64,000 nucleotides of DNA. Source: Verrucomicrobiota bacterium. Its GTDB lineage: Bacteria > Verrucomicrobiota > Verrucomicrobiia > Opitutales > Seribacteraceae. The notes under the pieces are model-generated. The model searched no databases. It had not been told where the DNA came from and was given only the letters and a program-made list of their open reading frames with translations. Made by a program: the position numbers and the translations under genes. This document shows positions 1 through 64,000 of this stretch, in pieces. Location of the stretch: contig JAQBYT010000005.1 in NCBI GenBank assembly GCA_027622665.1, positions 1-64,000 of the forward strand, read 5' to 3'. Every line of letters starts with the position of its first letter. Positions within the stretch are counted from its first letter, which is position 1.

Positions 1-351
1 GTTCCGGAACTGCCACCGAAAACCCTTCCTAAGGCGGAGGAACCCGAGCCGATTGAGGAAGTTGTGGAAGCTCAACCCGTGGTCGAGGACACCGAAGCTG
101 TTCCACCTTCGCTCTTGCCCGAGATAGTGGAAGAACCTCCCGGGGAATCCGCTGAGGAGGAAGTTCCCGAAGCTGTTCCGGAACCTTCACTGAAAGTCCC
201 ACTTGCTCAACCTGCAGGTACTGTAGAATTGTTGCCTTCGGAGCCTTCTGATATGGGATCTCCACCTGACATCGACGAATCAGAAAATCCCCCTCCGTTA
301 GATCATCACCCTGTAGAGGTTGAAGGAGATGAACCTTCGGCTCCGGCTTGA
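1..351 (+). CDS. Partial (3' end) Pro/Glu-rich hypothetical protein
   Basis: Frame open from base 1 (VPELPPKTLPKAEEPEP...) to TGA at 349-351; low-complexity P/E. Confidence 0.6.
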   Translation, partial: VPELPPKTLPKAEEPEPIEEVVEAQPVVEDTEAVPPSLLPEIVEEPPGESAEEEVPEAVPEPSLKVPLAQPAGTVELLPSEPSDMGSPPDIDESENPPPLDHHPVEVEGDEPSAPA

Positions 352-364
352 GAAAAGATTTCAC

Positions 365-1777
365 ATGCGAGGTATTCTGAAACTTTTGTTAACTTTGTGT
401 TTTATAACTTTTGGAGCGGTCGCTTTAGAGCAACTTTGCTACAGGTTTTCAGAAGTCTATGCAAGTTGGCGGGCTAATTGGGTTTGGAAAGAGGATGATC
501 ACGATGGCATTGCGGCACCGGTGCTTCGGCTTTTGCCATTAAGCCAATGGGCGAACCCTCCTTCCGTTAAGGCGATAATTTCTCCTGAAGCATTGGCGAA
601 AAGAGAGAGTTGGTACGCCGAACAGATTCTTAGCTATACGCGTCCGTTGCGTGATGAATTATACGAAGATTTTCGACGCGGCGATGACTTGCATGATTTT
701 GAAGTTCGGGAGGTAGGTGGAGTAAAAGACATGGCCTTGCCTCGATTGACGAAATTCGCGACTTCCGAAGATGTCGAAAATGGCTATGCGAAGCGGGTCG
801 GAGAGACATTACCCATGGTCAATGCCATCCTTCTTCATATTTTGCCTCCGAAGGGAAAAATGGCGGAAGGTGAATTAAGCTCCCTTCGACATGAACTAGA
901 GGGTCAGTTCGTCTCTTTATTGGAGCGGGGCGTGGGATGTGGAATCATTTATGCCGCCAATGAAGTTGAGCTGATTTCTGCTGTAGAAAAATTGCGATTG
1001 GAGGAGGCGATGCTTTCCGCCCATCTGTTTTCTTGGGCTAGCGGCGAATCTGCACATCATCTTGCTAAAGCCGTGTCCATACGACCTGAATTGTGGACAA
1101 CTGTTGTCTTCGACTCACCAGACGCCGAAAGCTTTTTGGAGGTATCTCCGCCTCTTGAGTGTCCTAAAACGCTTTGTTTAATGCCTTTAATCGAGGGTGA
1201 GCGTCAGGGGGAGTTGTCGAGCAAAATGATCGAGTGGGTTCGTGCGAGTCGACAAAATTCGTCACCTTTTACGGCCCGCATGGGCGGATTGTATCATTTA
1301 TATTCTGCCGAGATCGGCCACTCCCATGCTGAACTAGCGTTCGGTTACGCTTATCTCATTGATTGCCTGAATAATCTTGGTCATAGTGAAGGAGAAGCAA
1401 GCCTTTCGGCTGGGTCGGAACATACCTCGGGCGACGAGTTTTCTGATTATGATTATTTCACCCAAACAAAACCTGATTCCGCGGAGTCGGGCTTTGAGGA
1501 GTTTAAAGGATTGTCTTTCGGGCACACGTTGGTTTCAGCATCGGATGACGACCTTGTTTTTCCGGAGAAACCAGTATCCTTTGATTGCCAAGTATTGCGA
1601 GATTACCGAGCAATGAAGTCGGATGTCGCAGAATTGGAAAATATGGAGGACAAAGATCTAATCCTCATGCTTGGCCATTGGTTTGAAAACAACGGCAAAC
1701 TTGAAGAGATCGGCAAAAAAGATGAAGTTTTCTTGCTCTATTACAAATCATTGCGAGAACTGGAAAGTTCTCCGTGA
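365..1777 (+). CDS. Hypothetical membrane-anchored protein, paralog of 4994..5923
   Basis: Long ORF; ATG 365 (MRGILK) follows the upstream stop; N-terminal hydrophobic segment; shares LSYxRPxRDELYxxF with 4994..5923. Confidence 0.75.
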   Translation: MRGILKLLLTLCFITFGAVALEQLCYRFSEVYASWRANWVWKEDDHDGIAAPVLRLLPLSQWANPPSVKAIISPEALAKRESWYAEQILSYTRPLRDELYEDFRRGDDLHDFEVREVGGVKDMALPRLTKFATSEDVENGYAKRVGETLPMVNAILLHILPPKGKMAEGELSSLRHELEGQFVSLLERGVGCGIIYAANEVELISAVEKLRLEEAMLSAHLFSWASGESAHHLAKAVSIRPELWTTVVFDSPDAESFLEVSPPLECPKTLCLMPLIEGERQGELSSKMIEWVRASRQNSSPFTARMGGLYHLYSAEIGHSHAELAFGYAYLIDCLNNLGHSEGEASLSAGSEHTSGDEFSDYDYFTQTKPDSAESGFEEFKGLSFGHTLVSASDDDLVFPEKPVSFDCQVLRDYRAMKSDVAELENMEDKDLILMLGHWFENNGKLEEIGKKDEVFLLYYKSLRELESSP

Positions 1778-1806
1778 GGTGATGGCATCTTCTTTTCTTT
1801 GAGAAA

Positions 1807-2706
1807 CTAGCTTCCTGTTCCTCTGCCTTTAAAGGTTAATTCGGCGATGCCGGATTTGTCGAGATCCCCTAAGCCCAAGTCGACCATCTTCTGATACTGG
1901 GCGAGGGTGGCCTTGGCCAAGGGAACTGAAATCCCGGCTTCTTCGGCAACTGCGATTGCGATACCCGAGTCCTTCGCTGCATGCTCGGCGGAGAAATAGC
2001 ATTCATGGTCTCTCCCGAGCATATCTTCGGAGTCGGTTTCCAGAACGCGTGAGTTGGCCCCGGTCTGTGAAAAGATTTCGCAAAGCATCTCTAAATCGAG
2101 CCCCAGAGCATCGCCAATGCCCAACCCCTCTGCGAGTGCAGCTGTGTTGATGTTCATGACCATATTCACCAGTGCCTTTACTTGAGCGGCTTTTCCCGCT
2201 TCGCCAACGAAACGTAGGTTGACGCTCAGATCCTCCAGCAAGTCCTTTACGCTCTCGAAGGTTTCCCTTTTACCGCCGATCATCAGGTAGAGGGTGCCTT
2301 CACGAGCTTGCGTAATGCTCGATGCCATACATCCTTCCAGGGTTTCGGCTCCGACTCCTGCTGCGGCTTGCTCGAGTTTAATGTGCATGCCCGGGGAAAG
2401 CGTTGCGCAGTTGATGAATAGCTTTCCTGCTGCGTTATTGAAAAGGTTGTCCGTCTCGCCAAAAAAAATGGACTCCATCGCCGTATCATTAGTTACGACT
2501 GTCAGTATGATGTCCGAAGCAGCAGTAACTTCGGCGAGAGTTTCAGCATGTGCACAACCTAGTTCCTCGGCGAGGGCAGCGGCAGTTTCGCCGATCACGT
2601 CGTTCACGCAACTCAATCGATAGCCCTTGTCTTTTAGGTTTCGGGCCATGTTGGCGCCCATGCGGCCCGCGCCTACTAATCCTATGTTTTTCTCTCTGGA
2701 ACTCAT
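1807..2706 (-). CDS. NAD(P)-dependent oxidoreductase, 3-hydroxyisobutyrate dehydrogenase family
   Basis: IGLVGAGRMGANMARNL Rossmann motif, VKALVN catalytic Lys region, KD motif; start taken at MSSREK. Confidence 0.9.
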   Translation of the reverse strand: MSSREKNIGLVGAGRMGANMARNLKDKGYRLSCVNDVIGETAAALAEELGCAHAETLAEVTAASDIILTVVTNDTAMESIFFGETDNLFNNAAGKLFINCATLSPGMHIKLEQAAAGVGAETLEGCMASSITQAREGTLYLMIGGKRETFESVKDLLEDLSVNLRFVGEAGKAAQVKALVNMVMNINTAALAEGLGIGDALGLDLEMLCEIFSQTGANSRVLETDSEDMLGRDHECYFSAEHAAKDSGIAIAVAEEAGISVPLAKATLAQYQKMVDLGLGDLDKSGIAELTFKGRGTGS

Positions 2707-2895
2707 ATTCAAGAATCCTTTAGTTGTTTGTATTGAGGTGTATAATTCATTTTTATTGATGGCGTGGATGCTGAATTTGTCCAACATATTCTTCATCTGG
2801 CACACCTTTCCGTTTGACAGTTGTCGTGAACCTCTTTCGGTAGAATATCTTCTTTCACATACCTATAAATTCAATCCGTTAACATAATCCAAAAT

Positions 2896-3333
2896 ATGTC
2901 TAAAATCGTACCTCTCATCAGTTCAGGAACAGCAGGTCCTCTTGGCGTTCTCCACCTCCCTCGCCTCTGGCAAAAGGTTTCTCTCGAAGCGGCCGGCAAG
3001 ATAGCCGATGGTTATCCTGGCATCGGAGCCGGCTATGACTCCATGGTCATTAATGGCCTCGGATTGGACGCCGAAGCCGTTCGTTCCTTCATTTCCGACT
3101 CCAAGCCTACCTACCCGCAGTTCGAAGCGTGGGTTAAGGAGCAGCCTGGGGCAACTCTCGATGCTGGAAGCGTGGGTGAATTGAACGCCTCGATCGAAGG
3201 CTACAACCACGACGATGATACGCGCAAAGGCATCCTCTCCGCCAACGGTTTGGACGATGGTGACCCCAAGGACGCAATTAATCTTAATAATCTTGACGAT
3301 TGGCTCGAATTCCACGCGTCAGAGATTGCCTGA
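2896..3333 (+). CDS. DUF5069-like protein
   Basis: GPLGVLHLPRLWQK and C-terminal NLDDW pattern recalled for DUF5069. Confidence 0.7.
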   Translation: MSKIVPLISSGTAGPLGVLHLPRLWQKVSLEAAGKIADGYPGIGAGYDSMVINGLGLDAEAVRSFISDSKPTYPQFEAWVKEQPGATLDAGSVGELNASIEGYNHDDDTRKGILSANGLDDGDPKDAINLNNLDDWLEFHASEIA

Positions 3334-3366
3334 GAAGAACACTTACACACCTTAATTTTCCAACGG

Positions 3367-3399
3367 AGCTGGCTATCTTATACGGATAGCCAGCTTTTT
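3367..3399 (+). terminator. Rho-independent terminator
   Basis: Perfect 11-bp stem AGCTGGCTATC/GATAGCCAGCT, 7-nt loop, then T-run, just after the DUF5069 stop. Confidence 0.85.
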
Positions 3400-3451
3400 C
3401 TTCGTAGCTTGCTTGCTTGTGCATGCCAATGAGTTTAAGTTTCTCTTTTCA

Positions 3452-4060
3452 ATGAATTACTTATTTCAGCAAAGATGCCTTTTTTCGTTGGCTTTCCTCG
3501 TAATTTCTTTTTTTCCGAGTACTATTGCATACGGGATTGATACCGATCCTAACGAAACTGGCATTGCGCATGATAACGGTAACCCGAATGCGGATGACTG
3601 GAATGGCGGTCAAACATACTCTTGGGATTTCACTGTAGCTGATAATTATGTCGCATCCGGTCCGACGGTTAATCACAACTTCGATCAATGGACGATCACC
3701 AGTTTGTCGAATGCTTCAGGTGGACTCACAATTAATATCCGCAATCAATCTTCAGATTTTTCAGGTACTAATGGCGATGACGAGCAATTCCAAGGTTACT
3801 GGTTTAATGATGTTGTGAATGTTACTGGAGGAGAGAGCTTTGATGCTTCGAATATTACTCTTTCAGGAGGCCCTGGCGGCGGATCTTGGATTCCATATGT
3901 TGGAGGTAATAAGTTGAGCATTCGTTACTCGGCCAATTATACAGCGGCACCCGAACCTTCCACTTATTTAATGGTATCCGGATTGCTCGCTTTACCTTTT
4001 TGGCGTGCATGTCGCTCTTTTCGAAAAAGAACTGATTCCGAAGTTTTGGATAAAGCCTGA
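3452..4060 (+). CDS. PEP-CTERM sorting-domain protein
   Basis: Signal peptide, N/D/G/S-rich body, APEPST + hydrophobic helix + basic RSFRKR tail. Confidence 0.85.
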   Translation: MNYLFQQRCLFSLAFLVISFFPSTIAYGIDTDPNETGIAHDNGNPNADDWNGGQTYSWDFTVADNYVASGPTVNHNFDQWTITSLSNASGGLTINIRNQSSDFSGTNGDDEQFQGYWFNDVVNVTGGESFDASNITLSGGPGGGSWIPYVGGNKLSIRYSANYTAAPEPSTYLMVSGLLALPFWRACRSFRKRTDSEVLDKA

Positions 4061-4079
4061 GTCGTACCAAAGCTATTTT

Positions 4080-4901
4080 TCATTCGCCAACTGAAGGTAA
4101 AGACGAGTTTGGTACGGCGAAATCGTCTTGCCACAAACCTTTGAACATTATTGATCCGTTGGCGTCGTAAGCAATGCCAAGGCCATGCCTTTTGCCATGT
4201 TTCCAATGTCCGAGGTATCGTGACCCATCTCCAGTGGTGAAAGATCCTTTTCCGTGGCGAAACCCTTCTTCGATTTCTCCTCTGTAGACCGTGCCGTCTA
4301 CTTTGACGATGCCTATACCGTTTGGTTTATCGTCCCTGAAATCGCCTGCATATTCCTTCCCCTCTGCTAGCAAAAGTTTGCCTCTCCCGTTCCGCTTGCC
4401 GTGCTTAAACTCTCCTTCGTATCGGCTCTCGTCGGGATAAGTCATAATTCCCTGTCCTTCGATTTCGCTAAAATGAAAGTTTCCTTTGTATATTCTGCCA
4501 TCGGCATGCCAATATGTTCCCGTCCCCTCCATCATTCCTTCCTGCCATATTCCTTCGTATGAACTTCCACTCTTCATGTTGATTTTTCCTTGTCCGTGAG
4601 ATTTTCCGTTTAGGTACTCGCCCTCGTATCGATCTCCGTTAGCGAATAAGTTTATGCCGAAACCGTTGGGCTTGCCGTTAATCACATGTCCTTCGTATCG
4701 CGCCCCATTAGGAAAGGTGAAAACCCCTTTGCCGTGAGGGATGCCGTTCAGTCTCTCGCCCTCGTATCCGGGCTTTTGGGCCATCTTGGAATTAGCCGAT
4801 GTTGTGAAAAGAGCACGATCATCATCCCCGCACCCTATTAAATTGATACCCGCGACCGTAACAAGTATTTGAGTTATCCTTTTTATTTGATGATATTTCA
4901 T
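4080..4901 (-). CDS. MORN-repeat lipoprotein
   Basis: Lipobox LIGC; repeated YEGExxxGxxxGxG units. Confidence 0.9.
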   Translation of the reverse strand: MKYHQIKRITQILVTVAGINLIGCGDDDRALFTTSANSKMAQKPGYEGERLNGIPHGKGVFTFPNGARYEGHVINGKPNGFGINLFANGDRYEGEYLNGKSHGQGKINMKSGSSYEGIWQEGMMEGTGTYWHADGRIYKGNFHFSEIEGQGIMTYPDESRYEGEFKHGKRNGRGKLLLAEGKEYAGDFRDDKPNGIGIVKVDGTVYRGEIEEGFRHGKGSFTTGDGSRYLGHWKHGKRHGLGIAYDANGSIMFKGLWQDDFAVPNSSLPSVGE

Positions 4902-4993
4902 TTAATGAAACATGAAAGTTTGCGCGGAGCTCTGTCGGCGTCAAGAGGAACGAGGCATGGGTTCATTATCGCGGCAATCGGCATTCTCGATGC

Positions 4994-5923
4994 ATGAAAC
5001 TTTTTATTGCCATTCTATTCAGTTGCTTCGCTCTCTGGTTTTGCGAACAGACGGCTTACAGGTTTTGGGGTAAATATGCCTCTCTTAAAAATCAGATTCT
5101 CGAATCGTGCCAATTCGATAACAATTGGCTTTATCGTTACGGTTCATGGATACCTTTTGATGCATTTGCTGTTCCACCTGAATTTTCATCTGAAGCCGAA
5201 CCTCTTTCCCTTGAGCAATCCGAAAGCGAATATAGTAAAAATGCGCTAAGCTACCTTCGCCCTTTTCGCGATGAGCTTTATGACTCTTTCTGGACTGGCC
5301 AGATTGGGCTAGCTGATTCCATTGTTAAACTTCCAATCCCGGGTGGGTTTCTTGTTCGCTCCTCCTCCGTTTCCCTAGGGAATGGTCATATCATTTTGAC
5401 TCTTACCAGTCCCAGCGGTCTTTCGATGGGCGGCGATTTTAATGAGTTATCCATTGAATCGTCGAGACTTCTTGATCATGGAGTGGATTGTGCCCTAGCT
5501 TCCGTGAACAATTTTGCCGAAGTTTTGGAAGTAGTTCGTTTTCTCGTCGGCTCGGGTTTGGATGATACTAGAACCGTTGGTGTTTGTGCCTACGGAGAGC
5601 AAGCGGACTTACTTGTGCTTGCGATGGCGCATAGCCCACAACTTTTTACCGCGGTTGCTTTACTCTCTCCAATGGGAGTTGCCCCTATTGATCGTTTGCA
5701 AAAGGCAGAATATCCTGCGGCTCTATTCGCCGCTCGAACTTCCGATGAAGAATCAATAAAATCGAATGCCCTTCTCTGGGCGGGCGCATGCCGCAGGCTT
5801 TCTACTTCAAACAGGTCTCGGATTCTTTGCATGATTGCTCCGCCTATGTGCCAGGAAACCTTTTCGGACCTTAAACTGAAGACTTTAGCCTATGCCTTTC
5901 TGATCGACTCTTTGACTCGATAA
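4994..5923 (+). CDS. Hypothetical protein, paralog of 365..1777, possibly a degenerate alpha/beta-hydrolase fold
   Basis: Shared N-terminal motifs; VGVCAYGEQA..PQLFTAVALLSP resembles a hydrolase elbow region without Ser. Confidence 0.7.
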   Translation: MKLFIAILFSCFALWFCEQTAYRFWGKYASLKNQILESCQFDNNWLYRYGSWIPFDAFAVPPEFSSEAEPLSLEQSESEYSKNALSYLRPFRDELYDSFWTGQIGLADSIVKLPIPGGFLVRSSSVSLGNGHIILTLTSPSGLSMGGDFNELSIESSRLLDHGVDCALASVNNFAEVLEVVRFLVGSGLDDTRTVGVCAYGEQADLLVLAMAHSPQLFTAVALLSPMGVAPIDRLQKAEYPAALFAARTSDEESIKSNALLWAGACRRLSTSNRSRILCMIAPPMCQETFSDLKLKTLAYAFLIDSLTR

Positions 5924-6005
5924 AGAAGCCACTAGCTTCAGATTCCTATGTTATTCAATAATGTGCTCTTGCCAACCCGCGGGCAGTCGTCGTAAGCCTT
6001 CTGAC

Positions 6006-6740
6006 ATGTTTGGAACAATAAAAAACCCAAGTGGAGAAACCCTTGATTATGCCTTTCATGAAGGGGCTCCTAATGCCCGCGATGCTTTTATTATAGGTCA
6101 TGGAGTGACCGGCAACAAGGATAGGCCTTTTGTCGTAGCATTGGCAGAAGCCGTATCGGCGGAAGGAGTGCCCGTATTGCGGTTCTCCTTTGCAGGTAAT
6201 GGTTCTTCGGAAGGAAGTTTTCGGGAATGTACGATTTCCAAGGAAGTCGACGACCTAAAAGCCGTCCTTTCAGCTACTGAGTCGGCAGGTCTTCGAGCAA
6301 CCTATGCCGGACACAGCATGGGCGGGGCCGTTGGTGTGCTTGCCGCTGCGAGTGACAGTCGAATACGCCATCTCATTTCTCTTGCTGGAATGGTGAACAC
6401 GGAAGCATTCTACGATCGCGAATTCGGAGAAGAAACACCCGAATCCGGGTGCATGTGGGAAGATTCTTCATGCCCACTGTCAAAAGTTTTCCTCTACGAC
6501 ATGAAGGCAATTGGAACTACTGCTCCGAAAGCTTCCGAGGTTACAGTACCTTGGCTTTTCGTCCATGGAACCGAAGATGATGTTGTGCCCATTGAAGATT
6601 CCCGAGAAATCTTTGCCCTTGCCAATGAACCGAAAAAACTGGTCGAGATTCCCGGAACGGATCATGTGTTCTCCGAGGATGGCTTGGAGCCAATGACCGA
6701 GGCCGTCATCTCTTGGCTCGGCGATATCCTAAGACATTGA
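6006..6740 (+). CDS. Alpha/beta hydrolase
   Basis: GHG, GHSMGG nucleophile motif, HGTEDDVV, DH triad residues. Confidence 0.9.
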   Translation: MFGTIKNPSGETLDYAFHEGAPNARDAFIIGHGVTGNKDRPFVVALAEAVSAEGVPVLRFSFAGNGSSEGSFRECTISKEVDDLKAVLSATESAGLRATYAGHSMGGAVGVLAAASDSRIRHLISLAGMVNTEAFYDREFGEETPESGCMWEDSSCPLSKVFLYDMKAIGTTAPKASEVTVPWLFVHGTEDDVVPIEDSREIFALANEPKKLVEIPGTDHVFSEDGLEPMTEAVISWLGDILRH

Positions 6741-6849
6741 TTTTTTGTGTTCGGACAATCTGGTCAGGCATTTTCGCCGCCACTCGACCTAGAACCTTTC
6801 GGTCATAAAAGTTCCTAACTCTTGCTGCCCTAGCAAGCAAAGCAACGGT

Positions 6850-7854
6850 TCAACTTGACCGTTTCGTTTCTTTGGCGTTAGACTGCGCATTGGTTTTCGG
6901 GAAACAAGTTTCAAGGCGGTGAATGAGGGCATGGTGATTGGCGAAGAAGGCCTCGGTGAAAGTGTAGCGCCCCGGTTGCTCAATAAAGTAATCGAGGCAA
7001 CCCCAACCCATGTAGCCGTACCAAGTGACTTCGACGTATCCCATCATTTGTCGAACCCCTGCGCTTTCGAGAAAGGCGGCGGCCATGGAGTCGGGACCGT
7101 CTAGATGGCCCATGAGGCAGTTGCCGATTGGCATGTAAACCTTCGGGTTGGGAGAGTTCACGGCGTGTTGCTTACCTGAAAGGTCGGAACCAAAAAGGGT
7201 GCCGTTTTTGCAACGAAAGACACCGTTGCGATATCGAAAGCCTAACTGCAGGTCTCTTTCGGTGGCATGACCCGAGGTGACGAACAAGTCGGGTTTCCCT
7301 TCGTTCAATTCCCTTACGAAGCGAGAAGTGGTATCTTGCGGCAGCTTGATGACCTTTGCATTACCGCCCTGTTGCTTGGTTACGCCGTGTCCTTTTCGCA
7401 GTTCGCAAAACCACTTCCCTTGTTCGCAGCGGTCGAGGGCGATTTCGGTACAGGCCAAGGAGTTGCGGATGACTAGCGAATCGGAGGTATTTGCAACGGT
7501 GAGTGCATTTTCGGCATCGCGGCCAGTAAGGATGCCCCAGAACAAGTCTGTGTAGGGATCGGTATCCAATCGTCTGGTCATGCGGTGAATAGCTTTTACG
7601 AATTCCTTGGAGGTTTCCTCGGGACGGGCGACGAAGCACGCGTACCGAGGAAACGATTCGCGAAGTGCGGGGAGCGATTCCTCAACCGACATTTTATAGT
7701 ATATCACTTCCGCGGAGTGTTTTTCTTTCATTGCGGAAACGACCTTCGCCCATTCCTTGTGCTTTGCGGTTTTCTGAGATACCACTACGCAGTAGTTTGC
7801 AGCGAAAGATACATGAGCCCCTAAGATTAGGGCAATCCAAGCAACTCTTTTCAT
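6850..7854 (-). CDS. Secreted hypothetical protein with caspase/gingipain-like His-Cys dyad, possibly C-terminally truncated
   Basis: Signal peptide; TSGHAT and IGNCLMG motifs. Confidence 0.6.
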   Translation of the reverse strand: MKRVAWIALILGAHVSFAANYCVVVSQKTAKHKEWAKVVSAMKEKHSAEVIYYKMSVEESLPALRESFPRYACFVARPEETSKEFVKAIHRMTRRLDTDPYTDLFWGILTGRDAENALTVANTSDSLVIRNSLACTEIALDRCEQGKWFCELRKGHGVTKQQGGNAKVIKLPQDTTSRFVRELNEGKPDLFVTSGHATERDLQLGFRYRNGVFRCKNGTLFGSDLSGKQHAVNSPNPKVYMPIGNCLMGHLDGPDSMAAAFLESAGVRQMMGYVEVTWYGYMGWGCLDYFIEQPGRYTFTEAFFANHHALIHRLETCFPKTNAQSNAKETKRSS

Positions 7855-7893
7855 TGTTTGAGCATTGGCCCTCTTAGGGCTCGGCTTGTCGGG

Positions 7894-9186
7894 TCAGACG
7901 AATTTTGTTACACCAGGTATCGGCACTCTTGGAGCAGGCAGTGGCTCCTTCCAGTCGAGATGGGGAGGGGTAAGGTCGGTCTTCGAGTTTAAGGCATCTT
8001 CGTAGGTGATCTGCTGTCCCGTATATGCTGCCATGCGACCTAGGATGGCGACCATGGTGCTTTGAGCGGCTATTTCACCGTCGTTGAATGGCTTGCCTTC
8101 CCGAATGGATGCGAAGAGCTCGTTGTGCTCGGTCTGGTACATATCGTTGTTTTCCCCGCGAGAACGCCATGCATTCTCTTTGCCTAGAATGGCGTGTCGA
8201 TTTTTAGCCGAGCAGAAACCTTTGCTTCCGTATACTTCGACTTCGTAACCGCCAACGGTTCCATTTTGCTGGCGCGAATGGTGAAAACCGCGGACGCCGC
8301 CGGTTTCATTCTCCCACTGGTATACGACGGCAAAGTGGTCAAAAATGTTACCATACTTATCGGGATCGTCGTATACTTGTCGACCGCCGGATGCCTCGGC
8401 ATGCGCCGGTGCCTTGTCGCCCATTGCCCATTGCATCATGTCGATGCAGTGCACGGCTTGTTCCACTATGGAATCGCCCGAAAGCCAAAGGTGGGCGTTC
8501 CAGTTGCGTATCTGGGCTTCGAGGTCGCCCCAGCCTTCTTCACGAGGCTTCTTCCACGTTTCACCACCATTGTAGGTGCTGTACATTGCGTTAACGTCGC
8601 CCAATGCGCCATCAAGTATGCGACCGAACACTTCGCGCTTGGGATAGTGGTGCCGCCAGCAAAATCCTGACATGAAAGCAAGTTTCTTTTCCTTTGCCTT
8701 CTTGGCCAACTCAATGACCTTTCGTACGCCCGGGGCATCTACGGCAACCGGTTTTTCGAAGAAGCAGTGAACGCCTTTCTCAATGGCGTACTCGATGTGT
8801 AAAGGGCGAAAATTTGGCGGCGTGGTGAGGATCACGACGTCGATCCCTGAATCGATGACCTTCTTGTAGGCGTCGAAGCCCGTGAAGGTAGTTTCTTCGG
8901 TCACTTGGTATTTGGCGCGTCCCCGTGCCCGCAAGATACGACTGCGTAGCTTGATGCGGTCCTCGAAGAGATCGCCGATTGCGGTAAGGGCGACATTGTC
9001 GTCTGCGAGCATGGCCTGAACGGCTGCTCCACTTCCTCGTCCCCCGATGCCAACCAGTCCGATCTTGAGCGTCTTGTCGTTCTTGGCGGCTCGTGCCACA
9101 TGGGGAGCTGCCAGTAGGGTACCCGCGGAAAGGGCGGAACCTGTCTTGAGGAATTTTCGGCGTGTGGAGTTTGAGAGTTCTTTCAT
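7894..9186 (-). CDS. Tat-exported Gfo/Idh/MocA oxidoreductase
   Basis: TRRKFLK twin-arginine signal; IGLVGIGGRG; EKP motif. Confidence 0.92.
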   Translation of the reverse strand: MKELSNSTRRKFLKTGSALSAGTLLAAPHVARAAKNDKTLKIGLVGIGGRGSGAAVQAMLADDNVALTAIGDLFEDRIKLRSRILRARGRAKYQVTEETTFTGFDAYKKVIDSGIDVVILTTPPNFRPLHIEYAIEKGVHCFFEKPVAVDAPGVRKVIELAKKAKEKKLAFMSGFCWRHHYPKREVFGRILDGALGDVNAMYSTYNGGETWKKPREEGWGDLEAQIRNWNAHLWLSGDSIVEQAVHCIDMMQWAMGDKAPAHAEASGGRQVYDDPDKYGNIFDHFAVVYQWENETGGVRGFHHSRQQNGTVGGYEVEVYGSKGFCSAKNRHAILGKENAWRSRGENNDMYQTEHNELFASIREGKPFNDGEIAAQSTMVAILGRMAAYTGQQITYEDALNSKTDLTPPHLDWKEPLPAPRVPIPGVTKFV

Positions 9187-9354
9187 GTTTCTTAATTACT
9201 AGGAGTTAGCTATTTGCTTGATTAAAAAGTCCAAGTCTAATTGGGAGGTGAATTTTGTTAAGCGGGTTTTGCTCTTCGATGCACTTTTCTTCTTTCAGGA
9301 ACATTGGGTTATGTCGGTTGCGGATCCAGAAATTATTAATATTCATATAAAAGT

Positions 9355-10680
9355 TCAGTCCTGTTCCTTTGTCGAGATTTCTTCGGATGAACCCTTGTCG
9401 AAGAAGGCAAAGAAAAAGATTCCCGCGACTACCAAGGCCATGAAGGATGGAAACATCCAAAATGTTTTCCAGTTAGCCATCGCGTCTTGCGCCAGTGTGC
9501 CCGATGCATCCGGCTTTTCGGCAAGTAACATTTTCCCAAACGATTCCCAAAAGCCGAAAGACGGACTCTCGATGGCTCCGTCAAGGGCGTTAGAGCTTTC
9601 TTTAACTGCTTCAAATTTTGCCCCGGCGATTTTGTAGCCAAAGAACATTCCTATGCCCTGAGTAAAAAACACGAGAAGGGCCTGGGCCTGACTCCTGACT
9701 TCCTTTGGGGCTTTTTTGTCTGTGTACATGAAACCGGTGACAAAGAAAAAGTCGTAACAGATTCCATGGAGAACAACTCCAAGAAGAATCATCCACACAA
9801 CCTGATCGGGAGCACCAAAAGCAAATAACAGATAACGGGCTACCCAAGCGAGCATTCCGACCAAGATCATAATTTTAACCCCAAATTTGCGGAAGAAAAA
9901 CGGGACTAGAAGCATGAAGAAAATTTCCGACACTTGGCCTAAGGCCATGGTGGAGGCCGGGGCTTGGAATCCGATCTGTGGAAGATAGACTGCAGTGTAG
10001 GCGAAGTAATACGCCAGAGGTACGCAGATTAATGCCGAGCAAATAATGAACACGAGGAAGGAAGGGTTTCCCAGCATCTTGAAGGCATCAAACATAAGCA
10101 GTGTGCCAACATTCACCGGTTTCCCCTTTGCGGGAGGTGGAGTCTTGGGCAGAAAAAAGCAGAGAACTCCAAGAGCGATTGCCGAAAAGGCCCCAAGAGT
10201 GAAGATTTTTGGGCTGTTGGACATTCCCAACCCACCGACCACCAACCCGGCTGCAATCCATCCAATCGTTCCCCATACGCGTAGGGCCGGAAACTTGTTG
10301 CGGTCATCAATATTCGAGAAAGCCACTGTATTGCTGAGTGCCAGAGTGGGCATGTAGCAAAGCATGTGCAGGGTGATTATCCAGCTCAGTTTGCCCCCTT
10401 GTCCCTCAGCGATCAAAGAAGGCGCCAGAAGCAATAGGCCGCCCCCAATTAGATGCAGTACGCCCATGGTTTTTTCGCAGTTGAAAAAACGATCTGAAAT
10501 CAAGCCTAGAAATAAAGGTGCTATAATCGCGGCGATTGGCACGGCGGCATAAGCTTCACCTATGACACCGCTCATCCCATTGCTTGATAGGGCCAAACTA
10601 AGAGTGGTGAACCAAGTCCCCCATACAAATAGTTGAAGGAACATCATGACGCTAAGGCGGAGACGTATATTTGAATTCAT
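9355..10680 (-). CDS. MFS nucleoside:H+ symporter family permease (NupG/YegT-like)
   Basis: LSVMMFLQLFVWG, RVWGTIGW, LHGICYDFFFV; many TM segments. Confidence 0.9.
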   Translation of the reverse strand: MNSNIRLRLSVMMFLQLFVWGTWFTTLSLALSSNGMSGVIGEAYAAVPIAAIIAPLFLGLISDRFFNCEKTMGVLHLIGGGLLLLAPSLIAEGQGGKLSWIITLHMLCYMPTLALSNTVAFSNIDDRNKFPALRVWGTIGWIAAGLVVGGLGMSNSPKIFTLGAFSAIALGVLCFFLPKTPPPAKGKPVNVGTLLMFDAFKMLGNPSFLVFIICSALICVPLAYYFAYTAVYLPQIGFQAPASTMALGQVSEIFFMLLVPFFFRKFGVKIMILVGMLAWVARYLLFAFGAPDQVVWMILLGVVLHGICYDFFFVTGFMYTDKKAPKEVRSQAQALLVFFTQGIGMFFGYKIAGAKFEAVKESSNALDGAIESPSFGFWESFGKMLLAEKPDASGTLAQDAMANWKTFWMFPSFMALVVAGIFFFAFFDKGSSEEISTKEQD

Positions 10681-10772
10681 GGGAGGAGGAGGGTTAGCTA
10701 GACGGATTTTTCTATAGAGAGATTGTTGCAGTTATTCAGTCACTATGTCGAGCCTTTGCACGCCACTGGGGT

Positions 10773-11849
10773 TCACTTGCCAGGCAAGATGATGGTGCGT
10801 TTTTCCTCGGCGGATCGTAGCGCTGCATCGACGAGGCGTTGGCCGATTCGGCAAATTGCAGGGTTTAGTGGGCCTTCAACGGGAGCATCGTTAGCTAGGC
10901 AGTGGATGAAGTATTGGATTGGATTCTCAAAGGTTTTCGACAGGTCGTCGGCCGGTAGGTCTTGCCCTTCCGGACAATTCTCGGTTTGAACGCGGATTGT
11001 GGATTCCTTGTCGTAACTGGAAATGGTGCCTTTGGTTCCTTTCAAGACAAAGCCGCACTTGGGTTGAGGTTGATGAATCCATGGGTCGGTGAAGGTTCCC
11101 CATCGGGTTTCGTATTTGGAGAGACCCACGTCGTAACGAACGATAGTCATGCTGTGCTCGTCCACCTCGAGTCCGTTGGGCAGATCGGTCACGGTGGTTA
11201 CCTCCAAGGGCTTGTTGTCGCCGTGATACCAAGTGCCGAGGGTCACGCCGTAGCCCAAGTAATCAAGGAGCGAGCCTCCTCCGCGATCCTTTTTATAAAA
11301 CCAGCTATTGGCTTTTTCTTTCTGCGTTGGATTTACTTCCACCTTGTCCGCCAGGTGGTACAGAGGTCCACGGTTGCCATCGTAGTAATGCACCTCGGTC
11401 AATTTCCCTATGAGGCCTTCGTTGAGCATGCGATGAGCCGTGACGTGAGAGGGATGCCATCTCATGGGCCAGTTAATGGCGAGTTTCCTGCCCGTTGCTT
11501 CTAATGCCGCGATCATGCGATCGGCTTCCGCGAGAGAGGCGGCAAAAGGTTTCTCGACCAACACGTTCACGCCGTAGGGCGCCACCTTCTCCGTCCAGTC
11601 TCCGTGTTCGGCGGTGGCGGGACAGAGGATGACAAAATCAGGCTGGGTTTTTTCGAGACAAGCTCTGTAGTCAGTAAAGACATGTTCCGTTGGAATGCCA
11701 AAATTGTTGGCGCTGGCTTGCATTCTGGACTCTTGCTCGTCGCAAATGCCCACGATTTCAGCGCTGGGATGCTCTTGGACCATCCGTAAGAGGTCTCCCA
11801 TGTGCATGTGGTCGAAGTTTATCCCCGCTACTTTCCAGATCTTGCTCAT
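10773..11849 (-). CDS. Gfo/Idh/MocA oxidoreductase
   Basis: VEKPFA motif, GGGSLLDY; start at MSKIWK. Confidence 0.9.
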   Translation of the reverse strand: MSKIWKVAGINFDHMHMGDLLRMVQEHPSAEIVGICDEQESRMQASANNFGIPTEHVFTDYRACLEKTQPDFVILCPATAEHGDWTEKVAPYGVNVLVEKPFAASLAEADRMIAALEATGRKLAINWPMRWHPSHVTAHRMLNEGLIGKLTEVHYYDGNRGPLYHLADKVEVNPTQKEKANSWFYKKDRGGGSLLDYLGYGVTLGTWYHGDNKPLEVTTVTDLPNGLEVDEHSMTIVRYDVGLSKYETRWGTFTDPWIHQPQPKCGFVLKGTKGTISSYDKESTIRVQTENCPEGQDLPADDLSKTFENPIQYFIHCLANDAPVEGPLNPAICRIGQRLVDAALRSAEEKRTIILPGK

Positions 11850-12099
11850 TATTGCCTGCGGCCCGCGATCCACATGTTAATCATGATGTCGATGAATAGT
11901 TCTTTCAAAGTTTTTGTGGATAGGAATCACATAAGGTAAGGAGCAGGATGTGACAGCGCAATCCAAAGACAGAATTACCCCAAAGTAGAGTTTTCGTTTG
12001 CAATGGTTTGCTAGTCCTACCTAGTTTTGATTCCTTTCCCATCCTTGAGGGAAATCCTTATTCCAAACTTTCTTCCCTACACAACCTATCGGTATACTT

Positions 12100-15000
12100 A
12101 TGATAAAGAAAACAATATTGATTTCGGTCGCCCTAAGCATGGCTTTCGGAGCGTTTGCCAAAGACAAAAAGGTCGTATTCGTGGCCGGGGCCAAGAGTCA
12201 TGGTTACTTTTCACACGAACATATTGCCGGGAGCAAGCTGCTTGCCAAGCATTTGGACGCCGCCAAGATTGGCCTCAAGTCGGTTGTGGTGACAGACAAC
12301 GGTTATCCCAAAGACCCTAGTGTATTTGACGATGCCGCTGCAGTGGTTGTCTACTGCGATGGTGGCGGGAGGCATTTGTTGAACAGCCACTTGAAAGAGT
12401 TTGACAAGATAATGAAGCGAGGAGTTGGGTTGGCTTGCCTTCACTATGGAGTGGAGGTGCCTAAAGGCCCTCCTGGCGAGCACTTCCTAAAGTGGATCGG
12501 AGGCTACTTCGAGGCACACTGGTCCGTAAACCCCCACTGGACGGCCGACTTCAAGTTGTTTCCCAACCACCCGATCAGTTCCGGAGTCAAGCCTTTCGCC
12601 ATCAATGACGAGTGGTACTACCACATGCGATTTCGCGAAAACATGAAAGGTGTTACGCCGATTCTTTCGGCCATGCCCAGTGCCGACACGCTCAAGCGTG
12701 GGGACGGTGCCCACAGCGGCAACCCGCATGTGCGAGAGGCCGTTCTTAAGCGCAAGGAAGCCCAGCATGTTGCGTGGGCCTATCAGCGCGGCAAGGACTA
12801 TAGCGATGGGCGTGGCTTCGGCTTTACAGGGGGACACAATCACGTCAATTGGGGCTCAGATGACTTCCGTCGCCTCACCCTTAATGCCATCGCTTGGATT
12901 GCCAAAGTCGATATCGCCAAAAGTGGTGTTTCAGCCGGTGAAGTAAGTGTCGGCGATCTTCAGTCTAATCAAGACTACTCCCCGCGCGGTTGGGCTCCCG
13001 GCCAAATCTCGGAAAAGCTTAAAGAATTCAACGGGAAAGCCCCCAAGGGCGCCTCCTTGTCGCCTAAAAAGGCTTCTCCTGGGACGGGGAAAGTAAAACC
13101 TCTTTTCACTAGCAAGGCGGTGACGAAGAATACCTTAGGTCATGCAGTTGATATTTCCGTAGACCTGAAGGGTGCCAAGGAGTTGCACTTATTCGTAAGT
13201 GACGCCGACAACGGTTTTGCTTGTGACTGGGCGGATTGGGTGAACCCGAGACTGGTGGATTCGAGTGGTAAGGAAACTAAACTTACCTCCATGAAATGGA
13301 ATTCTTCTTCCGCAGGTTTTGGTAGTGTGAAGCTTAACCAAAACGCTAATGGCGAAGACATGAAAGTCGACGGCAAATTGGTAGAGGGCATAGGAACCCA
13401 TGCCGATTCGTTAATTAGTTACAAATTGCCGATAAACCACCAGTTTACTCGATTTCTGGCCAAGGGAGCTTTGGACGATGGCGGTGTCAATCAAGGGGCC
13501 TGCGGGAATCAAGCTAGCGTGCAGTTTCAAGTATTTGCCCAAAAGCCCACTTTTGCCGGTGCTTCAGTATCCGGCCCCAAAGGTTCCGGTGGTCGTGTCG
13601 GCGATCAAGGTGATCCTGCCCATGCGGTTGAAAATCTCTATGTTCATGAAGAAGTTAAAGCTACCCTTTTCGCGAGCGAACCCATGATCTTGAGTCCCTC
13701 CGCCATCGACATCGATCATCGTGGTCGCATTTGGGTCTGCGAAGTGACTAACTATCGTAGGCATAAGAACAAGCGAGCCGAGGGTGACCGTATCCTTATC
13801 CTGGAGGACACGGACGGCGACAACAAGGCGGACAAGGTAAAGACTTTTTATCAAGGCCGTGACATCGATTCTGCCCATGGCGTTAGTGTTTTCGGGGACA
13901 AGGTAGTGGTAACGGTGGGAGACCGCGTGATCGTATTCACCGACAAGAACGGGGACGACAAGCCCGATTCCAAGGCCAATCTTTTTACCGGCATATCCGG
14001 CTCCCAGCACGATCATGGCATACACGCCATTCACTTTGGTCCTGACGGTAAGTTTTACTTTAACTTCGGCAACGCTGGACGGCAGATCAAGGATAAGGAT
14101 GGCAAACCTATCGTCGACAAAGCCGGCAACGAGGTGAACGACCGTCGGAAACCCTATCAGGAGGGCATGGTTTTCCGTTGTAACGAAGATGGTTCGGATT
14201 TCGAGACTCTCGGCTGGAACTTCCGCAACAACTGGGAAGTTGCGGTGGATAGCTTTGGTTCCGTCTGGCAGTCCGACAACGATGACGACGGCAACCGCGG
14301 TGTTCGCATCAACTATGTGATGGAGTTTGGCAACTACGGTTATCGCGGGGAATTTACCGGTAAAGGTTGGCGCGATAAGCGTACCAACATCGAAAAGGAG
14401 GTTCCTCTGCGACACTGGCACTTGAACGATCCTGGTGTCATGCCCAACTTACTCCAAACAGGTGCAGGTTCACCTACTGGAATTATCGTATACGAGGGGT
14501 TGCTCTTGCCCAAAGTCTTTCAAGGTCAAGTCATCCATTGTGATGCCGGGCCCAGCGTTGTGCGAGCATACCCTGCGACCAAGAACGGAGCCGGTTACTC
14601 CGCAGAAGTCGTTGACGTCCTCAATGGTGCTCAACGCGACAAATGGTTCCGACCATCTGACGTGGTTACCGCACCCGATGGTTCCTTGATTGCCGCCGAT
14701 TGGTATGACCCCGGGGTCGGAGGGCACAACATGCAAGATCTGGATCGCGGACGCCTTTTTCTTGTGGCTCCCGAAGGCCACAAGTACCAAGCGTCGAAAG
14801 TCGATGTTGCGAGTGTCGATGGCGCCATTGCCGCTCTCAAGAGCCCAAACGAGGCTACGCGCTATCTCGCTTGGCACGCCCTGCATAAACAGGGCATAAA
14901 AGCCGAGAACTCTCTTCAGAAGCTTTTTGCCGATTCCAATCCACGTTATCGTGCTCGAGCACTTTGGCTTCTTGGCAAGACCAAGGGGCGTGGTCAGCAT

Positions 15001-15498
15001 TACGTCGACCTTGCTATCAAGGACAGCGATTCGGATATACGCATCGTGGGACTCCGACTGGCTCGACAGTTAAGTGACGTGGACGCACTCAAGGTGGTCG
15101 AGAATTTAGTTGGCGACAAGTCCGCTCAAGTCCGTCGCGAGTGCGCCATTGCGCTGCGCCACACAAAAACGGATCAAGCAGCCAAGCTTTGGGCTGAGCT
15201 TGCGAGCCGTCATGATGGCGAAGATCGTTGGTATCTCGAAGCACTCGGCCTTTCCTCCGACTTGAATGCGGACGCCTGTTTCGCCGCATGGCTCGCCAAG
15301 GTGGGCGACAAGTGGAACACCTCTCCCGGTCGGGACATCATATGGCGAGTGCGCTCAAAAGCCGCCCCAAGTTACTTGGCAAAGATTCTCAAAGACGAGA
15401 AGACTCCTGCCGAAAGCCATCCACGCTACGTTCGCGCGTTGGATTTCCATTCAGGTCCTGAAAAGGACAAGGCGTTGGAAGCACTGTTGGACATCTAA
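12100..15498 (+). CDS. Secreted multidomain PVC-type dehydrogenase-like protein (ThuA-like + NPCBM + glucose/sorbosone-dehydrogenase-type propeller + HEAT repeats)
   Basis: Signal peptide; DEWYY and RGFGFTGGH (ThuA-like); GIGTHADS and DWADW (NPCBM); LFASEP, RPSD, DWYD (PVC propeller); HEAT-like tail; no CxxCH. Confidence 0.85.
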   Translation: MIKKTILISVALSMAFGAFAKDKKVVFVAGAKSHGYFSHEHIAGSKLLAKHLDAAKIGLKSVVVTDNGYPKDPSVFDDAAAVVVYCDGGGRHLLNSHLKEFDKIMKRGVGLACLHYGVEVPKGPPGEHFLKWIGGYFEAHWSVNPHWTADFKLFPNHPISSGVKPFAINDEWYYHMRFRENMKGVTPILSAMPSADTLKRGDGAHSGNPHVREAVLKRKEAQHVAWAYQRGKDYSDGRGFGFTGGHNHVNWGSDDFRRLTLNAIAWIAKVDIAKSGVSAGEVSVGDLQSNQDYSPRGWAPGQISEKLKEFNGKAPKGASLSPKKASPGTGKVKPLFTSKAVTKNTLGHAVDISVDLKGAKELHLFVSDADNGFACDWADWVNPRLVDSSGKETKLTSMKWNSSSAGFGSVKLNQNANGEDMKVDGKLVEGIGTHADSLISYKLPINHQFTRFLAKGALDDGGVNQGACGNQASVQFQVFAQKPTFAGASVSGPKGSGGRVGDQGDPAHAVENLYVHEEVKATLFASEPMILSPSAIDIDHRGRIWVCEVTNYRRHKNKRAEGDRILILEDTDGDNKADKVKTFYQGRDIDSAHGVSVFGDKVVVTVGDRVIVFTDKNGDDKPDSKANLFTGISGSQHDHGIHAIHFGPDGKFYFNFGNAGRQIKDKDGKPIVDKAGNEVNDRRKPYQEGMVFRCNEDGSDFETLGWNFRNNWEVAVDSFGSVWQSDNDDDGNRGVRINYVMEFGNYGYRGEFTGKGWRDKRTNIEKEVPLRHWHLNDPGVMPNLLQTGAGSPTGIIVYEGLLLPKVFQGQVIHCDAGPSVVRAYPATKNGAGYSAEVVDVLNGAQRDKWFRPSDVVTAPDGSLIAADWYDPGVGGHNMQDLDRGRLFLVAPEGHKYQASKVDVASVDGAIAALKSPNEATRYLAWHALHKQGIKAENSLQKLFADSNPRYRARALWLLGKTKGRGQHYVDLAIKDSDSDIRIVGLRLARQLSDVDALKVVENLVGDKSAQVRRECAIALRHTKTDQAAKLWAELASRHDGEDRWYLEALGLSSDLNADACFAAWLAKVGDKWNTSPGRDIIWRVRSKAAPSYLAKILKDEKTPAESHPRYVRALDFHSGPEKDKALEALLDI

Positions 15499-15578
15499 GA
15501 TTCTTTTGGAACAGCTGTTTGCGACAATGGCCCGCTAGCATGGCGGTGCATTTTATTTAAGGTGAATTCATTCCTTCG

Positions 15579-16517
15579 ATGATGAAAAACATCCTCGCGA
15601 ACTTACTGTTTGCCCTTTTTGTAAACATTTCCTTTGCCGAGGAAGAGGCTTCGCCGAAGGATCGTCTTATTGTGGAGACGCTCACGCGCCTTGAGCGTTT
15701 CGACGTTTCGGGAAACGAAAAGTGGAAGGGGGCCGTAGAACGTTACGCTCGTTCTTTGCGCGGCAAAGAGGGTTACTTCGAACTAGTCGATCAATTTTCA
15801 GTCAAGGCCGAGGCTTCAGCGTTGATTCAGTCCGTCCAAAAGAATCCTTCCGCAGAGGATGCCGCCAAGGCGGTGCAGCTGCTTTTTCGTCTGGATAAGA
15901 AACAGAGCATCGTCAATGCACTGGCTGCCGGGCCTAAGGATAAGGCGGATGTCATCGCCAAGCTTGTTGGTTTCATTCAAACTCCCGAAGCGAAGAAACT
16001 GCTTGCGGAATTTAGAGCTACAAACAAGCCAGCCTCGACCGTTGCTGCTGCGGCCCCGGCACTACTGGCAACACCCGAAGATATTGCGTTGCTGGCCAAA
16101 CGGAAAGGTGACCCCGTTTCGGGAAAGGCTGTCTTTCAAAAATTGTGCTTTGCATGCCACAAGGCCGGGGATGTGGGCATCGATTTTGGGCCCGGCTTAT
16201 CTGAAATCGGGAGCAAGCTTCCAAAGACCGAACTTTATCTGGCCATCGTCAAGCCAAACGCAGGGGTCAGTTTCGACTATGAAGGTTGGATTGTTCACAC
16301 CAATCAGGGCGGAGTACTTGCCGGTATCGTGACTGAAAGCGATAAAGAACTTACCATCCGCATGGTTGGCGGCGTCACTCAAAAGGTGAAAAAGTCGGAT
16401 GTTGCGAAACGGGAAAAGATGAAAGCCTCTCTCATGCCGGAGGGTTTGCATCTCGCGATGTCGGAAAAAGAACTGGTGGATTTAGTCGAATTCCTTTCGA
16501 GCCTAAAGGCGAATTAG
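15579..16517 (+). CDS. c-type cytochrome, PVC haem-binding domain
   Basis: Signal peptide; GDPVSGKAVF..CFACH; GPGLS; SLMPEGL. Confidence 0.9.
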   Translation: MMKNILANLLFALFVNISFAEEEASPKDRLIVETLTRLERFDVSGNEKWKGAVERYARSLRGKEGYFELVDQFSVKAEASALIQSVQKNPSAEDAAKAVQLLFRLDKKQSIVNALAAGPKDKADVIAKLVGFIQTPEAKKLLAEFRATNKPASTVAAAAPALLATPEDIALLAKRKGDPVSGKAVFQKLCFACHKAGDVGIDFGPGLSEIGSKLPKTELYLAIVKPNAGVSFDYEGWIVHTNQGGVLAGIVTESDKELTIRMVGGVTQKVKKSDVAKREKMKASLMPEGLHLAMSEKELVDLVEFLSSLKAN

Positions 16518-16576
16518 AGTTTGTTTTGGATTTTTTGCCGCTTGCGCATATTGGCTTTGAGCGGTTCTTTAGAATC

Positions 16577-17419
16577 ATGCTCAATCTTCAAACACTCAAG
16601 ATCGAACCTTTCACTGAGCATCTTGCCAGTGGGTATGAGGCTACCTTTGGCTCTCTCCATCCTGAATACGTCGATTTTCTTCGTATGGCCTCCTCGCTTT
16701 CTCTCGAGAATATCGCTAACGGCGATATGCTCTACCACAATGTCGATCATACGATTATGGTTACGATGGTGGGTCTTGAAATCATTCGAGGGAAGCACCT
16801 CTTCGAAGGGCGTGTAAGTGCGGAGGATGCCCTCAATTACCTCTTGGCCTTACTTTGCCACGATATTGGTTACGTCAAATGGGCCTGCGAGCGAGACGAC
16901 GGAAATCACTTTGAAGTAGGAGAAGACGAACTGCTTGAACTTCCTGATTCCGGCACTTGTGCCATACTTACGCCGCATCATGTTGCTCGCGGTAAAATTT
17001 TTGTGCACGAACGTTTTAATTCTTATTCATTCTTGGATCTCGAGCTTGTGTCAGCGTGCATTGAGCGTACGCGTTTTCCGGTTCCCGACAAAGCAGTTTA
17101 CCAAAACAGCACCGATTTGCCGGGTTTGGCTCGTGCAGCTGATTTCATCGGCCAGTTGGGCGATCCCGAATACCTTCACAAGATACCGGCCCTTTATTAC
17201 GAATTCGAGGAATTGGGAGCCAACCGGAAACTAGGTTGCGAAAACCCTGGAGATTTGCGACGAGGTTATGCGAAGTTCTTTTGGGATGTGGCTCATCAGT
17301 ATCTTGGACATGCCGTTCGTTTGCTACGGATGACGCAGGAGGGCAAGACTTGGGTCAGCCGTCTTCATTCCCATGTTTTCCAGTGCGAGCATTTTCTTGT
17401 TAAAGCTGAGGATGAATGA
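16577..17419 (+). CDS. HD-domain metal-dependent phosphohydrolase
   Basis: YHNVDHT, LCHDIGY, RAADFIGQLGDP. Confidence 0.85.
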   Translation: MLNLQTLKIEPFTEHLASGYEATFGSLHPEYVDFLRMASSLSLENIANGDMLYHNVDHTIMVTMVGLEIIRGKHLFEGRVSAEDALNYLLALLCHDIGYVKWACERDDGNHFEVGEDELLELPDSGTCAILTPHHVARGKIFVHERFNSYSFLDLELVSACIERTRFPVPDKAVYQNSTDLPGLARAADFIGQLGDPEYLHKIPALYYEFEELGANRKLGCENPGDLRRGYAKFFWDVAHQYLGHAVRLLRMTQEGKTWVSRLHSHVFQCEHFLVKAEDE

Positions 17420-17466
17420 AACTGCCTAGTTTGACTTTCTCCTAACCTGAAACTATCCCATCAATC

Positions 17467-17967
17467 ATGGGCTATTTAAAATCAACTTTGTCGATAACCT
17501 CGATCTTTATCTATTTGGCTTTTGCTTTCGGAGCTTCGGCCCTGCACGGGAAGTCTGAGCCCAGTTCTCACAATCAGCTTGTTCAGAAGCTGAAAATAAT
17601 CGTCATCCCCGAGGTGAAATTCGTTGAAGCTCCCTTGCCTGAAGTTCTCACCTTTCTAAGTGCGGCTGCCCGTAAGCATGACCCTCAATCCGCCGACAAT
17701 CCACGACTTGCAGGTGTAAATATTGTTTTGCTTACCCGGGAGAATCCTCCGCCGACAGTTACCCTTAACACTCGAAATCTTACTTTGGGTGTCTTGCTTG
17801 GATTCATAACCGAACTCACAGGCTATACCTACGAGGTGCGCGAACATGCCGTTGTCGTCCGAAAACTTCCGCCCAAGAAAAAGAAACAGTCCGGCGGACC
17901 GCTTCTGGAAACTGAAATTCATGAACTGAGCGAAGGCTTGAAGCGCCGCCTATCGGGTGGTCCCTGA
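17467..17967 (+). CDS. Small secreted protein resembling a secretin N-terminal (STN-like) domain
   Basis: Signal peptide; IPEVKF..LPEVLTFL..GVNIVL..VTL..YEVREHAVVV. Confidence 0.55.
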   Translation: MGYLKSTLSITSIFIYLAFAFGASALHGKSEPSSHNQLVQKLKIIVIPEVKFVEAPLPEVLTFLSAAARKHDPQSADNPRLAGVNIVLLTRENPPPTVTLNTRNLTLGVLLGFITELTGYTYEVREHAVVVRKLPPKKKKQSGGPLLETEIHELSEGLKRRLSGGP

Positions 17968-17997
17968 AGCACTTGCGGTAACAAGGAAGGTAACACC

Positions 17998-18144
17998 TCA
18001 ATTCGCCGCCAGTTTGCTTAGAGTTTCGGCCTAGAGCCAGCGGATAGTCCAGTTGTCGAGTGAGGCGGCATCGATTGAATTGTAAGCTTGGGTCGCAGGT
18101 TCGTTCCAGTCGAGAACAGTCCATTCGAAGCGGGCACAGCCTCG
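17998..18144 (-). pseudogene. GNAT N-acetyltransferase, C-terminal fragment with internal stop
   Basis: Minus strand reads RGCARFEWTVLDWNEPATQAYNSIDAASLDNWTIRWL*AETLSKLAAN* (TAG at 18031-18033); not in the ORF track. Confidence 0.85.
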
Positions 18145-18274
18145 ACAAGGTGCACCACGATACCGATCAGAGAGCAGCTGGAGTCGTATCCCAAGAGGTC
18201 GCATTGCCGACCAGAGGATGTCTTATATTAACTGCCATGCCTATCGATGTCATTGGAGGCGGGTTCCGCCGAAC

Positions 18275-19699
18275 TCATTCGCGGATCGCCTTGGGGTCTC
18301 TGATGTCGTAGCAGATCATCTCGGTGGGAGTGCGGATGAACAGCCGCCCTCTGGAAATCACCGGCATGTTCCAGTCCAGCAGGCCCTTTTGGCTGCGGGG
18401 ACCAGTGTTCTTGAAGTTGTGTACATTCGCGATCCGCCCCTTCACGACATAGGCTTTCGGATTGGCTTCGACGAGGGTCAACGTCTGGTGATTGCGGACG
18501 TAAAGTAGCCCCTCCGCCGCGACAATCGACAGTCCCATTCGGAATCCGGGCTTCGACCATTGAAGTTTCCCAGTCGCCAAGTCCGAACAGCGCAATGAGA
18601 AATCCGCATATCCGGGTTTCCCTCCCAGTGCCCAAGCCTCTTCCCGTTTGTCGATCCAGAACCCGTAAACATAGCCGTCCCAGATGACCGGCGGAGTGAT
18701 CGCTTCATGCACTTCGCCGCCAGTCCACAGTGCTTTCGGCTTGGGGTCTGCTTGTGAAAAATCGCATTCCACCAGCGACATCTGCCAGCCGTTGAGGTTG
18801 TCCAAGTAGAGATTAGTGCCGACTCGCTTGAGTGAGCCACTGGCCCACGCAGGGGCCTCGTTGGGGCCGGAACACTCCCAGTTCCAGAGCTGCTTGCCGT
18901 CCGCGATTCGTAGGATCTTCCACTGGCGATTGCCATGAATCACGACGCAGGCCTGCTTGTTGAATACGATGGGTAGCCCGCTACCGGCGATTAGGCCAGG
19001 TCCGCGACTGTCCGGTGGGCACGCTTCTTCAAACTTCCAAGCGACCTTGCCGGTGCTGGCATTGTAAGCGAACACTTGCATCTTGTCGGTCACCGCCGTC
19101 TTTTCCCAAGCGGGGATGGCGGGGTTCCCTCCTTGCCAGTAGAACATCACGATCTTGTCGCCGATTGGTAAAAGTGAGCCATTGAAGCCCTTCCATTCGA
19201 GGTTTCCGTTTCCTTTCAAGGTTCCATCCAGGTAGGGAGATTCATCTCTGAAGCAGTGCTCCCAGATGATCTTACCGGTCTTGCGTTCAAAGCAGAACCC
19301 ATCCCCGAATGTCCCAACTTCATACACGTAATCGTCGGTGATCGTCGGCGTCGCCCGAACGCCCAGTTTTCCCCATCCGACAGTGTAGACCGGAGGCACT
19401 TCGTAGGTGTGGCTCCATTTCTCTTTCCCCGTGTTGGCGTCGAGGCACTTGACGGTTTCATGCTTCGAATCGTCATCCAACTGCGCGTAGCAGATATCGT
19501 CGCCAGCAACCGACGGATGGTTGGATCCGATCCCTACCGGGATTCTCCACAGCACCTTCGGCCCCTCCTGTGTCCACTGCTTCAACAAGCCCTTTTCATC
19601 CGTGGTGCAATCGCCTTTAGGTCCTGCCCAATGAGGCCAATCCGCCTCCGCTGTACCGACGCATGCCAGCCACATGGCCAATGTTATTCTTAGATTCAT
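18275..19699 (-). CDS. PQQ-binding-like beta-propeller protein
   Basis: Signal peptide, DWPHWAGP, CLDANTGKEKW-type repeats, PVISRGRLFIR; start at MNLRIT. Confidence 0.9.
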   Translation of the reverse strand: MNLRITLAMWLACVGTAEADWPHWAGPKGDCTTDEKGLLKQWTQEGPKVLWRIPVGIGSNHPSVAGDDICYAQLDDDSKHETVKCLDANTGKEKWSHTYEVPPVYTVGWGKLGVRATPTITDDYVYEVGTFGDGFCFERKTGKIIWEHCFRDESPYLDGTLKGNGNLEWKGFNGSLLPIGDKIVMFYWQGGNPAIPAWEKTAVTDKMQVFAYNASTGKVAWKFEEACPPDSRGPGLIAGSGLPIVFNKQACVVIHGNRQWKILRIADGKQLWNWECSGPNEAPAWASGSLKRVGTNLYLDNLNGWQMSLVECDFSQADPKPKALWTGGEVHEAITPPVIWDGYVYGFWIDKREEAWALGGKPGYADFSLRCSDLATGKLQWSKPGFRMGLSIVAAEGLLYVRNHQTLTLVEANPKAYVVKGRIANVHNFKNTGPRSQKGLLDWNMPVISRGRLFIRTPTEMICYDIRDPKAIRE

Positions 19700-19712
19700 G
19701 GGTTGCTTTTTG

Positions 19713-21008
19713 TTAGGGTTTCTCTCCGATGCAGTAAACGGATTTGCTGCCGCGGATGATAATTTTGTCGCCGATGAAAAACGGTGTCCCTGCACAGCCG
19801 TCTTCGAGTTTGTTGACGCGGGTCAATTGGTACTTGCGGCCGAGTTCGAGCACGGCGGTGTTGCCGGCGTCGTCGAAGAAGAGCGCATTTCTCCTCGTTG
19901 TGACCGGGCTGCCATAGGCGTACCATGCACGGGCCAGGCCGCCGATCTTTACGCCGGATTCTGTCTTTTCCTTCTTCGTCACTTCGTCCACTGCCTTCGT
20001 GACCGTCAGGACTTCACCGGTTTTCGCGTCGATGGTATGGAGACGGGAATGCTTGGTCTCAATCGTGTAGATGAGGCCGTCTCTGTAAATCGGGGAGGCC
20101 ATGAACTCGCCGCTAAGACTGGTCACCCAAAGCTCTTTCAGCACCATGCCCTTCTCGGCCTTGGCGGGCAGTTCCATCGCCCTGGCTTTGATGTCGATGA
20201 CATAAACAAACTTGCCCTCGATCAGGGGCGTGGTGTAGCTCGACTTAAACTGTCCGGAGCAAAGAATCTCACCATCGACCAACCTTACGATGTCGCCCGA
20301 AGGCGTGACCGCGACTGGTTCATCGCCAATGTTCGCGATCACAGGTGTGCCGTAGGTCGATTTGGCGTCTGCGGCTTTCCACAGGGTTCGCCCGTCATTT
20401 GCGTCTAGTGCGATGAGGCAGCCCCAAGAAACGATGATCTTGTCCCCGACAAAGATCGGCGAGGAGGTGAAGTGTACTTCTTCCTCAGCCGTTTCAATGA
20501 TCCTGATCCACTTTTGCCCGCCCTGTAAATCGTAGCAGGCACAAAGTCCCATCGCGTTGATATAGAACACGAGACTGCCGTTGCTGGTGGGCGTTGGGGT
20601 CGACTGCTTGCTCTCGTCGCCACACCCCCGCATCAGGACCTTCGATAGTTTGGCCGGAATGTCGGTGCTGTCCTCACTGAAAAGATCTTTCTTCCAGAGG
20701 ATCTTCCCGTCCGCGATATCGAGGCAGATGAGGCTCCCCATTTCGGCCGTCACGAAGACTCGGTCCTTAACGACGATTGGCGAAGAATAACCACCGATAT
20801 CGACTGGGGTCTTCCAGAGAATATTCTTGTTCTCATCCCATTCGGACGGGGGATCGATGTTCGGAAAATGACCGTTGCCGTCGAAGCGCCACATGATGTT
20901 CGACGGTCCGCTTGCCTTTAGGGGAGCAGGTTTCCCGTCGGACTGCAGGCAGAGGCTGGCGGCTGCGATGGCTGCGATGAGAGCCACACCCTGAATTGAC
21001 CATCTCAT
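19713..21008 (-). CDS. PQQ-binding-like beta-propeller protein
   Basis: YSSPIV, CLDIADGKILW-type repeats; ATG overlaps the upstream stop (ATGA). Confidence 0.9.
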   Translation of the reverse strand: MRWSIQGVALIAAIAAASLCLQSDGKPAPLKASGPSNIMWRFDGNGHFPNIDPPSEWDENKNILWKTPVDIGGYSSPIVVKDRVFVTAEMGSLICLDIADGKILWKKDLFSEDSTDIPAKLSKVLMRGCGDESKQSTPTPTSNGSLVFYINAMGLCACYDLQGGQKWIRIIETAEEEVHFTSSPIFVGDKIIVSWGCLIALDANDGRTLWKAADAKSTYGTPVIANIGDEPVAVTPSGDIVRLVDGEILCSGQFKSSYTTPLIEGKFVYVIDIKARAMELPAKAEKGMVLKELWVTSLSGEFMASPIYRDGLIYTIETKHSRLHTIDAKTGEVLTVTKAVDEVTKKEKTESGVKIGGLARAWYAYGSPVTTRRNALFFDDAGNTAVLELGRKYQLTRVNKLEDGCAGTPFFIGDKIIIRGSKSVYCIGEKP

Positions 21009-22159
21009 TGCTTCGCCTGAATTTCTGCTGTGGAAACGCTGCCGATTACTCCGAATGCGTTGACCGTCCTCGCCTCTAGGCGGTTTGCTCCAGCGTGAAC
21101 TACCCAATCAAATTTGTCGGTGGACGGATTCCATTTTCCACTGTCGGTACGGGCCTCGAAGCGTTTGAAGTTCGGCGTCAGGGTTTTCAGCGTGACCATC
21201 AGCTTGCCGTTTTCTGCTGTTAGAGTCATGGCAGATTGGCCAATCGGGAAATACGGATCCGTGGCGGGATTCTCCGGCAGTTTCCGAGTGTGCCACTGAG
21301 TGCCGTCACAGAGTTGATCCTTCACGATGAACATCCCGCCGTAGTCGTATCCGGAATCCGTGAGCCTGGTGTTGGTGATGTAGCCGATGAAGCCGTATTT
21401 ATCGAGTTCGTCAGGATCGATGGTTAGGTCGCCGAAGCCGTCAAACTTGGCGAGCCAGATAGGCAGATCGGACTTCTTGTATCGCTTTCGTTCCTTCCCA
21501 ACCACGATGGTGAGACCCTTCCCGTCGTTGTAAAACCAATCTTGGCGGATTTCCCACGCATTGAGCGGCACGCCGTCTTTTTCCAAATACATGTTGCTGG
21601 TCGGATCGAGCATCACCCACTTGCGATACTGGTTCGACCAGATCTCTGTGGTGGTGTGCTCGGTAGATCCGCCATTCTTGTTCACGCCTTGATGCCGGCG
21701 CAGAGCCAGTGCGCGATCCACCCAGCCTAGGCAGGCGGCGGTCGACACCATCACCTGCCCATACTGGGTGCAAAAGAAGCTGTGTCCCTCGTCGATTGCT
21801 TTCAATATTTCGTACGCACCTTTAGCCAGCGTCGATGGCCGGCCGAACTTTTTGAACTGGTGATGCGTCCAGTCCATCAGACGAACTTGCCGGTCGAACT
21901 CGTCTTTGCCGGGCGCGACTACTTTGTCCAACTCGTAGTGTTCGCGCAATTCCCTGAGTTTGGGGTTGCTGAAGGAATCGAATTTGAATCGCTGGGAGTA
22001 ATCGCTTTGGAAGTAAGGCAGGTTGTCCAGCTTGGTGAGGATGGCGGTGTGGCCGTTGAGATCGAGGGGAGTGTCGAGTTGCAGTTCTTTCGCATAAGCC
22101 TGTGCGGTTATGGCCAGTTCGAGTGCGAGGAGCATGGCGGAAACGGGAATTACTTTCAT
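21005..22159 (-). CDS. Secreted transglutaminase-like (Cys-His-Asp) protein
   Basis: Signal peptide from MKVIPV; FCTQY, EHTTTEIW, WVMLDP. Confidence 0.85.
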   Translation of the reverse strand: MKVIPVSAMLLALELAITAQAYAKELQLDTPLDLNGHTAILTKLDNLPYFQSDYSQRFKFDSFSNPKLRELREHYELDKVVAPGKDEFDRQVRLMDWTHHQFKKFGRPSTLAKGAYEILKAIDEGHSFFCTQYGQVMVSTAACLGWVDRALALRRHQGVNKNGGSTEHTTTEIWSNQYRKWVMLDPTSNMYLEKDGVPLNAWEIRQDWFYNDGKGLTIVVGKERKRYKKSDLPIWLAKFDGFGDLTIDPDELDKYGFIGYITNTRLTDSGYDYGGMFIVKDQLCDGTQWHTRKLPENPATDPYFPIGQSAMTLTAENGKLMVTLKTLTPNFKRFEARTDSGKWNPSTDKFDWVVHAGANRLEARTVNAFGVIGSVSTAEIQAKQ

Positions 22160-22268
22160 TGGAGGGTTGGGTATAGTGTACAGTGACAGCTTGCTTGCTC
22201 GATGCTTAACGACAACTGGTCTTGGCCTCGGAATCATGAAACCGCAATTATGATCTGACAAGCGGACA

Positions 22269-22613
22269 TCAAAACACAAGGGCAAGAGGTGCAAGCCTTT
22301 GGAGAATTGTCTTACCTATTCCGTGTCTCTGAAAGTGTGGCTTTATGTAAAGGTCTTCGAGATAGAGACCGGGTTTCCCCGCGAAGGTGGAGAAATTGTG
22401 AAAGAAGAGAGCGAAGGCTATGGGTTTGCCGCCCAGTTCCCCGAGCAGGGCTTCCGCCACGGGCTTCTCACGAAAAAGGGGTTTATGAAATTTTTCCTCA
22501 GTGGCCACACATTGGGGGAGCAGGTTTTCGTGCTCGGCTAATTCGCGAACCATGCCAAGAATGGCCTTAGTATCGGTGACGTCGGCAGCGCGTATTACAA
22601 GCGCCTCACTTCT
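22269..22613 (-). pseudogene. GNAT N-acetyltransferase (diamine acetyltransferase-like), N-terminal fragment
   Basis: Reads RSEALVIRAAD..RELAEHE..FFHNFSTFAGKPGLYLEDLYIKP..GIGKTILQRLAPLALV then stops; no start codon at the expected position. Confidence 0.85.
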
Positions 22614-23307
22614 TTAAATCGGAGAATTTTCTTTTGTCGTTCATGTCGATGGCCCACAATTTGGTGTGGGCTTTCCAAGCAAGAACAATGAGGCCCACTG
22701 CAAGGAGACCTGTATAAACCGGGACGCAGATAGCGAAGTACGCTCGTGTTGGATCGAGTAGTATGATGGTACAGTTGAGGGCGAGGAAATAGATGCGTAT
22801 TTCCGTTGGGCCGATGCCGAAAAAGTAAATTTCAAATTCGTTTGTGGCGGCGAAGCAGAGGAAGGAATTAACCATGTAGCCGCTAGTGATGGCTAGAATG
22901 CCGAAGAACCACCAATCGAGGTTTTGCTGAGGCGGGGCAATTATGGCATAGCCTATGATTAGGCCGCACTGAAAAACATAGTCCAGAAAATGGTCCATAT
23001 AGAATCCCCATTTTACTAGTCCGGTGTTTCGAGTACGTCCAACGGCTCCGTCGAAGAGATCGGAGAGATATTGAAGAACGATGGCGAGCGACACTCCCCA
23101 GAACCAACGGATGTCCCCTGATTCCCGCACTTGCCATGCGGAGGCAATGACTAGGCTGGTCCATGGAATTGTGAGTAAGGTAAGATGGTGAGTTTCTAAC
23201 CAAAAGGGCACGCGGTTAACCCATCTTGCCACCAACTTTTTTTCCAACGGGCCAAGTATCGATTCTCCCGCCTTGGCCGCGCCGCCGAATCCTTGCTTTT
23301 CCGTCAT
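22606..23307 (-). CDS. CDP-alcohol phosphatidyltransferase family protein
   Basis: DLFDGAVGR..GFYMDHFLD signature. Confidence 0.9.
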   Translation of the reverse strand: MTEKQGFGGAAKAGESILGPLEKKLVARWVNRVPFWLETHHLTLLTIPWTSLVIASAWQVRESGDIRWFWGVSLAIVLQYLSDLFDGAVGRTRNTGLVKWGFYMDHFLDYVFQCGLIIGYAIIAPPQQNLDWWFFGILAITSGYMVNSFLCFAATNEFEIYFFGIGPTEIRIYFLALNCTIILLDPTRAYFAICVPVYTGLLAVGLIVLAWKAHTKLWAIDMNDKRKFSDLKK

Positions 23308-24764
23308 CCCTTACTTTTTATGTCGTAGCAGTAGAGGATGTTTTGAGCTCGGAGGTAGAGCTTTCCGCCCGCTACGACTGGATGTTGCCAACTGTTTTTT
23401 TGGTCATTTGGGATTTGGAAGGACCCTTTCTCCGTATAGCCTCGGGAGTTGGCTTCAACCAATTTCATCATGCCGTTTTGGTAGCGAAAGTAAAGGTGTC
23501 CATCGGCACAAGTTACGGCCGCCGATCCCATCTTGCGAATATCATTGTCGTTTACTTTCCATGTGATTCGGCCCGTTTTCATATCGAGACAAAAAGGTTC
23601 TCCCCTGTTGTGTCCATGTCCGCCATAGACATATCCGTCGAGCAGCACCATTCCTCCGTGGTGGTTCTGTAGCTCCTCGGCCGAATAGTATTTGATCTCT
23701 CGAATACCTGAAGTAGTTATCCGCAGCAAGGCGCTGCCGCCATCGCCGTAACCCGTGGAGGCGAAGATGTGGTCGCCATCCACGATGACCGAAGGGATGT
23801 TTGCAGTTCCGTTTGCGATCTTATTGTAATGCCAAAGGGGGCGACCGGAGCGAGCGTCAACGGCCAGAACGCCTCGACCGGTCATCTGTACATATTGCTT
23901 CTTGCCGCCAATTTCGACGATGGATACTGAACCGTAACCAGCGCCGTCTTTGCCCTTGGTCCCCATGTCGCGAGGGAAGGGGGTTCGCCAGATCTCTTGA
24001 CCGGTTTTCTTGTCCAAAGCCACGATGGCGGCGTTTGGTGCGCCGGGACTGCATATAAGCCAAGAACCGTCGAGAAGTGGGGATTCCGAGTATCCCCAAC
24101 CCGACATCATTTTGCCTCCAAAGTCCCGCTCGAAGTTCTTTTGCCAAACGAGTTTTCCGTCCGAGGCACGAACACCAACCAAGTTGCCATTCTTAGTTAG
24201 CCCATAAACCAAGCTAAATTCTTTGTCATAGGCCGGTGTTCCGTTGACGCCCCCACCTCCACGGATGGGACTTTCCCAAGCTTTTCTACCAGTTGCCCTG
24301 TCAAGGGCGTAAAGTGATGTGGCGCCGCCCGCTTCACCGAGCGTGAAGATTCGGTCACCTACGACAATGATGCTGGAGTAGCCTTTACCCAGATTATTGG
24401 TGCTCCAGAGAAGACTCGGACCATTTTTAGGCCATTGTGCGAGCAAGTCTGCTTCGCGGGAAACACCATCCCCGTTAGGCCCTCTCCAGCGAGGCCAGTC
24501 CGTAGTTTGCCTTTTCCCGTCTTGGCTTTCACTTGGATTTTTGGAAGCAAGGCTCCGTGCAAAAAGTTGATCAGCAGCAGTAAGCCGAGATATTGGGAAT
24601 GCATAGGACTGAGTGCCAACACGCAGTACGATTATGTCGCCGCGAATGGTTTCAAAATCTCCTGTGACTCGTCGACCCTGAACATCCGTCCAAGTTCTCG
24701 GAGCGGACTTCATCCACAGGTTTGAGAGAAACAGCAAAGTAATGAAAAATGAGAAAGGCTTCAT
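23304..24764 (-). CDS. SHD1-like domain + PQQ-like beta-propeller protein
   Basis: RTWTDVQGR..LTAADQ (SHD1-like); DWPRWRGP; HPVVAGGKLYLR. Confidence 0.88.
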   Translation of the reverse strand: MKPFSFFITLLFLSNLWMKSAPRTWTDVQGRRVTGDFETIRGDIIVLRVGTQSYAFPISRLTAADQLFARSLASKNPSESQDGKRQTTDWPRWRGPNGDGVSREADLLAQWPKNGPSLLWSTNNLGKGYSSIIVVGDRIFTLGEAGGATSLYALDRATGRKAWESPIRGGGGVNGTPAYDKEFSLVYGLTKNGNLVGVRASDGKLVWQKNFERDFGGKMMSGWGYSESPLLDGSWLICSPGAPNAAIVALDKKTGQEIWRTPFPRDMGTKGKDGAGYGSVSIVEIGGKKQYVQMTGRGVLAVDARSGRPLWHYNKIANGTANIPSVIVDGDHIFASTGYGDGGSALLRITTSGIREIKYYSAEELQNHHGGMVLLDGYVYGGHGHNRGEPFCLDMKTGRITWKVNDNDIRKMGSAAVTCADGHLYFRYQNGMMKLVEANSRGYTEKGSFQIPNDQKNSWQHPVVAGGKLYLRAQNILYCYDIKSKG

Positions 24765-25006
24765 GGTGTTTCCTCGGGTTTGTCGTTCATGCTTTCTTTG
24801 GTTAGTTAAACTGTCAATAGAAACGAATGGATCTTCGCGAGTTGAACTTTAACCAAGAACTTAAATGCGAATGCCGGCCGTGCCCTTTCTTTTTTTGGAA
24901 ACTATATCCTGGCAAAGCAGACGGTCGAGATTTTAAATCAAAGCGCTCTTTTTTGAGAACTCGCTGAGCTTGACGTCTTTCAGCTTGAAGTCATGAATTC
25001 ACTATT

Positions 25007-26146
25007 ATGAATAATAAAATACTTTGTGTCGATGACGAGGAATCGATCTTAAAGGGTTTCCAGCTGCACTTGCGCAAGGGATTTGATCTCTTTACGGCTA
25101 ATTCCGGAGAGGATGGACTGCGTGTTTTTGATGAAGAAGGGGGATTTGCGGTCGTTCTTTCGGACATGCGGATGCCGGGCATAGATGGTGCGGCCATGTT
25201 GTCGGCCATAAAGGAACGCAACGCCGATGTGGTGACAATGCTGCTCACGGGACATGCCGATTTCGAGTCGGCCATGTCTGCAGTCAACGATGGAAATGTT
25301 TTTCGCATGCTATCGAAGCCCTGTCCTCCCGAACGTTTGATCCAGTCTTTGTCTGCCGGTCTTCGGCAACACGAATTGATCGTTAGCGAAAAAGTGTTAC
25401 TCGAGCAAACGCTCAAAGGGGCGGTGGATGCGTTGAGCCAAGCCTTGGCAACCGCGAAGCCTTTGTTTTTTGGCCGGGCGCAACGCGTGCGTCGGCTCGC
25501 CGGCGAATTGGCGGATAGGCTTGAAGAGCCGAACAAGTGGAGGATCGAGGTGGCCTCTATTTTTTCTCAGATTGCCTCTATTACTTTACCTGAAGCAATT
25601 TCAGAGGATGTATATCATAAGCGAGAACTATCGAAGGAAGTTCAGGATATAGTGGGCCGATTTCCTGAAGTGACCGAACAAATGCTGGAGAAAATTCCTC
25701 GGCTCGAAGAGGTTCGCGAAATAATTGCCAAAATCGATTTACAGCCACATTTTGAATTGGCGGACGAAAAAGGCATTCGTCGAGCTGCTTCGATCATTAA
25801 GGTTGCACTGGACTTTGATCATTACGAGGAGCTTGGTTATGAGAAAGCTATCGTGGTGCAAACCTTGCGTGGTCGTGAAACGTATTACGATCCTGTGGTT
25901 ACTGAGGCTTTGCAGCACCTCCACTCCCTCGCCGATCAAAAATATCGTATCGAAGAAGTGTTGTTGAAGAATTTGGGGCCGGGTATGCGATTGGCTCAGG
26001 AGTTGCGTCATGACTCTGGTTTTTTGGTTGCACCTTCAGGTACTGATGTGGACCGACACTTTATACGTGTCGTACGCAATCACCTTGCCTGTTATGAAGA
26101 AAGTCCTTTCCCGAAGAAAATTTTGGTATCAGTCCCAAATGCCTGA
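25007..26146 (+). CDS. Response regulator with degenerate HD-type output domain
   Basis: ILCVDDE, SDMRMP, KP receiver motifs; HD-GYP-like layout without HD/GYP residues. Confidence 0.85.
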   Translation: MNNKILCVDDEESILKGFQLHLRKGFDLFTANSGEDGLRVFDEEGGFAVVLSDMRMPGIDGAAMLSAIKERNADVVTMLLTGHADFESAMSAVNDGNVFRMLSKPCPPERLIQSLSAGLRQHELIVSEKVLLEQTLKGAVDALSQALATAKPLFFGRAQRVRRLAGELADRLEEPNKWRIEVASIFSQIASITLPEAISEDVYHKRELSKEVQDIVGRFPEVTEQMLEKIPRLEEVREIIAKIDLQPHFELADEKGIRRAASIIKVALDFDHYEELGYEKAIVVQTLRGRETYYDPVVTEALQHLHSLADQKYRIEEVLLKNLGPGMRLAQELRHDSGFLVAPSGTDVDRHFIRVVRNHLACYEESPFPKKILVSVPNA

Positions 26147-26191
26147 GAGCTATTTCTGTTTCATCAGTTCAATTGATCTCAGCTTCCGATC

Positions 26192-27862
26192 GTGAAGGTA
26201 AGCTCCTATGTGATTTTGCTCACTCTTGCCGGTTTGGGCGGGGCTTCTATTCTGGCAATTTTCGGGTGGTGGAAATTCTCTGATTTGCAGTCGGCAACTG
26301 ACGAGTTGCGATTAGAGGCCGAAAGGTCGGGAGCGGCTTCGGAGGAGCATTTAGCCATACAAGTATTCCTGACATCTAGTAGCGACGCTCTAAATGCAAT
26401 GGAAGTCTACCCGCAGGAGTTCAAGGGTTTATTTGGTGTAGTGAGAAACAGTCTAGTTTATTCCTCGGCCGCATTAGAGAAAATCACGGATGAATACTCG
26501 AGTAATTATAAAGCGGATACATTAAACCAGTTGAAAAAAGAAATCTCAGGAATCAACGATGCCTTGGATCAAATGGAAGAAGTAAGATTTTCCCGGAAGG
26601 CTGGGGGATCTAGTCGTAGCGAACATAAGGCTGCCCGGTCGACTTTCGATGAGTTTGCCAAGAAACTTGAGATTAGTTTGGAGTGGTTACGGAACGAAGC
26701 CGATTCAAATATCAACAGTCGAAAAGGTGAGCTAAGCGCTCGATGGATGGATTTGGAGCAAAGTCGAAAAGAGGCGAGCATTTTTTCTTGGATAGCCGTT
26801 GTTCTCTATTTTGGCATTACTGCATTTCTGGCATGGAGGACCTACCGAAACCTAGCCCAGCCCATACAGTCTCTAGAAAATGCCGCTAGTAATTCCTTGG
26901 ATGAGGGAAAACCTTTTATTTTGGCGGAAACGGGACCTGCTGAAATTCGATCTTTGACGAGACGCCTCCGTGTTTTAGTCCATGGATTGGAGGAACAAGT
27001 GGCCCAGCGCACTCATGCACTGCGAGCAAAGGCCCATCAATTGGAAGAAGAAATGATGCAGCGTAAGCACTTGGAAACCGAGCTTGTCCATGCCCAGAAA
27101 ATGGAAGCTGTCGGTCAACTGGCAGCGGGGATTGCTCACGAAATCAATTCACCTTCACAATTCGTAAACGACAATGTCATGTTCTTGAAGGATGCCGTCA
27201 ATGAATTGTTGGCCGCGGTTTCCGGTGAAGGAGAAATTCCAGATGCCAAGGAAATTGAATTCTTAAGAGAAAACGCCCCTGGTTCTGCTGAACAGGCTCT
27301 CCAGGGAATGGAACGAATTACGACTATCGTCAAATCGATGAAAAATTTTGCGTATAGGGATGCCGCTTCAGAAAAAAGGCCCCAAAACGTTAATCAGGCA
27401 ATTGAAGCGACTGCGGTGGTCGCTACCAACGAATGGAAGTATCACGCGGAACTCAAAACCGACCTCGATCCAAATTTGCCTTTTGTTCCCTGTAACATTG
27501 GAGAGATTAATCAAGTGGTCCTTAATCTTATTGTTAATGCCGCCCATGCAATTCGAGATTCTGAATTGAAGGACGGCAAAGGCCTGATCTTAGTTTCGAC
27601 GAGGCAGTACGATCAATATGTGGTAATTACGATTCAGGATGACGGCGGCGGTATTCCAGAGCATGTTCAGGGTAAAATTTTCGAACCTTTTTTCACGACT
27701 AAGGAAGTAGGCGTGGGAACTGGTCAGGGCTTGGCAATTGCTCATAACGTGATTACGAAATCGCACGGCGGACATATTTGGTTTGAAACAGAGCAAGGCA
27801 AGGGCACGACTTTCTTTATTCGACTGTCTTTGGATACTCCATCCCAAGCATCGGAATCGTGA
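26192..27862 (+). CDS. Membrane sensor histidine kinase
   Basis: Two TM segments, HAMP-like linker, AHEINSP H-box, N/G1/F/G2 boxes. Confidence 0.93.
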   Translation: MKVSSYVILLTLAGLGGASILAIFGWWKFSDLQSATDELRLEAERSGAASEEHLAIQVFLTSSSDALNAMEVYPQEFKGLFGVVRNSLVYSSAALEKITDEYSSNYKADTLNQLKKEISGINDALDQMEEVRFSRKAGGSSRSEHKAARSTFDEFAKKLEISLEWLRNEADSNINSRKGELSARWMDLEQSRKEASIFSWIAVVLYFGITAFLAWRTYRNLAQPIQSLENAASNSLDEGKPFILAETGPAEIRSLTRRLRVLVHGLEEQVAQRTHALRAKAHQLEEEMMQRKHLETELVHAQKMEAVGQLAAGIAHEINSPSQFVNDNVMFLKDAVNELLAAVSGEGEIPDAKEIEFLRENAPGSAEQALQGMERITTIVKSMKNFAYRDAASEKRPQNVNQAIEATAVVATNEWKYHAELKTDLDPNLPFVPCNIGEINQVVLNLIVNAAHAIRDSELKDGKGLILVSTRQYDQYVVITIQDDGGGIPEHVQGKIFEPFFTTKEVGVGTGQGLAIAHNVITKSHGGHIWFETEQGKGTTFFIRLSLDTPSQASES

Positions 27863-29145
27863 TGTTTCAAGTGTGGCGATTTTTCTACCTGCCGGCAGTG
27901 GGAATCCTGGCCTTGCTTGCATCGGGATGCGGTTCGGAAGAAACGATGAAAGGAAGCCTTAGCTTTTTGGACAGCAAAGGAGAGGAAGTTCCCCAAGCAG
28001 GTATCTCCATAAAGATTTTCGATAAAGACGGAATCGTGGCCATTCGTCGAAAATCTAGAGTTATGTTGGGGGAACAGGTTATTCAACTAAAGGGAGGGGA
28101 ATTATCCTCAGACTTTGTCGATAATTATTTTTCGAGCATGTTTGATCTTGTTGATTCGATTCCCCCGCTTGATGAGATAGAAACCGATGATGCCGGGCTG
28201 TTTGACTTTTCGTTTACTGGTGGTGAATGCTTGATTTCGGCTCATTCGGTCGCGGGAGACGAAAATCCCAGATGGTTAAGGCTTATAAGTCGAAACGCTA
28301 TTAAGCAGGAGGGCATAGATTTGAATACCGGCAACCAGCTGAAATTTGGCGGCATAGAGGACTTTGTCTCTTTGACGGAAATAGAGAATCAATTTAAAAT
28401 ACGCATTGGTGAACTCGGATTGATTGCCGAATGGAAGCCAAAGCTTGAACCGCAAAACCTGATTTATATTCCTCCCGGCAACTTTGTTATGGGAAGCAAG
28501 GGGGGCGATGCTCTTCGGGGCAAAAACGAAACTGTCCACGGGGTCACGATCACCCATGGGTTCTGGATGGGAAAGTATGAAGTGACAAACGAAAGATGGA
28601 ATGCAGTTTGGGCTATCACGGATTTTAACTCATCGGAGCAAAAAATGCCGGTCAGCCAAGTTTCACATGGCAAGGCTCAGGCCTTTTGCTGGAAGTTGAC
28701 CGAAAGTGAAAGAGGTGCGGGAAACTTGCCCGCTGGCTTTATTTATCGTTTACCTACCGAGGCAGAATGGGAGTACGCTTGTCGGGCGGGTACTTCTTCA
28801 GTGTTTAGTTTCGGCGACGATCCAGCTTCACTTTCGGAGTACGCTTGGCATCAGGGCAATAGTCGACGCATTTACCACCAAGTGGGAACGAAAACTGCGA
28901 ATGCTTGGGGTTTGCACGACATGTACGGTAACGTGCTGGAGTGGTGCTTTGATTGGTATGGCGATTATCCTTCCTTTCCAGTTGTAAATCCATTGGGAAC
29001 CTTGAGGGGAAAAGGGCGGGTGCTCCGAGGTGGCGGTTATACCTCTGCAGAATCTCAGTGCTGCTCGGGTTCCCGTGATCAGTGGGCACCTGTTTCTCGC
29101 AGCTTCAACGTGGGCTTTCGCGTAGTGTTGGGATGCCCTTTGTGA
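27859..29145 (+). CDS. Lipoprotein with FGE-sulfatase (SUMF1-like) domain
   Basis: Lipobox ASGC; YRLPTEAEWEYACRAG, DMYGNVLEW, GFR. Confidence 0.88.
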   Translation: MMFQVWRFFYLPAVGILALLASGCGSEETMKGSLSFLDSKGEEVPQAGISIKIFDKDGIVAIRRKSRVMLGEQVIQLKGGELSSDFVDNYFSSMFDLVDSIPPLDEIETDDAGLFDFSFTGGECLISAHSVAGDENPRWLRLISRNAIKQEGIDLNTGNQLKFGGIEDFVSLTEIENQFKIRIGELGLIAEWKPKLEPQNLIYIPPGNFVMGSKGGDALRGKNETVHGVTITHGFWMGKYEVTNERWNAVWAITDFNSSEQKMPVSQVSHGKAQAFCWKLTESERGAGNLPAGFIYRLPTEAEWEYACRAGTSSVFSFGDDPASLSEYAWHQGNSRRIYHQVGTKTANAWGLHDMYGNVLEWCFDWYGDYPSFPVVNPLGTLRGKGRVLRGGGYTSAESQCCSGSRDQWAPVSRSFNVGFRVVLGCPL

Positions 29146-29168
29146 TGCGAGGTTCGAGGGTTGTTCAC

Positions 29169-30164
29169 TTAGCGGTTAAGTGTCTTGAGGCTGTCTTGAA
29201 CTATCTTTGCAGTGAGGGCATAGGTCGTTACTCTATCCACGCGGGCCATGTTTAAGCCCACGGCTTTGCCATTAATATCGAGAACGGGTCCACCCATTGC
29301 TTCCGGGGGTAAGGGTAGATCGTGCTGGATGATCATAGGGAAATTATCCTTCCTCCTCGATACAGGACCGCTCATCTGGAGGTTTCGGTTGAACATTTCG
29401 AAGGTGACCGAGCGGTGACCGAGGGTTACTTGGTAGGAAAAACTCCTATCATCTCGCATCACTTCTATCCGAACAACGTCGCCTGGGTCATGCGAACCCA
29501 CAAGCTCTATAACCTGTTCACGTCGCTTTACGCTTTGTCCATTCACTTTCGTTACCACATCCCCCTTTTTCAACCCCGCGGTTGCTCCTGCCGCCCGAGG
29601 TACCACTTCGGCGATGGCGACACCACCCGTAGCATTGCCATCGCGTCCTAGTATTACGCCGATTACTCCTCCTTCGCGCTCTATGGCTCGCGGGGTTCCG
29701 CTGTTGACCCCCACTTTTAAACCCTTCAGCTTCGGATCTGCCGAAATCATCCATCCACCTTCGGTTGGCAACTTTTCGCTCGACCATTGGACGGGCTCGA
29801 AGGACTTGTCTTTTGCCATGATCTGCAGAAGAGCAAGGTCTGTTTTCTCATCTCTGCGGCGTATCCTGACGGGGTATGCTTGACCATCCGCGAATACTGC
29901 CTCTCTTGCGCCTACGCAAGCACTTGCCTTGGTCAACAAGAGACCTTCCTTTGTCACTATTGTTCCGTGAGTGATGAGCTTGCCGTTGCGCATGAGTCGA
30001 ACCGTGGAGGCAAAGGCGGCTTGTTTGGTTTTGGCAAAAGCCTTGCGAGTGTTTGCTCCATTCAGCCGTTGAGAGGTCGAAAGATCTTCTGCATGAATGG
30101 TATTAACGAAGAGGCCGGCGGACAGCCCCAAAACAAGTTTACTCAGGAATATGCGGGAACTCAT
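29169..30164 (-). CDS. S1C/PDZ protein, probable pseudoprotease
   Basis: Trypsin-like fold motifs with LTKAS and AMGGP in place of the His and Ser motifs; PDZ domain. Confidence 0.8.
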   Translation of the reverse strand: MSSRIFLSKLVLGLSAGLFVNTIHAEDLSTSQRLNGANTRKAFAKTKQAAFASTVRLMRNGKLITHGTIVTKEGLLLTKASACVGAREAVFADGQAYPVRIRRRDEKTDLALLQIMAKDKSFEPVQWSSEKLPTEGGWMISADPKLKGLKVGVNSGTPRAIEREGGVIGVILGRDGNATGGVAIAEVVPRAAGATAGLKKGDVVTKVNGQSVKRREQVIELVGSHDPGDVVRIEVMRDDRSFSYQVTLGHRSVTFEMFNRNLQMSGPVSRRKDNFPMIIQHDLPLPPEAMGGPVLDINGKAVGLNMARVDRVTTYALTAKIVQDSLKTLNR

Positions 30165-31162
30165 TCGTCGCCTTCCTTCTCCTCAAAGTCGGGGCGTTTG
30201 CCAAGTTTCACTTTGGCGGTCATTTCTTTTTCGTCTCGAAGATAATCTATTATGACTGATTCGCCGGGACCGGTTGTGGCAATGGCGATCGTGAGTTCCT
30301 CTCGTGTGTCAATGACGTCTCCATTTACCTTCACGATTATATCACCTTCCCTCAGACGAGCTTTTTTTGCAGCTGAATCCTCGACGACTTCGATCACTTT
30401 TAGGCCTTTCTCGGTTTCTTTGCATCCTACACCTAAGAAACCACCTTCCTTTAGACTTCTTTGCGTCAACAGATCTTCTTCCCGAAAGGATTTCCAGTTT
30501 GCGTGAAAAGCCTCTATTGGAGCATGAAAATTTTGGTCGTCCTTCTTGGATATACGGCTGTGTATCCCGATTACCCGACCGTTGAAATCGAAGAGCGGTC
30601 CTCCCGAGTCACCTCCTAGAAGACGGCTATCCGTTTGAATAGTTTCGTCTTCTTTGGCGATAATTCGGCCAAGGCGAACTATGATTCCGCGTTCCTTGTC
30701 GAATCCACCGGGATGACCAAGAGCGAAACACCAATCCCCGATTTTAGAGGAACCTCGTTCGGCCATAGGGGCAACCGGCCAATCTCCTTCATCCGTGATT
30801 TCAGCCATACCAGCATCCGAAATTTCTGAACCACCCAATGTAATTGCATTGACTTGCTTTCCATCCGGCAGCCTCACTTTTACTCGCTTGCCCCTTTTCC
30901 CGATCACATGAGCGGCGGTTAGGATCATTCCATCTTCTGAGACGATTACACCACTGCCTGCGCCTCCACCGCTTTCTATGGCGACCACTGCTTTTTTAGC
31001 TTCGGGCAGGATTTTGCGAAGGCGTTCCTGAATGGCTAGCAGGTCTTCCTGGTTTTCGGGGAAAGGTTTTTCCCACGCTTTCAGTTCCTCGGCCTTTAGG
31101 CATAGGGACAATGCGGCCAAGGGTATGACTGCTAGAAAAGTGATCTGCCAATAATTCGACAC
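30161..31162 (-). CDS. Trypsin-like S1C serine protease with PDZ
   Basis: GSGV, LTAAH, DAG, GGDSGGP; C-terminal PDZ. Confidence 0.92.
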   Translation of the reverse strand: MSNYWQITFLAVIPLAALSLCLKAEELKAWEKPFPENQEDLLAIQERLRKILPEAKKAVVAIESGGGAGSGVIVSEDGMILTAAHVIGKRGKRVKVRLPDGKQVNAITLGGSEISDAGMAEITDEGDWPVAPMAERGSSKIGDWCFALGHPGGFDKERGIIVRLGRIIAKEDETIQTDSRLLGGDSGGPLFDFNGRVIGIHSRISKKDDQNFHAPIEAFHANWKSFREEDLLTQRSLKEGGFLGVGCKETEKGLKVIEVVEDSAAKKARLREGDIIVKVNGDVIDTREELTIAIATTGPGESVIIDYLRDEKEMTAKVKLGKRPDFEEKEGDE

Positions 31163-31266
31163 TGTTAATTAATTATGCCCCTGATTGAATATGTCGCAAA
31201 TGGTTTCAGCAAAAAACTCGAAATAAATCGTCCATGTTGCAGCCTAATGGATAGCCATTCCGTATG

Positions 31267-31908
31267 CTATCTTTCACAAGACAGCTCATTGCCGGTCATT
31301 CGAAAAACGACGTCTGCCAATTTTTCAACTTCTCGTTTGTTGTGAGTGATGTGCAGAACGGTTACCCCCGTCCCTTTTGCCGTTTGCACCAGCAATTCGT
31401 AAATTTCATCATGGGTCTCATCGTCGAGTGCGCTCAGTGGCTCATCTAGGCATAGGTATCTGGGACGAATGGAAAGAGCTCTTCCCAGTGCAACTCTCTG
31501 GCGTTCCCCTCCGCTTAAGGCATCGGGCATGCGATCCAGTAGATGAGAAACTCCCAGCCTTTCGGCCAGTTCCTCGACTCGCTCCTTAATTTGCTTTGGT
31601 TCGGCTTTTCGCAGAACAAGAGCAAACGCCAATTGCCTAGCCACGCTAAGATGCGGAAATAGCGCCCCGTCCTGCGGTACGTAACCTACGCCGCGTTCTC
31701 CGGGTTTGAGGTTCGTCACGTCTTTTGTCCCTAGCAGGATTTTACCACTGGTAATCGGTCTAAGGCCGCACACGGCTTCGAGAAGGGTTGTCTTTCCGCA
31801 ACCGCTTCTACCCACGAGAATCCCGTATGCTCCTTCCGGCAATTTGAAAGAAATGTCGGAAAGAGAGAATTCTCCCTGTCGAACATGTAGATTTTCTACT
31901 GATATCAT
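31267..31908 (-). CDS. modC: Molybdate/tungstate-type ABC transporter ATP-binding protein
   Basis: GRSGCGKT, VPQD..LFPHL, LSGGE, LDEP; follows modB-like gene. Confidence 0.8.
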   Translation of the reverse strand: MISVENLHVRQGEFSLSDISFKLPEGAYGILVGRSGCGKTTLLEAVCGLRPITSGKILLGTKDVTNLKPGERGVGYVPQDGALFPHLSVARQLAFALVLRKAEPKQIKERVEELAERLGVSHLLDRMPDALSGGERQRVALGRALSIRPRYLCLDEPLSALDDETHDEIYELLVQTAKGTGVTVLHITHNKREVEKLADVVFRMTGNELSCER

Positions 31909-32735
31909 GGTTCCAAGCGTTTCATGCCCATGAGGCGGGAGGTAACCAGCACTGCGGCAGCCGCAAATATCATAATTAGAGAAATCGCCAACATGCCTTT
32001 TAGATTTCCCGCTTGCATCTCGAGATAGACTGAGGTTGGAAGGACTTCAGTTCTCATGCGGGTGGATCCGGCAAATACTAAAATAGGGCCGAACTCGCCT
32101 AGCGATCTCGCCCAAGCAAGGGTGCCCGCCGCCAGAATCCCTCTTTTCGCCTGAGGCATGACGACGAGCCAAAAGGCTTTGCCTCGGTTGCAGCCCAAGG
32201 TAAGAGCCACTTTTTCATAACGGGTCGGTATCTGGTCGAATGAGATGCGCATGGCTCTTGCGGCAAAGGCGCATGCAACCATGAATTGAGCTAGAATGAC
32301 TGCAGGGATTTCGAATACGACCCATTGGCTAGTCCACGAAAAAGGTGCAAAATTAAATAGTGCCAACAGAGATATGCCAATGACCAGAGGAGGCAATACG
32401 ATCGGAATGTCCAAAACCGTATCAAGCAAGCGTTTTCCCGGGAAGTCGAAGCGGGAGGTTAGGTAGCCTAGCGGAACCGCGACCCATAGGGACAGTAACG
32501 TAGAGAGAGAGCAAGAAAGTAGGCTAAGCCCAATGGAATATTGAATTTCTTTGCTTCGCAGGGCAGACAACATCGACTCGGCGTCCACGTAGGCAAGGTC
32601 TGCCGCAATCATGGCGACGATGATCACTACATAGGTTCCGCTTAGGATTGAGAGCCCGACAATGAATGGTACGTCCGACCCCGGTCGAAAGCCGGGTGAG
32701 TCTGTAACGACATTGCCGTTAGTCGATTGCATCAT
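31905..32735 (-). CDS. modB: Molybdate-type ABC transporter permease
   Basis: DIPIVLPPLVIG, WARSLGEFG. Confidence 0.85.
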   Translation of the reverse strand: MMQSTNGNVVTDSPGFRPGSDVPFIVGLSILSGTYVVIIVAMIAADLAYVDAESMLSALRSKEIQYSIGLSLLSCSLSTLLSLWVAVPLGYLTSRFDFPGKRLLDTVLDIPIVLPPLVIGISLLALFNFAPFSWTSQWVVFEIPAVILAQFMVACAFAARAMRISFDQIPTRYEKVALTLGCNRGKAFWLVVMPQAKRGILAAGTLAWARSLGEFGPILVFAGSTRMRTEVLPTSVYLEMQAGNLKGMLAISLIMIFAAAAVLVTSRLMGMKRLEP

Positions 32736-32750
32736 CGAAAAGTTTCGACT

Positions 32751-34331
32751 TTAGTTTACTTTTGCATCCTCCGCTTTCCAGCGGAAGCCGGCATTCAGAA
32801 AACGCGCTTTGGAGTCAAGGGAAGTTATGGCCTCGACTAGCCGTCCAGTCATATGGGGGAACGCACTGTTATCGTAAACGGCAATGTTTTGCGTTGCTCG
32901 GGCGATAGGGTCATTGATGGCAATCGTCTCGAATTGGCCTTTGCTTAGGTTTTGGCAATTCGCCAGGTATACGAGGGCGATGTCCAGTTTGGGATGACCT
33001 TCCATTTGCAAAATTAATTCATGGGCCGTGGGAGTGGTTACTTCCCATGTTCCGTTTGCCTTGATTTTCTCGTTTACACCAGCCTTTGCAAGGAGCTGCC
33101 AGGTGAGGTCTCCCAGCGTGGAGATTTTTTGATCCGTGGTGCCTAGAGATAAATCTTGCCGACCGAGGTCTTCGAGAGTCCGTAAGTTCTTTGGGTTCCC
33201 TTTGCGGACAAGCATTACGATGTCCGTGCTTGAGACGTCGCGAGCACCGCTGAATAGCGAATCGACCTTCCCCATATAGGAGGCATCGCATGTGAGAAAG
33301 GCATCGGGCATGGCTGTCTTCGCTTTGCTCATGTCAATGGCTTTGATGTTGGCGACGAGCGAGCCACAGCCGGCAAATTGCTCGATGATCGCACAGCCTT
33401 CTCTCTTCTCAAAATCCCTCAAGGTTTGAGTAACTGCTTCTCGATTAACTCCGCCGCAATAAATGATTAGTTCGGGCTTCTCTTTCCATTTATCTCCTGC
33501 GACTCCCATGAAGTGATGTTTTGCGAAGTGCATTTGACCCTTCGATGGCGCAGCGAGATATCGAGCGAAAAAAAGAGCTTGTCTGGCTTTTTGCGAAGAA
33601 GATGAAACATTTGCCGTTATGCGGGAGCTAACGTTAGCCAATTCGGGAAGGTTGTGTATCTTGAGGCCGAATTGTTTTGCGGTGGTGTTCCAAAGAAAGC
33701 CGGCTTGCACGATATCTGAGGCGACGACCGCGGCCGCCGCATCGGTCACGCGAGGTGAAGCGGTTTTCTTTGCTGCGTCGAACATTTCCCACTTGCCGAG
33801 CTTTTCAAGAGTGGCCTTGGTTGTTTTTCCGACACCGGCAGCTTCATTGCAAAGAACAAAGGGCACTTCCAGCGCGAGGAATTCATCCAATGACGAAAAG
33901 GCTAAATTTTCTTTTGGGGATGAGGCTATAACGAGATTGAAAGAGGCCAACTGAATGGATTCGGCCGTGAGCCCTTTTTCTCGAGCTCGGTTGGCGAAAG
34001 ATAGATCGGCGGGGATATAAAGGTCAGCTCGGGATTTGTTGCTGTCCCGGTCAAGTTGCAATTTGCCCTCAAGCGCACCACTTGAATCGTAGTCGAGTGT
34101 TATCTTTACTCCGAATTCTTTCTGAAAAGCGATAGCTGCTGCTTCCACGGGCTTCCGTATTCCTGCCGCGCAATAGACGATCAAGTCTTCGGGCGAGGTT
34201 TCCACTTCGGGAAACTTGTGCCATACCGCGATCATCGAGGCTAGAACGAAAATGGATACGAGCGACAAAGTGACCCCGCCATACCATGGCGTTCGCCAAC
34301 GCTTGTCTTTGTCCGGATTGAAAGGATTCAC
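32751..34331 (-). CDS. modA: Molybdate-type substrate-binding protein with two tandem ModA-like domains
   Basis: LIVYCAAG..YDSSGAL (domain 1) and LIIYCGG..FAGCGSL (domain 2); N-terminal TM. Confidence 0.8.
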   Translation of the reverse strand: MNPFNPDKDKRWRTPWYGGVTLSLVSIFVLASMIAVWHKFPEVETSPEDLIVYCAAGIRKPVEAAAIAFQKEFGVKITLDYDSSGALEGKLQLDRDSNKSRADLYIPADLSFANRAREKGLTAESIQLASFNLVIASSPKENLAFSSLDEFLALEVPFVLCNEAAGVGKTTKATLEKLGKWEMFDAAKKTASPRVTDAAAAVVASDIVQAGFLWNTTAKQFGLKIHNLPELANVSSRITANVSSSSQKARQALFFARYLAAPSKGQMHFAKHHFMGVAGDKWKEKPELIIYCGGVNREAVTQTLRDFEKREGCAIIEQFAGCGSLVANIKAIDMSKAKTAMPDAFLTCDASYMGKVDSLFSGARDVSSTDIVMLVRKGNPKNLRTLEDLGRQDLSLGTTDQKISTLGDLTWQLLAKAGVNEKIKANGTWEVTTPTAHELILQMEGHPKLDIALVYLANCQNLSKGQFETIAINDPIARATQNIAVYDNSAFPHMTGRLVEAITSLDSKARFLNAGFRWKAEDAKVN

Positions 34332-34389
34332 AAGCTCCTTAATCTAAGGGATTGATCGGTTGTCCATCAATTGAAAAAGGGTGGATTTC

Positions 34390-35121
34390 CTAACTGCATA
34401 CGAGGCAGTCGACCCTGCGTGTCACATCGATTTTTCGTATATTGAACCGGTTGGCATCGATAAGCATCATCTTTCCTTGGCTGGTCGATCCAAAACCCGC
34501 GATCAGCTTTAGGCCCTCCATCACTCCGATGTTTGCGACGAGAGCGGAAACTGCTCCGAACACGGGAAATTGACGTTTCCAGTGGGGTGGCGTTTCAGGG
34601 AACAGGCAGGCCAGGCACGGGGTTTCACCCGGCACGATGGGCATGACATGCCCTTCGAGGCTGTACATTGCGCAATCGACCATAGTTTTGTTTTGTCGTA
34701 CGCACTCCCGGTTCATCAGGAATCGCTCTTCGAAAAGCGGTGCGCTGGCGAAGACGACGTCGGCTCTACTTACAAGCGCCGCCGCATTGGTTTCGCTGAA
34801 ATTTTCGTTATGAATCTCCACCTCCACTTTTGGATTAAAGGCGGCAAGGGTTTTGGCGGCACTTTCTACGCGTGGTTTCCCCAGCCCTTTCCATTGCATG
34901 AGGATTTGTCGATTCAGGTCATCCTTTCGCAGGTTGCCAGCGTGAACCAATATGAGTTTGCCGATGCCGGCTGCTGCTAAGGCGAAGGCGATGGGGCCTC
35001 CAATGCCCCCGACTCGGGATACGAGGGCAGTTGTGTTTCGAAGCTTCTCTTGGCCTTGTTCGCCGAACCCGGGCACATCCAGTTGCCATTCGTAAATGGC
35101 GCGATCTTCTTCAGTCAGCAT
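34390..35121 (-). CDS. HesA/MoeB/ThiF family E1-like adenylyltransferase, HesA-like
   Basis: VGGIGG, DDLNRQ, two CxxC Zn motifs (CLAC, CLVC); no rhodanese domain. Confidence 0.9.
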   Translation of the reverse strand: MLTEEDRAIYEWQLDVPGFGEQGQEKLRNTTALVSRVGGIGGPIAFALAAAGIGKLILVHAGNLRKDDLNRQILMQWKGLGKPRVESAAKTLAAFNPKVEVEIHNENFSETNAAALVSRADVVFASAPLFEERFLMNRECVRQNKTMVDCAMYSLEGHVMPIVPGETPCLACLFPETPPHWKRQFPVFGAVSALVANIGVMEGLKLIAGFGSTSQGKMMLIDANRFNIRKIDVTRRVDCLVCS

Positions 35122-35193
35122 GGAGGTAGTCTAATTTCGGCAAAGAAGGGGGGAAGGCAAAAGGAAAGGAAGTTTGATTTTTGTCCTTAGATC

Positions 35194-35979
35194 CTAATTT
35201 TTTTCGTAAGTTGTCCAAGTTCCTTTTGCATAGTCCCAAAACTGCCGTGCGTTTTCTCTTTCCTTGTAGTAAAGCCATTCCGATGTGGAGTGACGGTAGA
35301 AAAATGGGTAAAGTGAGCTGCCCGTGTAAAGCCAACCAAGTTGCCCGTCCCACATCCATAGAGCCGATTCGTCGGCACCCGAAACGAATAGCCATCCGTG
35401 CTTGAGATGATAAGCCCATCCATCTCCATTGTCATAGAAATCTCCGAACCATTGTGAACTTTTAAATCCCGCGGCGAAGGTGTCCGTGGTGAGGTGGGAC
35501 CATGGGGAAGCGGCTTTAGCTTCTTCAATTTGCAGCATCAATGTGTAAGCCGAAGTCGACGGCCCTTCGCGATTTGGCCAACGGTACCCTGTGATTTGAA
35601 TTTGATATTCACCTGCCGAGGGAAGGGTTCCGGAGATGCTGGGGTTTGCGATGTCACCGTTGAAAGTTAAGCCGTCCGGCAAACCTTGGATAAGATAGCT
35701 TTGAGCTTGGTGCCGTAGAGTGTAAAATTCAAAGGAGTAGGAGTCCCCCGCCGAACCTGAAGCAGGGTTTTCGCTATTTGCTTTTACATAGGTAGTGGCT
35801 CCCGTTAGCGCGTGTGGCAGAGTTGTGGCCGCTGCTGCGGGCAAGAGAGCCCGAAGTGTTTTAACATGTGCGGCAATCGGAGCGAAAAAGGTCGAAAGGT
35901 GTTTACCGAATGGCAAGATCGGCAAGCGTTGAAGAAGCATGGCCAATGTCATGCATAGGATTTTTGCCCTACTTTTCAT
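35194..35979 (-). CDS. Exported Ig-like protein with Trp-rich C-terminal domain
   Basis: Long leader ending HALTGAT; GLPDGL..ISGT..GEY putative-Ig motif; WFG..GWAYH..HGWL tail. Confidence 0.75.
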   Translation of the reverse strand: MKSRAKILCMTLAMLLQRLPILPFGKHLSTFFAPIAAHVKTLRALLPAAAATTLPHALTGATTYVKANSENPASGSAGDSYSFEFYTLRHQAQSYLIQGLPDGLTFNGDIANPSISGTLPSAGEYQIQITGYRWPNREGPSTSAYTLMLQIEEAKAASPWSHLTTDTFAAGFKSSQWFGDFYDNGDGWAYHLKHGWLFVSGADESALWMWDGQLGWLYTGSSLYPFFYRHSTSEWLYYKERENARQFWDYAKGTWTTYEKN

Positions 35980-35981
35980 CT

Positions 35982-36233
35982 TTAGTTGCATCCGCAGCCA
36001 CCACCTCCTGCTCCGCGACCTCCTCGGGAGGCTTCCCGGCTGTAGAAGGCGTGATCATTCATCTTAACCGCCAATTTGTCTCGATCCGGTCGCATGAGGT
36101 AGTCGGCGAGGTATCCCCTTTGCAGGACGCTCACAGTGGGCTTGGGCGAGCAACCACCAAAGGTAATGGCCGTTAAGACGAATAGCAAAAGCCGCCAAGA
36201 TTTCTTAATTCCTTGTGTCGTGCAGGTATTCAT
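35982..36233 (-). CDS. DUF4266 lipoprotein
   Basis: Lipobox FGGC; terminal REASRGGRGAGGGGCGCN. Confidence 0.88.
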   Translation of the reverse strand: MNTCTTQGIKKSWRLLLFVLTAITFGGCSPKPTVSVLQRGYLADYLMRPDRDKLAVKMNDHAFYSREASRGGRGAGGGGCGCN

Positions 36234-37176
36234 AAATGCCTTTTGTCCATTCAACGCCGTTTCGGTTTTGTATGCAACCTTCCGCTCCGAAAAACCTATC
36301 GATTCTAGCAAGCCCTCGATCCGTTCCATCAAGCAAGGCGCAGGTCGACAGAACACCTGCTTCCAGACAGGAGCGTGAGATGACGGTTGCCGACAGACAG
36401 TTGTTGCTCGTTGGGAAACCTGTGCGATGATCGATCAAGTGGCCGTACCTTTTGCCGTTCTTTTCGAAAAACCTTCGATAGTTCCCCGATGTCGCGACAG
36501 CCATGCCGGAAACCGAAAAAATCCGTTTTGCTTGGCCTTGCTTTCCAGGATCTTCAAGACCGACTCGCCATGCAGTCGCGTCGGGGGGAGAACCTTCGGC
36601 AAAAACATCGCCTCCAAAGTCGATGAGAAAATCTTCCAGCCCGTGCTCGCGGGCCAACTCGGTTACTCGGTCAACGGCATATTCTTTGCCAAAGCCTCCG
36701 AAATCTAGTCCCATCCCTGTTTCGGGCAGGAAGATGGAGTGGTTCTCTCGATGAACTTTCTTCCATCCGATTTTTGAAAGCGCCTCGCTGATTGCTGATT
36801 TGGAGGGGATCTGCGGATTCTCGGCTTTAAAATCCCAAAGGCGGGAAAGGGGAAGGGTGGTGGGATCAAAGAGCCCTTCCGTCAAAAAATGGAGGGTTTC
36901 GCACAGGTCGAAAAGGTGAATGTCTACCTCGTCGATTACAACGGGGTTCCGACCGGCGGCATCATTGATCCGGCATATTAGGCTGTCGTCCCTGAATCGG
37001 GAATAACGGGCCTCAAAACGGTGCACCCAATCGAGGGCGTTTTTTCGAAAGATATCGGCAGCGACCATCGAATTCGCCGTAAAGAGTATTTTGCAATGGG
37101 TGCCCATGGCAGGAAACTGCAGACGAAAGAGACCGTCAGCCAAGACTTCAGGAGGAATTTTAGATGAAGAGTGCAT
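36205..37176 (-). CDS. apbE: FAD:protein FMN transferase
   Basis: AMGT, FDPT, DFGGFGKEYAVD, ATSGNY, HLIDHRTG. Confidence 0.95.
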   Translation of the reverse strand: MHSSSKIPPEVLADGLFRLQFPAMGTHCKILFTANSMVAADIFRKNALDWVHRFEARYSRFRDDSLICRINDAAGRNPVVIDEVDIHLFDLCETLHFLTEGLFDPTTLPLSRLWDFKAENPQIPSKSAISEALSKIGWKKVHRENHSIFLPETGMGLDFGGFGKEYAVDRVTELAREHGLEDFLIDFGGDVFAEGSPPDATAWRVGLEDPGKQGQAKRIFSVSGMAVATSGNYRRFFEKNGKRYGHLIDHRTGFPTSNNCLSATVISRSCLEAGVLSTCALLDGTDRGLARIDRFFGAEGCIQNRNGVEWTKGIYEYLHDTRN

Positions 37177-37178
37177 CC

Positions 37179-38336
37179 TCAGAACTCCCATTGCAGGCCA
37201 ACGGTATAAATATCCGCGTCCGGATACATAAGGGGTGAGGTTACTCCGTCACGGCCTTTCATGTCGTACCTCTCGTAGGCCAAGTCTAGGTTGATGTTGT
37301 CACCTTTGAACATCGTCAGCTTCAGGCCGTAGGCGAGACTCTCCATTTTGGAAATCCGATAGTCTGCCGAATAATGGGGCCCCAACCCCGTGGGAGGAGC
37401 TCCGGAATTTATTTGGGATTCGTCCAAGATCGTGACGTAATAATCAGCCGCTGACTGATTATAGTATCTCAGCAAGGGTCGGACGACAAGATTTTCGCCA
37501 AAGCGCTGGAACCACTGTACTTCGAAGGTGTTGCCTCGAATACCGGAATCGTCGGCAAAGAATCGGTAACTGCCTTGGAGGCTAGAACGCAAGGACTCAA
37601 TGTAGCGAGTTCCCTCGACAAAGACGACGTATGCATTGCGGGCATCTGGGCGGTTTTCAGGTGTTTGCCGAAGAATTTTGGTGCCATGCACCGTTGCGTG
37701 GTAGGCAACGTTTTTGTACGGATCGCTCAAATAACCTGACGGGCGAGAATACGAAAGGTTCACCGCCAACGTAGTCTTGGGGTCGAGGACACGATGGGCA
37801 CCCAAGATGACCTCGGGGGTTCGCTTGGTTTGCTCGTCGAATCCCGGGTATCCTATCATTTGCGTATCCACGGTGTCGTCGAGGTAGGAAATCCCGGCGC
37901 TTAGAGTGAGAGTTTCTTCCGCATATTGACGAGCCAGTCGAACGGCATAACTACGCGAAAGGTAATCGGGTTCATGACTGAGTCCGAACTCGAATGATAA
38001 GTCGTATTCATCGGTTTCTTTCGAAAGGGTGACCACTCCGGCCCGTCTTGTCTCTTCGATCGGGTGGGAAAGCCAGTCGGATTCAGTGGGCGGCAAGCCT
38101 ATGGGAGTGGCCCCCGACCACGTATCCACAATGCCCACGACATCAAGGCTCCATTCTTCCGTGAGGGCTGTTTCCGCTTCGGCGTACCATGAGCGAACGT
38201 GAATCCTATCCCCTTCCTCGACCCATTCGCGATACTTGGCTCGCAATGCCTTTTCGGCGGTGCTCTTCCGGGTGACCAGTACGAGCAACGCGGCGACCGC
38301 CAAGAAGCGAATAGCTCTAATTGCGCTCGTCTTCAT
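37179..38336 (-). CDS. DUF3570 outer-membrane beta-barrel protein
   Basis: Signal peptide, DTWSGAT, EPDYLS, GYLSDPY, ENRPD, SADYR, terminal Phe; adjacent to apbE and DUF4266. Confidence 0.88.
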   Translation of the reverse strand: MKTSAIRAIRFLAVAALLVLVTRKSTAEKALRAKYREWVEEGDRIHVRSWYAEAETALTEEWSLDVVGIVDTWSGATPIGLPPTESDWLSHPIEETRRAGVVTLSKETDEYDLSFEFGLSHEPDYLSRSYAVRLARQYAEETLTLSAGISYLDDTVDTQMIGYPGFDEQTKRTPEVILGAHRVLDPKTTLAVNLSYSRPSGYLSDPYKNVAYHATVHGTKILRQTPENRPDARNAYVVFVEGTRYIESLRSSLQGSYRFFADDSGIRGNTFEVQWFQRFGENLVVRPLLRYYNQSAADYYVTILDESQINSGAPPTGLGPHYSADYRISKMESLAYGLKLTMFKGDNINLDLAYERYDMKGRDGVTSPLMYPDADIYTVGLQWEF

Positions 38337-38490
38337 TCGGGGAGAGCCTTGCGAAAGGGTGAGGTTCGGTCAAGCTCTGCAAGTCCGTATTGCTATCGGA
38401 TTGTCTGGACTTGTTTCTTTCCCTCAGTTGTCCTGCAATCCTATCTTGCCGAAATTCGGCTTACTCGCGAGGAATCGTTTACTTGATTAT

Positions 38491-39189
38491 ATGAATTGGA
38501 AAAAACGCATATTCGTTGTCGACGATGAGGAAGATCTTACCGACCTTCTGCAATTCCAATTGAAGCGCGAGGGATTCAAAGTGGAGACCGCGAACGATCC
38601 ATTCGTGGCTCTAAGCGTGGCCCGCGACTATGGGCCGGATTTAATCGTGCTGGACGTCATGATGCCCGACTTGGATGGCTACCAACTGCTGCGCATGTTC
38701 CGATCCGACCACCAGTTGACCGATGTTCCCGTGGTCATGCTCACGGCTCGAGCGGGGGTGGAAGACCGGATCAAGGGGCTTGAGAGCGGTGCCGACGATT
38801 ACATGTGCAAGCCATTCGAAACAAAGGAACTGATTCTGCGCATCCGTTCCATTTTGAAACGGAGCAGTGAACAAAACCGAGCTCATTCAGGGCGAATTGC
38901 CATAGGCAACGTCGCCATCGACGAGGAAGACCATTCCGTGAGCATTGGCGGTGTGGAGATTCCCTTTACTGTGACCGAGTTCAAGCTGCTTCAGTTTTTC
39001 CTTAAGCGTAAGGGTAGGGTGCAAACCCGCGAGAACCTCCTTTTGAGCGTTTGGAAGTTCGATGCCGAAGTCGAGACTCGCACCGTAGACGTTCATATTC
39101 GCCGACTGCGGAAAAAGATGGAGACGGCCGACTTAGAGATCGAGACGGTGCGTGGGGTTGGATATCGTTTGGCGGTAAAAGCAAAGTAG
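38491..39189 (+). CDS. phoB: OmpR/PhoB-family response regulator
   Basis: VVDDE, LDVMMP, KPF, RTVDVHIRRLR..IETVRGVGY; phosphate-uptake context. Confidence 0.8.
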   Translation: MNWKKRIFVVDDEEDLTDLLQFQLKREGFKVETANDPFVALSVARDYGPDLIVLDVMMPDLDGYQLLRMFRSDHQLTDVPVVMLTARAGVEDRIKGLESGADDYMCKPFETKELILRIRSILKRSSEQNRAHSGRIAIGNVAIDEEDHSVSIGGVEIPFTVTEFKLLQFFLKRKGRVQTRENLLLSVWKFDAEVETRTVDVHIRRLRKKMETADLEIETVRGVGYRLAVKAK

Positions 39190-39195
39190 ATTGCC

Positions 39196-40038
39196 GTGTA
39201 TGTGGAACCATGGATCTTGTCGGCTGTCCTTCTCGGTTTTGTTTTGGTCTGTTCGGTACTTTGGCGCCGTCGGAGATCCATGGACGGAAAACCTGAAGAG
39301 CAAATTTTAGTTGATATTGGAAACGAGGAACTGAATCCTCACGATAATACCCGCAGGGATTTTGTGGCTAACGTATCGCATGAGTTGCGTACTCCGCTAG
39401 CCATTGTGAAAGGATTCGCGGAAACTCTGGACGACAGCTACGAGGAACTGTCAGGCAAGAAACGGCGAGAATTCATAGGAAAGATTCGAAAAAATTCGGA
39501 TCGTCTTTGCTCCTTGGTCGAGGATCTCCTCCATTTGGCGGAATTGGAGTCTCCTTCGCATGAACTGAGACTCGAACCCGGCAGTCTTTCAGTTGTTGTC
39601 CGTACCGTGGCAGACAGGTTGGGCGAGCGACTAGATCTGAATACCCAAAGAATACGACTGGAGCTTGCCGAGGAACGGAAGCCGATCTCCTTCGATCCCT
39701 TGAAGGTAGAGTGTGTCATCGAGAACCTTTTGAGCAATGCCCTTCGCTATGCCCGCGATTCCTCCGTTATAACTATTCGAACTATTTTTGATGAAGATCC
39801 AAAAGTGATCCGTTGTGAAGTTCAAGACGATGGCTGCGGCATTCCAGAGAAGGACGTTCCCCATCTTTTCGAGCGATTCTATCGTGTCGACAAGGGACGT
39901 TCCCGGGAGAGCGGTGGCACGGGCTTGGGTTTAAGCATCGTGAAGCATATCGTGGAATTGCATGGCGGCGCGGTATCCGTTCGGAGTGAGCTCGGTGAAG
40001 GAACGATCTTCTCCTTTAGCCTGCCCTGCGGTTCCTGA
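39196..40038 (+). CDS. phoR: PhoR-like histidine kinase, compact
   Basis: RRDFVANVSHELRTP, FERFYRVDKGRSRESGGTGLGL. Confidence 0.8.
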   Translation: MYVEPWILSAVLLGFVLVCSVLWRRRRSMDGKPEEQILVDIGNEELNPHDNTRRDFVANVSHELRTPLAIVKGFAETLDDSYEELSGKKRREFIGKIRKNSDRLCSLVEDLLHLAELESPSHELRLEPGSLSVVVRTVADRLGERLDLNTQRIRLELAEERKPISFDPLKVECVIENLLSNALRYARDSSVITIRTIFDEDPKVIRCEVQDDGCGIPEKDVPHLFERFYRVDKGRSRESGGTGLGLSIVKHIVELHGGAVSVRSELGEGTIFSFSLPCGS

Positions 40039-40179
40039 ATTTACTACGCCTCTTCCCTCAATTGGGAAATTGGGAGTGAATCATCTCCTGCATTTGTAAC
40101 GTTTTCTTCGCAAGATCGTAATTTTAATCTGCTATTATAAATGGAAACTTTAAACCATTCACAATCCGATAACAGTAAA

Positions 40180-41298
40180 ATGAACGGAAAAACCATAGCC
40201 ATTCTGCTATCGATCACTTGTTTTGCATCCGCGAGTGGACAGGACGCCAAGAAGTCCGGCTACGACAAAATCTGGAGCAAAGTGGTATGGTATGAGAATG
40301 AAGAGAACGACGTTCTTCAGAAGATTGCATTCACGGGTCGTCTGCAGGGAGACTATCATAGCTTCGATGATGACGCTGGAGGAACATCCGAAAGCGACTA
40401 CGATTGGCGACGTTTTCGAGTTGGCTTCAAAGCCTCTTTTTTTAATAGGCTGACCCTCCATTCGGAGGCCGACATGAACCTCAATGATCCTTCGCCTCTC
40501 TACAAGAAACTTACGGATACCAATCTTTCATGGACCACGGAAGGCGGGGTGAAGATCAAGATGGGAAAGCAATCGGCACCTTTTACTTTGCATGGTTCGA
40601 CGTCATCCAAAAAGCTTTACACTCTCGAAAGAGGTAAGGTTGCAAGTAATATCTGGTTTTCCAACGAATACTATTCCGGGCTTACCGTCTCAGGCAAAAA
40701 AGGTAGCTGGGAGTATTTCACCGGAATCTATTCGAGCGATCTTGGACCGGAGTTCGACGAGGCTTTTGACTACGGTTGCTTTGGTCTTTTTTCCTTGGGA
40801 TACAACTTCAAGGAAAATTTAGAATTGGATAACGCCTTGGTTCGCTTGGATTACGTCAAGCAACAGGAAAATACGGCGAATCCCTCAAAACAGCCTGATC
40901 ACAAGAATATAACTTCATTGGTAACCAAGTTCGAGAAGGATAATTTGCACCTTTGGGCAGACCTAAGCTTTTCCGATGGATATGGCTCCCAAACCGATCT
41001 ATTTGGTCTGCAGTTCATGCCCTTCTACGATATTACCGACAAGACCCAAGCGGTTTTTAGCTACACTTACTTAAAAAGCTCCGGCGGAGACGGTATCAAG
41101 CTAACCAAATACGAGAAGGATTTGTTTAGTGGCAAGGGCAACGAAACCAGTGAAAGCTTTCTCGGACTGAATCACTTCTTCTATGGGCATAAGTTGAAGT
41201 GGCAAAATGGAATCCAATACACTGAAATGGAGACCACCTCGGTTGGCGACAAGTACGATGGCTGGGGGTTTACCTCCGGAATCCGTATCAGTTGGTGA
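40180..41298 (+). CDS. Phosphate-selective porin O/P family protein
   Basis: Signal peptide, GRLQGD, WRRFRVG, TSSKKLYTLER, terminal aromatic residue. Confidence 0.8.
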   Translation: MNGKTIAILLSITCFASASGQDAKKSGYDKIWSKVVWYENEENDVLQKIAFTGRLQGDYHSFDDDAGGTSESDYDWRRFRVGFKASFFNRLTLHSEADMNLNDPSPLYKKLTDTNLSWTTEGGVKIKMGKQSAPFTLHGSTSSKKLYTLERGKVASNIWFSNEYYSGLTVSGKKGSWEYFTGIYSSDLGPEFDEAFDYGCFGLFSLGYNFKENLELDNALVRLDYVKQQENTANPSKQPDHKNITSLVTKFEKDNLHLWADLSFSDGYGSQTDLFGLQFMPFYDITDKTQAVFSYTYLKSSGGDGIKLTKYEKDLFSGKGNETSESFLGLNHFFYGHKLKWQNGIQYTEMETTSVGDKYDGWGFTSGIRISW

Positions 41299-41341
41299 AT
41301 GAAGTATCATTTTACCGAAACATCTAAACCTGGTCTGAAAA

Positions 41342-43174
41342 ATGGAACATATTGACTTTTGGGATTTCTTTGTGGGCTTCCTCTACGTATTGGGGGGGCT
41401 GGGCATCTTCCTATTCGGCATGAGGGTGATGAGCGAAGGCATTCAAAAAGTAGCGGGAGAGGGCATGCGCAGGATTATGGCGACGATGACCCAGAATCGT
41501 TTCTTCGGGCTCATGACGGGATTGACGGTCACCTGCCTCGTGCAATCTTCATCGGCAACGACCGTGATGGTGGTGAGCTTCGTAAATGCTCAGTTGCTCA
41601 CTTTGACCGAGTCAATAGGGGTTATAATGGGAGCGAACCTTGGCACTACGTTGACGGGTTGGATCATTGCGACCGTGGGCAAATTCAGTCTGTCCAAGAT
41701 CGCCCTGCCCATAATTGGAGTGGGCCTTCCCATGATTTTCGCGAGCAAGCCGAGGATAAAAAACTTGGGCGAGGTGCTAGTTGGTTTCGGTTTGCTTTTC
41801 TTTGGCCTTAGCGAACTGAAGGATGCTGTTCCCGACGTTAAAACCTTGCTCAGGAGTACTGAACAGGCAGACAAGTTCCTCGTTCAGGACATACAGGCCT
41901 TGATCGAGCAATTGAACAGTTTCGGGTTCGGATCCGTTCTGATCTTTCTCGGGATAGGCGTAGTCTTGACGCTTCTTGTTCAATCTTCGTCTGCCGCAAT
42001 GGGCATCACGATCATCGTGGCCATTAACGGTTGGATCAATTTCGAGATCGCTGCCGCTATTGTTCTTGGAGAAAACATAGGCACCACCGTTACTGCATGG
42101 CTGGCCTCTTTGGGAGCCAACTTGAACGCTAAGCGCGCGGCTCGTGTCCACTTTCTTTTCAATGTGGCGGGAGTTTGCTGGATGTTGCTCTTGTTTTACC
42201 CGTTTATCGCCATGGTGGACGGGGTCATGCCGGGTTCCATTCACCAAAAAGACGTTACGGCTCAAGAGATAGCGGTTTTTCGCAAAGTGCAATCCTTGGA
42301 AGCTGAGGGCATGGGCGACGAAAACATTAAGAAGGCGATTGTGGATTTGAACATCCCGCTCCACTTATCTTTGTTTCATACCCTCTTTAATCTCTGCAAT
42401 ATCGGTCTCCTGATTGGGTTCTCTCCGCATTTGGGGAGGTTGGCCGTGAAATTGGTGAATCCTCGAACATCTAATGGGAAGGAAGCTGTCCCTGGAAGTC
42501 TCGCCTCGATTCACTATGAGGGTTCGGGTCTGCTGCCCAAGACTGGCGAGCTAAATCTTGCCTTGGTCGAGGCGGAGGTCAATCGGCTTGCCGCCGTAAC
42601 TCGTTACATGTTCGAAGGGTTCGTCGACATATTCGAACACCCCGATGATGACAAGGGTCCGTTTATCAAGGAGCTTATCGAATTGGAGGATAAGTGCGAC
42701 GGACTCGCTTTCGAGATTACCCAAACGCTCATTTACTGCACGACCGAGAGTCTTGCCGGGGAAAGCGCATTGCACGTTACTTCCCTGCTGAGGGTGACTG
42801 CTGAACTGGAGGACATCGGTGACTGTTGCCACCGCTTGGTCCAATTGGCCCACCGGAAATACCGTAAGCAGCGTATTCTGCCCGAGGAAACCAAGAAGGA
42901 AATAAAGATTTTCTCGGAACAGATTCTTGACTTCATGGAGCTTTACCAGACCCACTTGAAGGACAATAGCATTCTTCCGGATATGGCCGAGGCTGAGCAA
43001 ATCGAGCAGCGCATCGACGCTTCCAGGAAGATGCTTCGCAAGGGTGCCGTTAAGCGAATGAAGGAATCGGAGAACGTGAAGGCGGAAATGATCTACGTGG
43101 ACATCCTCAACGAGATGGAGAGAATCGGCAACGACGCCCTAAACATCGTTCAAGCCCTCAACCACGTGGTCTGA
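41342..43174 (+). CDS. Na+/Pi cotransporter family protein with PhoU-like C-terminus
   Basis: Two QSSS motifs, GANLGTT/GENIGTT, ELEDIGD and EMERIGN. Confidence 0.93.
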   Translation: MEHIDFWDFFVGFLYVLGGLGIFLFGMRVMSEGIQKVAGEGMRRIMATMTQNRFFGLMTGLTVTCLVQSSSATTVMVVSFVNAQLLTLTESIGVIMGANLGTTLTGWIIATVGKFSLSKIALPIIGVGLPMIFASKPRIKNLGEVLVGFGLLFFGLSELKDAVPDVKTLLRSTEQADKFLVQDIQALIEQLNSFGFGSVLIFLGIGVVLTLLVQSSSAAMGITIIVAINGWINFEIAAAIVLGENIGTTVTAWLASLGANLNAKRAARVHFLFNVAGVCWMLLLFYPFIAMVDGVMPGSIHQKDVTAQEIAVFRKVQSLEAEGMGDENIKKAIVDLNIPLHLSLFHTLFNLCNIGLLIGFSPHLGRLAVKLVNPRTSNGKEAVPGSLASIHYEGSGLLPKTGELNLALVEAEVNRLAAVTRYMFEGFVDIFEHPDDDKGPFIKELIELEDKCDGLAFEITQTLIYCTTESLAGESALHVTSLLRVTAELEDIGDCCHRLVQLAHRKYRKQRILPEETKKEIKIFSEQILDFMELYQTHLKDNSILPDMAEAEQIEQRIDASRKMLRKGAVKRMKESENVKAEMIYVDILNEMERIGNDALNIVQALNHVV

Positions 43175-43204
43175 CTCTGCCGCCGGTTTCCGTTTGGCAA
43201 AGCC

Positions 43205-43627
43205 TTATACGGTCGATTGCACCCACTGCTCGACTCTGTATCTGATGAGATCGCGGATTTCGCGGGTCCGCTCCAATTTTTCTTCCTCCGCGACTTGCAA
43301 GGTAGAGGGATCAGGGAATCCCCAATGCAATCGCTTGACTGCCTCCGGGAAGGTCGGGCATCTTTCCGCGGATGTCTCGTCGCAGACGGTTATTACATAG
43401 GTGAACTCTTGGGCCCGGCGAATAAAATGCTCGACGGAGTCGCAAGTGTTCTTCGAAATATCCAAACCCACTTCTTGCATGGCTTCGACGACGATGGGGT
43501 TCAGTTTGCCTGGCTCGATGCCTGCGCTTTCGGCTTCGAATCTTCCCTTGCCGAATTGATTGAGGAAAGCTTCCGCCATTTGTGAACGAGCACTGTTGTG
43601 AATGCATACGAATAAAACCTTTTGCAT
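43205..43627 (-). CDS. arsC: Arsenate reductase, LMW-PTP/thioredoxin type
   Basis: VLFVCIHNSARSQMAE, TVCD..RCPTFP, HWGFPDP. Confidence 0.9.
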   Translation of the reverse strand: MQKVLFVCIHNSARSQMAEAFLNQFGKGRFEAESAGIEPGKLNPIVVEAMQEVGLDISKNTCDSVEHFIRRAQEFTYVITVCDETSAERCPTFPEAVKRLHWGFPDPSTLQVAEEEKLERTREIRDLIRYRVEQWVQSTV

Positions 43628-43785
43628 CCTCATATACCAAAGCCTACTTATCTGAATGGTCAAGCCATGGAGATTGAGTATTGTGGTGGTAGTCTGTAAC
43701 TAATCCGTCTTTTTGAGGATCATATAAGCGATAAATCAAAAGTTTTGTTTCATCCGGCTTGCCACGATGAGCCTATATCGTTGCG

Positions 43786-44484
43786 ATGTTAGATGAAATT
43801 ATGCCCTTTCTGGAAGTCAGTCACTTACGCAAGAGCTTTGTTTCGCCTGATGGCGGGAAGTCTCTCGTTGTGGACGTAGAAAGTTTTTCCCTGACTGCCG
43901 GAGATCTCTTCGGCATGCGGGGCGAGAGTGGTTCGGGCAAGACGACGTTCCTTCATCTTTTGGCGGGTATACTTCGACCGGACGAGGGATCCGTCATTAT
44001 AGACGGGACCGAAGTGTCCGAATTGAACGAGGCCGCCCGCGATCACCTCCGGGCTTCTGCAATCGGTTACGTCTTCCAGTCTTTCAACCTTCTTCAGGGT
44101 TTTACCTGTCTCGAAAACATCATGCTCGCCATGTCCTTTGCCGGGAAGGTGGACGAGACTCGAGCCAAAGAGTTGCTCGATAGGGTAGGCCTTTCTCACC
44201 GTTTGGCTCATTATCCCCGTCAGCTTTCCATTGGGCAGCAGCAACGCGTGGCCCTCGCTCGGGCCTTGGCTAATCGTCCCAAGTTGGTATTGGCCGACGA
44301 GCCAACGGGCAACCTCGATCCCGGCAATGCTCGCAAGGCCCTCGCTCTCCTCCGAGAACTTTGCTCCGATGCCGGGTCGGCTCTCCTCCTCGTTAGTCAC
44401 GATGAGAACGTGATTGGCGGTTTTGAAGAAAATCTTGATTGGAGTGACCTCAACCGAGCCTTCGCCGAGGCGATGAACGATTGA
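43786..44484 (+). CDS. ABC transporter ATP-binding protein (LolD/MacB-like)
   Basis: [25 protein letters not shown]. Confidence 0.92.
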   Translation: MLDEIMPFLEVSHLRKSFVSPDGGKSLVVDVESFSLTAGDLFGMRGESGSGKTTFLHLLAGILRPDEGSVIIDGTEVSELNEAARDHLRASAIGYVFQSFNLLQGFTCLENIMLAMSFAGKVDETRAKELLDRVGLSHRLAHYPRQLSIGQQQRVALARALANRPKLVLADEPTGNLDPGNARKALALLRELCSDAGSALLLVSHDENVIGGFEENLDWSDLNRAFAEAMND

Positions 44485-44488
44485 ACCG

Positions 44489-45709
44489 ATGTTGCGCTCC
44501 GGTCCATGGGTAATCCTCTTCCTTGCGATCCGCGGGTTGCGGCAATATGCCTTTTCCACGGCAGTGGCATCTCTTGCGATTGCCTTGGCGGGTGGCCTGT
44601 TTCTTGGAACTTGGAAAATCAAGGAGGAAGCTAAAAACGCTTTTTCTCGTTCTTCGGGTGGCTACGATGCCGTCCTCGGGCCAAGAGGTTCCAAGCTGCA
44701 ACTCGTACTCAACGGCCTTTTTCATCTCGAGGCCTCGCCTGGTAATCTTTCATGGGAACAGTATGAAATCATTCGTGATACTCGAGGCGTAAGCGAAGCC
44801 TACCCAATCGCCGTGGGTGACAACTATCTAGGCTTTCGTCTTGTCGGAACGCTTGCCGAGATGTTTGAAAAGCACGAATGGCGAAAAGATCGGAAATACG
44901 TTGTAGAATCAGGCGGTCGGCTTTTTACCGACAATGCGAAAGAAGCTCTTGTCGGAGCCTTTGTCGCTCGTAAGCTTGGATTGAAGGTGGGCGACAACTT
45001 TCATCCCTATCACGGTCTCACCTTCAAGGAAGAGGCGAAGCACAAGGATCTCTATGTCGTTGTCGGCATACTCGAGGCTACCGGTACCCCTGGCGACAAG
45101 GTTATATGGATTCCGATCAAGGGTATCCAGCTTATGGATGGGCATAACCCAAAGACCGCTACCGATGTCAGTGCCGTTCTTCTTAACCTCAAGGGTGCTG
45201 CCGGCTTCATGCTGGATATGAAGTACAACAAGCAAGGCAATGTAGCCACACTCGCTTGGCCTGTTGCGGGCACCCTTGCTAGTTTCTTCGAGCGACTCGT
45301 TTGGTTTCAGCGTGTGCTTGAGATTATAGCCTATCTTGTCGCCTTTGTGGCGGCCTGCGTCATTCTAGCTATTTTGCGAAACGCCATGAACGAGCGTCGG
45401 CGAGAGATCGCCATTTTGCGTAGTCTCGGCGCTCGGCGCTCTACGGTCACGGCGGTCGTTCTCGCCCAGGCCGGACTGATTACTCTGCTTGGGGTAGTGG
45501 GCGCCGCCTTCGCCTATTTGGGTATCGGCTTTCTCGCGGCTTCCGTGATACGCGAGCAAACGGGCGTGCTTCTCGAGCCTTTCACCTATGACCCGAGCTT
45601 CTTTTACGTTCCAATAGGTATGCTTGCCGTTGGGTTGTTAAGCGGTTTGTTGCCTTCTCTCCAAGCTTACCGGTCCGATGTAGCCAAGAACCTCGTCCAG
45701 CAGTCTTGA
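44489..45709 (+). CDS. ABC transporter permease (FtsX/MacB-like)
   Basis: GSKLQLVLNGLFH, PIAVGDNY, ERRREIAILRSLGA. Confidence 0.9.
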   Translation: MLRSGPWVILFLAIRGLRQYAFSTAVASLAIALAGGLFLGTWKIKEEAKNAFSRSSGGYDAVLGPRGSKLQLVLNGLFHLEASPGNLSWEQYEIIRDTRGVSEAYPIAVGDNYLGFRLVGTLAEMFEKHEWRKDRKYVVESGGRLFTDNAKEALVGAFVARKLGLKVGDNFHPYHGLTFKEEAKHKDLYVVVGILEATGTPGDKVIWIPIKGIQLMDGHNPKTATDVSAVLLNLKGAAGFMLDMKYNKQGNVATLAWPVAGTLASFFERLVWFQRVLEIIAYLVAFVAACVILAILRNAMNERRREIAILRSLGARRSTVTAVVLAQAGLITLLGVVGAAFAYLGIGFLAASVIREQTGVLLEPFTYDPSFFYVPIGMLAVGLLSGLLPSLQAYRSDVAKNLVQQS

Positions 45710-45841
45710 ATAAGTGAAGTCAGTGAAAGTCCTTTAAGGCTATATTGTTCTAAGTGGTAGATGCTTTGCACCGCCCGATGCTTGCAATAAAGCCTCAAGT
45801 TCGATTAACTCTTCTACTTTGTGCATCACTTTGATTTTTCC

Positions 45842-46426
45842 GTGAAGACTTATTTTAAAGCATTCTATTGGAGATTGTTTTCGATCTCCGGACTTGCCTT
45901 TTTCTTGGGTGCTTGCGGCGCCGAGGACGGATTTGTGGATGAAGGGAAGAATGCCTCTCCATCGTCCCAACAGGATTACCTTCCCGAAATTGCCCGACCA
46001 TCCTTCCCCAAAGTCAATTTCGGAGTCCTTACGGGTTTTCGGTATAATGTGAATTGGGACACCGATGGCAGGAGTCCCGACCAAGCCGCCTTTGCGCGCC
46101 GCGTACCTTCTGCTGCCCGCAGCCTGCATGGTCGTCGGGTCTCTGTGGAAGGCTATATGATTCCCGTGACCCTTGTCGAAAATGATTCCAAGACTACCGA
46201 GTTTCTTTTGCTCCCCGACACCAAGGCATGTTGCGAAGGAAAGACCCCAAAGCAAAACGGTTGGATCCTCGTGAGTACTCCGCCCTTTGGCGAAAAGCCA
46301 CAAATAGACAAACTTTTGCGCGTCACCGGCGAATTCACAGTCAAGGAAAGGTGGAGCCCTGCAGACGGTTTCTTCAAGGGTCTGTATCATATGACTTGCG
46401 AAACGCTCGCTCCCGTTGCCTTATAA
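45842..46426 (+). CDS. DUF3299-like lipoprotein
   Basis: Lipobox LGAC; VEGYMIP, EFLLLP..CC; start uncertain (45821 or 45842). Confidence 0.75.
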   Translation: MKTYFKAFYWRLFSISGLAFFLGACGAEDGFVDEGKNASPSSQQDYLPEIARPSFPKVNFGVLTGFRYNVNWDTDGRSPDQAAFARRVPSAARSLHGRRVSVEGYMIPVTLVENDSKTTEFLLLPDTKACCEGKTPKQNGWILVSTPPFGEKPQIDKLLRVTGEFTVKERWSPADGFFKGLYHMTCETLAPVAL

Positions 46427-46449
46427 CTGGAGTAACCGGAATTTTGAAA

Positions 46450-47280
46450 ATGAAGCCCTCAATAACCCTTACCGTTTTTATAACCTGTGGGTTCTTCCTC
46501 ATCAGTGGTTGTGGCGATGACGCTGGCGAAAATCATGCATCAGGCCCGCCACCAAAAGGGGATCCTATTGTCGGCGAACCGATTCAGGACGCTAAGGGAA
46601 ATTCAACTATTGCGGAAACCGAGGGTTTGCTTGGCCCAAAAGATAATCCCTCAAACACGAAGCCTTCACTTCCTGTTGAAGGTGAAGAGGTATCGGTCGT
46701 GGAAGGTGAAATTGCGAGTGTCGGAACGCCCGACGACCCTTTCGTTGCCCCCAAGGAAAAGGAAATCGTAGAACTGCCTTTCCCTCCTGGTTCGGACGCT
46801 AACGCTTCTACTGTCAATATTCCGGAACCAGTGGTTTCCCTCCTGCCCCCCTTGCCTAAGGGAAGCGGTTACGCTCCTCTAAGTTTTGCCAGTATGTCGA
46901 AGTTTGCCTACGAGGTCGACTGGGAACAGGACGGCATTAAATTTGACATCTCGGCCTTTGCTCGTCGCGTACCCGTTACGGTCCGTCAAATGGATGGGCT
47001 AGATGCAGCCGTTGAGGGCTTTATGATCCCCACAGTAGTCAACGAAGACAATAAGGTCACCGAGTTCTTGCTACTCCCCGACCAAATGAGTTGCTGTTTT
47101 GGCAAAGCTCCCGAGGCCAACGGTTGGGTTGTCGTGACGGCACCCAAGGGAGTTGAAATCATGATGGACAGGATTATTCGAGTGACCGGCACCATGGCCG
47201 TGGAGGAAAAGTGGGACGAAGAGTTCTTTGTAGGTCTCTACCATTTGACCTGCGACAAGATTACGGGCCCGGCGCTCTAA
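46450..47280 (+). CDS. DUF3299-like lipoprotein with Pro-rich linker
   Basis: Lipobox ISGC; VEGFMIP, EFLLLPDQMSCCFG. Confidence 0.8.
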   Translation: MKPSITLTVFITCGFFLISGCGDDAGENHASGPPPKGDPIVGEPIQDAKGNSTIAETEGLLGPKDNPSNTKPSLPVEGEEVSVVEGEIASVGTPDDPFVAPKEKEIVELPFPPGSDANASTVNIPEPVVSLLPPLPKGSGYAPLSFASMSKFAYEVDWEQDGIKFDISAFARRVPVTVRQMDGLDAAVEGFMIPTVVNEDNKVTEFLLLPDQMSCCFGKAPEANGWVVVTAPKGVEIMMDRIIRVTGTMAVEEKWDEEFFVGLYHLTCDKITGPAL

Positions 47281-47289
47281 CTCTTGCCA

Positions 47290-47568
47290 TCATCCGCCTG
47301 ACATCGGGGTGATCAAAATTACCTCCGATTCGTCTTCTAGCGAAACATCGGCCCTAAGGTCGACTTGGGTGCCATTTACGGCTACGACCAAGGTCGGTAC
47401 TGGATTCCCGTCTTCATTCACAACGAATTTCGAAAATTCGGGACCATGCTGCTCGGAAAGATTTCTAAGTAAATCCACAAGCCCTACTCCATCGGCGAGC
47501 TCGATGCCTTCCTCGGAGGTTCCTGCAGCAGCAGCAAGCTGCGAAGTATAGCGAAGTGCGATTTTCAT
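47290..47568 (-). CDS. MoaD/ThiS-family ubiquitin-like sulfur carrier
   Basis: 92 aa, VAVNG, C-terminal PMSGG. Confidence 0.9.
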   Translation of the reverse strand: MKIALRYTSQLAAAAGTSEEGIELADGVGLVDLLRNLSEQHGPEFSKFVVNEDGNPVPTLVVAVNGTQVDLRADVSLEDESEVILITPMSGG

Positions 47569-48245
47569 GATACGCTTTCGGCGATACTTCCTTTCTCCAT
47601 CCGAATGGAACGGGATGCCCGTCCCGCCGCGCGTTTGTCGTGCGTGACCATGAGCACCGTGCCTCCTTCCTTAGCGAAGCCGGCAAGGTGATCAAGGATC
47701 GAATCGGCATTCTCGGGATCGAGATTGCCGGTCGGTTCGTCGGCCAACAAAAGTTGGGGTTCGAGAAGCAACGCTCGGGCGAGCGCTACTCGCTGCTGTT
47801 CGCCTACGCTTAAGCTGGATGGCACATGGTGTCGGCGATCGGTTAGGCCAAACTTTTCAAGTAAAGCCTTCGCCTTGTCTTCTGCTCCGGGAAGGGCTCG
47901 AGCTAGGGTGGGGGCGAGCACGTTGTCCAATGCGTCAAGGTAGGGGACGAGATGAAATTGTTGAAAGACAAAGCCGATGTGTTTCGCCCGGATGCTTGCT
48001 CTCCTTGCGGCGTCTATTTCGTAGGGCCGAGTTCCCATGATTTCCACTTCCCCTTGATCGGGTCTCAACAATCCTCCCGCGATCAAAAGAATGGTCGATT
48101 TTCCGCAACCACTGGGCCCGCCCAGAGCTACGAATTCGCCCGACGCGATCTCTAGACTCATGTCGTTCACTGCCGCTACGGACGTGCCTTTTGGCCCCGC
48201 AAACGTCTTGTGAACATTTGTCGCTCTCAGAGTAAAGTCACTCAT
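47565..48245 (-). CDS. ABC transporter ATP-binding protein (LolD/MacB-like)
   Basis: [25 protein letters not shown]. Confidence 0.92.
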
Positions 48246-49551
48246 TGCGAAGGATGGTCGCTGGATCTCTGTTAGCGGCTTGCAGCGCGGGCAACCATGA
48301 TGCCGCGCAAGAGAGGACGGGTACGGATAAAAGGACTAGAGGAATATCTCCCCGAAGAGACCTTAGGTCGAATTCATGAAGTGTAGCTTTGAGGGTTTCG
48401 CTTAGGAGAAAAGCGAAAAGCAGTGTCAAGCCGGCCCCAAACAATCCAACGAGAAACGCTCGCCCCATCAACGCGCCCAAGATGGAACCCGTGGAAATTC
48501 CCATGGCTCGGAGGATGCCGATTTCAGCTTGACGATCTCGAGAGTTGGCAAAGGAGAGAAAGGAAACCCAAGCCATAGCACCAAGAATGACGACAGTGAG
48601 AAGAGCCGTGTACTTTTCCTTGTCCTCGAATCTTAGCTGGGTGCGGTCAGCTTGAAGTTTGATCGCTTCGGCCTTTTTAGAAGCAATGGAACTTTGACTA
48701 TGTTTCTTCGCCTTGTTTCGAGCTTCCGCTCGGGCTAGGGCTTTGCTTTCGGTTTCGATGACTTTCGTCCCAGGTAGTATACCAGCTATTTCACGACGAA
48801 TCTCCCCGAGGCGGTCAATTGTTGCGCAATTGCATTCCAGCGCCTTGATGGCATTGATGCGTCCCTCCTCCCCAAGCAGTTCCTGACATTCGCCGAGGTG
48901 CATCCAGACGGTGATGTCGTCCTTTGTGCCTCGTTCCGGATGACACTTGTCGACGATGAATTCGCGACCCATGAATACGGTGGCGTTCCCTTCCTTCAGA
49001 TCGAGCGATCGGTGGAGTTCGTGACCGAGTACGATCCGCCCTTTCCGCACGGGGTCAATGAGTGGTTTCTTTGGATCACGGTGCGCGATTGGCACTTCGC
49101 CGCGAATACCGATTAGGATGACGGTGCGTTCCCGCTCGGGCCACTTCAACTTGCGGGTAAGACTCGGCAGGAGATGGTTGACGGTTACGATGTTGCTTTC
49201 AGCCAAGGTGGCTGCATAGGACTCGGGCATTGTCTTTGAAGCGAACCCTTCTGCGTAAACTTCGCTAAGCTCTTGTCCTTCGGGAAAGATGAAGATGTTG
49301 AAACCGAGTCCCTTCATCGTTTTGCGGACATCGTCCTCGTAGGCTTTCATCTCTTTCGTGAACTTTGCTTCCATGGCGGAGGTTTCTTCGTTCATCCTCG
49401 TTAGCATTTTCGAAGTTCGCAAGTCGTGCGCGCCAAGTAACGCGACCACTGCTACAAGTCCGGCTACACTCGTTGCTATCGTTGCCACGGCGAGTCCGAA
49501 GCTTAGCTTGCGGTGCAAAATTTCCCGGCCGATAAGTCGCCTGAGGTTCAC
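48238..49551 (-). CDS. ABC transporter permease (FtsX/MacB-like) with extracytoplasmic CxC
   Basis: N-terminal TM, large soluble domain with LECNC, EIGILRAMG, three C-terminal TMs. Confidence 0.85.
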   Translation of the reverse strand: MNLRRLIGREILHRKLSFGLAVATIATSVAGLVAVVALLGAHDLRTSKMLTRMNEETSAMEAKFTKEMKAYEDDVRKTMKGLGFNIFIFPEGQELSEVYAEGFASKTMPESYAATLAESNIVTVNHLLPSLTRKLKWPERERTVILIGIRGEVPIAHRDPKKPLIDPVRKGRIVLGHELHRSLDLKEGNATVFMGREFIVDKCHPERGTKDDITVWMHLGECQELLGEEGRINAIKALECNCATIDRLGEIRREIAGILPGTKVIETESKALARAEARNKAKKHSQSSIASKKAEAIKLQADRTQLRFEDKEKYTALLTVVILGAMAWVSFLSFANSRDRQAEIGILRAMGISTGSILGALMGRAFLVGLFGAGLTLLFAFLLSETLKATLHEFDLRSLRGDIPLVLLSVPVLSCAASWLPALQAANRDPATILRNE

Positions 49552-50756
49552 TGCTCGCGATTTTTGTTCAGTACAAAAGTGCCAATCAGCAAGATGCCCG
49601 AGACCAACACAACGGCAACGACGAGGCCGTTCGAAATGGGAGGTTCATCCGTTGCCGTCTCATGTTCGACTACCTCCGAAGAAGATGCGTTCGCCTCGGG
49701 TTCAGCACTGTTTGCTCCGGCATCATCTTTTGCGGGTTCGTTGGCCGCAATGAGATCTTCGACTCCCGTCAGCGGGGGCAGCTCCTTCTCGGCGATTACG
49801 GAGCTTCCTTCAAGGGCAGTCCACCAATCGGCTTTTACCAGTATGTCCATTCCCGGGTTTTGATTCTTAACTTGGCAAGAGCATGCGCCGCAAAGATAAC
49901 CGCAGTCGGCCAGTGCGTTTTCCTCGCTTATCCCGGCGCTGATAAGTGGGGGCAAGACACGACCTTTGCCAAATACCGGGAACAGCATCGGTTTGTCCTC
50001 CATTTCCTTGTCGAGAAGGTCGTCTTCCAAGTGCAGAAGCATTGCCCGCAATATGACTTCTTGAGGATCCTTGCGAGAGAGGCGCAAGATTGAAAAGGCG
50101 ATCTTGAGGGGAACGGAGGATTCCAGAATGTTTTCTTCGTCTCCGGGGCCGAGAAGAAGGTTTGGATCGTCAAGAGCACTTTGCTGAATAACGCCTTCAG
50201 GAACAGAAATCTCTTTTTCTGCAATCTTGGCGTATTTTTCCAGTGTTTTGAAAAGTGCTTCGTCTTCTTTCTGGTTCCCGCTTTCGAGGAAAAGCCAGAC
50301 TGCTGAATCGCCGGAAAGAATTCGTTTTACCAGTTCTCGCCGGATCGGAGAGTCCAGAATTTGGTTGATGTGATTTCTTGTGAAGTTCCCGTTCCAGATG
50401 GGATCAGCGTCCTGTTCGAAGGCTTCGAATGGGAAAAAAAGGTGAATAGAGACCGAAGCGTTTTGGTCACTGTGAAGTTTTTTCCATCGTGCAAATTGCT
50501 TTTCCTCCTTCGCCAGATCGAGAGCTTCGAAACGAAGGTTTATCATCGGGCCGTTCTGTCCGACTAAGTTTTCTTCCAAATAAGTGACGTTTGCTTGCTC
50601 CTCGCTAGTTAGGTTGCCGTCATGAACAATAACCAATTGGTAGTGATCGGGTTGCCATCGTTCCAAGGCGTAACGAAATACGGGCACCTGACAAGCTTCC
50701 GTGATCACAGCAGCAACTAGGAGAATTAAGCAAACTGTGGTTTTGCGAGCATTCAT
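49548..50756 (-). CDS. Exported Cys-rich hypothetical protein with C-terminal membrane anchor
   Basis: Signal peptide ending TEA-CQVPVFRYALERW; CGYLCGACSC; acidic linker + TM. Confidence 0.8.
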   Translation of the reverse strand: MNARKTTVCLILLVAAVITEACQVPVFRYALERWQPDHYQLVIVHDGNLTSEEQANVTYLEENLVGQNGPMINLRFEALDLAKEEKQFARWKKLHSDQNASVSIHLFFPFEAFEQDADPIWNGNFTRNHINQILDSPIRRELVKRILSGDSAVWLFLESGNQKEDEALFKTLEKYAKIAEKEISVPEGVIQQSALDDPNLLLGPGDEENILESSVPLKIAFSILRLSRKDPQEVILRAMLLHLEDDLLDKEMEDKPMLFPVFGKGRVLPPLISAGISEENALADCGYLCGACSCQVKNQNPGMDILVKADWWTALEGSSVIAEKELPPLTGVEDLIAANEPAKDDAGANSAEPEANASSSEVVEHETATDEPPISNGLVVAVVLVSGILLIGTFVLNKNREQ

Positions 50757-50877
50757 GAATTGGATGTCCACTAAAGTGTCTCGTTCGGGATTTAGGAGGT
50801 CAAGCAGATCTTCCCCAAGACGAGTTTTTCCTTACCGAGGACTCCGAATGCACAATTTCCGAAATCCCGATGGATGA

Positions 50878-50900
50878 GAGAATCATGAGAATCATTCGAT
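50878..50900. promoter_or_regulatory. Possible Fur-family operator
   Basis: GAGAATCAT twice in tandem; TGAGAATCATTCGAT matches 12/15 of the palindrome TGAGAATCATTCTCA. Confidence 0.25.
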
Positions 50901-50966
50901 TTCGGTGAGGTGAGATGAAATTTGGAGTATTGAATCTCGGTCGGAAATTAATTCAGTAAAAGCGGT

Positions 50967-51620
50967 TTACTTCGTCGGCTTTTTCTTCTTCCCCTTGATT
51001 TCCTTGGAGGATTTTCCCTCTCCCGAGGAAGCCTTCTTTGAGGATTTGGCAGCGGCGCCTAGGCTTACCTTTTTCATATGGTCGGGCTTTGTGACGGAAC
51101 CGCTGCCCGGGGCACCTCGCTTGATCTTGTCGACGAATTCCATGCCTTCCACGACCTGTCCCCATACCGTGTATTGGCCATCCAGAAAGTTGGCGTTGTC
51201 CAAACAGATGAAAAATTGGCTGTTGGCACTGTTCGGACTACTGGATCTAGCCATTGAGCAGGCACCTTTACCATGTTTGCGCTCGTTGAATTCTGCGGGG
51301 ATGTCGGGTTTGTCGGAGCCCCCCGTACCTACGCGACCTTCGTTGAGTTTTTTTATGTTGCCGAACTGTACGTCGCCAGTCTGGGCCATAAAACCATCTA
51401 TTACCCTGTGGAAGGCGACGCCGTCGTACTTTCCGGCTTTTGTTAGTTCTTTTATACGAGCAACGTGCTTGGGGGCGGTGTCGGGATACATCTCGATGAC
51501 GACTTGTCCGTCATCGAGGTCGATGAGCAAGGTGTTCTCGGGATCTATATCGGCCTTTGTTTTGGCTTCGGTCATTGTGATGGGAAGGATAAACGCGGCT
51601 ATCGCGAGTAGTTTCTTCAT
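50967..51620 (-). CDS. Cyclophilin-type peptidyl-prolyl isomerase, exported
   Basis: FHRVIDGFMAQTGD, SMAR, SQFFI, LDGQYTVWGQV. Confidence 0.95.
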   Translation of the reverse strand: MKKLLAIAAFILPITMTEAKTKADIDPENTLLIDLDDGQVVIEMYPDTAPKHVARIKELTKAGKYDGVAFHRVIDGFMAQTGDVQFGNIKKLNEGRVGTGGSDKPDIPAEFNERKHGKGACSMARSSSPNSANSQFFICLDNANFLDGQYTVWGQVVEGMEFVDKIKRGAPGSGSVTKPDHMKKVSLGAAAKSSKKASSGEGKSSKEIKGKKKKPTK

Positions 51621-51663
51621 TGTAGTTTGGGTTGATGGTTAGCGACGGAGCAAGAAGGGTTGC

Positions 51664-52644
51664 TCAACCAGGATACCAGATCTTGCGGGCATCTTCGTGA
51701 GAACGTTGATAATTCCAAGCTTTGTCTATGAGTAGTTTCAAATCAATTTTCGGCCTCCAGTCGAGAAGGAACTTGGCTTTCGAGTTATCCAGCCAAGTAC
51801 TGTGGTAGGGCGTAGGAACGTTTACCGAGGGCAGTCCACGGCTTTCCTTCAGGTGGTCGGCTACTTTGCGGTAGTGTATGGGCTCGTCCATACAGATATT
51901 GAAAAGCTGTTGGCGGGCCTTTGGATTATCGATTGCAAGCATAATAGCGGATGCGAGATCCTCGACGTGAACGAAGTTGCGCTGAACAGGTTCTCCGGCG
52001 GGGTCCAGCATTACGGGGATAGTTTGAGCTGCCTCGAAACCGGCCGCTTTTTCGGGATCAACGAGATTTCGCCAAACAGGGCCTCCGAAGATGTCGTCGC
52101 CAAAGGAAAGCGTGTGCTTGAAGTCATCTTTTTCCATGATCCATGGGGCGCGAAGACAACAACCATTAAAATCGTACTGGGTGTAGTACTGCTCCAACAT
52201 GACTTCCTCCAGTACCTTTGAGAGAGCGTAGCATCCGGGGTAAGCCGAATGTTTTTGCGTTTCGGTAACGGGATCGGGATGGGGATAGAAGAAGTGCCCC
52301 ATGCCGGCATCCCCGCCGATCAAAATAAATTGTTTGAACGATGAGCTCATCCGGCATTCCTCCAGAAGCCAAAACAATCCCTTCACCGTGACGTCCATTA
52401 CTCCTTCGGGAGTCTCTTTGCAGGTGGCCAGATGCAGGACATGCGTAACCTCTCTCAACGCTTCCGCAACCAGACTGCGATCGGCAATACTCCCACGGAT
52501 TACTTCTAGTCGAGGTGTCTCTTCGAGAAGTCGGTTATGACAAAGTGCTCGAACTTTGGCATCGGAGAATTTTTCATCTTCAAGAAAACGTCCAAGAAAA
52601 TGCGAACCCACTTTCCCCGTCGCTCCGGTAAGGAGAATTTTCAT
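51664..52644 (-). CDS. NAD-dependent epimerase/dehydratase family protein
   Basis: TGATGKVG, YALSK. Confidence 0.9.
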   Translation of the reverse strand: MKILLTGATGKVGSHFLGRFLEDEKFSDAKVRALCHNRLLEETPRLEVIRGSIADRSLVAEALREVTHVLHLATCKETPEGVMDVTVKGLFWLLEECRMSSSFKQFILIGGDAGMGHFFYPHPDPVTETQKHSAYPGCYALSKVLEEVMLEQYYTQYDFNGCCLRAPWIMEKDDFKHTLSFGDDIFGGPVWRNLVDPEKAAGFEAAQTIPVMLDPAGEPVQRNFVHVEDLASAIMLAIDNPKARQQLFNICMDEPIHYRKVADHLKESRGLPSVNVPTPYHSTWLDNSKAKFLLDWRPKIDLKLLIDKAWNYQRSHEDARKIWYPG

Positions 52645-52718
52645 AGGTGTTGAGAGAGCAAATCTACAATGCCTTCTCTGTTCAAGGAAAGAGGGCGAGA
52701 ATGAAAACGTACGCTTCC

Positions 52719-54020
52719 TTACAGCAACTCGGTAAGGGGTTGGCCTTTGTCGGCGAGTGTAAAGGGTCTTCGGGTAGGGGAGTAGACGATCTCGTCGAGA
52801 GGTAGTCCCAGGGCATAGGCGATGGTGGCGTTGAAATCGGGAATCTCGACACGTTGGTCTACGACTTCGCGACCTTCTGGGTCGGTTTTACCCCAGACTT
52901 GTCCGCCCCGGATTCCGCCACCTGCAAGCATGGATGAGAATGCTTTTGGATAATGATCGCGACCCAAGTTGGCGTTAATGTTTGGCGTACGACCAAACTC
53001 AGTTGCCAGCACCACTAGGGTTTCGTCGAGCATGCCTCGCTTATCGAGGTCACCCAGGAGCGCGGCAAGCGCTTGATCGAGGATGGCGCAACGTTCGGGC
53101 GCTCTATCGAAGTTCAGTTGGTGAGTGTCCCAACCTCCGAGTTGTACCTCCACGAAACGAACGTGCCTTTCCACCAAACGTCGTGCCAGCAGTACGCCTT
53201 GACCAAACGTTTCTTCGCCATAAGCCTCTCGCGTTTCCGCAGACTCCTTATCTATGTCGAAAGCGTCGAGGTCTCCGCTTTTCATGAGGCGCACCGCATC
53301 CGCGTACATGTCTGAATAAGCCCTTACCTTCTTCAAATTGTATTTTTCTCGGAAGCCCTTGTCGAACTGATCGGCGAGAGATAGGCGTTTCTTGAATTCT
53401 TCCTCGGTGACGCCGGGATGCATTCTGCTGTTACGGAGTCCTTCGTCGGGTTTGCCAATGGCTAAAGGTTGGTGGGAGGATGGCAGGAATCCGGCGAGCG
53501 GATGCTGACTGCCTCCGCTTACGACAACCGCTCCGGGCAAGGTGGGATTGGAACGTTCGTCAAGTCGAGTCATCCAAGCTCCCATGCTTGGGTGCCGAAT
53601 CGTCGATCTGGGGGCATAGCTGGTATGCATGAAATAATTGCCTTGTTGATGTGCTCCCTTAGTCGAGGTCATACCACGGACTACGGCGATCTTGTCCGCG
53701 TGATTAGCGAGTAGTGGAAGGTTTTCGGCAAGTTGCACTCCGTCTGCATTGGTCTTGATGGCGGTTGTGGGCCCGCCGGTTTCCGTGCCGGGTTTTGGGT
53801 CGAACGTATCGATGTGAGTCATCCCTCCGGACATGTAGAGATAGATTACGTTGCGTGCCTTTGGAGCGTGGTTAAGGGGGCGATTGAGTCCTAAGCCTGC
53901 AGCTATGGCTTGCTTCGGCATTGCCCAAGGCAGAATGCTTACACCGAGAAAGGCTTTTGCGGCTTGTGTTACGAAGCGGCGTCTGGAGAATTCGTCTGCT
54001 TGGTTTAGAATGTTTTTCAT
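52719..54020 (-). CDS. DUF1501 protein with Tat signal
   Basis: SRRRF; GGMTHIDTFDPK, GGWDTH, TEFGRTP, RDHY. Confidence 0.92.
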   Translation of the reverse strand: MKNILNQADEFSRRRFVTQAAKAFLGVSILPWAMPKQAIAAGLGLNRPLNHAPKARNVIYLYMSGGMTHIDTFDPKPGTETGGPTTAIKTNADGVQLAENLPLLANHADKIAVVRGMTSTKGAHQQGNYFMHTSYAPRSTIRHPSMGAWMTRLDERSNPTLPGAVVVSGGSQHPLAGFLPSSHQPLAIGKPDEGLRNSRMHPGVTEEEFKKRLSLADQFDKGFREKYNLKKVRAYSDMYADAVRLMKSGDLDAFDIDKESAETREAYGEETFGQGVLLARRLVERHVRFVEVQLGGWDTHQLNFDRAPERCAILDQALAALLGDLDKRGMLDETLVVLATEFGRTPNINANLGRDHYPKAFSSMLAGGGIRGGQVWGKTDPEGREVVDQRVEIPDFNATIAYALGLPLDEIVYSPTRRPFTLADKGQPLTELL

Positions 54021-54058
54021 AGTATTTGCTGGAATGGAGTTCTTATACAGTCTCGGTT

Positions 54059-56293
54059 TTATTGAATGAATGAGAACTGTCTTGTATTGAGTAAAGTCCA
54101 AGCAAGCCCTCGAATTCCTGGGTTCATGCCATATGAGCTCTTAGTTTTGGCTCTTTGGGCATAATGTTTTAATAGCTTTCGCTTTTTCTCCGTGGGAATA
54201 TTGGCGGGCATCCGCGAAGAGTGATCAGGGGTTTCATCTTTTGCCCTATCAATTTCATCGAGACAGGTTTCCTGCTCCTCTTTGGTTGGCTTTCGGTTAA
54301 GAATGGAAAGGAATAAAACGTCTACTTTATCCTTGATCGCATCAACTCGAGAAAGATCTTCGGCGAATGGTGCAGCAGGTTGTTTCAAGATAGCTTGATA
54401 AATGGAGCCATTCAGCAAACTGAGAGCTTGCGGCACGGAAGCTTCGCGACTGGCGTTTTCTATGACTTCTCTGTCCGACTGACCAAATTCTCTTAGGAAA
54501 TGACCGTTGGGTGCGGGTGATGGCATGTAGGAGGCTCTGACTAACTGTTTCGAAAAGCCTTTCCATCGATCCGTCGACGAGTCGCTTGAATTTTTACTGC
54601 TTGGCGCTCTGCCGTAAAGGGCTCCGCCATCGAAACCTTTTCCCATTATCAGGGAGGCATAGGATGCTCTTTGCTTATTGCGAAGCTGCCCGTACTCACG
54701 GCGTAAGCGGGACACGCTTTCAAGTTCGTTATTCTCCTGGGCTTCTCGCAATTTTTTTTGAATACCTAACATTTCATCGTTTGAGCTTTTGCTCATTCGC
54801 GCACCTTTTTTGGCTACCGACAGCATTTCTTTTCCTTTTAAATCATAAACTGTTTCCTCATAGGCGGAGAGTTGCTCTACCCGTGATTGGTGACGACTCA
54901 AGTCAGGCTTCCTTTCATCAACATAGGGAATCGATAAGGTGAGAAAGGAGTCCCACAACTGCTCTGCACTCATCCGTTGGAGGATAGGACCCGGGAAGTG
55001 ATAGGGTTCGCCGGATACGATTTCTTCCGTGGAAGTCTCGCGGCGAAAGGCTTTTACGTTGTAGAGGATTCGAAGGAACTGCTTGATGTCGTAGTTATGT
55101 TCGATCATCAGCTTTTCCAAGTGCGCCATTAGTTCGGGATTGGAGGGGGTCGTGTCGTCTCTAATGTCATCCACAGGTTCGATTACCCCGACCCCAAAGA
55201 CACGTTTCCAAAGACGGTTTGCAATGACTTTTGAAAAGCGTGGGTTTTCGGACGAAGTCATCCACTGGGCATAGCCTTCCACCGGATCCGTTTCCTGATC
55301 TAGTTTATCACTTTTTCCGAAAATGGGAGCTGCCGTAATTGATGCTTTTGGCTTGGCGTCTTCATATTGGTAATCGTGGGGCAGTTGCAACTTTCGGGGA
55401 TTGTGGGAGGCGCCGTATCGAAGGGGGCGCATGATCTCACTGGCGGCTTTGCGGAGCAGTTGGCCTTCCTTCGACTTGTAAGCCTTTTTTCTTTTTTCAG
55501 CATCGCTTCCCTTGAATTGGCTGAAAAAAGCGTTCTGCATTTCCTTTTGTTTCTCCCCTCCCATGCGCGCCTGAACGCCATAAGTGTAGGCAGCCATTTG
55601 GTAGTACTCCATTTGAGTCCACTTGTCGAATGGGTGGTTGTGACACTGAGCGCAAACCATTTGGGTGCCGAGGAAAACTTGTGTCGTATTGGACATGTTG
55701 TCCAAGGGCATTCCTGCGTCTCGCATGTAGTAGCCCACGGCACCATTGTTCCACGGATATCCTTTAGCCGTGATGAGCTTTCGCGCTACTTCGTCGAAAG
55801 ACATGTTTTGCCTAATGGCATCCATCATCCAAATGGCATAACTTACTCCACCGCCCACGTTGTTGGCCCCACCGCTTCTTGACGGGGATTGAATGCGAAG
55901 CAAATCCGCCCACCAATTGAAGGTATGGCTGCCATAGGCCTCGGAATTGAGAATCCGGTCGATCAAGGTGGAGTGCTTTTGTGGATCGTTGCTTTCCAGA
56001 AAACCTATGGTCTCTTGATAAGTGGGTATGCGACCCCCTACTTGAAGGTGTGCCCTGCGGACGAAAGTCGCATCATCCGCCAATGGCAAGGGTTTGACTT
56101 TATTCGTTGCGTAGCCTTTGGCCAATATGGCGTCGATCGCCTTGGCATCCTCAAGGATTTCTTTTAGCGGTCGGACCGCGTTCACTTCGGGAGCTTTTGC
56201 GTCGAGCGGAACGTATACGTTTCCAAATGCGTTTGCCACGCATGATAGCAAGCAAACAAGAATCGAGCCCATGCGGGCATTAATTATTTTCAT
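54059..56293 (-). CDS. DUF1549/DUF1553 protein
   Basis: DDATFVRR, CAQCHNHPFDKW, NRLWK..G.G..EPVDD, AEQLWDS, QALSLLN. Confidence 0.9.
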   Translation of the reverse strand: MKIINARMGSILVCLLSCVANAFGNVYVPLDAKAPEVNAVRPLKEILEDAKAIDAILAKGYATNKVKPLPLADDATFVRRAHLQVGGRIPTYQETIGFLESNDPQKHSTLIDRILNSEAYGSHTFNWWADLLRIQSPSRSGGANNVGGGVSYAIWMMDAIRQNMSFDEVARKLITAKGYPWNNGAVGYYMRDAGMPLDNMSNTTQVFLGTQMVCAQCHNHPFDKWTQMEYYQMAAYTYGVQARMGGEKQKEMQNAFFSQFKGSDAEKRKKAYKSKEGQLLRKAASEIMRPLRYGASHNPRKLQLPHDYQYEDAKPKASITAAPIFGKSDKLDQETDPVEGYAQWMTSSENPRFSKVIANRLWKRVFGVGVIEPVDDIRDDTTPSNPELMAHLEKLMIEHNYDIKQFLRILYNVKAFRRETSTEEIVSGEPYHFPGPILQRMSAEQLWDSFLTLSIPYVDERKPDLSRHQSRVEQLSAYEETVYDLKGKEMLSVAKKGARMSKSSNDEMLGIQKKLREAQENNELESVSRLRREYGQLRNKQRASYASLIMGKGFDGGALYGRAPSSKNSSDSSTDRWKGFSKQLVRASYMPSPAPNGHFLREFGQSDREVIENASREASVPQALSLLNGSIYQAILKQPAAPFAEDLSRVDAIKDKVDVLFLSILNRKPTKEEQETCLDEIDRAKDETPDHSSRMPANIPTEKKRKLLKHYAQRAKTKSSYGMNPGIRGLAWTLLNTRQFSFIQ

Positions 56294-56417
56294 TTTGCAG
56301 AAGGATATCAATTTATCATTATAAACTATGTTTCTCGCACAAAGTTTCAACAATGTTTCCGCATTCACTCCCAAATTGAATTTTTATGGAATTTCACCCG
56401 AGTAGACGCTGTTCTAC

Positions 56418-58631
56418 TTAAAACGAGTGCGACAAGGATACGATAAAATTACGACCGGGACCGTTGAGGCCGGAACCGTGCACCCGGTAGTCTTCGTCTC
56501 CGAGGTTCTCGGCAGCCAATGAGATCGCGGAGTTTTCGCCGATCGATCGTCCCCCGCGCAGACCGAAAAGAATGTAACCCGGGGTGCCGTTGGTAGGTAT
56601 ACGGGAGTCGTCGCTTTCGTCCTTAAGGGAAAGATCGTCCGCTCTGTCGACTGCAAGAATGGACAATTCCCCCCACCAAGGAGATGCAGGCGGGGCGTAG
56701 CGGGTAAGGAACTCCGCTTGAATTGGCATCAGGCGTGTGGTGGCACGGTCGACGGGCATGTAATTCCGCCCATCTATGGATACCGTTCCCGTTGCATTGT
56801 CATCCAATAACTGCTCGACCTCGCCGTCCATCCAGGAAAAACTCAGTTCAGAACTCCAAGAGGAAGTCCAATCGTAGCCCAGTTCGATCTCGATTCCTTG
56901 AATGAATCCGTCCCCGTTAGCCTTGAGGACGTCGGATTTACCGGATTCGATTGGGGAGCGAACGATCATATCGTTGATCCAAGTGTGATAAGCGGAAACC
57001 ATGAATTTCCAATCTCCCTCGGTTTTCCTTAAGCCGACTTCCAATTGGAGGAAGGTTTCTGAATCAAGTGAGGTGTTTGGGCTTTCCACGGCACTGGTTT
57101 CATCCGTTGAGGTCAGGTCGTATAAACTTGGCGGACGAAATCCTTGAGAGAGTCCCCCGAAAAGGAAGTTTCCATCCGAGATTTCCTTGCTGATCCTTAG
57201 TGACCCAATCAACTCTTCGTATTTCTTTGTTTTTGGATTTTGAATCGTCGAAGTATCGCTGTTCTTTAAATAGTATCGGCCGAGTTCGGCCTGGACGGAG
57301 GAAAAGCGGATGCCTGGCTCGAAGGTCCATCCGGAAGTCACCTCGTAGGTGTCGTTTACGTAAATGGCGTAACGATGATGCCGGGCTTCTGCGGCCAAGG
57401 GGCCTTGAGCATAGTCTCGTGCTATTCCTGAAGAATTGTTCAAGTCTGATCCAAAGGAAGAGACGTCCTCTAAATGACATTCAAAGCCATACGCGAGTCT
57501 GCCACCCCATGGGTCATCGGTTTCAAAACGAGAAGAAAATCCCAAATCATCGAGATCAAAACCCTGCTTGTCGTCAATAAGATGTGTGCCTGACTTTTCC
57601 CTTCTACGATGCCGCTCTTGGCCATGTTGGTGGAAGCTGAGAGTCAGCAAGCCGGCATCCGCCAAACCGCCGGCGCCCTCCCAAGCGAGCTTTCCATAAT
57701 AAAGGTTTCGTTCCTGATCGAGGCGTCGCCAGATCTCTTTGCCTTTGGAGAGACCTTCCCATTCCAATCCATCGACTGTCTTGTGGGTGCGAGGGACATC
57801 TTCCATGAAGACGCGCTGAAAGCCAAAAGTTATGCTAGAGTCCTCTCCGAGTCTTCGCGCTAGACGAAAATTGGTCCCGAGCACATCATAACCTGTATTT
57901 ATCTGTTTGCCGACCTGTCGTCCACCTTCCAAGTCCCCAAAACTTCTTTCGGCATGGGATAGCTCGGCGAACCAATTTTTTGTTGAAACTTCCCCTTTGA
58001 CATGTCCCGTCCACGAAGATTCGGCTGAAGAGAAACGAGCGAATGCCTCACCCTTAGAGAGAATTCCTTCATCTGTGAAATATGGATTTTCAGATATGAT
58101 GTTGACTACTCCTCCAATTGCATCTGCACCGTACGTTATTCCATTCGGTCCACGTACCAATTCGATGCGATCTGCCCCTAGAATTTCTACTGTGCTCCAG
58201 TATTGGTTTGGGCCGGAGCGCATGGCGGAATGATTGAGACGAATGCCATCAACGAGAAGTAGATTGTGGTAGCCCGTGAAGCCTCTTACATATGGAGATG
58301 ACTGCCCCAACGCCGTTTTTTGCACCATGACGGAGGGCAAGCCCGACAGTGCCTCGGGCATCGATCTTGCCGTAAGTCGAATATCGTTTACCTCCATCCT
58401 TTCCGTTGACCATGGCGAGCTAGCCATGGGTTCAGCAAACCCTCCTCGGGCAGTTACTACCATTGGCGCTAAAGCCTCAGTTTCATTTTTGTCAGCTCTC
58501 GAGAACTTGGCAACGAATAGACTGTAGATGGAGACACCAATTAGTAGAAAAGTTCGTGAGTAAATACGGCAAGCGAAAGCAAGGCCCATTCTGATTGCAA
58601 TTGTTATTGCGTACATTTTGTTCGAAAACAT
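56418..58631 (-). CDS. TonB-dependent receptor
   Basis: PMVVTARG TonB-box region, RIELVRGP..YGADAIGGVVN plug, terminal Phe; start uncertain. Confidence 0.93.
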   Translation of the reverse strand: MFSNKMYAITIAIRMGLAFACRIYSRTFLLIGVSIYSLFVAKFSRADKNETEALAPMVVTARGGFAEPMASSPWSTERMEVNDIRLTARSMPEALSGLPSVMVQKTALGQSSPYVRGFTGYHNLLLVDGIRLNHSAMRSGPNQYWSTVEILGADRIELVRGPNGITYGADAIGGVVNIISENPYFTDEGILSKGEAFARFSSAESSWTGHVKGEVSTKNWFAELSHAERSFGDLEGGRQVGKQINTGYDVLGTNFRLARRLGEDSSITFGFQRVFMEDVPRTHKTVDGLEWEGLSKGKEIWRRLDQERNLYYGKLAWEGAGGLADAGLLTLSFHQHGQERHRRREKSGTHLIDDKQGFDLDDLGFSSRFETDDPWGGRLAYGFECHLEDVSSFGSDLNNSSGIARDYAQGPLAAEARHHRYAIYVNDTYEVTSGWTFEPGIRFSSVQAELGRYYLKNSDTSTIQNPKTKKYEELIGSLRISKEISDGNFLFGGLSQGFRPPSLYDLTSTDETSAVESPNTSLDSETFLQLEVGLRKTEGDWKFMVSAYHTWINDMIVRSPIESGKSDVLKANGDGFIQGIEIELGYDWTSSWSSELSFSWMDGEVEQLLDDNATGTVSIDGRNYMPVDRATTRLMPIQAEFLTRYAPPASPWWGELSILAVDRADDLSLKDESDDSRIPTNGTPGYILFGLRGGRSIGENSAISLAAENLGDEDYRVHGSGLNGPGRNFIVSLSHSF

Positions 58632-58763
58632 CCTTAGGTTTAGTTCCCATTGGTTTCTGGATGGAAATTCCAGTAAAAGTTGATTTAAAGTTGAAATTAT
58701 TAGAAACCCATAAATTTACTGAGGTAGTTGACAATCTAAAATATAAGGTTTCTCTTTAATTCA

Positions 58764-59363
58764 ATGATCGAAGACCCCCTAAAGCAAGACGAGCCTCCCA
58801 AGCCCACCGGCAGACCTCCGAAGCCCGGAAAGCCTCCGTTGTTTAAGGATCGCCGGGCGCACAGGATCGAGTTGCGCAATAAGATCTCCGGATTCAAAGA
58901 AGAAATCAATGAACTCAAGGCTTTCAAGACGGACGACGAATCCAAGAAAGCCGAGATTCAACAGAGAATGTCGGTTTTGAAGACGCGACTCAAGGAATGC
59001 GAAATGGAGAAAGAGTCGATCGAGCAATTCAACCATACCCAGTTCGTAAAGAACGTTGAGAAGAGCCGCGAAGACGAATCACGTTTCGATAAGGAGTCAC
59101 ATGGGCAGACTCGTTTTTTCAAAAATCTTACTAAGGATGCGGAATCCGAGGACACAACTGTAGGTTCCGGATGGGATTCCACCGGGGGTGACAATAAAGA
59201 GGCGACTCATGCTTTACTTGAGGAGGCGAAGCCGGAAGCAGTTTCCTCGCCCGAGCCTGAAGTTCAATCCACAGAACCCCTTACGGAAGAGGAGACATCC
59301 CCAAAAGTGGAAACCGAGGCACCCTTGCCTCAAATCGAAATACCTCCGAATACAATTGTCTAG
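58764..59363 (+). CDS. Hypothetical charged/coiled-coil protein
   Basis: Fills the gap between genes; K/E-rich with P/E tail. Confidence 0.65.
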   Translation: MIEDPLKQDEPPKPTGRPPKPGKPPLFKDRRAHRIELRNKISGFKEEINELKAFKTDDESKKAEIQQRMSVLKTRLKECEMEKESIEQFNHTQFVKNVEKSREDESRFDKESHGQTRFFKNLTKDAESEDTTVGSGWDSTGGDNKEATHALLEEAKPEAVSSPEPEVQSTEPLTEEETSPKVETEAPLPQIEIPPNTIV

Positions 59364-59378
59364 GTTTGCTCGAGACAC

Positions 59379-60866
59379 CTACTCGTAGCGCCACTTCATG
59401 ACCCACGGATCGTTGGTCAGTTCTTGAAAGGCTTTCAGCTTTTTCTTTAGTCGGTCAAGAAGCTCTTCATGTTTTGAGGATTTGGCGAGGTTGTTTCCTT
59501 CGTGAGGGTCTTCTTGTAAGTCGTATAGCTCGAATGCGGGTCGGTGGATGTAGCTTCGTACGGTCTTTGCCCCGTAGGGAGCGCTCATTCCCTGTTTCCA
59601 TTGCGCCTGCCATGTGGGAGCTCTCCAAAGGTCTGATGCGAAAGGGTAGGGTAGGCCATGGGCGATGTTCCAAATCAACTTGTATCGCCTTTCCCGAACT
59701 ACGCGCATGGGGTAATACATCGTGATTTCATGAAAGGTATGGGAGGCGTTTACTTGATCCCAACCAGTGGTTTTTTCTTTTTCCAAAACCGAAAGGAACG
59801 AGCGACCATGGAACTTGCCCGGGGTTAATCCCCGACCGTTTTGCTCCCCTTTGACCTTGGCGATACCGAGGCTTTGTGCGGTGGACGGGTTGAGCTTCCC
59901 CTTATCGTCGAGCACATTGGCAAATTGAAGAATGGTTGGGGCAAGATCCACCCAACTGACCATGGCATCGGTCGCGATGCCCCTTTTGTTCAAGTAGGGG
60001 TTCCTCACTAGACAGGGTGAGTGCATGCCGCCTTCATAAAGCGTGGTCTTGGCTCCCGGCATAGCTATGCCGTGATCCGCAATGAAGAGAAAAAGGGTGT
60101 CTTCCCATTTATTCGTTTCCTTGAGAATTTCGATGAGTCGACCGATCCCTTGGTCCACGCGTGAAACAGACTGGTAGTATTGAGCAATCTCTGCTCGGCA
60201 GGTCGGTGTGTCCGGCAGAAAGCCGGGAACGCTTACCTTGGCGGGATCGTAGATCACTTCCTTGATTCCGGGATAGCCCTTGGATCCTGGTTTTGGGTTG
60301 CCGAAGCGGTCGGGTTTGTAGGGAAGTTCATTGGCGAAACCGCCTCCCCGATGCGGATCGGAGGTGCAGATGTAGAGAAAGAACGGTTTTTCCGAATCTT
60401 CGGCGAGAAAGGCTTTTGAGTTTTCCGCCATTTCTACAGGGCTACGGGAGTTCCCGGGAATGGCTTGGCCGAACTTGTAGATACTTTCGGGAGCCACATG
60501 GTATTTGCCGCAACGAGCGGTTCGATAGCCGCCATGAGAAAGGTATACGGGAAGGCTGATAAGGTTTCCGTAGCTGTTGAACTTGTGGTAACTATGCTGA
60601 TGGCCGTAGTGACCGTTGGCATGGTTGTGGAGACCCGAAAGGATAACGGACCGGCTGGCCGAGCAGCTGGCGGTCGTGCAGAAGGCGTTCTTGAAGAGAG
60701 TTCCATCGGCGGCGAGAGCATCGAGATTCGGAGTTTTTAGCGCCGGGTTCCCGTATGCGCCGAAATCGGGACTCTGGTCGTCGGTTACGAACAAGACGAC
60801 ATTGCGCTTTGCGGCTTGGGCGATGCCTAGGCAAAGCAAGAAAATCAAAGACGTAAAAGTTTTCAT
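59379..60866 (-). CDS. Sulfatase (sulfamidase-like)
   Basis: Signal peptide, TDD, CSASR, GKYH, ADHG. Confidence 0.93.
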   Translation of the reverse strand: MKTFTSLIFLLCLGIAQAAKRNVVLFVTDDQSPDFGAYGNPALKTPNLDALAADGTLFKNAFCTTASCSASRSVILSGLHNHANGHYGHQHSYHKFNSYGNLISLPVYLSHGGYRTARCGKYHVAPESIYKFGQAIPGNSRSPVEMAENSKAFLAEDSEKPFFLYICTSDPHRGGGFANELPYKPDRFGNPKPGSKGYPGIKEVIYDPAKVSVPGFLPDTPTCRAEIAQYYQSVSRVDQGIGRLIEILKETNKWEDTLFLFIADHGIAMPGAKTTLYEGGMHSPCLVRNPYLNKRGIATDAMVSWVDLAPTILQFANVLDDKGKLNPSTAQSLGIAKVKGEQNGRGLTPGKFHGRSFLSVLEKEKTTGWDQVNASHTFHEITMYYPMRVVRERRYKLIWNIAHGLPYPFASDLWRAPTWQAQWKQGMSAPYGAKTVRSYIHRPAFELYDLQEDPHEGNNLAKSSKHEELLDRLKKKLKAFQELTNDPWVMKWRYE

Positions 60867-60945
60867 GGTACTGATAAGTTGGGTCTGGGGTGATGATTAA
60901 TTAAATCACCATTGCGTCTGTCGAGTTCCAATCGACTCTTAAAAT

Positions 60946-60977
60946 AGAAAAACCAGCGTCGAGTGATGCTGGCTTTT
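60946..60977 (-). terminator. Rho-independent terminator
   Basis: Minus strand CCAGCATC-ACTC-GACGCTGG (one mismatch) followed by TTTTT, downstream of the 61043 stop. Confidence 0.6.
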
Positions 60978-61042
60978 CGGGATGTGGTGGAGATTTTTAA
61001 GCCTTGCGGGATAGGCTTTTCCGGAACTTATTTGCCTGCTAT

Positions 61043-62128
61043 TTATCCAATCGAGACAGGTAGCCCGGTACGGGCTGATTCGTAGGTTGCATCAATGGTT
61101 TTCATTAGCGACAAAGCTTGGTCCGGAGTGTTCAGTGGTGCTTCGGCGCCTTCTATGGAAAGAATGAAGTTTTGGGCGGCGCGGATACGTCCCATATCCT
61201 CGTTTGCCTCGGTGATAATGGAGCGATTCACGGAGCGACCATTCTCCTGTACGTAGAGCTCGCAATTGTCGATTGCCGTCTCATCGAGACCATCCGAACC
61301 AAAAAGTCTGCGGATCATCCCACCTGCCTTTGTGCCCTGAAAGGTGACGGAGACTTCCTCACGTTTATTCATTTCGGCCCAAGAGACCTGAAAGGAAAGA
61401 ACTTGCCCGGTTGCGAAGCGTACGAAACCGTGGGCCGCGCTCTCGACATCCGTCGCGCCATCGACAACGTCTGGTATTCCCCAAGGTCCCTTGAATGATT
61501 TATCGGTGATGAATTCATCAAAGGTTTGAGCGAGAACATATTGTGGTTCAGGGTAGTCCATGTAGTACATGGCGAGGTCTACCATATGTAAAAGGTCGAT
61601 GAGAGGGCCCCCTCCGGATAGTTCCTTATTGGTAAACCAACCCCCAAATCCAGGTATGCCCGTACGCCGAATCCATTTGGCTTGCGCGGAATTTATGCGA
61701 CCTACTTCGCCTCCCTTGATGTAATCCCGCAAGGCGTAGGACTCAGGTCTTGCCCGGTTGTTGAAATTAAACATCAAGGTTTTGCCCGCAGCCTCCGCGG
61801 CATCCTTCATTTGGGCTACTTCCACGGCATTCAGTGCGGGAGGTTTTTCACAGAAGACATGCTTGCCCGCTTCTAAGAGTTGAACGCTCAGTGGTTTGTG
61901 AAAGCGATTGGGGGTGATCACGCTTACGGCTTCCAGGTCGGGTTGCTGCTCAAGCATTTCCGCGACGTCGCTGAACACATTGGCAACATCGAATTCTTTC
62001 GCTGCTTTTGCGGCGGCGGCCTCGTTTGTATCGCAAATTGCGATTATGTCGGCATCGGCTTTTCTAAAGCCAGCCGCATGGTATTGGAGCATACCGCCCG
62101 CACCGATGATTCCTACTTTGGTAGCCAT
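61043..62128 (-). CDS. Gfo/Idh/MocA oxidoreductase
   Basis: VGIIGAGG, CEKP, GGWFT..SGGGPLID. Confidence 0.92.
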   Translation of the reverse strand: MATKVGIIGAGGMLQYHAAGFRKADADIIAICDTNEAAAAKAAKEFDVANVFSDVAEMLEQQPDLEAVSVITPNRFHKPLSVQLLEAGKHVFCEKPPALNAVEVAQMKDAAEAAGKTLMFNFNNRARPESYALRDYIKGGEVGRINSAQAKWIRRTGIPGFGGWFTNKELSGGGPLIDLLHMVDLAMYYMDYPEPQYVLAQTFDEFITDKSFKGPWGIPDVVDGATDVESAAHGFVRFATGQVLSFQVSWAEMNKREEVSVTFQGTKAGGMIRRLFGSDGLDETAIDNCELYVQENGRSVNRSIITEANEDMGRIRAAQNFILSIEGAEAPLNTPDQALSLMKTIDATYESARTGLPVSIG

Positions 62129-62133
62129 AGTTT

Positions 62134-63294
62134 TTAGATGCGGGGAAATTTGACCCACTTTTCGTTTGCCTTTGAGCTTTTTACGACAGTCTCGATAAAG
62201 GCCATTCCAATTATGCCGTCCTTGATGTCGGGAAAGTCGTAACCGCTTTTGCGGGGGAACTTGCCCGCTATCTCATCCCGAATGGCGACGCCGGCGGCGT
62301 TGTATACATTGGCGAAAGCCTCTATGAATCCTTCGGGGTGTCCGAATGGAATGCGCGTGTTTGCGGCTGCGGCTCCCGTAATGTATCCGTTGCCTCTTCT
62401 ATAAATCATGCGTGGGGCTCTGGCGTCTTTGACTAAAAGTTCGTTTGGATCTTCCTGATGCCATTCGAGAGACTTTTTGGTGCCGTACACTCTAATGTTA
62501 AGGTCGTTCTCGTCGCCGTTGGAGACCTGTGATGCGTAAATTATACCCTTCGCGCCACCTTTAAAGCGAACGAGGACATTGCCATCGTCGTCGAGGGTCC
62601 GTCCCGGAATGTTTACGGACAGATCGGCGCAGAGCTTGTCGATTTCCAGTCCCGTTATGTAGTGGACAAGGTTTTCGGCATGCGTGCCGATATCTCCCAT
62701 GCAATTGGAAATGCCCGAAATTTTTGGATCGGCTCTCCAGTTGGCGATTGCCTTGTCTTCTCCCGTCAGTGCGGTGATCGCATATCCTTGGGGATATTCG
62801 CAGACAACCTTTATAATTTCACCAAGTTCACCCTTTTTTACCATGTCACGGGCCAATTTCACCATTGGGTAGCCAGTATAGTTGTGGGTAAGAGCGAAGA
62901 CCTTTTTCGACTTATTGACGATCTTGCGAAGCTCACGCGCTTGCTCGAGGTCGTAGGTGACCGGCTTGTCGCAGATCACGTTGAAGCCAGCCTCGAGGAA
63001 GGTTTTGGCTACTTCGAAGTGCAAGTAGTTCTGCACCACTATGGTCACGAAGTCGATACGCTCGTTTTCGGGTAGCGCGGCTTCCTTTTCGGCCATCTCT
63101 TGATAGCTTGCGTAAGTTCGCTTTGGGTCGACGTAGAAGTCTTTGCCGGAGAGTTTTGATTTTTTTGGGTCCGAGGAGAACGCTCCTGCAACAAGTTCGA
63201 ATTGTCCGTCTAGGTTTGCGGCTGCTCTGTGAACACCTCCAATGAAGGCTCCGCGACCTCCGCCGACCATTCCCATGCGTAGTTTACGTTTCAT
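62134..63294 (-). CDS. Gfo/Idh/MocA oxidoreductase
   Basis: GMVGGGRGAFIG, CDKP, DIGTH, GHPEG. Confidence 0.92.
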   Translation of the reverse strand: MKRKLRMGMVGGGRGAFIGGVHRAAANLDGQFELVAGAFSSDPKKSKLSGKDFYVDPKRTYASYQEMAEKEAALPENERIDFVTIVVQNYLHFEVAKTFLEAGFNVICDKPVTYDLEQARELRKIVNKSKKVFALTHNYTGYPMVKLARDMVKKGELGEIIKVVCEYPQGYAITALTGEDKAIANWRADPKISGISNCMGDIGTHAENLVHYITGLEIDKLCADLSVNIPGRTLDDDGNVLVRFKGGAKGIIYASQVSNGDENDLNIRVYGTKKSLEWHQEDPNELLVKDARAPRMIYRRGNGYITGAAAANTRIPFGHPEGFIEAFANVYNAAGVAIRDEIAGKFPRKSGYDFPDIKDGIIGMAFIETVVKSSKANEKWVKFPRI

Positions 63295-63341
63295 ATCATT
63301 ATTTTTCCGGCAGGCTAATTATATGGCTTGATCCGACATCG

Positions 63342-64000
63342 TCACTGGTTGTCTTTGTCGAATGCTGAGTCGAATGCCATTTCATTGGGTTTGAAATCAA
63401 GATCCCTAACGAAATCGCACGATTCCTCGCCCCCATGAAAGCGATCCATTCTGCTGTCTTCCCATTCGACTGAAAGCGGGCCCTTATAGCCGACGTCGTT
63501 GAGGGCTACGATAATCTCTTCGAAGTCGATGTCGCCTCGACCAACCGACCGAAAATCCCAAAAGCGTCGCGGGTCGGCGAATGTGGTGTGGCCGCCGAAT
63601 ATCCCAACGGAACCATCTCCATGACCCCACCAAGCATCCTTCATATGGACATGATAGATACGGTCCGCGAAGTCTCGGATGAACTTCACGTAGTCTACTC
63701 CTTGATACCCTAGGTGGGAAGGATCGTAGTTGAAGCCGAAACGCTTATGGTTCTTAAGGGCCTTTAACGCTCGTTCGGCGCTGGCGATGTCAAAAGCTAT
63801 TTCAGTCGGGTGGACTTCCAAGCCAAAGTTGACGTTATGCTTTTCGAACTCCTCCATGATGGGGCCGAAGCGTATAGCAAAATCTTCAAAGCCTTTTTCC
63901 CAATAAGCTTGGTCGGTGGGCGGAAACGCATAGATTGAGTGCCAGATGCTCGATCCCGTAAAGCCGTTCACCACCGCGGGGAAATCATCCTTTTTGCCGC
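63342..64000 (-). CDS. Sugar phosphate isomerase/epimerase TIM-barrel protein, 5' end outside window
   Basis: LEVHP, NYDPSH, HVHMKD, SVEWED. Confidence 0.9.

Follow-up and report, generated by a model that had tools for sequence, protein, structure and literature searches.

The eight genes described here form one conserved module, supported as ancestral by their collinearity in related genomes. We propose that this module builds a pterin-free Mo/W-sulfur centre and loads it into secreted four-Cys beta-propellers, in a manner resembling NosDFY-NosL. We give this reading a probability of about 0.45; the metal, the chemistry and the membrane-crossing route are what we infer.

Gene order and the 12-kb split

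In the window, i.e. the whole stretch of 64,000 nucleotides that was analysed, all eight genes are located on the minus strand, in two sets. The first set encodes the Cys protein (49548..50756, 402 aa), an FtsX/MacB-type (type VII ABC) permease (48238..49551, 437 aa, above the cut-off of Pfam FtsX), a LolD/YbbA-type ABC ATPase (47565..48245, 226 aa, with family profile matches) and a ThiS/MoaD-family ubiquitin-like carrier (47290..47568, 92 aa, terminus MSGG); neighbouring genes share 4, 8 and 4 nt. The second set, with spacings of 58, 15 and -4 nt, encodes a HesA-clade ThiF-family enzyme (E1; 34390..35121, 243 aa), a membrane-anchored binding protein with two ModA-like domains (ModA2; 32751..34331, SBP_bac_11 matched twice), a ModB-like permease (31905..32735, 276 aa) and a ModC/WtpC-like ATPase (31267..31908, 213 aa) without a TOBE domain. 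The ORFs had been listed in a previous sequence-only reading of this DNA, and family matches and coordinates confirmed all eight of them as real.

The same reading had joined the two operons into one ancestral module with the order Cys protein, FtsX permease, ATPase, GG-carrier, E1, double ModA, ModB, ModC. This order is conserved: of 80 related genome loci, 15 have all eight genes uninterrupted on the same strand, and 21 have such a run of the first five (Cys protein to E1). Such collinearity is far above chance, and a set of 80 distant metagenome loci contains the same parts in different arrangements. The split between the two gene sets is a lineage-specific insertion of 12.2 kb (35122..47289) outside the system, comprising a DUF3299/FtsX/ABC block, a phosphate block and a DUF3570-ApbE-DUF4266 block. 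Its start is identical in loci L009-L011, L013, L014, L018 and L019, while the insertion is missing from L015 and L017 and spans just about 4.8 kb in L016. The E1 gene, previously regarded as the start of its operon, need not be one, as a same-strand DUF3570-ApbE-DUF4266-ORF run ends 72 nt before it.

The Cys protein, its transporter and the putative clients

No family was found for the Cys protein in Pfam and NCBIfam searches, and its homologues form at least 3577 clusters at 50% identity (E<=0.001). It carries a Sec signal (AxA|C) and a C-terminal membrane anchor (hydrophobic stretches 8-26 and 378-396). Cys22 (50691..50693, minus strand), the predicted mature N-terminal residue, belongs to the ACQVPVFRYALERW motif and is invariant in alignments A1, A4 and A6; the residue at -1 is Ala in 221 of 235 homologues with this motif. 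In the C289-G-A-C292-S-C294 motif (49875..49892, minus strand), alignments showed C292 and C294 to be invariant and C289 to be present in 144/253 sequences. The earlier description as Cys-rich was too strong (6 Cys per 402 aa, a level matched by 26% of the ORFs of at least 300 aa in the genome); the protein is distinguished by its three invariant Cys residues. The predicted fold is a tandem thioredoxin, as in thioredoxin/PDI oxidoreductases, without the CxxC after strand 1 of the thioredoxin domain; the stretch from residue 23 to 284 contains no Cys.

A TM scan of the permease gave four TM segments with a large periplasmic domain after TM1, and together with its LolD-type ATPase partner it has the features of a type VII (MacB/LolCDE/FtsEX) ABC transporter. 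An alignment of 54 permeases showed each Cys of its periplasmic C240-N-C242 motif (48826..48834, minus strand) in at least 95% of the sequences, and conserved Cys is present in every extracytoplasmic part of the module. Delivery of a thio-metal species through a MacB/LolCDE-type transporter, as previously suggested, is doubtful, because such transporters move no substrate across the inner membrane (PMC5985334, in the part available). It counts against the explanation that we prefer that 16 of 34 Cys-positive genomes gave no permease match. E1 is kept in 15 of these 16, and in those whose neighbourhoods were fetched, no carrier was located beside it.

In 39 of 80 cases the locus encodes secreted double beta-propellers that share an invariant four-Cys motif, and in a second set the motif occurs in 30/80 loci. 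It is invariant across propeller subfamilies down to 19% alike and was present in 120 of 120 homologues. These proteins are 900-1700 aa long, occur in up to four diverged copies per genome, and have at least 3404 relatives. They contain two propeller regions with PQQ_2-type blades, a methyltransferase-like domain and sugar-binding-type domains; solved structures align to the N-terminal propeller blades only. The presence of LamG or malectin domains points to enzymes with sugar substrates. None of 101 scored propeller N-termini had a Tat motif. The window genome harbours four such propellers, on contigs C4, C10, C31 and C44, i.e. outside the window, while a search of genome G130 that also overlooked known copies gave no propeller match. 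The four-Cys propellers are the likely clients of the module. Since their genes are linked to the Cys protein in many genomes, the latter probably serves as a loading chaperone and not as the final acceptor it had been taken for.

Importer, carrier and HesA-clade enzyme

The closest solved relatives of ModA2 are ModA, i.e. molybdate-binding proteins. Its conserved residues are C54, S84, C322 and C348; domain 1 retains S84 as the equivalent of Ser39 and domain 2 has C322 at this position, which we take to be that of the anion-binding Ser. ModABC/WtpABC models scored best for ModA, ModB and ModC, all under the NCBIfam cut-offs (ModA at best 51 bits against 62.5; ModB 192 against 210 for TIGR01581, its best model, and 146 against 183 for another; ModC 212 against 440 and 170 against 285), and sulfate, thiosulfate or selenate are therefore also possible substrates. 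From the sequence relationships, we infer that the import substrate would be molybdate or tungstate. The module importer is the sole ModA/ModB tblastn match in the genome, though Moco enzymes are present.

The carrier scored 38.5 bits against Pfam ThiS (cut-off 22.5), and its C-terminal GG is present in 42 of 42 aligned carriers. E1 scored 161 bits against the ThiF-family profile (cut-off 28.1) and keeps both Zn-binding CxxC pairs, equivalent to MoeB C172/175/244/247. E. coli MoeB R14, G38, D62, S69-N70, K86 and D130, presumably ATP/Mg-site residues, correspond to W, R, H, D-D, R and P in the window E1, whose altered nucleotide site includes W12, R36, H60 and P128. The MoeB residues are intact in second E1s adjoining the module, and 8 of 11 short loci have such an enzyme next to carrier and HesA. 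As the adenylation residues are missing and a canonical second E1 is often nearby, the HesA-clade E1 probably does not itself charge the carrier. The HesA-like nature assigned to it earlier was borne out: it grouped with two cyanobacterial nif HesA, apart from MoeB/MoeZ, with support 100/100 in a tree with few outgroups and flagged long branches, and is 44-45% identical to nif HesA.

The role of HesA in nitrogen fixation is termed unknown in the available part of PMC6428710, and what is available of PMC6361004 ties it loosely to Mo and S. According to the latter, molybdate or cystine rescues HesA mutants, which retain nitrate reductase, and in Paenibacillus Moco is independent of HesA, which acts as a low-Mo aid. 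Growth of Leptolyngbya without hesA (PMC6428710, same portion) counts against the explanation that we prefer. A cultured aerobe with a HesA-clade enzyme and candidate partners is Rubritalea tangerina KCTC 12907, in which the cluster comprises ten genes (locus L083).

As had been expected, carrier and E1 exist alongside the canonical genes for Moco and thiamine. The module carrier is the third of three ThiS-family genes in the genome, and canonical MoaD-MoeB-MoaE and ThiS-ThiF-ThiG sets are located on contigs C55 and C40; moaCDE, moeA and thi genes are separate from the module. Whole-genome family searches placed MoaC, MoaE and MoeA on C55 and gave no nitrogenase match, in line with the reported lack of moaC/E, moeA and nif in the window. 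Nitrogenase scored above cut-off in just one of 56 genomes, there on another contig, so that the module is independent of nif. Of 50 selected Cys-positive genomes, 48 gave a HesA-clade E1 match. A sample of 251 genomes from another class contained 22 E1 carriers, of which 21 had the Cys gene; counting against our preferred explanation, 22 of the 43 Cys-positive genomes in this sample gave no match for HesA-clade E1.

Proposed function, alternatives and known systems

In the proposed pathway, the double-domain ModA with ModBC would import molybdate or tungstate, and the GG-carrier would be converted into a thiocarboxylate after charging by a canonical E1 (MoeZ or ThiF, beside the module or elsewhere). 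The HesA-clade enzyme, lacking the MoeB adenylation residues, would hold the charged carrier and pass sulfur to the metal. The product would then reach the periplasm, for which a TauE-family gene is a candidate route in some lineages (present in 6 of 11 short loci; no match in the window genome). There, the type VII ABC could drive an ATP-dependent hand-over outside the membrane, from the permease CxC to the N-terminal Cys and CxC of the Cys protein, which would insert the metal into the Sec-exported propeller.

The same relay might carry other cargo, with a S or Se oxyanion imported, or with Fe, Co, Ni or Cu as the metal, the propellers then receiving sulfur for either an Fe-S cluster or a claw site of the CxC type. 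The sub-threshold ModABC scores, weak matches of sulfate-binding models to ModA2 domain 2 and the TauE genes would fit this, as would G130, where a canonical ModAB-ModC with TOBE lies next to the module's own importer; we also take the CxxCSC and CxC motifs to resemble nitrile hydratase and acetyl-CoA synthase sites. However, the solved relatives closest to ModA2 bind molybdate, the sister of E1 is the Mo-linked HesA (Nostoc hesA is flanked by mop, modAB and modD), and the window genome, with its Moco enzymes, gave no second ModA/ModB tblastn match, which makes other cargo unlikely. We consider it quite improbable that the module is a Moco/tungstopterin side branch, in which a pterin cofactor goes to the Sec-exported propellers and carrier and E1 are a second MoaD/MoeB pair. 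MoaC is indeed enriched, which counts against a pterin-free reading (49/50 chosen Cys-positive genomes versus 49/201 in the phylum sample; 14/21 versus 70/230 in the class sample), and MoaE was present in 45 of the 50. Still, the module does not always occur with MoaC/MoaE/MoeA: 7 of 21 Cys+E1 genomes gave no MoaC match (drafts 86-97% complete, four families), and G139 (95% complete), with all eight genes, gave no MoaC, MoeA, DMSO-reductase-family or nitrogenase match. Moreover, no moa genes occur in the module neighbourhoods screened for them, E1 lacks the MoeB residues, and the Paenibacillus data argue that Moco needs no HesA (PMC6361004, available part).

The flow could also be inward: propellers and Cys protein would capture Mo/W outside, the type VII ABC would unload it onto ModA2, and HesA and carrier would process it in the cytoplasm for ordinary Mo enzymes. 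This would make an export step unnecessary and agree with the sole ModA/ModB match and with HesA as a low-Mo aid (PMC6361004, as available), but G139 carries the module although none of the Mo-enzyme families searched for was matched there, and the size, diverged copies and sugar-binding-type domains of the propellers are enzyme-like; we regard it as very unlikely. The slimmest chance is given to a thiol-redox foldase, with the Cys protein acting on propeller disulfides, no metal sites, and Mo importer and HesA linked by regulation only. The tandem thioredoxin fold resembles the b-b' part of PDI, and Cys-permease-ATPase occurred without detected HesA in about half of the class sample; against this, the thioredoxin site has no CxxC, the Cys gene accompanies nearly every HesA-clade E1, and the parts have remained linked despite numerous rearrangements.

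If the Mo/W-sulfur proposal is true, it would describe a new kind of metal-cofactor pathway and enzyme family in marine and freshwater bacteria of the phylum, spanning the propeller relatives and Cys-protein clusters counted above. More tentatively, and at clearly less than even odds, Verrucomicrobia and relatives might make a Mo/W cofactor class that is neither pterin nor FeMo-co. HesA and a dedicated sulfur carrier would assemble it, and its periplasmic acceptors would be sugar-acting beta-propeller enzymes, a large and unstudied family whose current annotations are BamB- or PQQ-like; the part played by nif HesA in nitrogenase could then have the same chemical basis. The role of HesA would become testable, with a candidate carrier, charging enzyme and end product at hand. 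A literature search found no description of the module, which is absent among the neighbourhood classes described in the available part of PMC1779556.

Several known systems share parts with the module. It has a beta-grasp GG-carrier and a ThiF-family enzyme in common with MoaD-MoeB-MoaE and ThiS-ThiF-ThiG, but no MoaE or ThiG acceptor. ModABC/WtpABC are represented by ModA-like domains and ModB and ModC homologues; the module differs in having two binding domains, with Cys in place of the anion-binding Ser in domain 2, and in the lack of TOBE. The proposed clients share PQQ_2-type blades with PQQ-dependent dehydrogenases and BamB-like propellers, a blade-level similarity only, and are set apart by two propeller regions, the methyltransferase-like domain and the invariant four-Cys motif. 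The nif HesA of cyanobacteria, Paenibacillus and Frankia belongs to the same clade, also lies near modABC and has likewise lost MoeB Asp62, Asp130 and Cys187; in contrast, the module E1 is outside nif clusters, adjoins a GG-carrier (none at two nif loci fetched) and has its own specific residues W12, R36, H60 and P128. The catalytic domain of NosZ is a beta-propeller. In NosDFY-NosL, an ABC complex and a membrane-tethered periplasmic Cys-bearing chaperone equip an exported enzyme with a metal-sulfur centre (PMC8457098, in the part available); the module likewise has an ABC, a putative tethered Cys chaperone and proposed exported clients. The module proteins have no NosD, NosY, NosL or NosZ family match in Pfam or NCBIfam; their ABC is FtsX-type, the putative chaperone is a predicted tandem thioredoxin, and an oxyanion importer, HesA-clade enzyme and GG-carrier are added. 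By analogy, the module may work like NosDFY-NosL, yet it is not a member of that system.

Gene order and the insertion

All eight genes claimed by the sequence-only reading were indeed present in the window, on the minus strand and split by about 12 kb. One part runs from the Cys protein (49548-50756) through FtsX permease and ATPase to the GG-carrier (47290-47568), the other from the HesA-clade E1 (34390-35121) through the two-domain ModA (ModA2) and ModB to ModC (31267-31908). The description "Cys-rich" held only in part: Cys residues are present (6 in 402 residues), but this level is matched by 26% of the genome's long ORFs. The nearest relatives of the Cys protein carried the label Opitutales.

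A profile from 44 Cys proteins detected 299 relatives in genome contigs, and the best 80 loci were fetched. Using HMM matches and a gap limit of 700 nt, 15 of these best 80 loci were found to have all eight genes unbroken and ordered as predicted, which bears out a single collinear module across the split. Under the same rule the complete run occurred in 14 of the 48 loci that extend 8.2 kb or more downstream; an unbroken run of the first five genes was present in 21/80. Three loci (L068, L083, L087) had an identical eight-gene order, yet did not pass the strict rule. The split is common to close relatives, a DUF3299/FtsX/ABC block following the carrier in L009-L011, L013, L014, L016, L018 and L019; in L016, E1-ModA2-ModB resumes about 4.8 kb downstream. 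In L015 and L017 the module is unsplit and phoB-phoR directly follows modC; this pair is inverted in the window. Eighty distant metagenome loci, many of them short, contained the same parts in rearranged orders, for example Cys-permease-ATPase-ModA2-ModB-ModC-carrier-E1 (L191, L196, L219).

Within the insertion, an ABC ATPase, an FtsX permease and two DUF3299 genes (43786-47280, plus strand) converge on the carrier; we take this block to resemble the zinc-regulated zrgBCD blocks. In L010, L013, L014 and L016, an ORF of 517-524 aa in this block matches both FtsX and DUF3299. A phosphate block (38236-43663) comprises the PhoB/PhoR pair, porin O/P, a Na/Pi cotransporter and an ArsC-like gene. Just upstream of E1, on its strand, lies a DUF3570-ApbE-DUF4266 run (35982-38336), presumably a flavinylation-type cluster, and a 265-aa ORF without a Pfam match (35194-35991), the aromatic C-terminal 90 residues of which are repeated about 28 times across this genome.

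Several variants were observed. One homologue (P0094) reads on from the Cys protein into C-terminal sequence of the FtsX permease, which may be an assembly deletion, and another (P0156) is a tandem duplication with the second copy lacking Cys motifs. Pairs of tandem permease paralogues in L115, L119, L255 and L256, one of those in L119 without CxC, suggest a heterodimer. One deeper RNA-library contig (runs X1 and X2) covers 50549-51050, reaching from the end of the cyclophilin gene into the first part of the Cys gene; strand and level are not readable from such contigs.

Carrier and E1 enzymes

The genome (93.5% complete) harbours separate moaC-mobA-moaD-moaE and moeA-moaA sets on contig C55; on C40 is a thi operon that includes thiS and an E1 of the MoeZ type (labels of mobA, moaA and the thi genes other than thiS and E1 were assigned by reading the sequences). 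This makes the window carrier the third ThiS-family gene of the genome and the window E1 its second of the ThiF family. The window ModA and ModB are the sole tblastn matches of their kind in the genome.

The top annotated plasmid-borne relatives of E1 were cyanobacterial HesA proteins (44-45% identity; the rest at most 35%). Of two such relatives, one is encoded within nifW-hesA-hesB and the second near nifN, surrounded by mop, modAB and modD. The proposed HesA-like nature of E1 was supported by a 38-sequence tree, where 31 module E1s and two HesA form a group (100/100) that excludes MoeB and MoeZ, with few outgroups and long branches flagged. Of the E. coli MoeB residues R14, G38, D62, S69, N70, K86, D130 and C187, the first seven presumably act in ATP and Mg binding; in the window E1 these seven read W, R, H, D, D, R and P, and C187 falls in a gap. 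W12, R36, H60 and P128 are shared by 95% or more of the module E1s. In 8 of 11 short loci, carrier and HesA have a second ThiF-family gene next to them, and all seven such E1s aligned retain all seven ATP-site residues. From these altered residues and the intact enzyme nearby, we infer that a canonical E1 would charge the carrier, which the HesA-clade enzyme would then use.

In passages of PMC6361004, loss of hesA in Paenibacillus was partially rescued by molybdate or cystine and not fully by moeB, nitrate reductase being unaffected; in those of PMC6428710, its loss in Leptolyngbya lowered nitrogenase activity to 34%, with no growth defect.

In four genomes, the housekeeping MoeZ gene (G012:C3, G014:C93, G021:C100 and G030:C20; L264-L267) has an in-frame TGA at the position of MoeB Cys187, probably encoding selenocysteine. 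One TGA was found in this gene in 6/50 genomes. Sec-containing MoeB is reportedly known from marine metagenomes.

Beta-propellers and co-occurrence

The commonest further neighbour was a PQQ_2-type beta-propeller family (45/80 loci), immediately adjoining the Cys gene in 36/79; the count includes a shorter partner propeller that lacks the motif described below. Among long propellers, 43/46 matched C-x(30-45)-[RK]xxC-x(18-20)-CxC, its four Cys being invariant in an alignment whose most divergent rows are 19% alike. A motif profile matched in 39/80 genome and 30/80 metagenome loci. This genome has four propeller copies, all on other contigs; for one of them, each of the 120 homologues listed contains the motif. 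LamG or malectin domains occur in many propellers. In L039, L049, L055 and L083 (Rubritalea tangerina), ten genes on one strand form a run that starts with two propellers; L138 and L144 have the propellers at the head of a run from which the Cys gene is absent. The propellers are likely the clients of the module. A Tat motif was found in none of the 101 homologues with a recognisable N-terminus, so any cofactor would enter the propeller after export. In five related metagenome loci (L146, L147, L148, L151, L152), a large DUF6797 and cupredoxin protein follows the Cys gene.

Fifty of the 80 genomes were chosen: in 21 the module is mostly contiguous, in 8 it is partial, and in another 21 the Cys gene stands alone. 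These Cys-positive genomes contained HesA-clade E1 in 48/50 (at least 46% identity, two partial), MoaC in 49/50 and MoaE in 45/50. Of 201 genomes sampled evenly from the phylum, 6 had the Cys gene, 4 the E1 and 49 MoaC, all four E1 genomes being Cys-positive. Among 251 genomes of another class the numbers were 43 for the Cys gene, 84 for MoaC and 22 for HesA-clade E1 (at least 53% identity; following matches at most 40%), and 21 of these 22 held the Cys gene. As for the co-occurrence with moaC and nif, a nif link was not borne out (nitrogenase over cut-off in 1/56 genomes); MoaC had no match in 7 of the 21 Cys+E1 genomes, yet is enriched there (14/21 vs 70/230 others, kin not being independent), which counts against a simple picture. 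So do the lack of a HesA-clade E1 match in 22 of the 43 Cys-positive genomes and of a permease match in 16 of 34 genomes searched, several of which show a reduced order, propeller-Cys-ModA2-ModB-ModC-E1, with no carrier nearby. G139 (95% complete, 7 contigs) has all eight genes in two places and one propeller, with no match to MoaC, MoeA, DMSO-reductase-family or nitrogenase queries. G297 (97%) has no MoaC match; within 30 kb it carries Cys-permease-ATPase-ModA2-ModC, the E1 together with a carrier, and four propellers. G130 contains the module twice (L112 on C7, L113 on C33), one copy adjoining canonical ModAB-ModC with TOBE, and nitrogenase.

Proposed function

A full-text literature search, yielding mostly listings and abstract starts, found no paper describing the module; a 2009 survey of E1-like enzymes may bear on its novelty. 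Neither the term-searched passages of a 2006 survey on the neighbourhoods of ThiS/MoaD genes (PMC1779556) nor those of a 2018 survey of Mo utilisation (PMC6147048) include it.

The most economical reading (probability about 0.45) is a cofactor maturation line with a putative Mo/W-sulfur product. An oxyanion would be imported, sulfur would be added by HesA and carrier, and ATP-driven transfer would pass the product over Cys sites on the permease, then the Cys protein and finally the propeller. Weak points of this reading are the putative metal, a missing membrane-crossing step and the genomes without some parts. That the cargo is another anion or metal appears unlikely, and a pterin cofactor is more doubtful still; inward scavenging seems improbable, and a disulfide foldase the least probable of these. 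Such a maturation line would work like NosDFY-NosL as portrayed in passages of PMC8457098, although the module is not related to that system.

Follow-up and report, generated by a model that had tools for sequence, protein, structure and literature searches.

The window, a stretch of 64,000 nucleotides from a Verrucomicrobiota bacterium (genome G000), carries on its minus strand four overlapping genes encoding a cysteine-containing membrane-anchored protein (the Cys protein), an ABC permease, its ATPase and a small ubiquitin-fold carrier (Table 1), the overlaps being GTGA between Cys protein and permease, ATGAGTGA (8 bp) between permease and ATPase, and ATGA between ATPase and carrier. The reading frames, coordinates and overlaps agree with the original prediction made from the DNA, and the translations bear out the features it had pointed out: CNC in the permease and, in the Cys protein, TEA/CQVP, CGYLCGACSC and a hydrophobic anchor at the C-terminus. 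An in-frame GTG at 50771, upstream of the ATG of the Cys protein gene, would add 5 residues. Scanning for promoters and terminators yielded none beyond chance (1 versus 2.2 expected by chance, and 7 versus 5.4). The four-gene order is not due to chance, since distant loci in both Verrucomicrobiota and Planctomycetota show it again.

Table 1. Features of the cluster and of the intervening segment in the window
Feature	Position	Strand	Remarks
Cys protein gene	49548..50756	-	402 aa from ATG
FtsX/MacB/LolC-type (type VII) ABC permease gene	48238..49551	-	437 aa
LolD/MacB-type ABC ATPase gene	47565..48245	-	226 aa
MoaD/SAMP-like ubiquitin-fold carrier gene	47290..47568	-	92 aa, C-terminus MSGG
Other genes, outside the system	35122..47289		~12 kb separating the cluster halves in the window lineage
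E1-like enzyme (ThiF family), putative HesA sister group	34390..35121	-	directly 3' of carrier in relatives
Tandem ModA-like binding protein, membrane-anchored	32751..34331	-	
ModB-like permease	31905..32735	-	best model TIGR01581
ModC-like ABC ATPase	31267..31908	-	

Together these four genes make up the first half of a larger cluster common to Verrucomicrobia and Planctomycetes, whose second half, the E1-like enzyme and a ModABC-type importer, is found in the same window, 12 kb downstream (31267-35121). The full cluster comprises the Cys protein, the type VII permease and ATPase, the GG-ending carrier, the HesA-like E1, a tandem ModA, ModB and ModC, and conserved cysteines were found in four of its proteins. 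Carrier, E1, ModA, ModB and ModC adjoin the Cys protein block without interruption in seven loci (L007, L010, L096, L097, L110, L129 and L138), and the same parts occur in other gene orders in L044, L045, L164, L178, L180, L181 and L182. The ATPase abuts the carrier in 25/36 loci, many of the 25 being close kin of the window, and the E1 does so in 20/36; in Planctomycetota the carrier is located 3' of ModC or elsewhere, yet the E1 still adjoins it. The coupling of carrier and ATPase seen in the window is that of one long operon, later split. The intervening segment holds a convergent DUF3299 ABC operon, ArsC-like, Na/Pi transporter, porin, PhoBR, DUF3570 and ApbE genes; a functional link to the DUF3299 operon was rejected, as only the window's close relatives have this operon. 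Such gene neighbourhoods may be treated in a 2009 survey of the E1 superfamily. Our search of the open-access literature found no description of the cluster, and in PMC1779556 a term search for HesA, molybdate, Rhodopirellula and planctomycetes found nothing.

The Cys protein and its ABC partner

The Cys protein has a predicted Sec signal peptide, a mature N-terminal Cys (CxVPVFRYALERW), a CxC motif (C292/C294) and a C-terminal membrane anchor, and its only cysteines are at positions 9, 22, 285, 289, 292 and 294. In the alignment of non-redundant homologues, whose own numbering starts at the GTG and so runs 5 higher than the ATG numbering used here, C22 is retained in 85/87 sequences and C292 and C294 in 86/87 each, C285 and C289 being less well kept (43/87 and 51/87). 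The Cys conservation proposed as a check in the original prediction is thus borne out for C22, C292, C294 and the permease CxC, not for C285 and C289, and the latter counts led us to reject the whole CGYLCGACSC as a four-Cys site. The mature Cys is preceded by Ala at -1 in 81/84 non-redundant homologues, and a lipobox precedes the first Cys in only 3/84 of these and in 5/113 database homologues. A lipoprotein was rejected on these grounds, and the N-terminal Cys predicted to follow signal cleavage stands, at a signal-peptidase-I-type site.

The predicted structure (pLDDT 86) comprises two thioredoxin-like domains (37-136 and 136-292), which match thioredoxins (best Z 8.8, rmsd 2.6, 100 residues aligned) and, by Foldseek, PDI-like a-b and b-b' pairs (E 4e-4), all of these being middling scores. 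A CxxC at the thioredoxin active-site position is absent from the model, in which no Cys follows strands 39-45 or 152-157; the only CxxC spacing (C289/C292) occurs at the end of the last helix. No family for this protein was found in Pfam, NCBIfam or the ESM Atlas. One natural fusion of the Cys protein to FtsX (P0094) was seen.

The permease has four TM segments (TM1 16-47, TM2 314-338), long stalk helices and a large extracytoplasmic domain which, between TM1 and TM2, contains the CNC (240-242), kept as CxC in 46/47 (C240) and 44/47 (C242) homologues. The Walker A, signature, Walker B and H-loop motifs of the ATPase are all intact. A MacB-type 4-TM permease with an ABC ATPase is a feature of MacAB-TolC, but an efflux pump of this kind was rejected since neither a MacA/HlyD adaptor nor a TolC channel is found among the 85 non-core ORFs (150-900 aa) flanking 15 loci. 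The cut-offs for LolC/E (36.8 vs 362 bits) and LolD (190 vs 308 bits) are also missed. Furthermore, a permease orthologue was not found in three of five genomes tested (G481, G305 and G425), so the permease cannot be the sole exit. Both observations make it doubtful that the system is an exporter, as originally proposed. The general view of type VII ABC systems is that they work from the periplasmic side. With the members of this type, MacB, LolCDE, FtsEX and YtrF, the cluster pair shares the 4-TM FtsX topology, the large extracytoplasmic domain and a LolD-like ATPase, but it falls far under all family cut-offs, is without MacA/TolC nearby, has a conserved CxC and has as its partner a protein with two thioredoxin folds.

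The carrier, the E1-like enzyme and the importer

The carrier passes the Pfam ThiS cut-off (38.5 bits, cut-off 22.5), ends in a GG that is invariant in 21 aligned sequences and has MoaD/SAMP1 as its PDB matches, and misses the MoaD family cut-offs (TIGR01682, 33 vs 66 bits; TIGR01687, 44 vs 49.5 bits). It is the third ThiS-family gene of G000: the housekeeping MoaD is encoded on contig C55 beside MoaE/MoaC, and a 67-aa ThiS on C40 with a MoeZ-type E1, next to what we take to be ThiG/ThiH. Given these separate genes, the carrier was rejected as a housekeeping MoaD or ThiS; it is also present without MoaE in G089 and G299. It is cytoplasmic, the permease CxC being outside, and each of the two occurs without the other in some genomes. 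The claim that the carrier lacks its usual partner does not hold, given the frequently abutting E1 and the presence of E1 and importer in the window itself. Many genomes with the Cys protein are nevertheless without the carrier (no ThiS-family gene in 4/23, and a cluster-type E1 in 8/18), and absence of the carrier is one of the conditions under which the original prediction would be refuted. In the MoaD-MoeB-MoaE and ThiS-ThiF-ThiG relays a ubiquitin-fold carrier with C-terminal GG likewise stands beside an E1-fold enzyme; unlike these, the cluster contains neither MoaE nor ThiG, its genome has separate genes for both pathways, its E1 is without Asp130 and the catalytic-loop Cys, and it is linked to periplasmic proteins.

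Sequence comparison places the cluster E1 as a sister group of HesA, and not of MoeB/ThiF. Among 204 plasmid records its three best matches are cyanobacterial (44-45%, the next listed being at most 35%), one of them inside a nif cluster and one beside modAB, mop and modD. In the E1 tree the 21 cluster E1s join the two HesA rows, both cyanobacterial, with support 97/94 and apart from MoeB/ThiF/MoeZ. In respect to MoeB, cluster E1 and HesA share D65G, N71D, K87R, the loss of D63 and D131 and a deleted C188 loop, R15W and G39R being found in the cluster E1 only, and all MoeB/ThiF models score under their cut-offs. The adenylation residues of MoeB/ThiF are Gly41, Arg73, Lys86 and Asp130 (PMC12355090); in 21/21 cluster E1s Gly and Arg are kept, Lys is replaced by Arg and Asp by Pro, and the catalytic-loop Cys of MoeB is missing as well. 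Because two of the four residues (Lys86 and Asp130) are replaced, adenylation by the cluster E1 is only putative.

HesA provides nitrogenase with Mo and S; it is needed for FeMo-co and not for Moco, high molybdate or cystine rescuing its loss (PMC6361004). As partners PMC3798268 could propose no more than NifB or NifN, and its chemistry and partner are an open question (PMC3798268, PMC6361004). To the HesA of cyanobacterial, Frankia and Paenibacillus nif clusters (PMC6361004, PMC3798268) the cluster E1 is thus related by its position in the tree, by 44% identity, by shared departures from MoeB and by a link to molybdate uptake genes; it differs in having a dedicated adjoining GG-ending carrier, none being listed in the nif cluster examined. 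No nitrogenase match was found in 9/10 Cys-protein Verrucomicrobiota genomes checked or in 4 others checked, those without a match including G000, G089, G223, G299 and G313, and the nif genes of G080 are on another contig than the cluster.

The importer is Mod-like in binding protein, permease and ATPase. For the binding protein, 13/14 matches to solved structures (PDB) are ModA proteins, and against TIGR01256 (ModA; cut-off 62.5) the window protein scores 51 bits and that of L164 109 bits. The ModB models score under their cut-offs: the window ModB reaches 192 bits with TIGR01581 (cut-off 210), and 192, 146 and 125 bits with Mo/W porter models versus at most 116 with CysT/CysW. The importer differs from ModABC/WtpABC systems in its tandem, membrane-anchored binding protein, in which domain 2 has GCG and xCD where domain 1 and canonical ModA have GSG/SSG and A/S-A-D-type motifs, with Cys at the two anion-site motifs in 24/25 and 24/25 sequences, and in being kept in genomes without a known Mo or W enzyme: G089, G140, G269, G299 and G313 retain it with no Moco or nitrogenase match. 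The tandem ModA may simply serve Moco in G000, since it is the only strong ModA-like protein there; in G001 it is present without the Cys protein. In genomes lacking Moco genes it is an equally direct reading that the importer takes up some other anion than molybdate.

Secreted propellers and genome distribution

The putative clients of the cluster are secreted propellers with the motif C-x28-45-[RK]xxC-x17-22-CxC, found in 119/120 homologues. Full-length homologues have a Tat motif in 0/101 and a hydrophobic N-terminus in 95/101 cases, and therefore any cofactor would have to be added outside. The model (pLDDT 92) is a quinoprotein-type beta-propeller, whose best Foldseek match is tetrathionate hydrolase (TM 0.62, 16-17% identity), followed by PQQ dehydrogenases and BamB (11-17% identity over the whole set); for the best of three relatives the family cut-offs are missed (BamB 95 vs 285 bits, PQQ dehydrogenase 69 vs 480 bits). 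G000 has four propellers, on other contigs, and up to 37 are found in one genome. ModABC-type genes adjoin propeller genes away from the Cys protein in L210, L223, L227 and L228. Sulfatases are frequent neighbours (18 loci). The four Cys of a secreted propeller could form two disulfides. When the Cys protein (residues 22-335) was modelled in complex with the C-terminal propeller from one G000 client, the score was 0.02 (mark 0.32), and the result is weighed neither way.

Among 301 Verrucomicrobiota genomes the Cys protein is found in 18, the propeller motif in 13 and the HesA-like cluster E1 in 8, and all of the 13 and all of the 8 are within the 18, the E1 being undetected in the remaining 10. 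The E1 count refers to the 8 genomes kept at 51% identity or more, 17 of the 25 listed having been dropped (at most 41%, E 1e-50 or weaker). In Planctomycetota propellers occur in 25/25 genomes with the Cys protein versus 3/20 without it, and the cluster E1 in 21/25 versus 0/20. These profile counts cover incomplete genomes, and kin are not independent. Two genomes, G089 (95% complete, 7 contigs) and G299 (94%), contain carrier, E1 and ModA and show no match to MoaC, MoeA, MoaE, nitrogenase or molybdopterin oxidoreductase; G000 itself carries Moco genes and shows a match to a molybdopterin-family oxidoreductase.

A possible maturation system and its alternatives

We tentatively favour, at slightly less than an even chance, the view that the cluster is a maturation machine which loads a pterin-free Mo/W-sulfur species into the secreted four-Cys propellers; its metal, chemistry and exit route are what we infer. 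The importer would take in molybdate or tungstate, and the carrier would be charged with sulfur, probably by the ordinary MoeZ-type E1 of the genome, because the cluster E1 is without the Asp130 of MoeB. The HesA-like E1 would then bind the charged carrier and put sulfur on the metal. Once the product had reached the periplasm, the membrane-anchored Cys protein could hold it by means of the free N-terminal Cys and the CxC, with the permease CxC and ATP serving, where present, as a loading or release motor, and the product would be placed on the four conserved Cys of the Sec-exported propellers. The sulfur step would lie outside the core, since 10/18 Cys-protein genomes show no cluster E1; charging and sulfur transfer would be dispensable given ample sulfide or metal, just as HesA is at high molybdate or cystine. 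A hand-over of metal or sulfur outside the cytoplasm, as originally predicted, is still the best reading, with its key Cys conserved, but not with a partnerless carrier or an assured exporter.

The same machine and clients might handle another cargo, the importer taking a sulfur oxyanion (thiosulfate, sulfate), vanadate, selenite or a like anion and the propellers receiving a persulfide, polysulfide or other metal site and acting in sulfur chemistry. We regard this as unlikely, though well above negligible: the importers kept without Moco or nitrogenase matches, the Cys at both anion-site motifs, the tetrathionate hydrolase fold and the frequently neighbouring sulfatases speak for it, but nearly all structure matches of the binding protein are ModA, ModB scores higher with Mo/W porters than with CysT/CysW, the E1 is like HesA, which acts on the supply of Mo, the cluster of G080 (L045) is flanked by a canonical ModA-ModB fusion with ModC, and the tetrathionate hydrolase match is at fold level only, near BamB and PQQ dehydrogenases. 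A thiol-redox folding system, in which the Cys protein and the permease CxC form, isomerise or keep reduced the propeller Cys, with Mod, carrier and E1 serving a separate need, appears rather improbable. The two predicted thioredoxin folds with PDI-like best matches fit it, as does the tighter co-occurrence of the Cys protein with propellers (13/18) than with carrier and E1 (8/18); however, the thioredoxin active-site CxxC is lacking, C289 of the one CxxC spacing being kept in 51/87, and neither the HesA-like E1 never occurring without the Cys protein (8/8; 0/20 Planctomycetota lacking it) nor ModABC beside propeller genes is explained.

The four genes as a self-contained relay, passing sulfur or metal from carrier to exporter to Cys protein as first proposed, we hold very unlikely. 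Translational coupling of all four, the 25/36 loci in which carrier abuts ATPase, the CxC conserved in both permease and Cys protein and the P0094 fusion are in its favour, but many of those loci are close kin, the Planctomycetota carrier goes with the E1, the cytoplasmic carrier and the outward CxC are on opposite sides of the membrane, and carrier and permease are each found alone. Even less probable is an ordinary coincidence, in which an extra MoaD/MoeB pair and a molybdate importer serving Moco lie by chance beside an unrelated ABC operon; the Moco genes, the oxidoreductase match and the single strong ModA of G000 would agree with this, but the linkage is kept in two phyla and several gene orders, the E1 is not MoeB-like, and genomes with no match to MoaC, MoaE or MoeA still keep carrier and E1.

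All known biological uses of Mo proceed via molybdopterin or the nitrogenase cofactor (PMC6361004), so genomes that have neither but keep a carrier, a HesA-like enzyme and a Mod-type importer point to another use of Mo or to a new cargo for these parts. Returning to the maturation machine, a bolder form of it, possible but on the doubtful side, is that PVC bacteria have a third class of Mo/W enzyme without molybdopterin or FeMo-co, namely secreted propellers with a thio-metal centre on four Cys, made by the HesA-like E1 with its own carrier and installed by the Cys protein. If so, propellers now mislabelled BamB or PQQ-like would form a large misannotated family of cofactor-dependent enzymes in Planctomycetes and Verrucomicrobia, and nitrogen fixers would, in their HesA, have borrowed this sulfur-on-molybdenum chemistry for nitrogenase. 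The cluster also offers a handle on HesA chemistry, as a HesA sister enzyme with a dedicated carrier could be assayed in vitro.

By analogy, the maturation machine resembles NosDFY-NosL, which assembles the CuZ [Cu-S] centre of nitrous oxide reductase (PMC7558416): in both, an ABC system and a membrane-anchored metal chaperone would mature a periplasmic enzyme, and the NosL-type chaperone is dispensable at plentiful metal. No sequence or fold match of any cluster part to that system was found. NosL, moreover, is a lipoprotein, and NosZ has His ligands and leaves the cytoplasm by the Tat route, whereas the Cys protein has no lipobox and its putative clients have no Tat motif and four Cys, one machine here serving, as proposed, many paralogues.

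Extent and order of the cluster

The four overlapping ORFs and their Cys motifs are present as the original prediction had described them. Family profile searches identify gene 2 as an FtsX/MacB-type permease, gene 3 as a LolD-like ATPase and gene 4, the carrier, as a ThiS-family protein with a C-terminal GG; the Cys protein (gene 1) has no family match in Pfam or NCBIfam, and the nearest named relatives are uncultured Opitutales. In fact, the conserved unit exceeds four genes. At loci L007 and L010 the carrier is directly followed by an E1-like gene and by genes for a ModA-like binding protein, ModB and ModC, and the same set is found in the window on the strand of the four genes, about 12 kb from the carrier. 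Locus L009 is intermediate, with a convergent DUF3299 operon and one extra ORF between the halves, and the PhoBR-porin-Na/Pi block that lies 3' of ModC in L010 is reversed in the window and placed between the halves. We have mapped 130 loci with core-gene profiles, many of which stop at contig ends, and detected the carrier in 36, adjoining E1 in 20; the other 16 comprise the window and its close kin (12), loci stopping at most 134 bases from a contig end (3) and one with E1 at the opposite end of the same operon. The gene set is constant across phyla and the gene order differs between them. An extra permease-like gene lies between the DUF3299 genes in L002, L003, L005, L006 and L009, and is absent from the window and L001.

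Coordinates of the cluster genes and of related features in the window and at other loci
Location	Coordinates	Feature
Window, minus strand	49548-50756	Gene 1, Cys protein
Window, minus strand	48238-49551	Gene 2, permease
Window, minus strand	47565-48245	Gene 3, ATPase
Window, minus strand	47290-47568	Gene 4, carrier
Window	43786-47280	Convergent operon: ABC ATPase, MacB-type permease, two DUF3299 genes
Window, minus strand	35197-38336	DUF3570, ApbE flavin transferase, 265-aa unknown gene; directly upstream of the E1-ModABC half
Window, minus strand	31267-35121	Cluster E1, tandem ModA, ModB, ModC
L221 (genome G001)	7020-10176	Tandem ModA and ModC
L048 (genome G295)	8337-9533	Stand-alone Cys-protein homologue
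L172	4623-4931	Carrier with C-terminal extension
L207 (genome G089)	9219-12804	Fusion gene and carrier/E1 pair
L227 (genome G299)	2-379	Fusion gene
L183 (Nostoc plasmid)	1-7028	HesA gene and neighbours

Cysteine-bearing components and the carrier

The Cys protein is predicted (pLDDT 86) to begin with a signal helix, followed by two thioredoxin-like domains and then by a linker that leads to a membrane helix at the C-terminus, the thioredoxin-like fold matches reaching Z scores of up to 8.8, rated just modestly above common. A lipoprotein reading was rejected, the cleavage site being A-x-A-like with no lipobox. The cysteines proposed originally to form a relay are conserved in part: of 87 non-redundant homologues, 85 retain the N-terminal Cys of the mature protein, the two cysteines of the CxC are each present in 86, and the other two motif cysteines are found in 43 and 51. 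The permease CxC, located outside the membrane, is conserved at 46/47 and 44/47. The second domain of ModA bears Cys at two motifs (24/25 each), the corresponding motifs of the first domain being GSG and of the A-A-D type; Cys-free versions are found in genomes G140, G250, G253 and G293, in which cluster E1 was not detected either.

Protein P0094 (485 aa) joins the outer domains of the Cys protein to the last three permease membrane helices; it may be a natural fusion, the product of a deletion, or an artefact of assembly. At L039 and L041 two permease genes in tandem 3' of the Cys protein suggest a heterodimer, by analogy with LolC/LolE. The homologue at L048 has no Cys at all, and searches of its genome for cluster E1, propeller and ModA gave no match.

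Three ThiS-family genes are present in the window's own genome: the first neighbours MoaC and MoaE, the second shares a thiamine-type operon with a MoeZ-type E1, and the third is the carrier, a dedicated paralogue. The genome has two E1 genes, the MoeZ type and cluster E1. The carrier at L172, the single one of 36 not ending in GG, has a short extension past IAGG, like carriers needing trimming. ThiS-ThiF-like fusion genes adjoin the carrier/E1 pair at L207 and lie near propeller and Mod genes at L227.

Relationship of cluster E1 to HesA

The best plasmid matches of cluster E1 are three cyanobacterial proteins (44-45% identity), one of which sits in a nifEN-nifX-nifW cluster, while MoeB-type matches do not exceed 35%. 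In a midpoint-rooted tree of 35 rows, with HesA represented by two rows only and some outgroup branches long, 21 cluster E1s and the two cyanobacterial HesA are joined (support 97/94), apart from MoeB, ThiF and MoeZ. Judged from its sequence, cluster E1 is HesA-like. Relative to MoeB of Klebsiella, the changes D65G, N71D and K87R are common to cluster E1 and HesA, both of which are also without D63 and D131 and have the C188 loop deleted. Klebsiella D131 and K87 are equivalent to E. coli Asp130 and Lys86, which PMC12355090 names, together with Gly41 and Arg73, among the residues conserved for adenylation; ordinary adenylation by cluster E1 is not assured, because Asp130 is lost and Lys86 changed. 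A canonical MoeZ or MoeB gene lies within the cluster in genomes G080 (two copies), G035 and G284, which suggests that the carrier-charging E1 is separate from the HesA-like E1; we infer that one E1 may charge the carrier and the HesA-like E1 use the charged carrier.

According to PMC6361004, HesA is required for nitrogenase, with rescue by high molybdate or cystine, MoeB does not replace it and nitrate reductase is independent of it; its partner is given as unknown in PMC3798268. Another of the three best plasmid matches is the HesA of L183, whose gene has modA, modB, modD and the genes of two molybdenum-binding proteins as neighbours, with no nif cluster, and this neighbourhood is an independent link of HesA to Mo handling. 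Each of the two cluster copies of G080 (L044, L045) has a HesA-like E1 and MoeZ; the nitrogenase genes of this genome are on contig C8, where no E1 match is found, and here cluster E1 might serve nitrogenase.

Likely propeller clients and the proposed role of the cluster

Large PQQ-like propeller proteins adjoin 31/94 loci. Four propellers are encoded in the window's genome (contigs C4, C10, C31 and C44), and the propeller-end motif C-x28-45-[RK]xxC-x17-22-CxC is found in 119/120 database homologues of one copy, with a Tat motif in none of 101 full-length homologues. The domain is predicted to be a quinoprotein-type propeller (pLDDT 92), its best fold match being tetrathionate hydrolase (TM 0.62, 16-17% identity). 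The Cys protein occurs in 18 of the 301 Verrucomicrobiota genomes sampled, and within these 18 fall all 8 genomes with cluster E1, all 13 with the propeller motif (only 15 candidates scored per genome; G035 has a related propeller) and 13 of the 14 with the ModA second domain. The exception, G001, rated 100% complete, is without the Cys protein, cluster E1 and propellers, and its ModA-ModC pair is possibly a remnant. The Cys protein occurs also in 32/201 Planctomycetota genomes; 45 of these were searched again, namely 25 positives, most of them among the strongest, and, from the 169 negatives, the 20 at the head of the list. Cluster E1 was found in 21/25 genomes with the Cys protein versus 0/20 without, and the propeller motif in 25/25 versus 3/20, with up to 37 copies. 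No P value is attached to these co-occurrences because related genomes are not independent. The four-Cys propellers are likely clients of the cluster.

Cluster E1 was not detected in 10 of the 18 Cys-protein Verrucomicrobiota genomes, a search of G481 gave no permease orthologue, and the permeases of G305 and G425 are all distant and without CxC. Of the 85 ORFs that flank 15 loci, none belongs to the MacA or TolC families. These absences indicate a core of Cys protein and propellers, to which permease, importer and carrier/E1 are added as frequent modules; a self-contained four-gene relay, as first proposed, is not borne out and is a very improbable explanation.

With respect to the molybdenum cofactor (Moco), 11 of the 23 genomes with the Cys protein gave no MoaC match. 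Carrier, E1 and ModA are present in G089 (95% complete, 7 contigs) and G299 (94%, 420 contigs), both incomplete, and in neither was MoaC, MoeA, MoaE, nitrogenase or molybdopterin oxidoreductase matched; the incomplete G313, with the same three genes, gave no match for the last four. Among incomplete genomes with the importer, none of the five was matched in G269, nor MoaC, nitrogenase or molybdopterin oxidoreductase in G140. The window's genome has Moco genes and no nitrogenase match. Within the limits of incomplete genomes, the cluster probably serves neither Moco nor nitrogenase, and ordinary Moco genes adjoining by chance are an extremely improbable explanation.

The cluster is probably a cofactor-loading machine for the propellers. 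Its cargo would, tentatively, be a pterin-free Mo/W-sulfur species; a cargo of some other anion or sulfur species is unlikely, and a purely redox folding role is more doubtful still. The weakest step of the model is the exit of a cytoplasmic product from the cell. The cluster fails membership in every known family tested, and no description of it was found in searches of open-access literature text. It would work similarly to NosDFY-NosL (PMC7558416) joined to a HesA-type step. Other frequent neighbours are DUF1501 genes (21/94 loci) and sulfatases (18/94), both abundant in these phyla, in a sample rich in kin.
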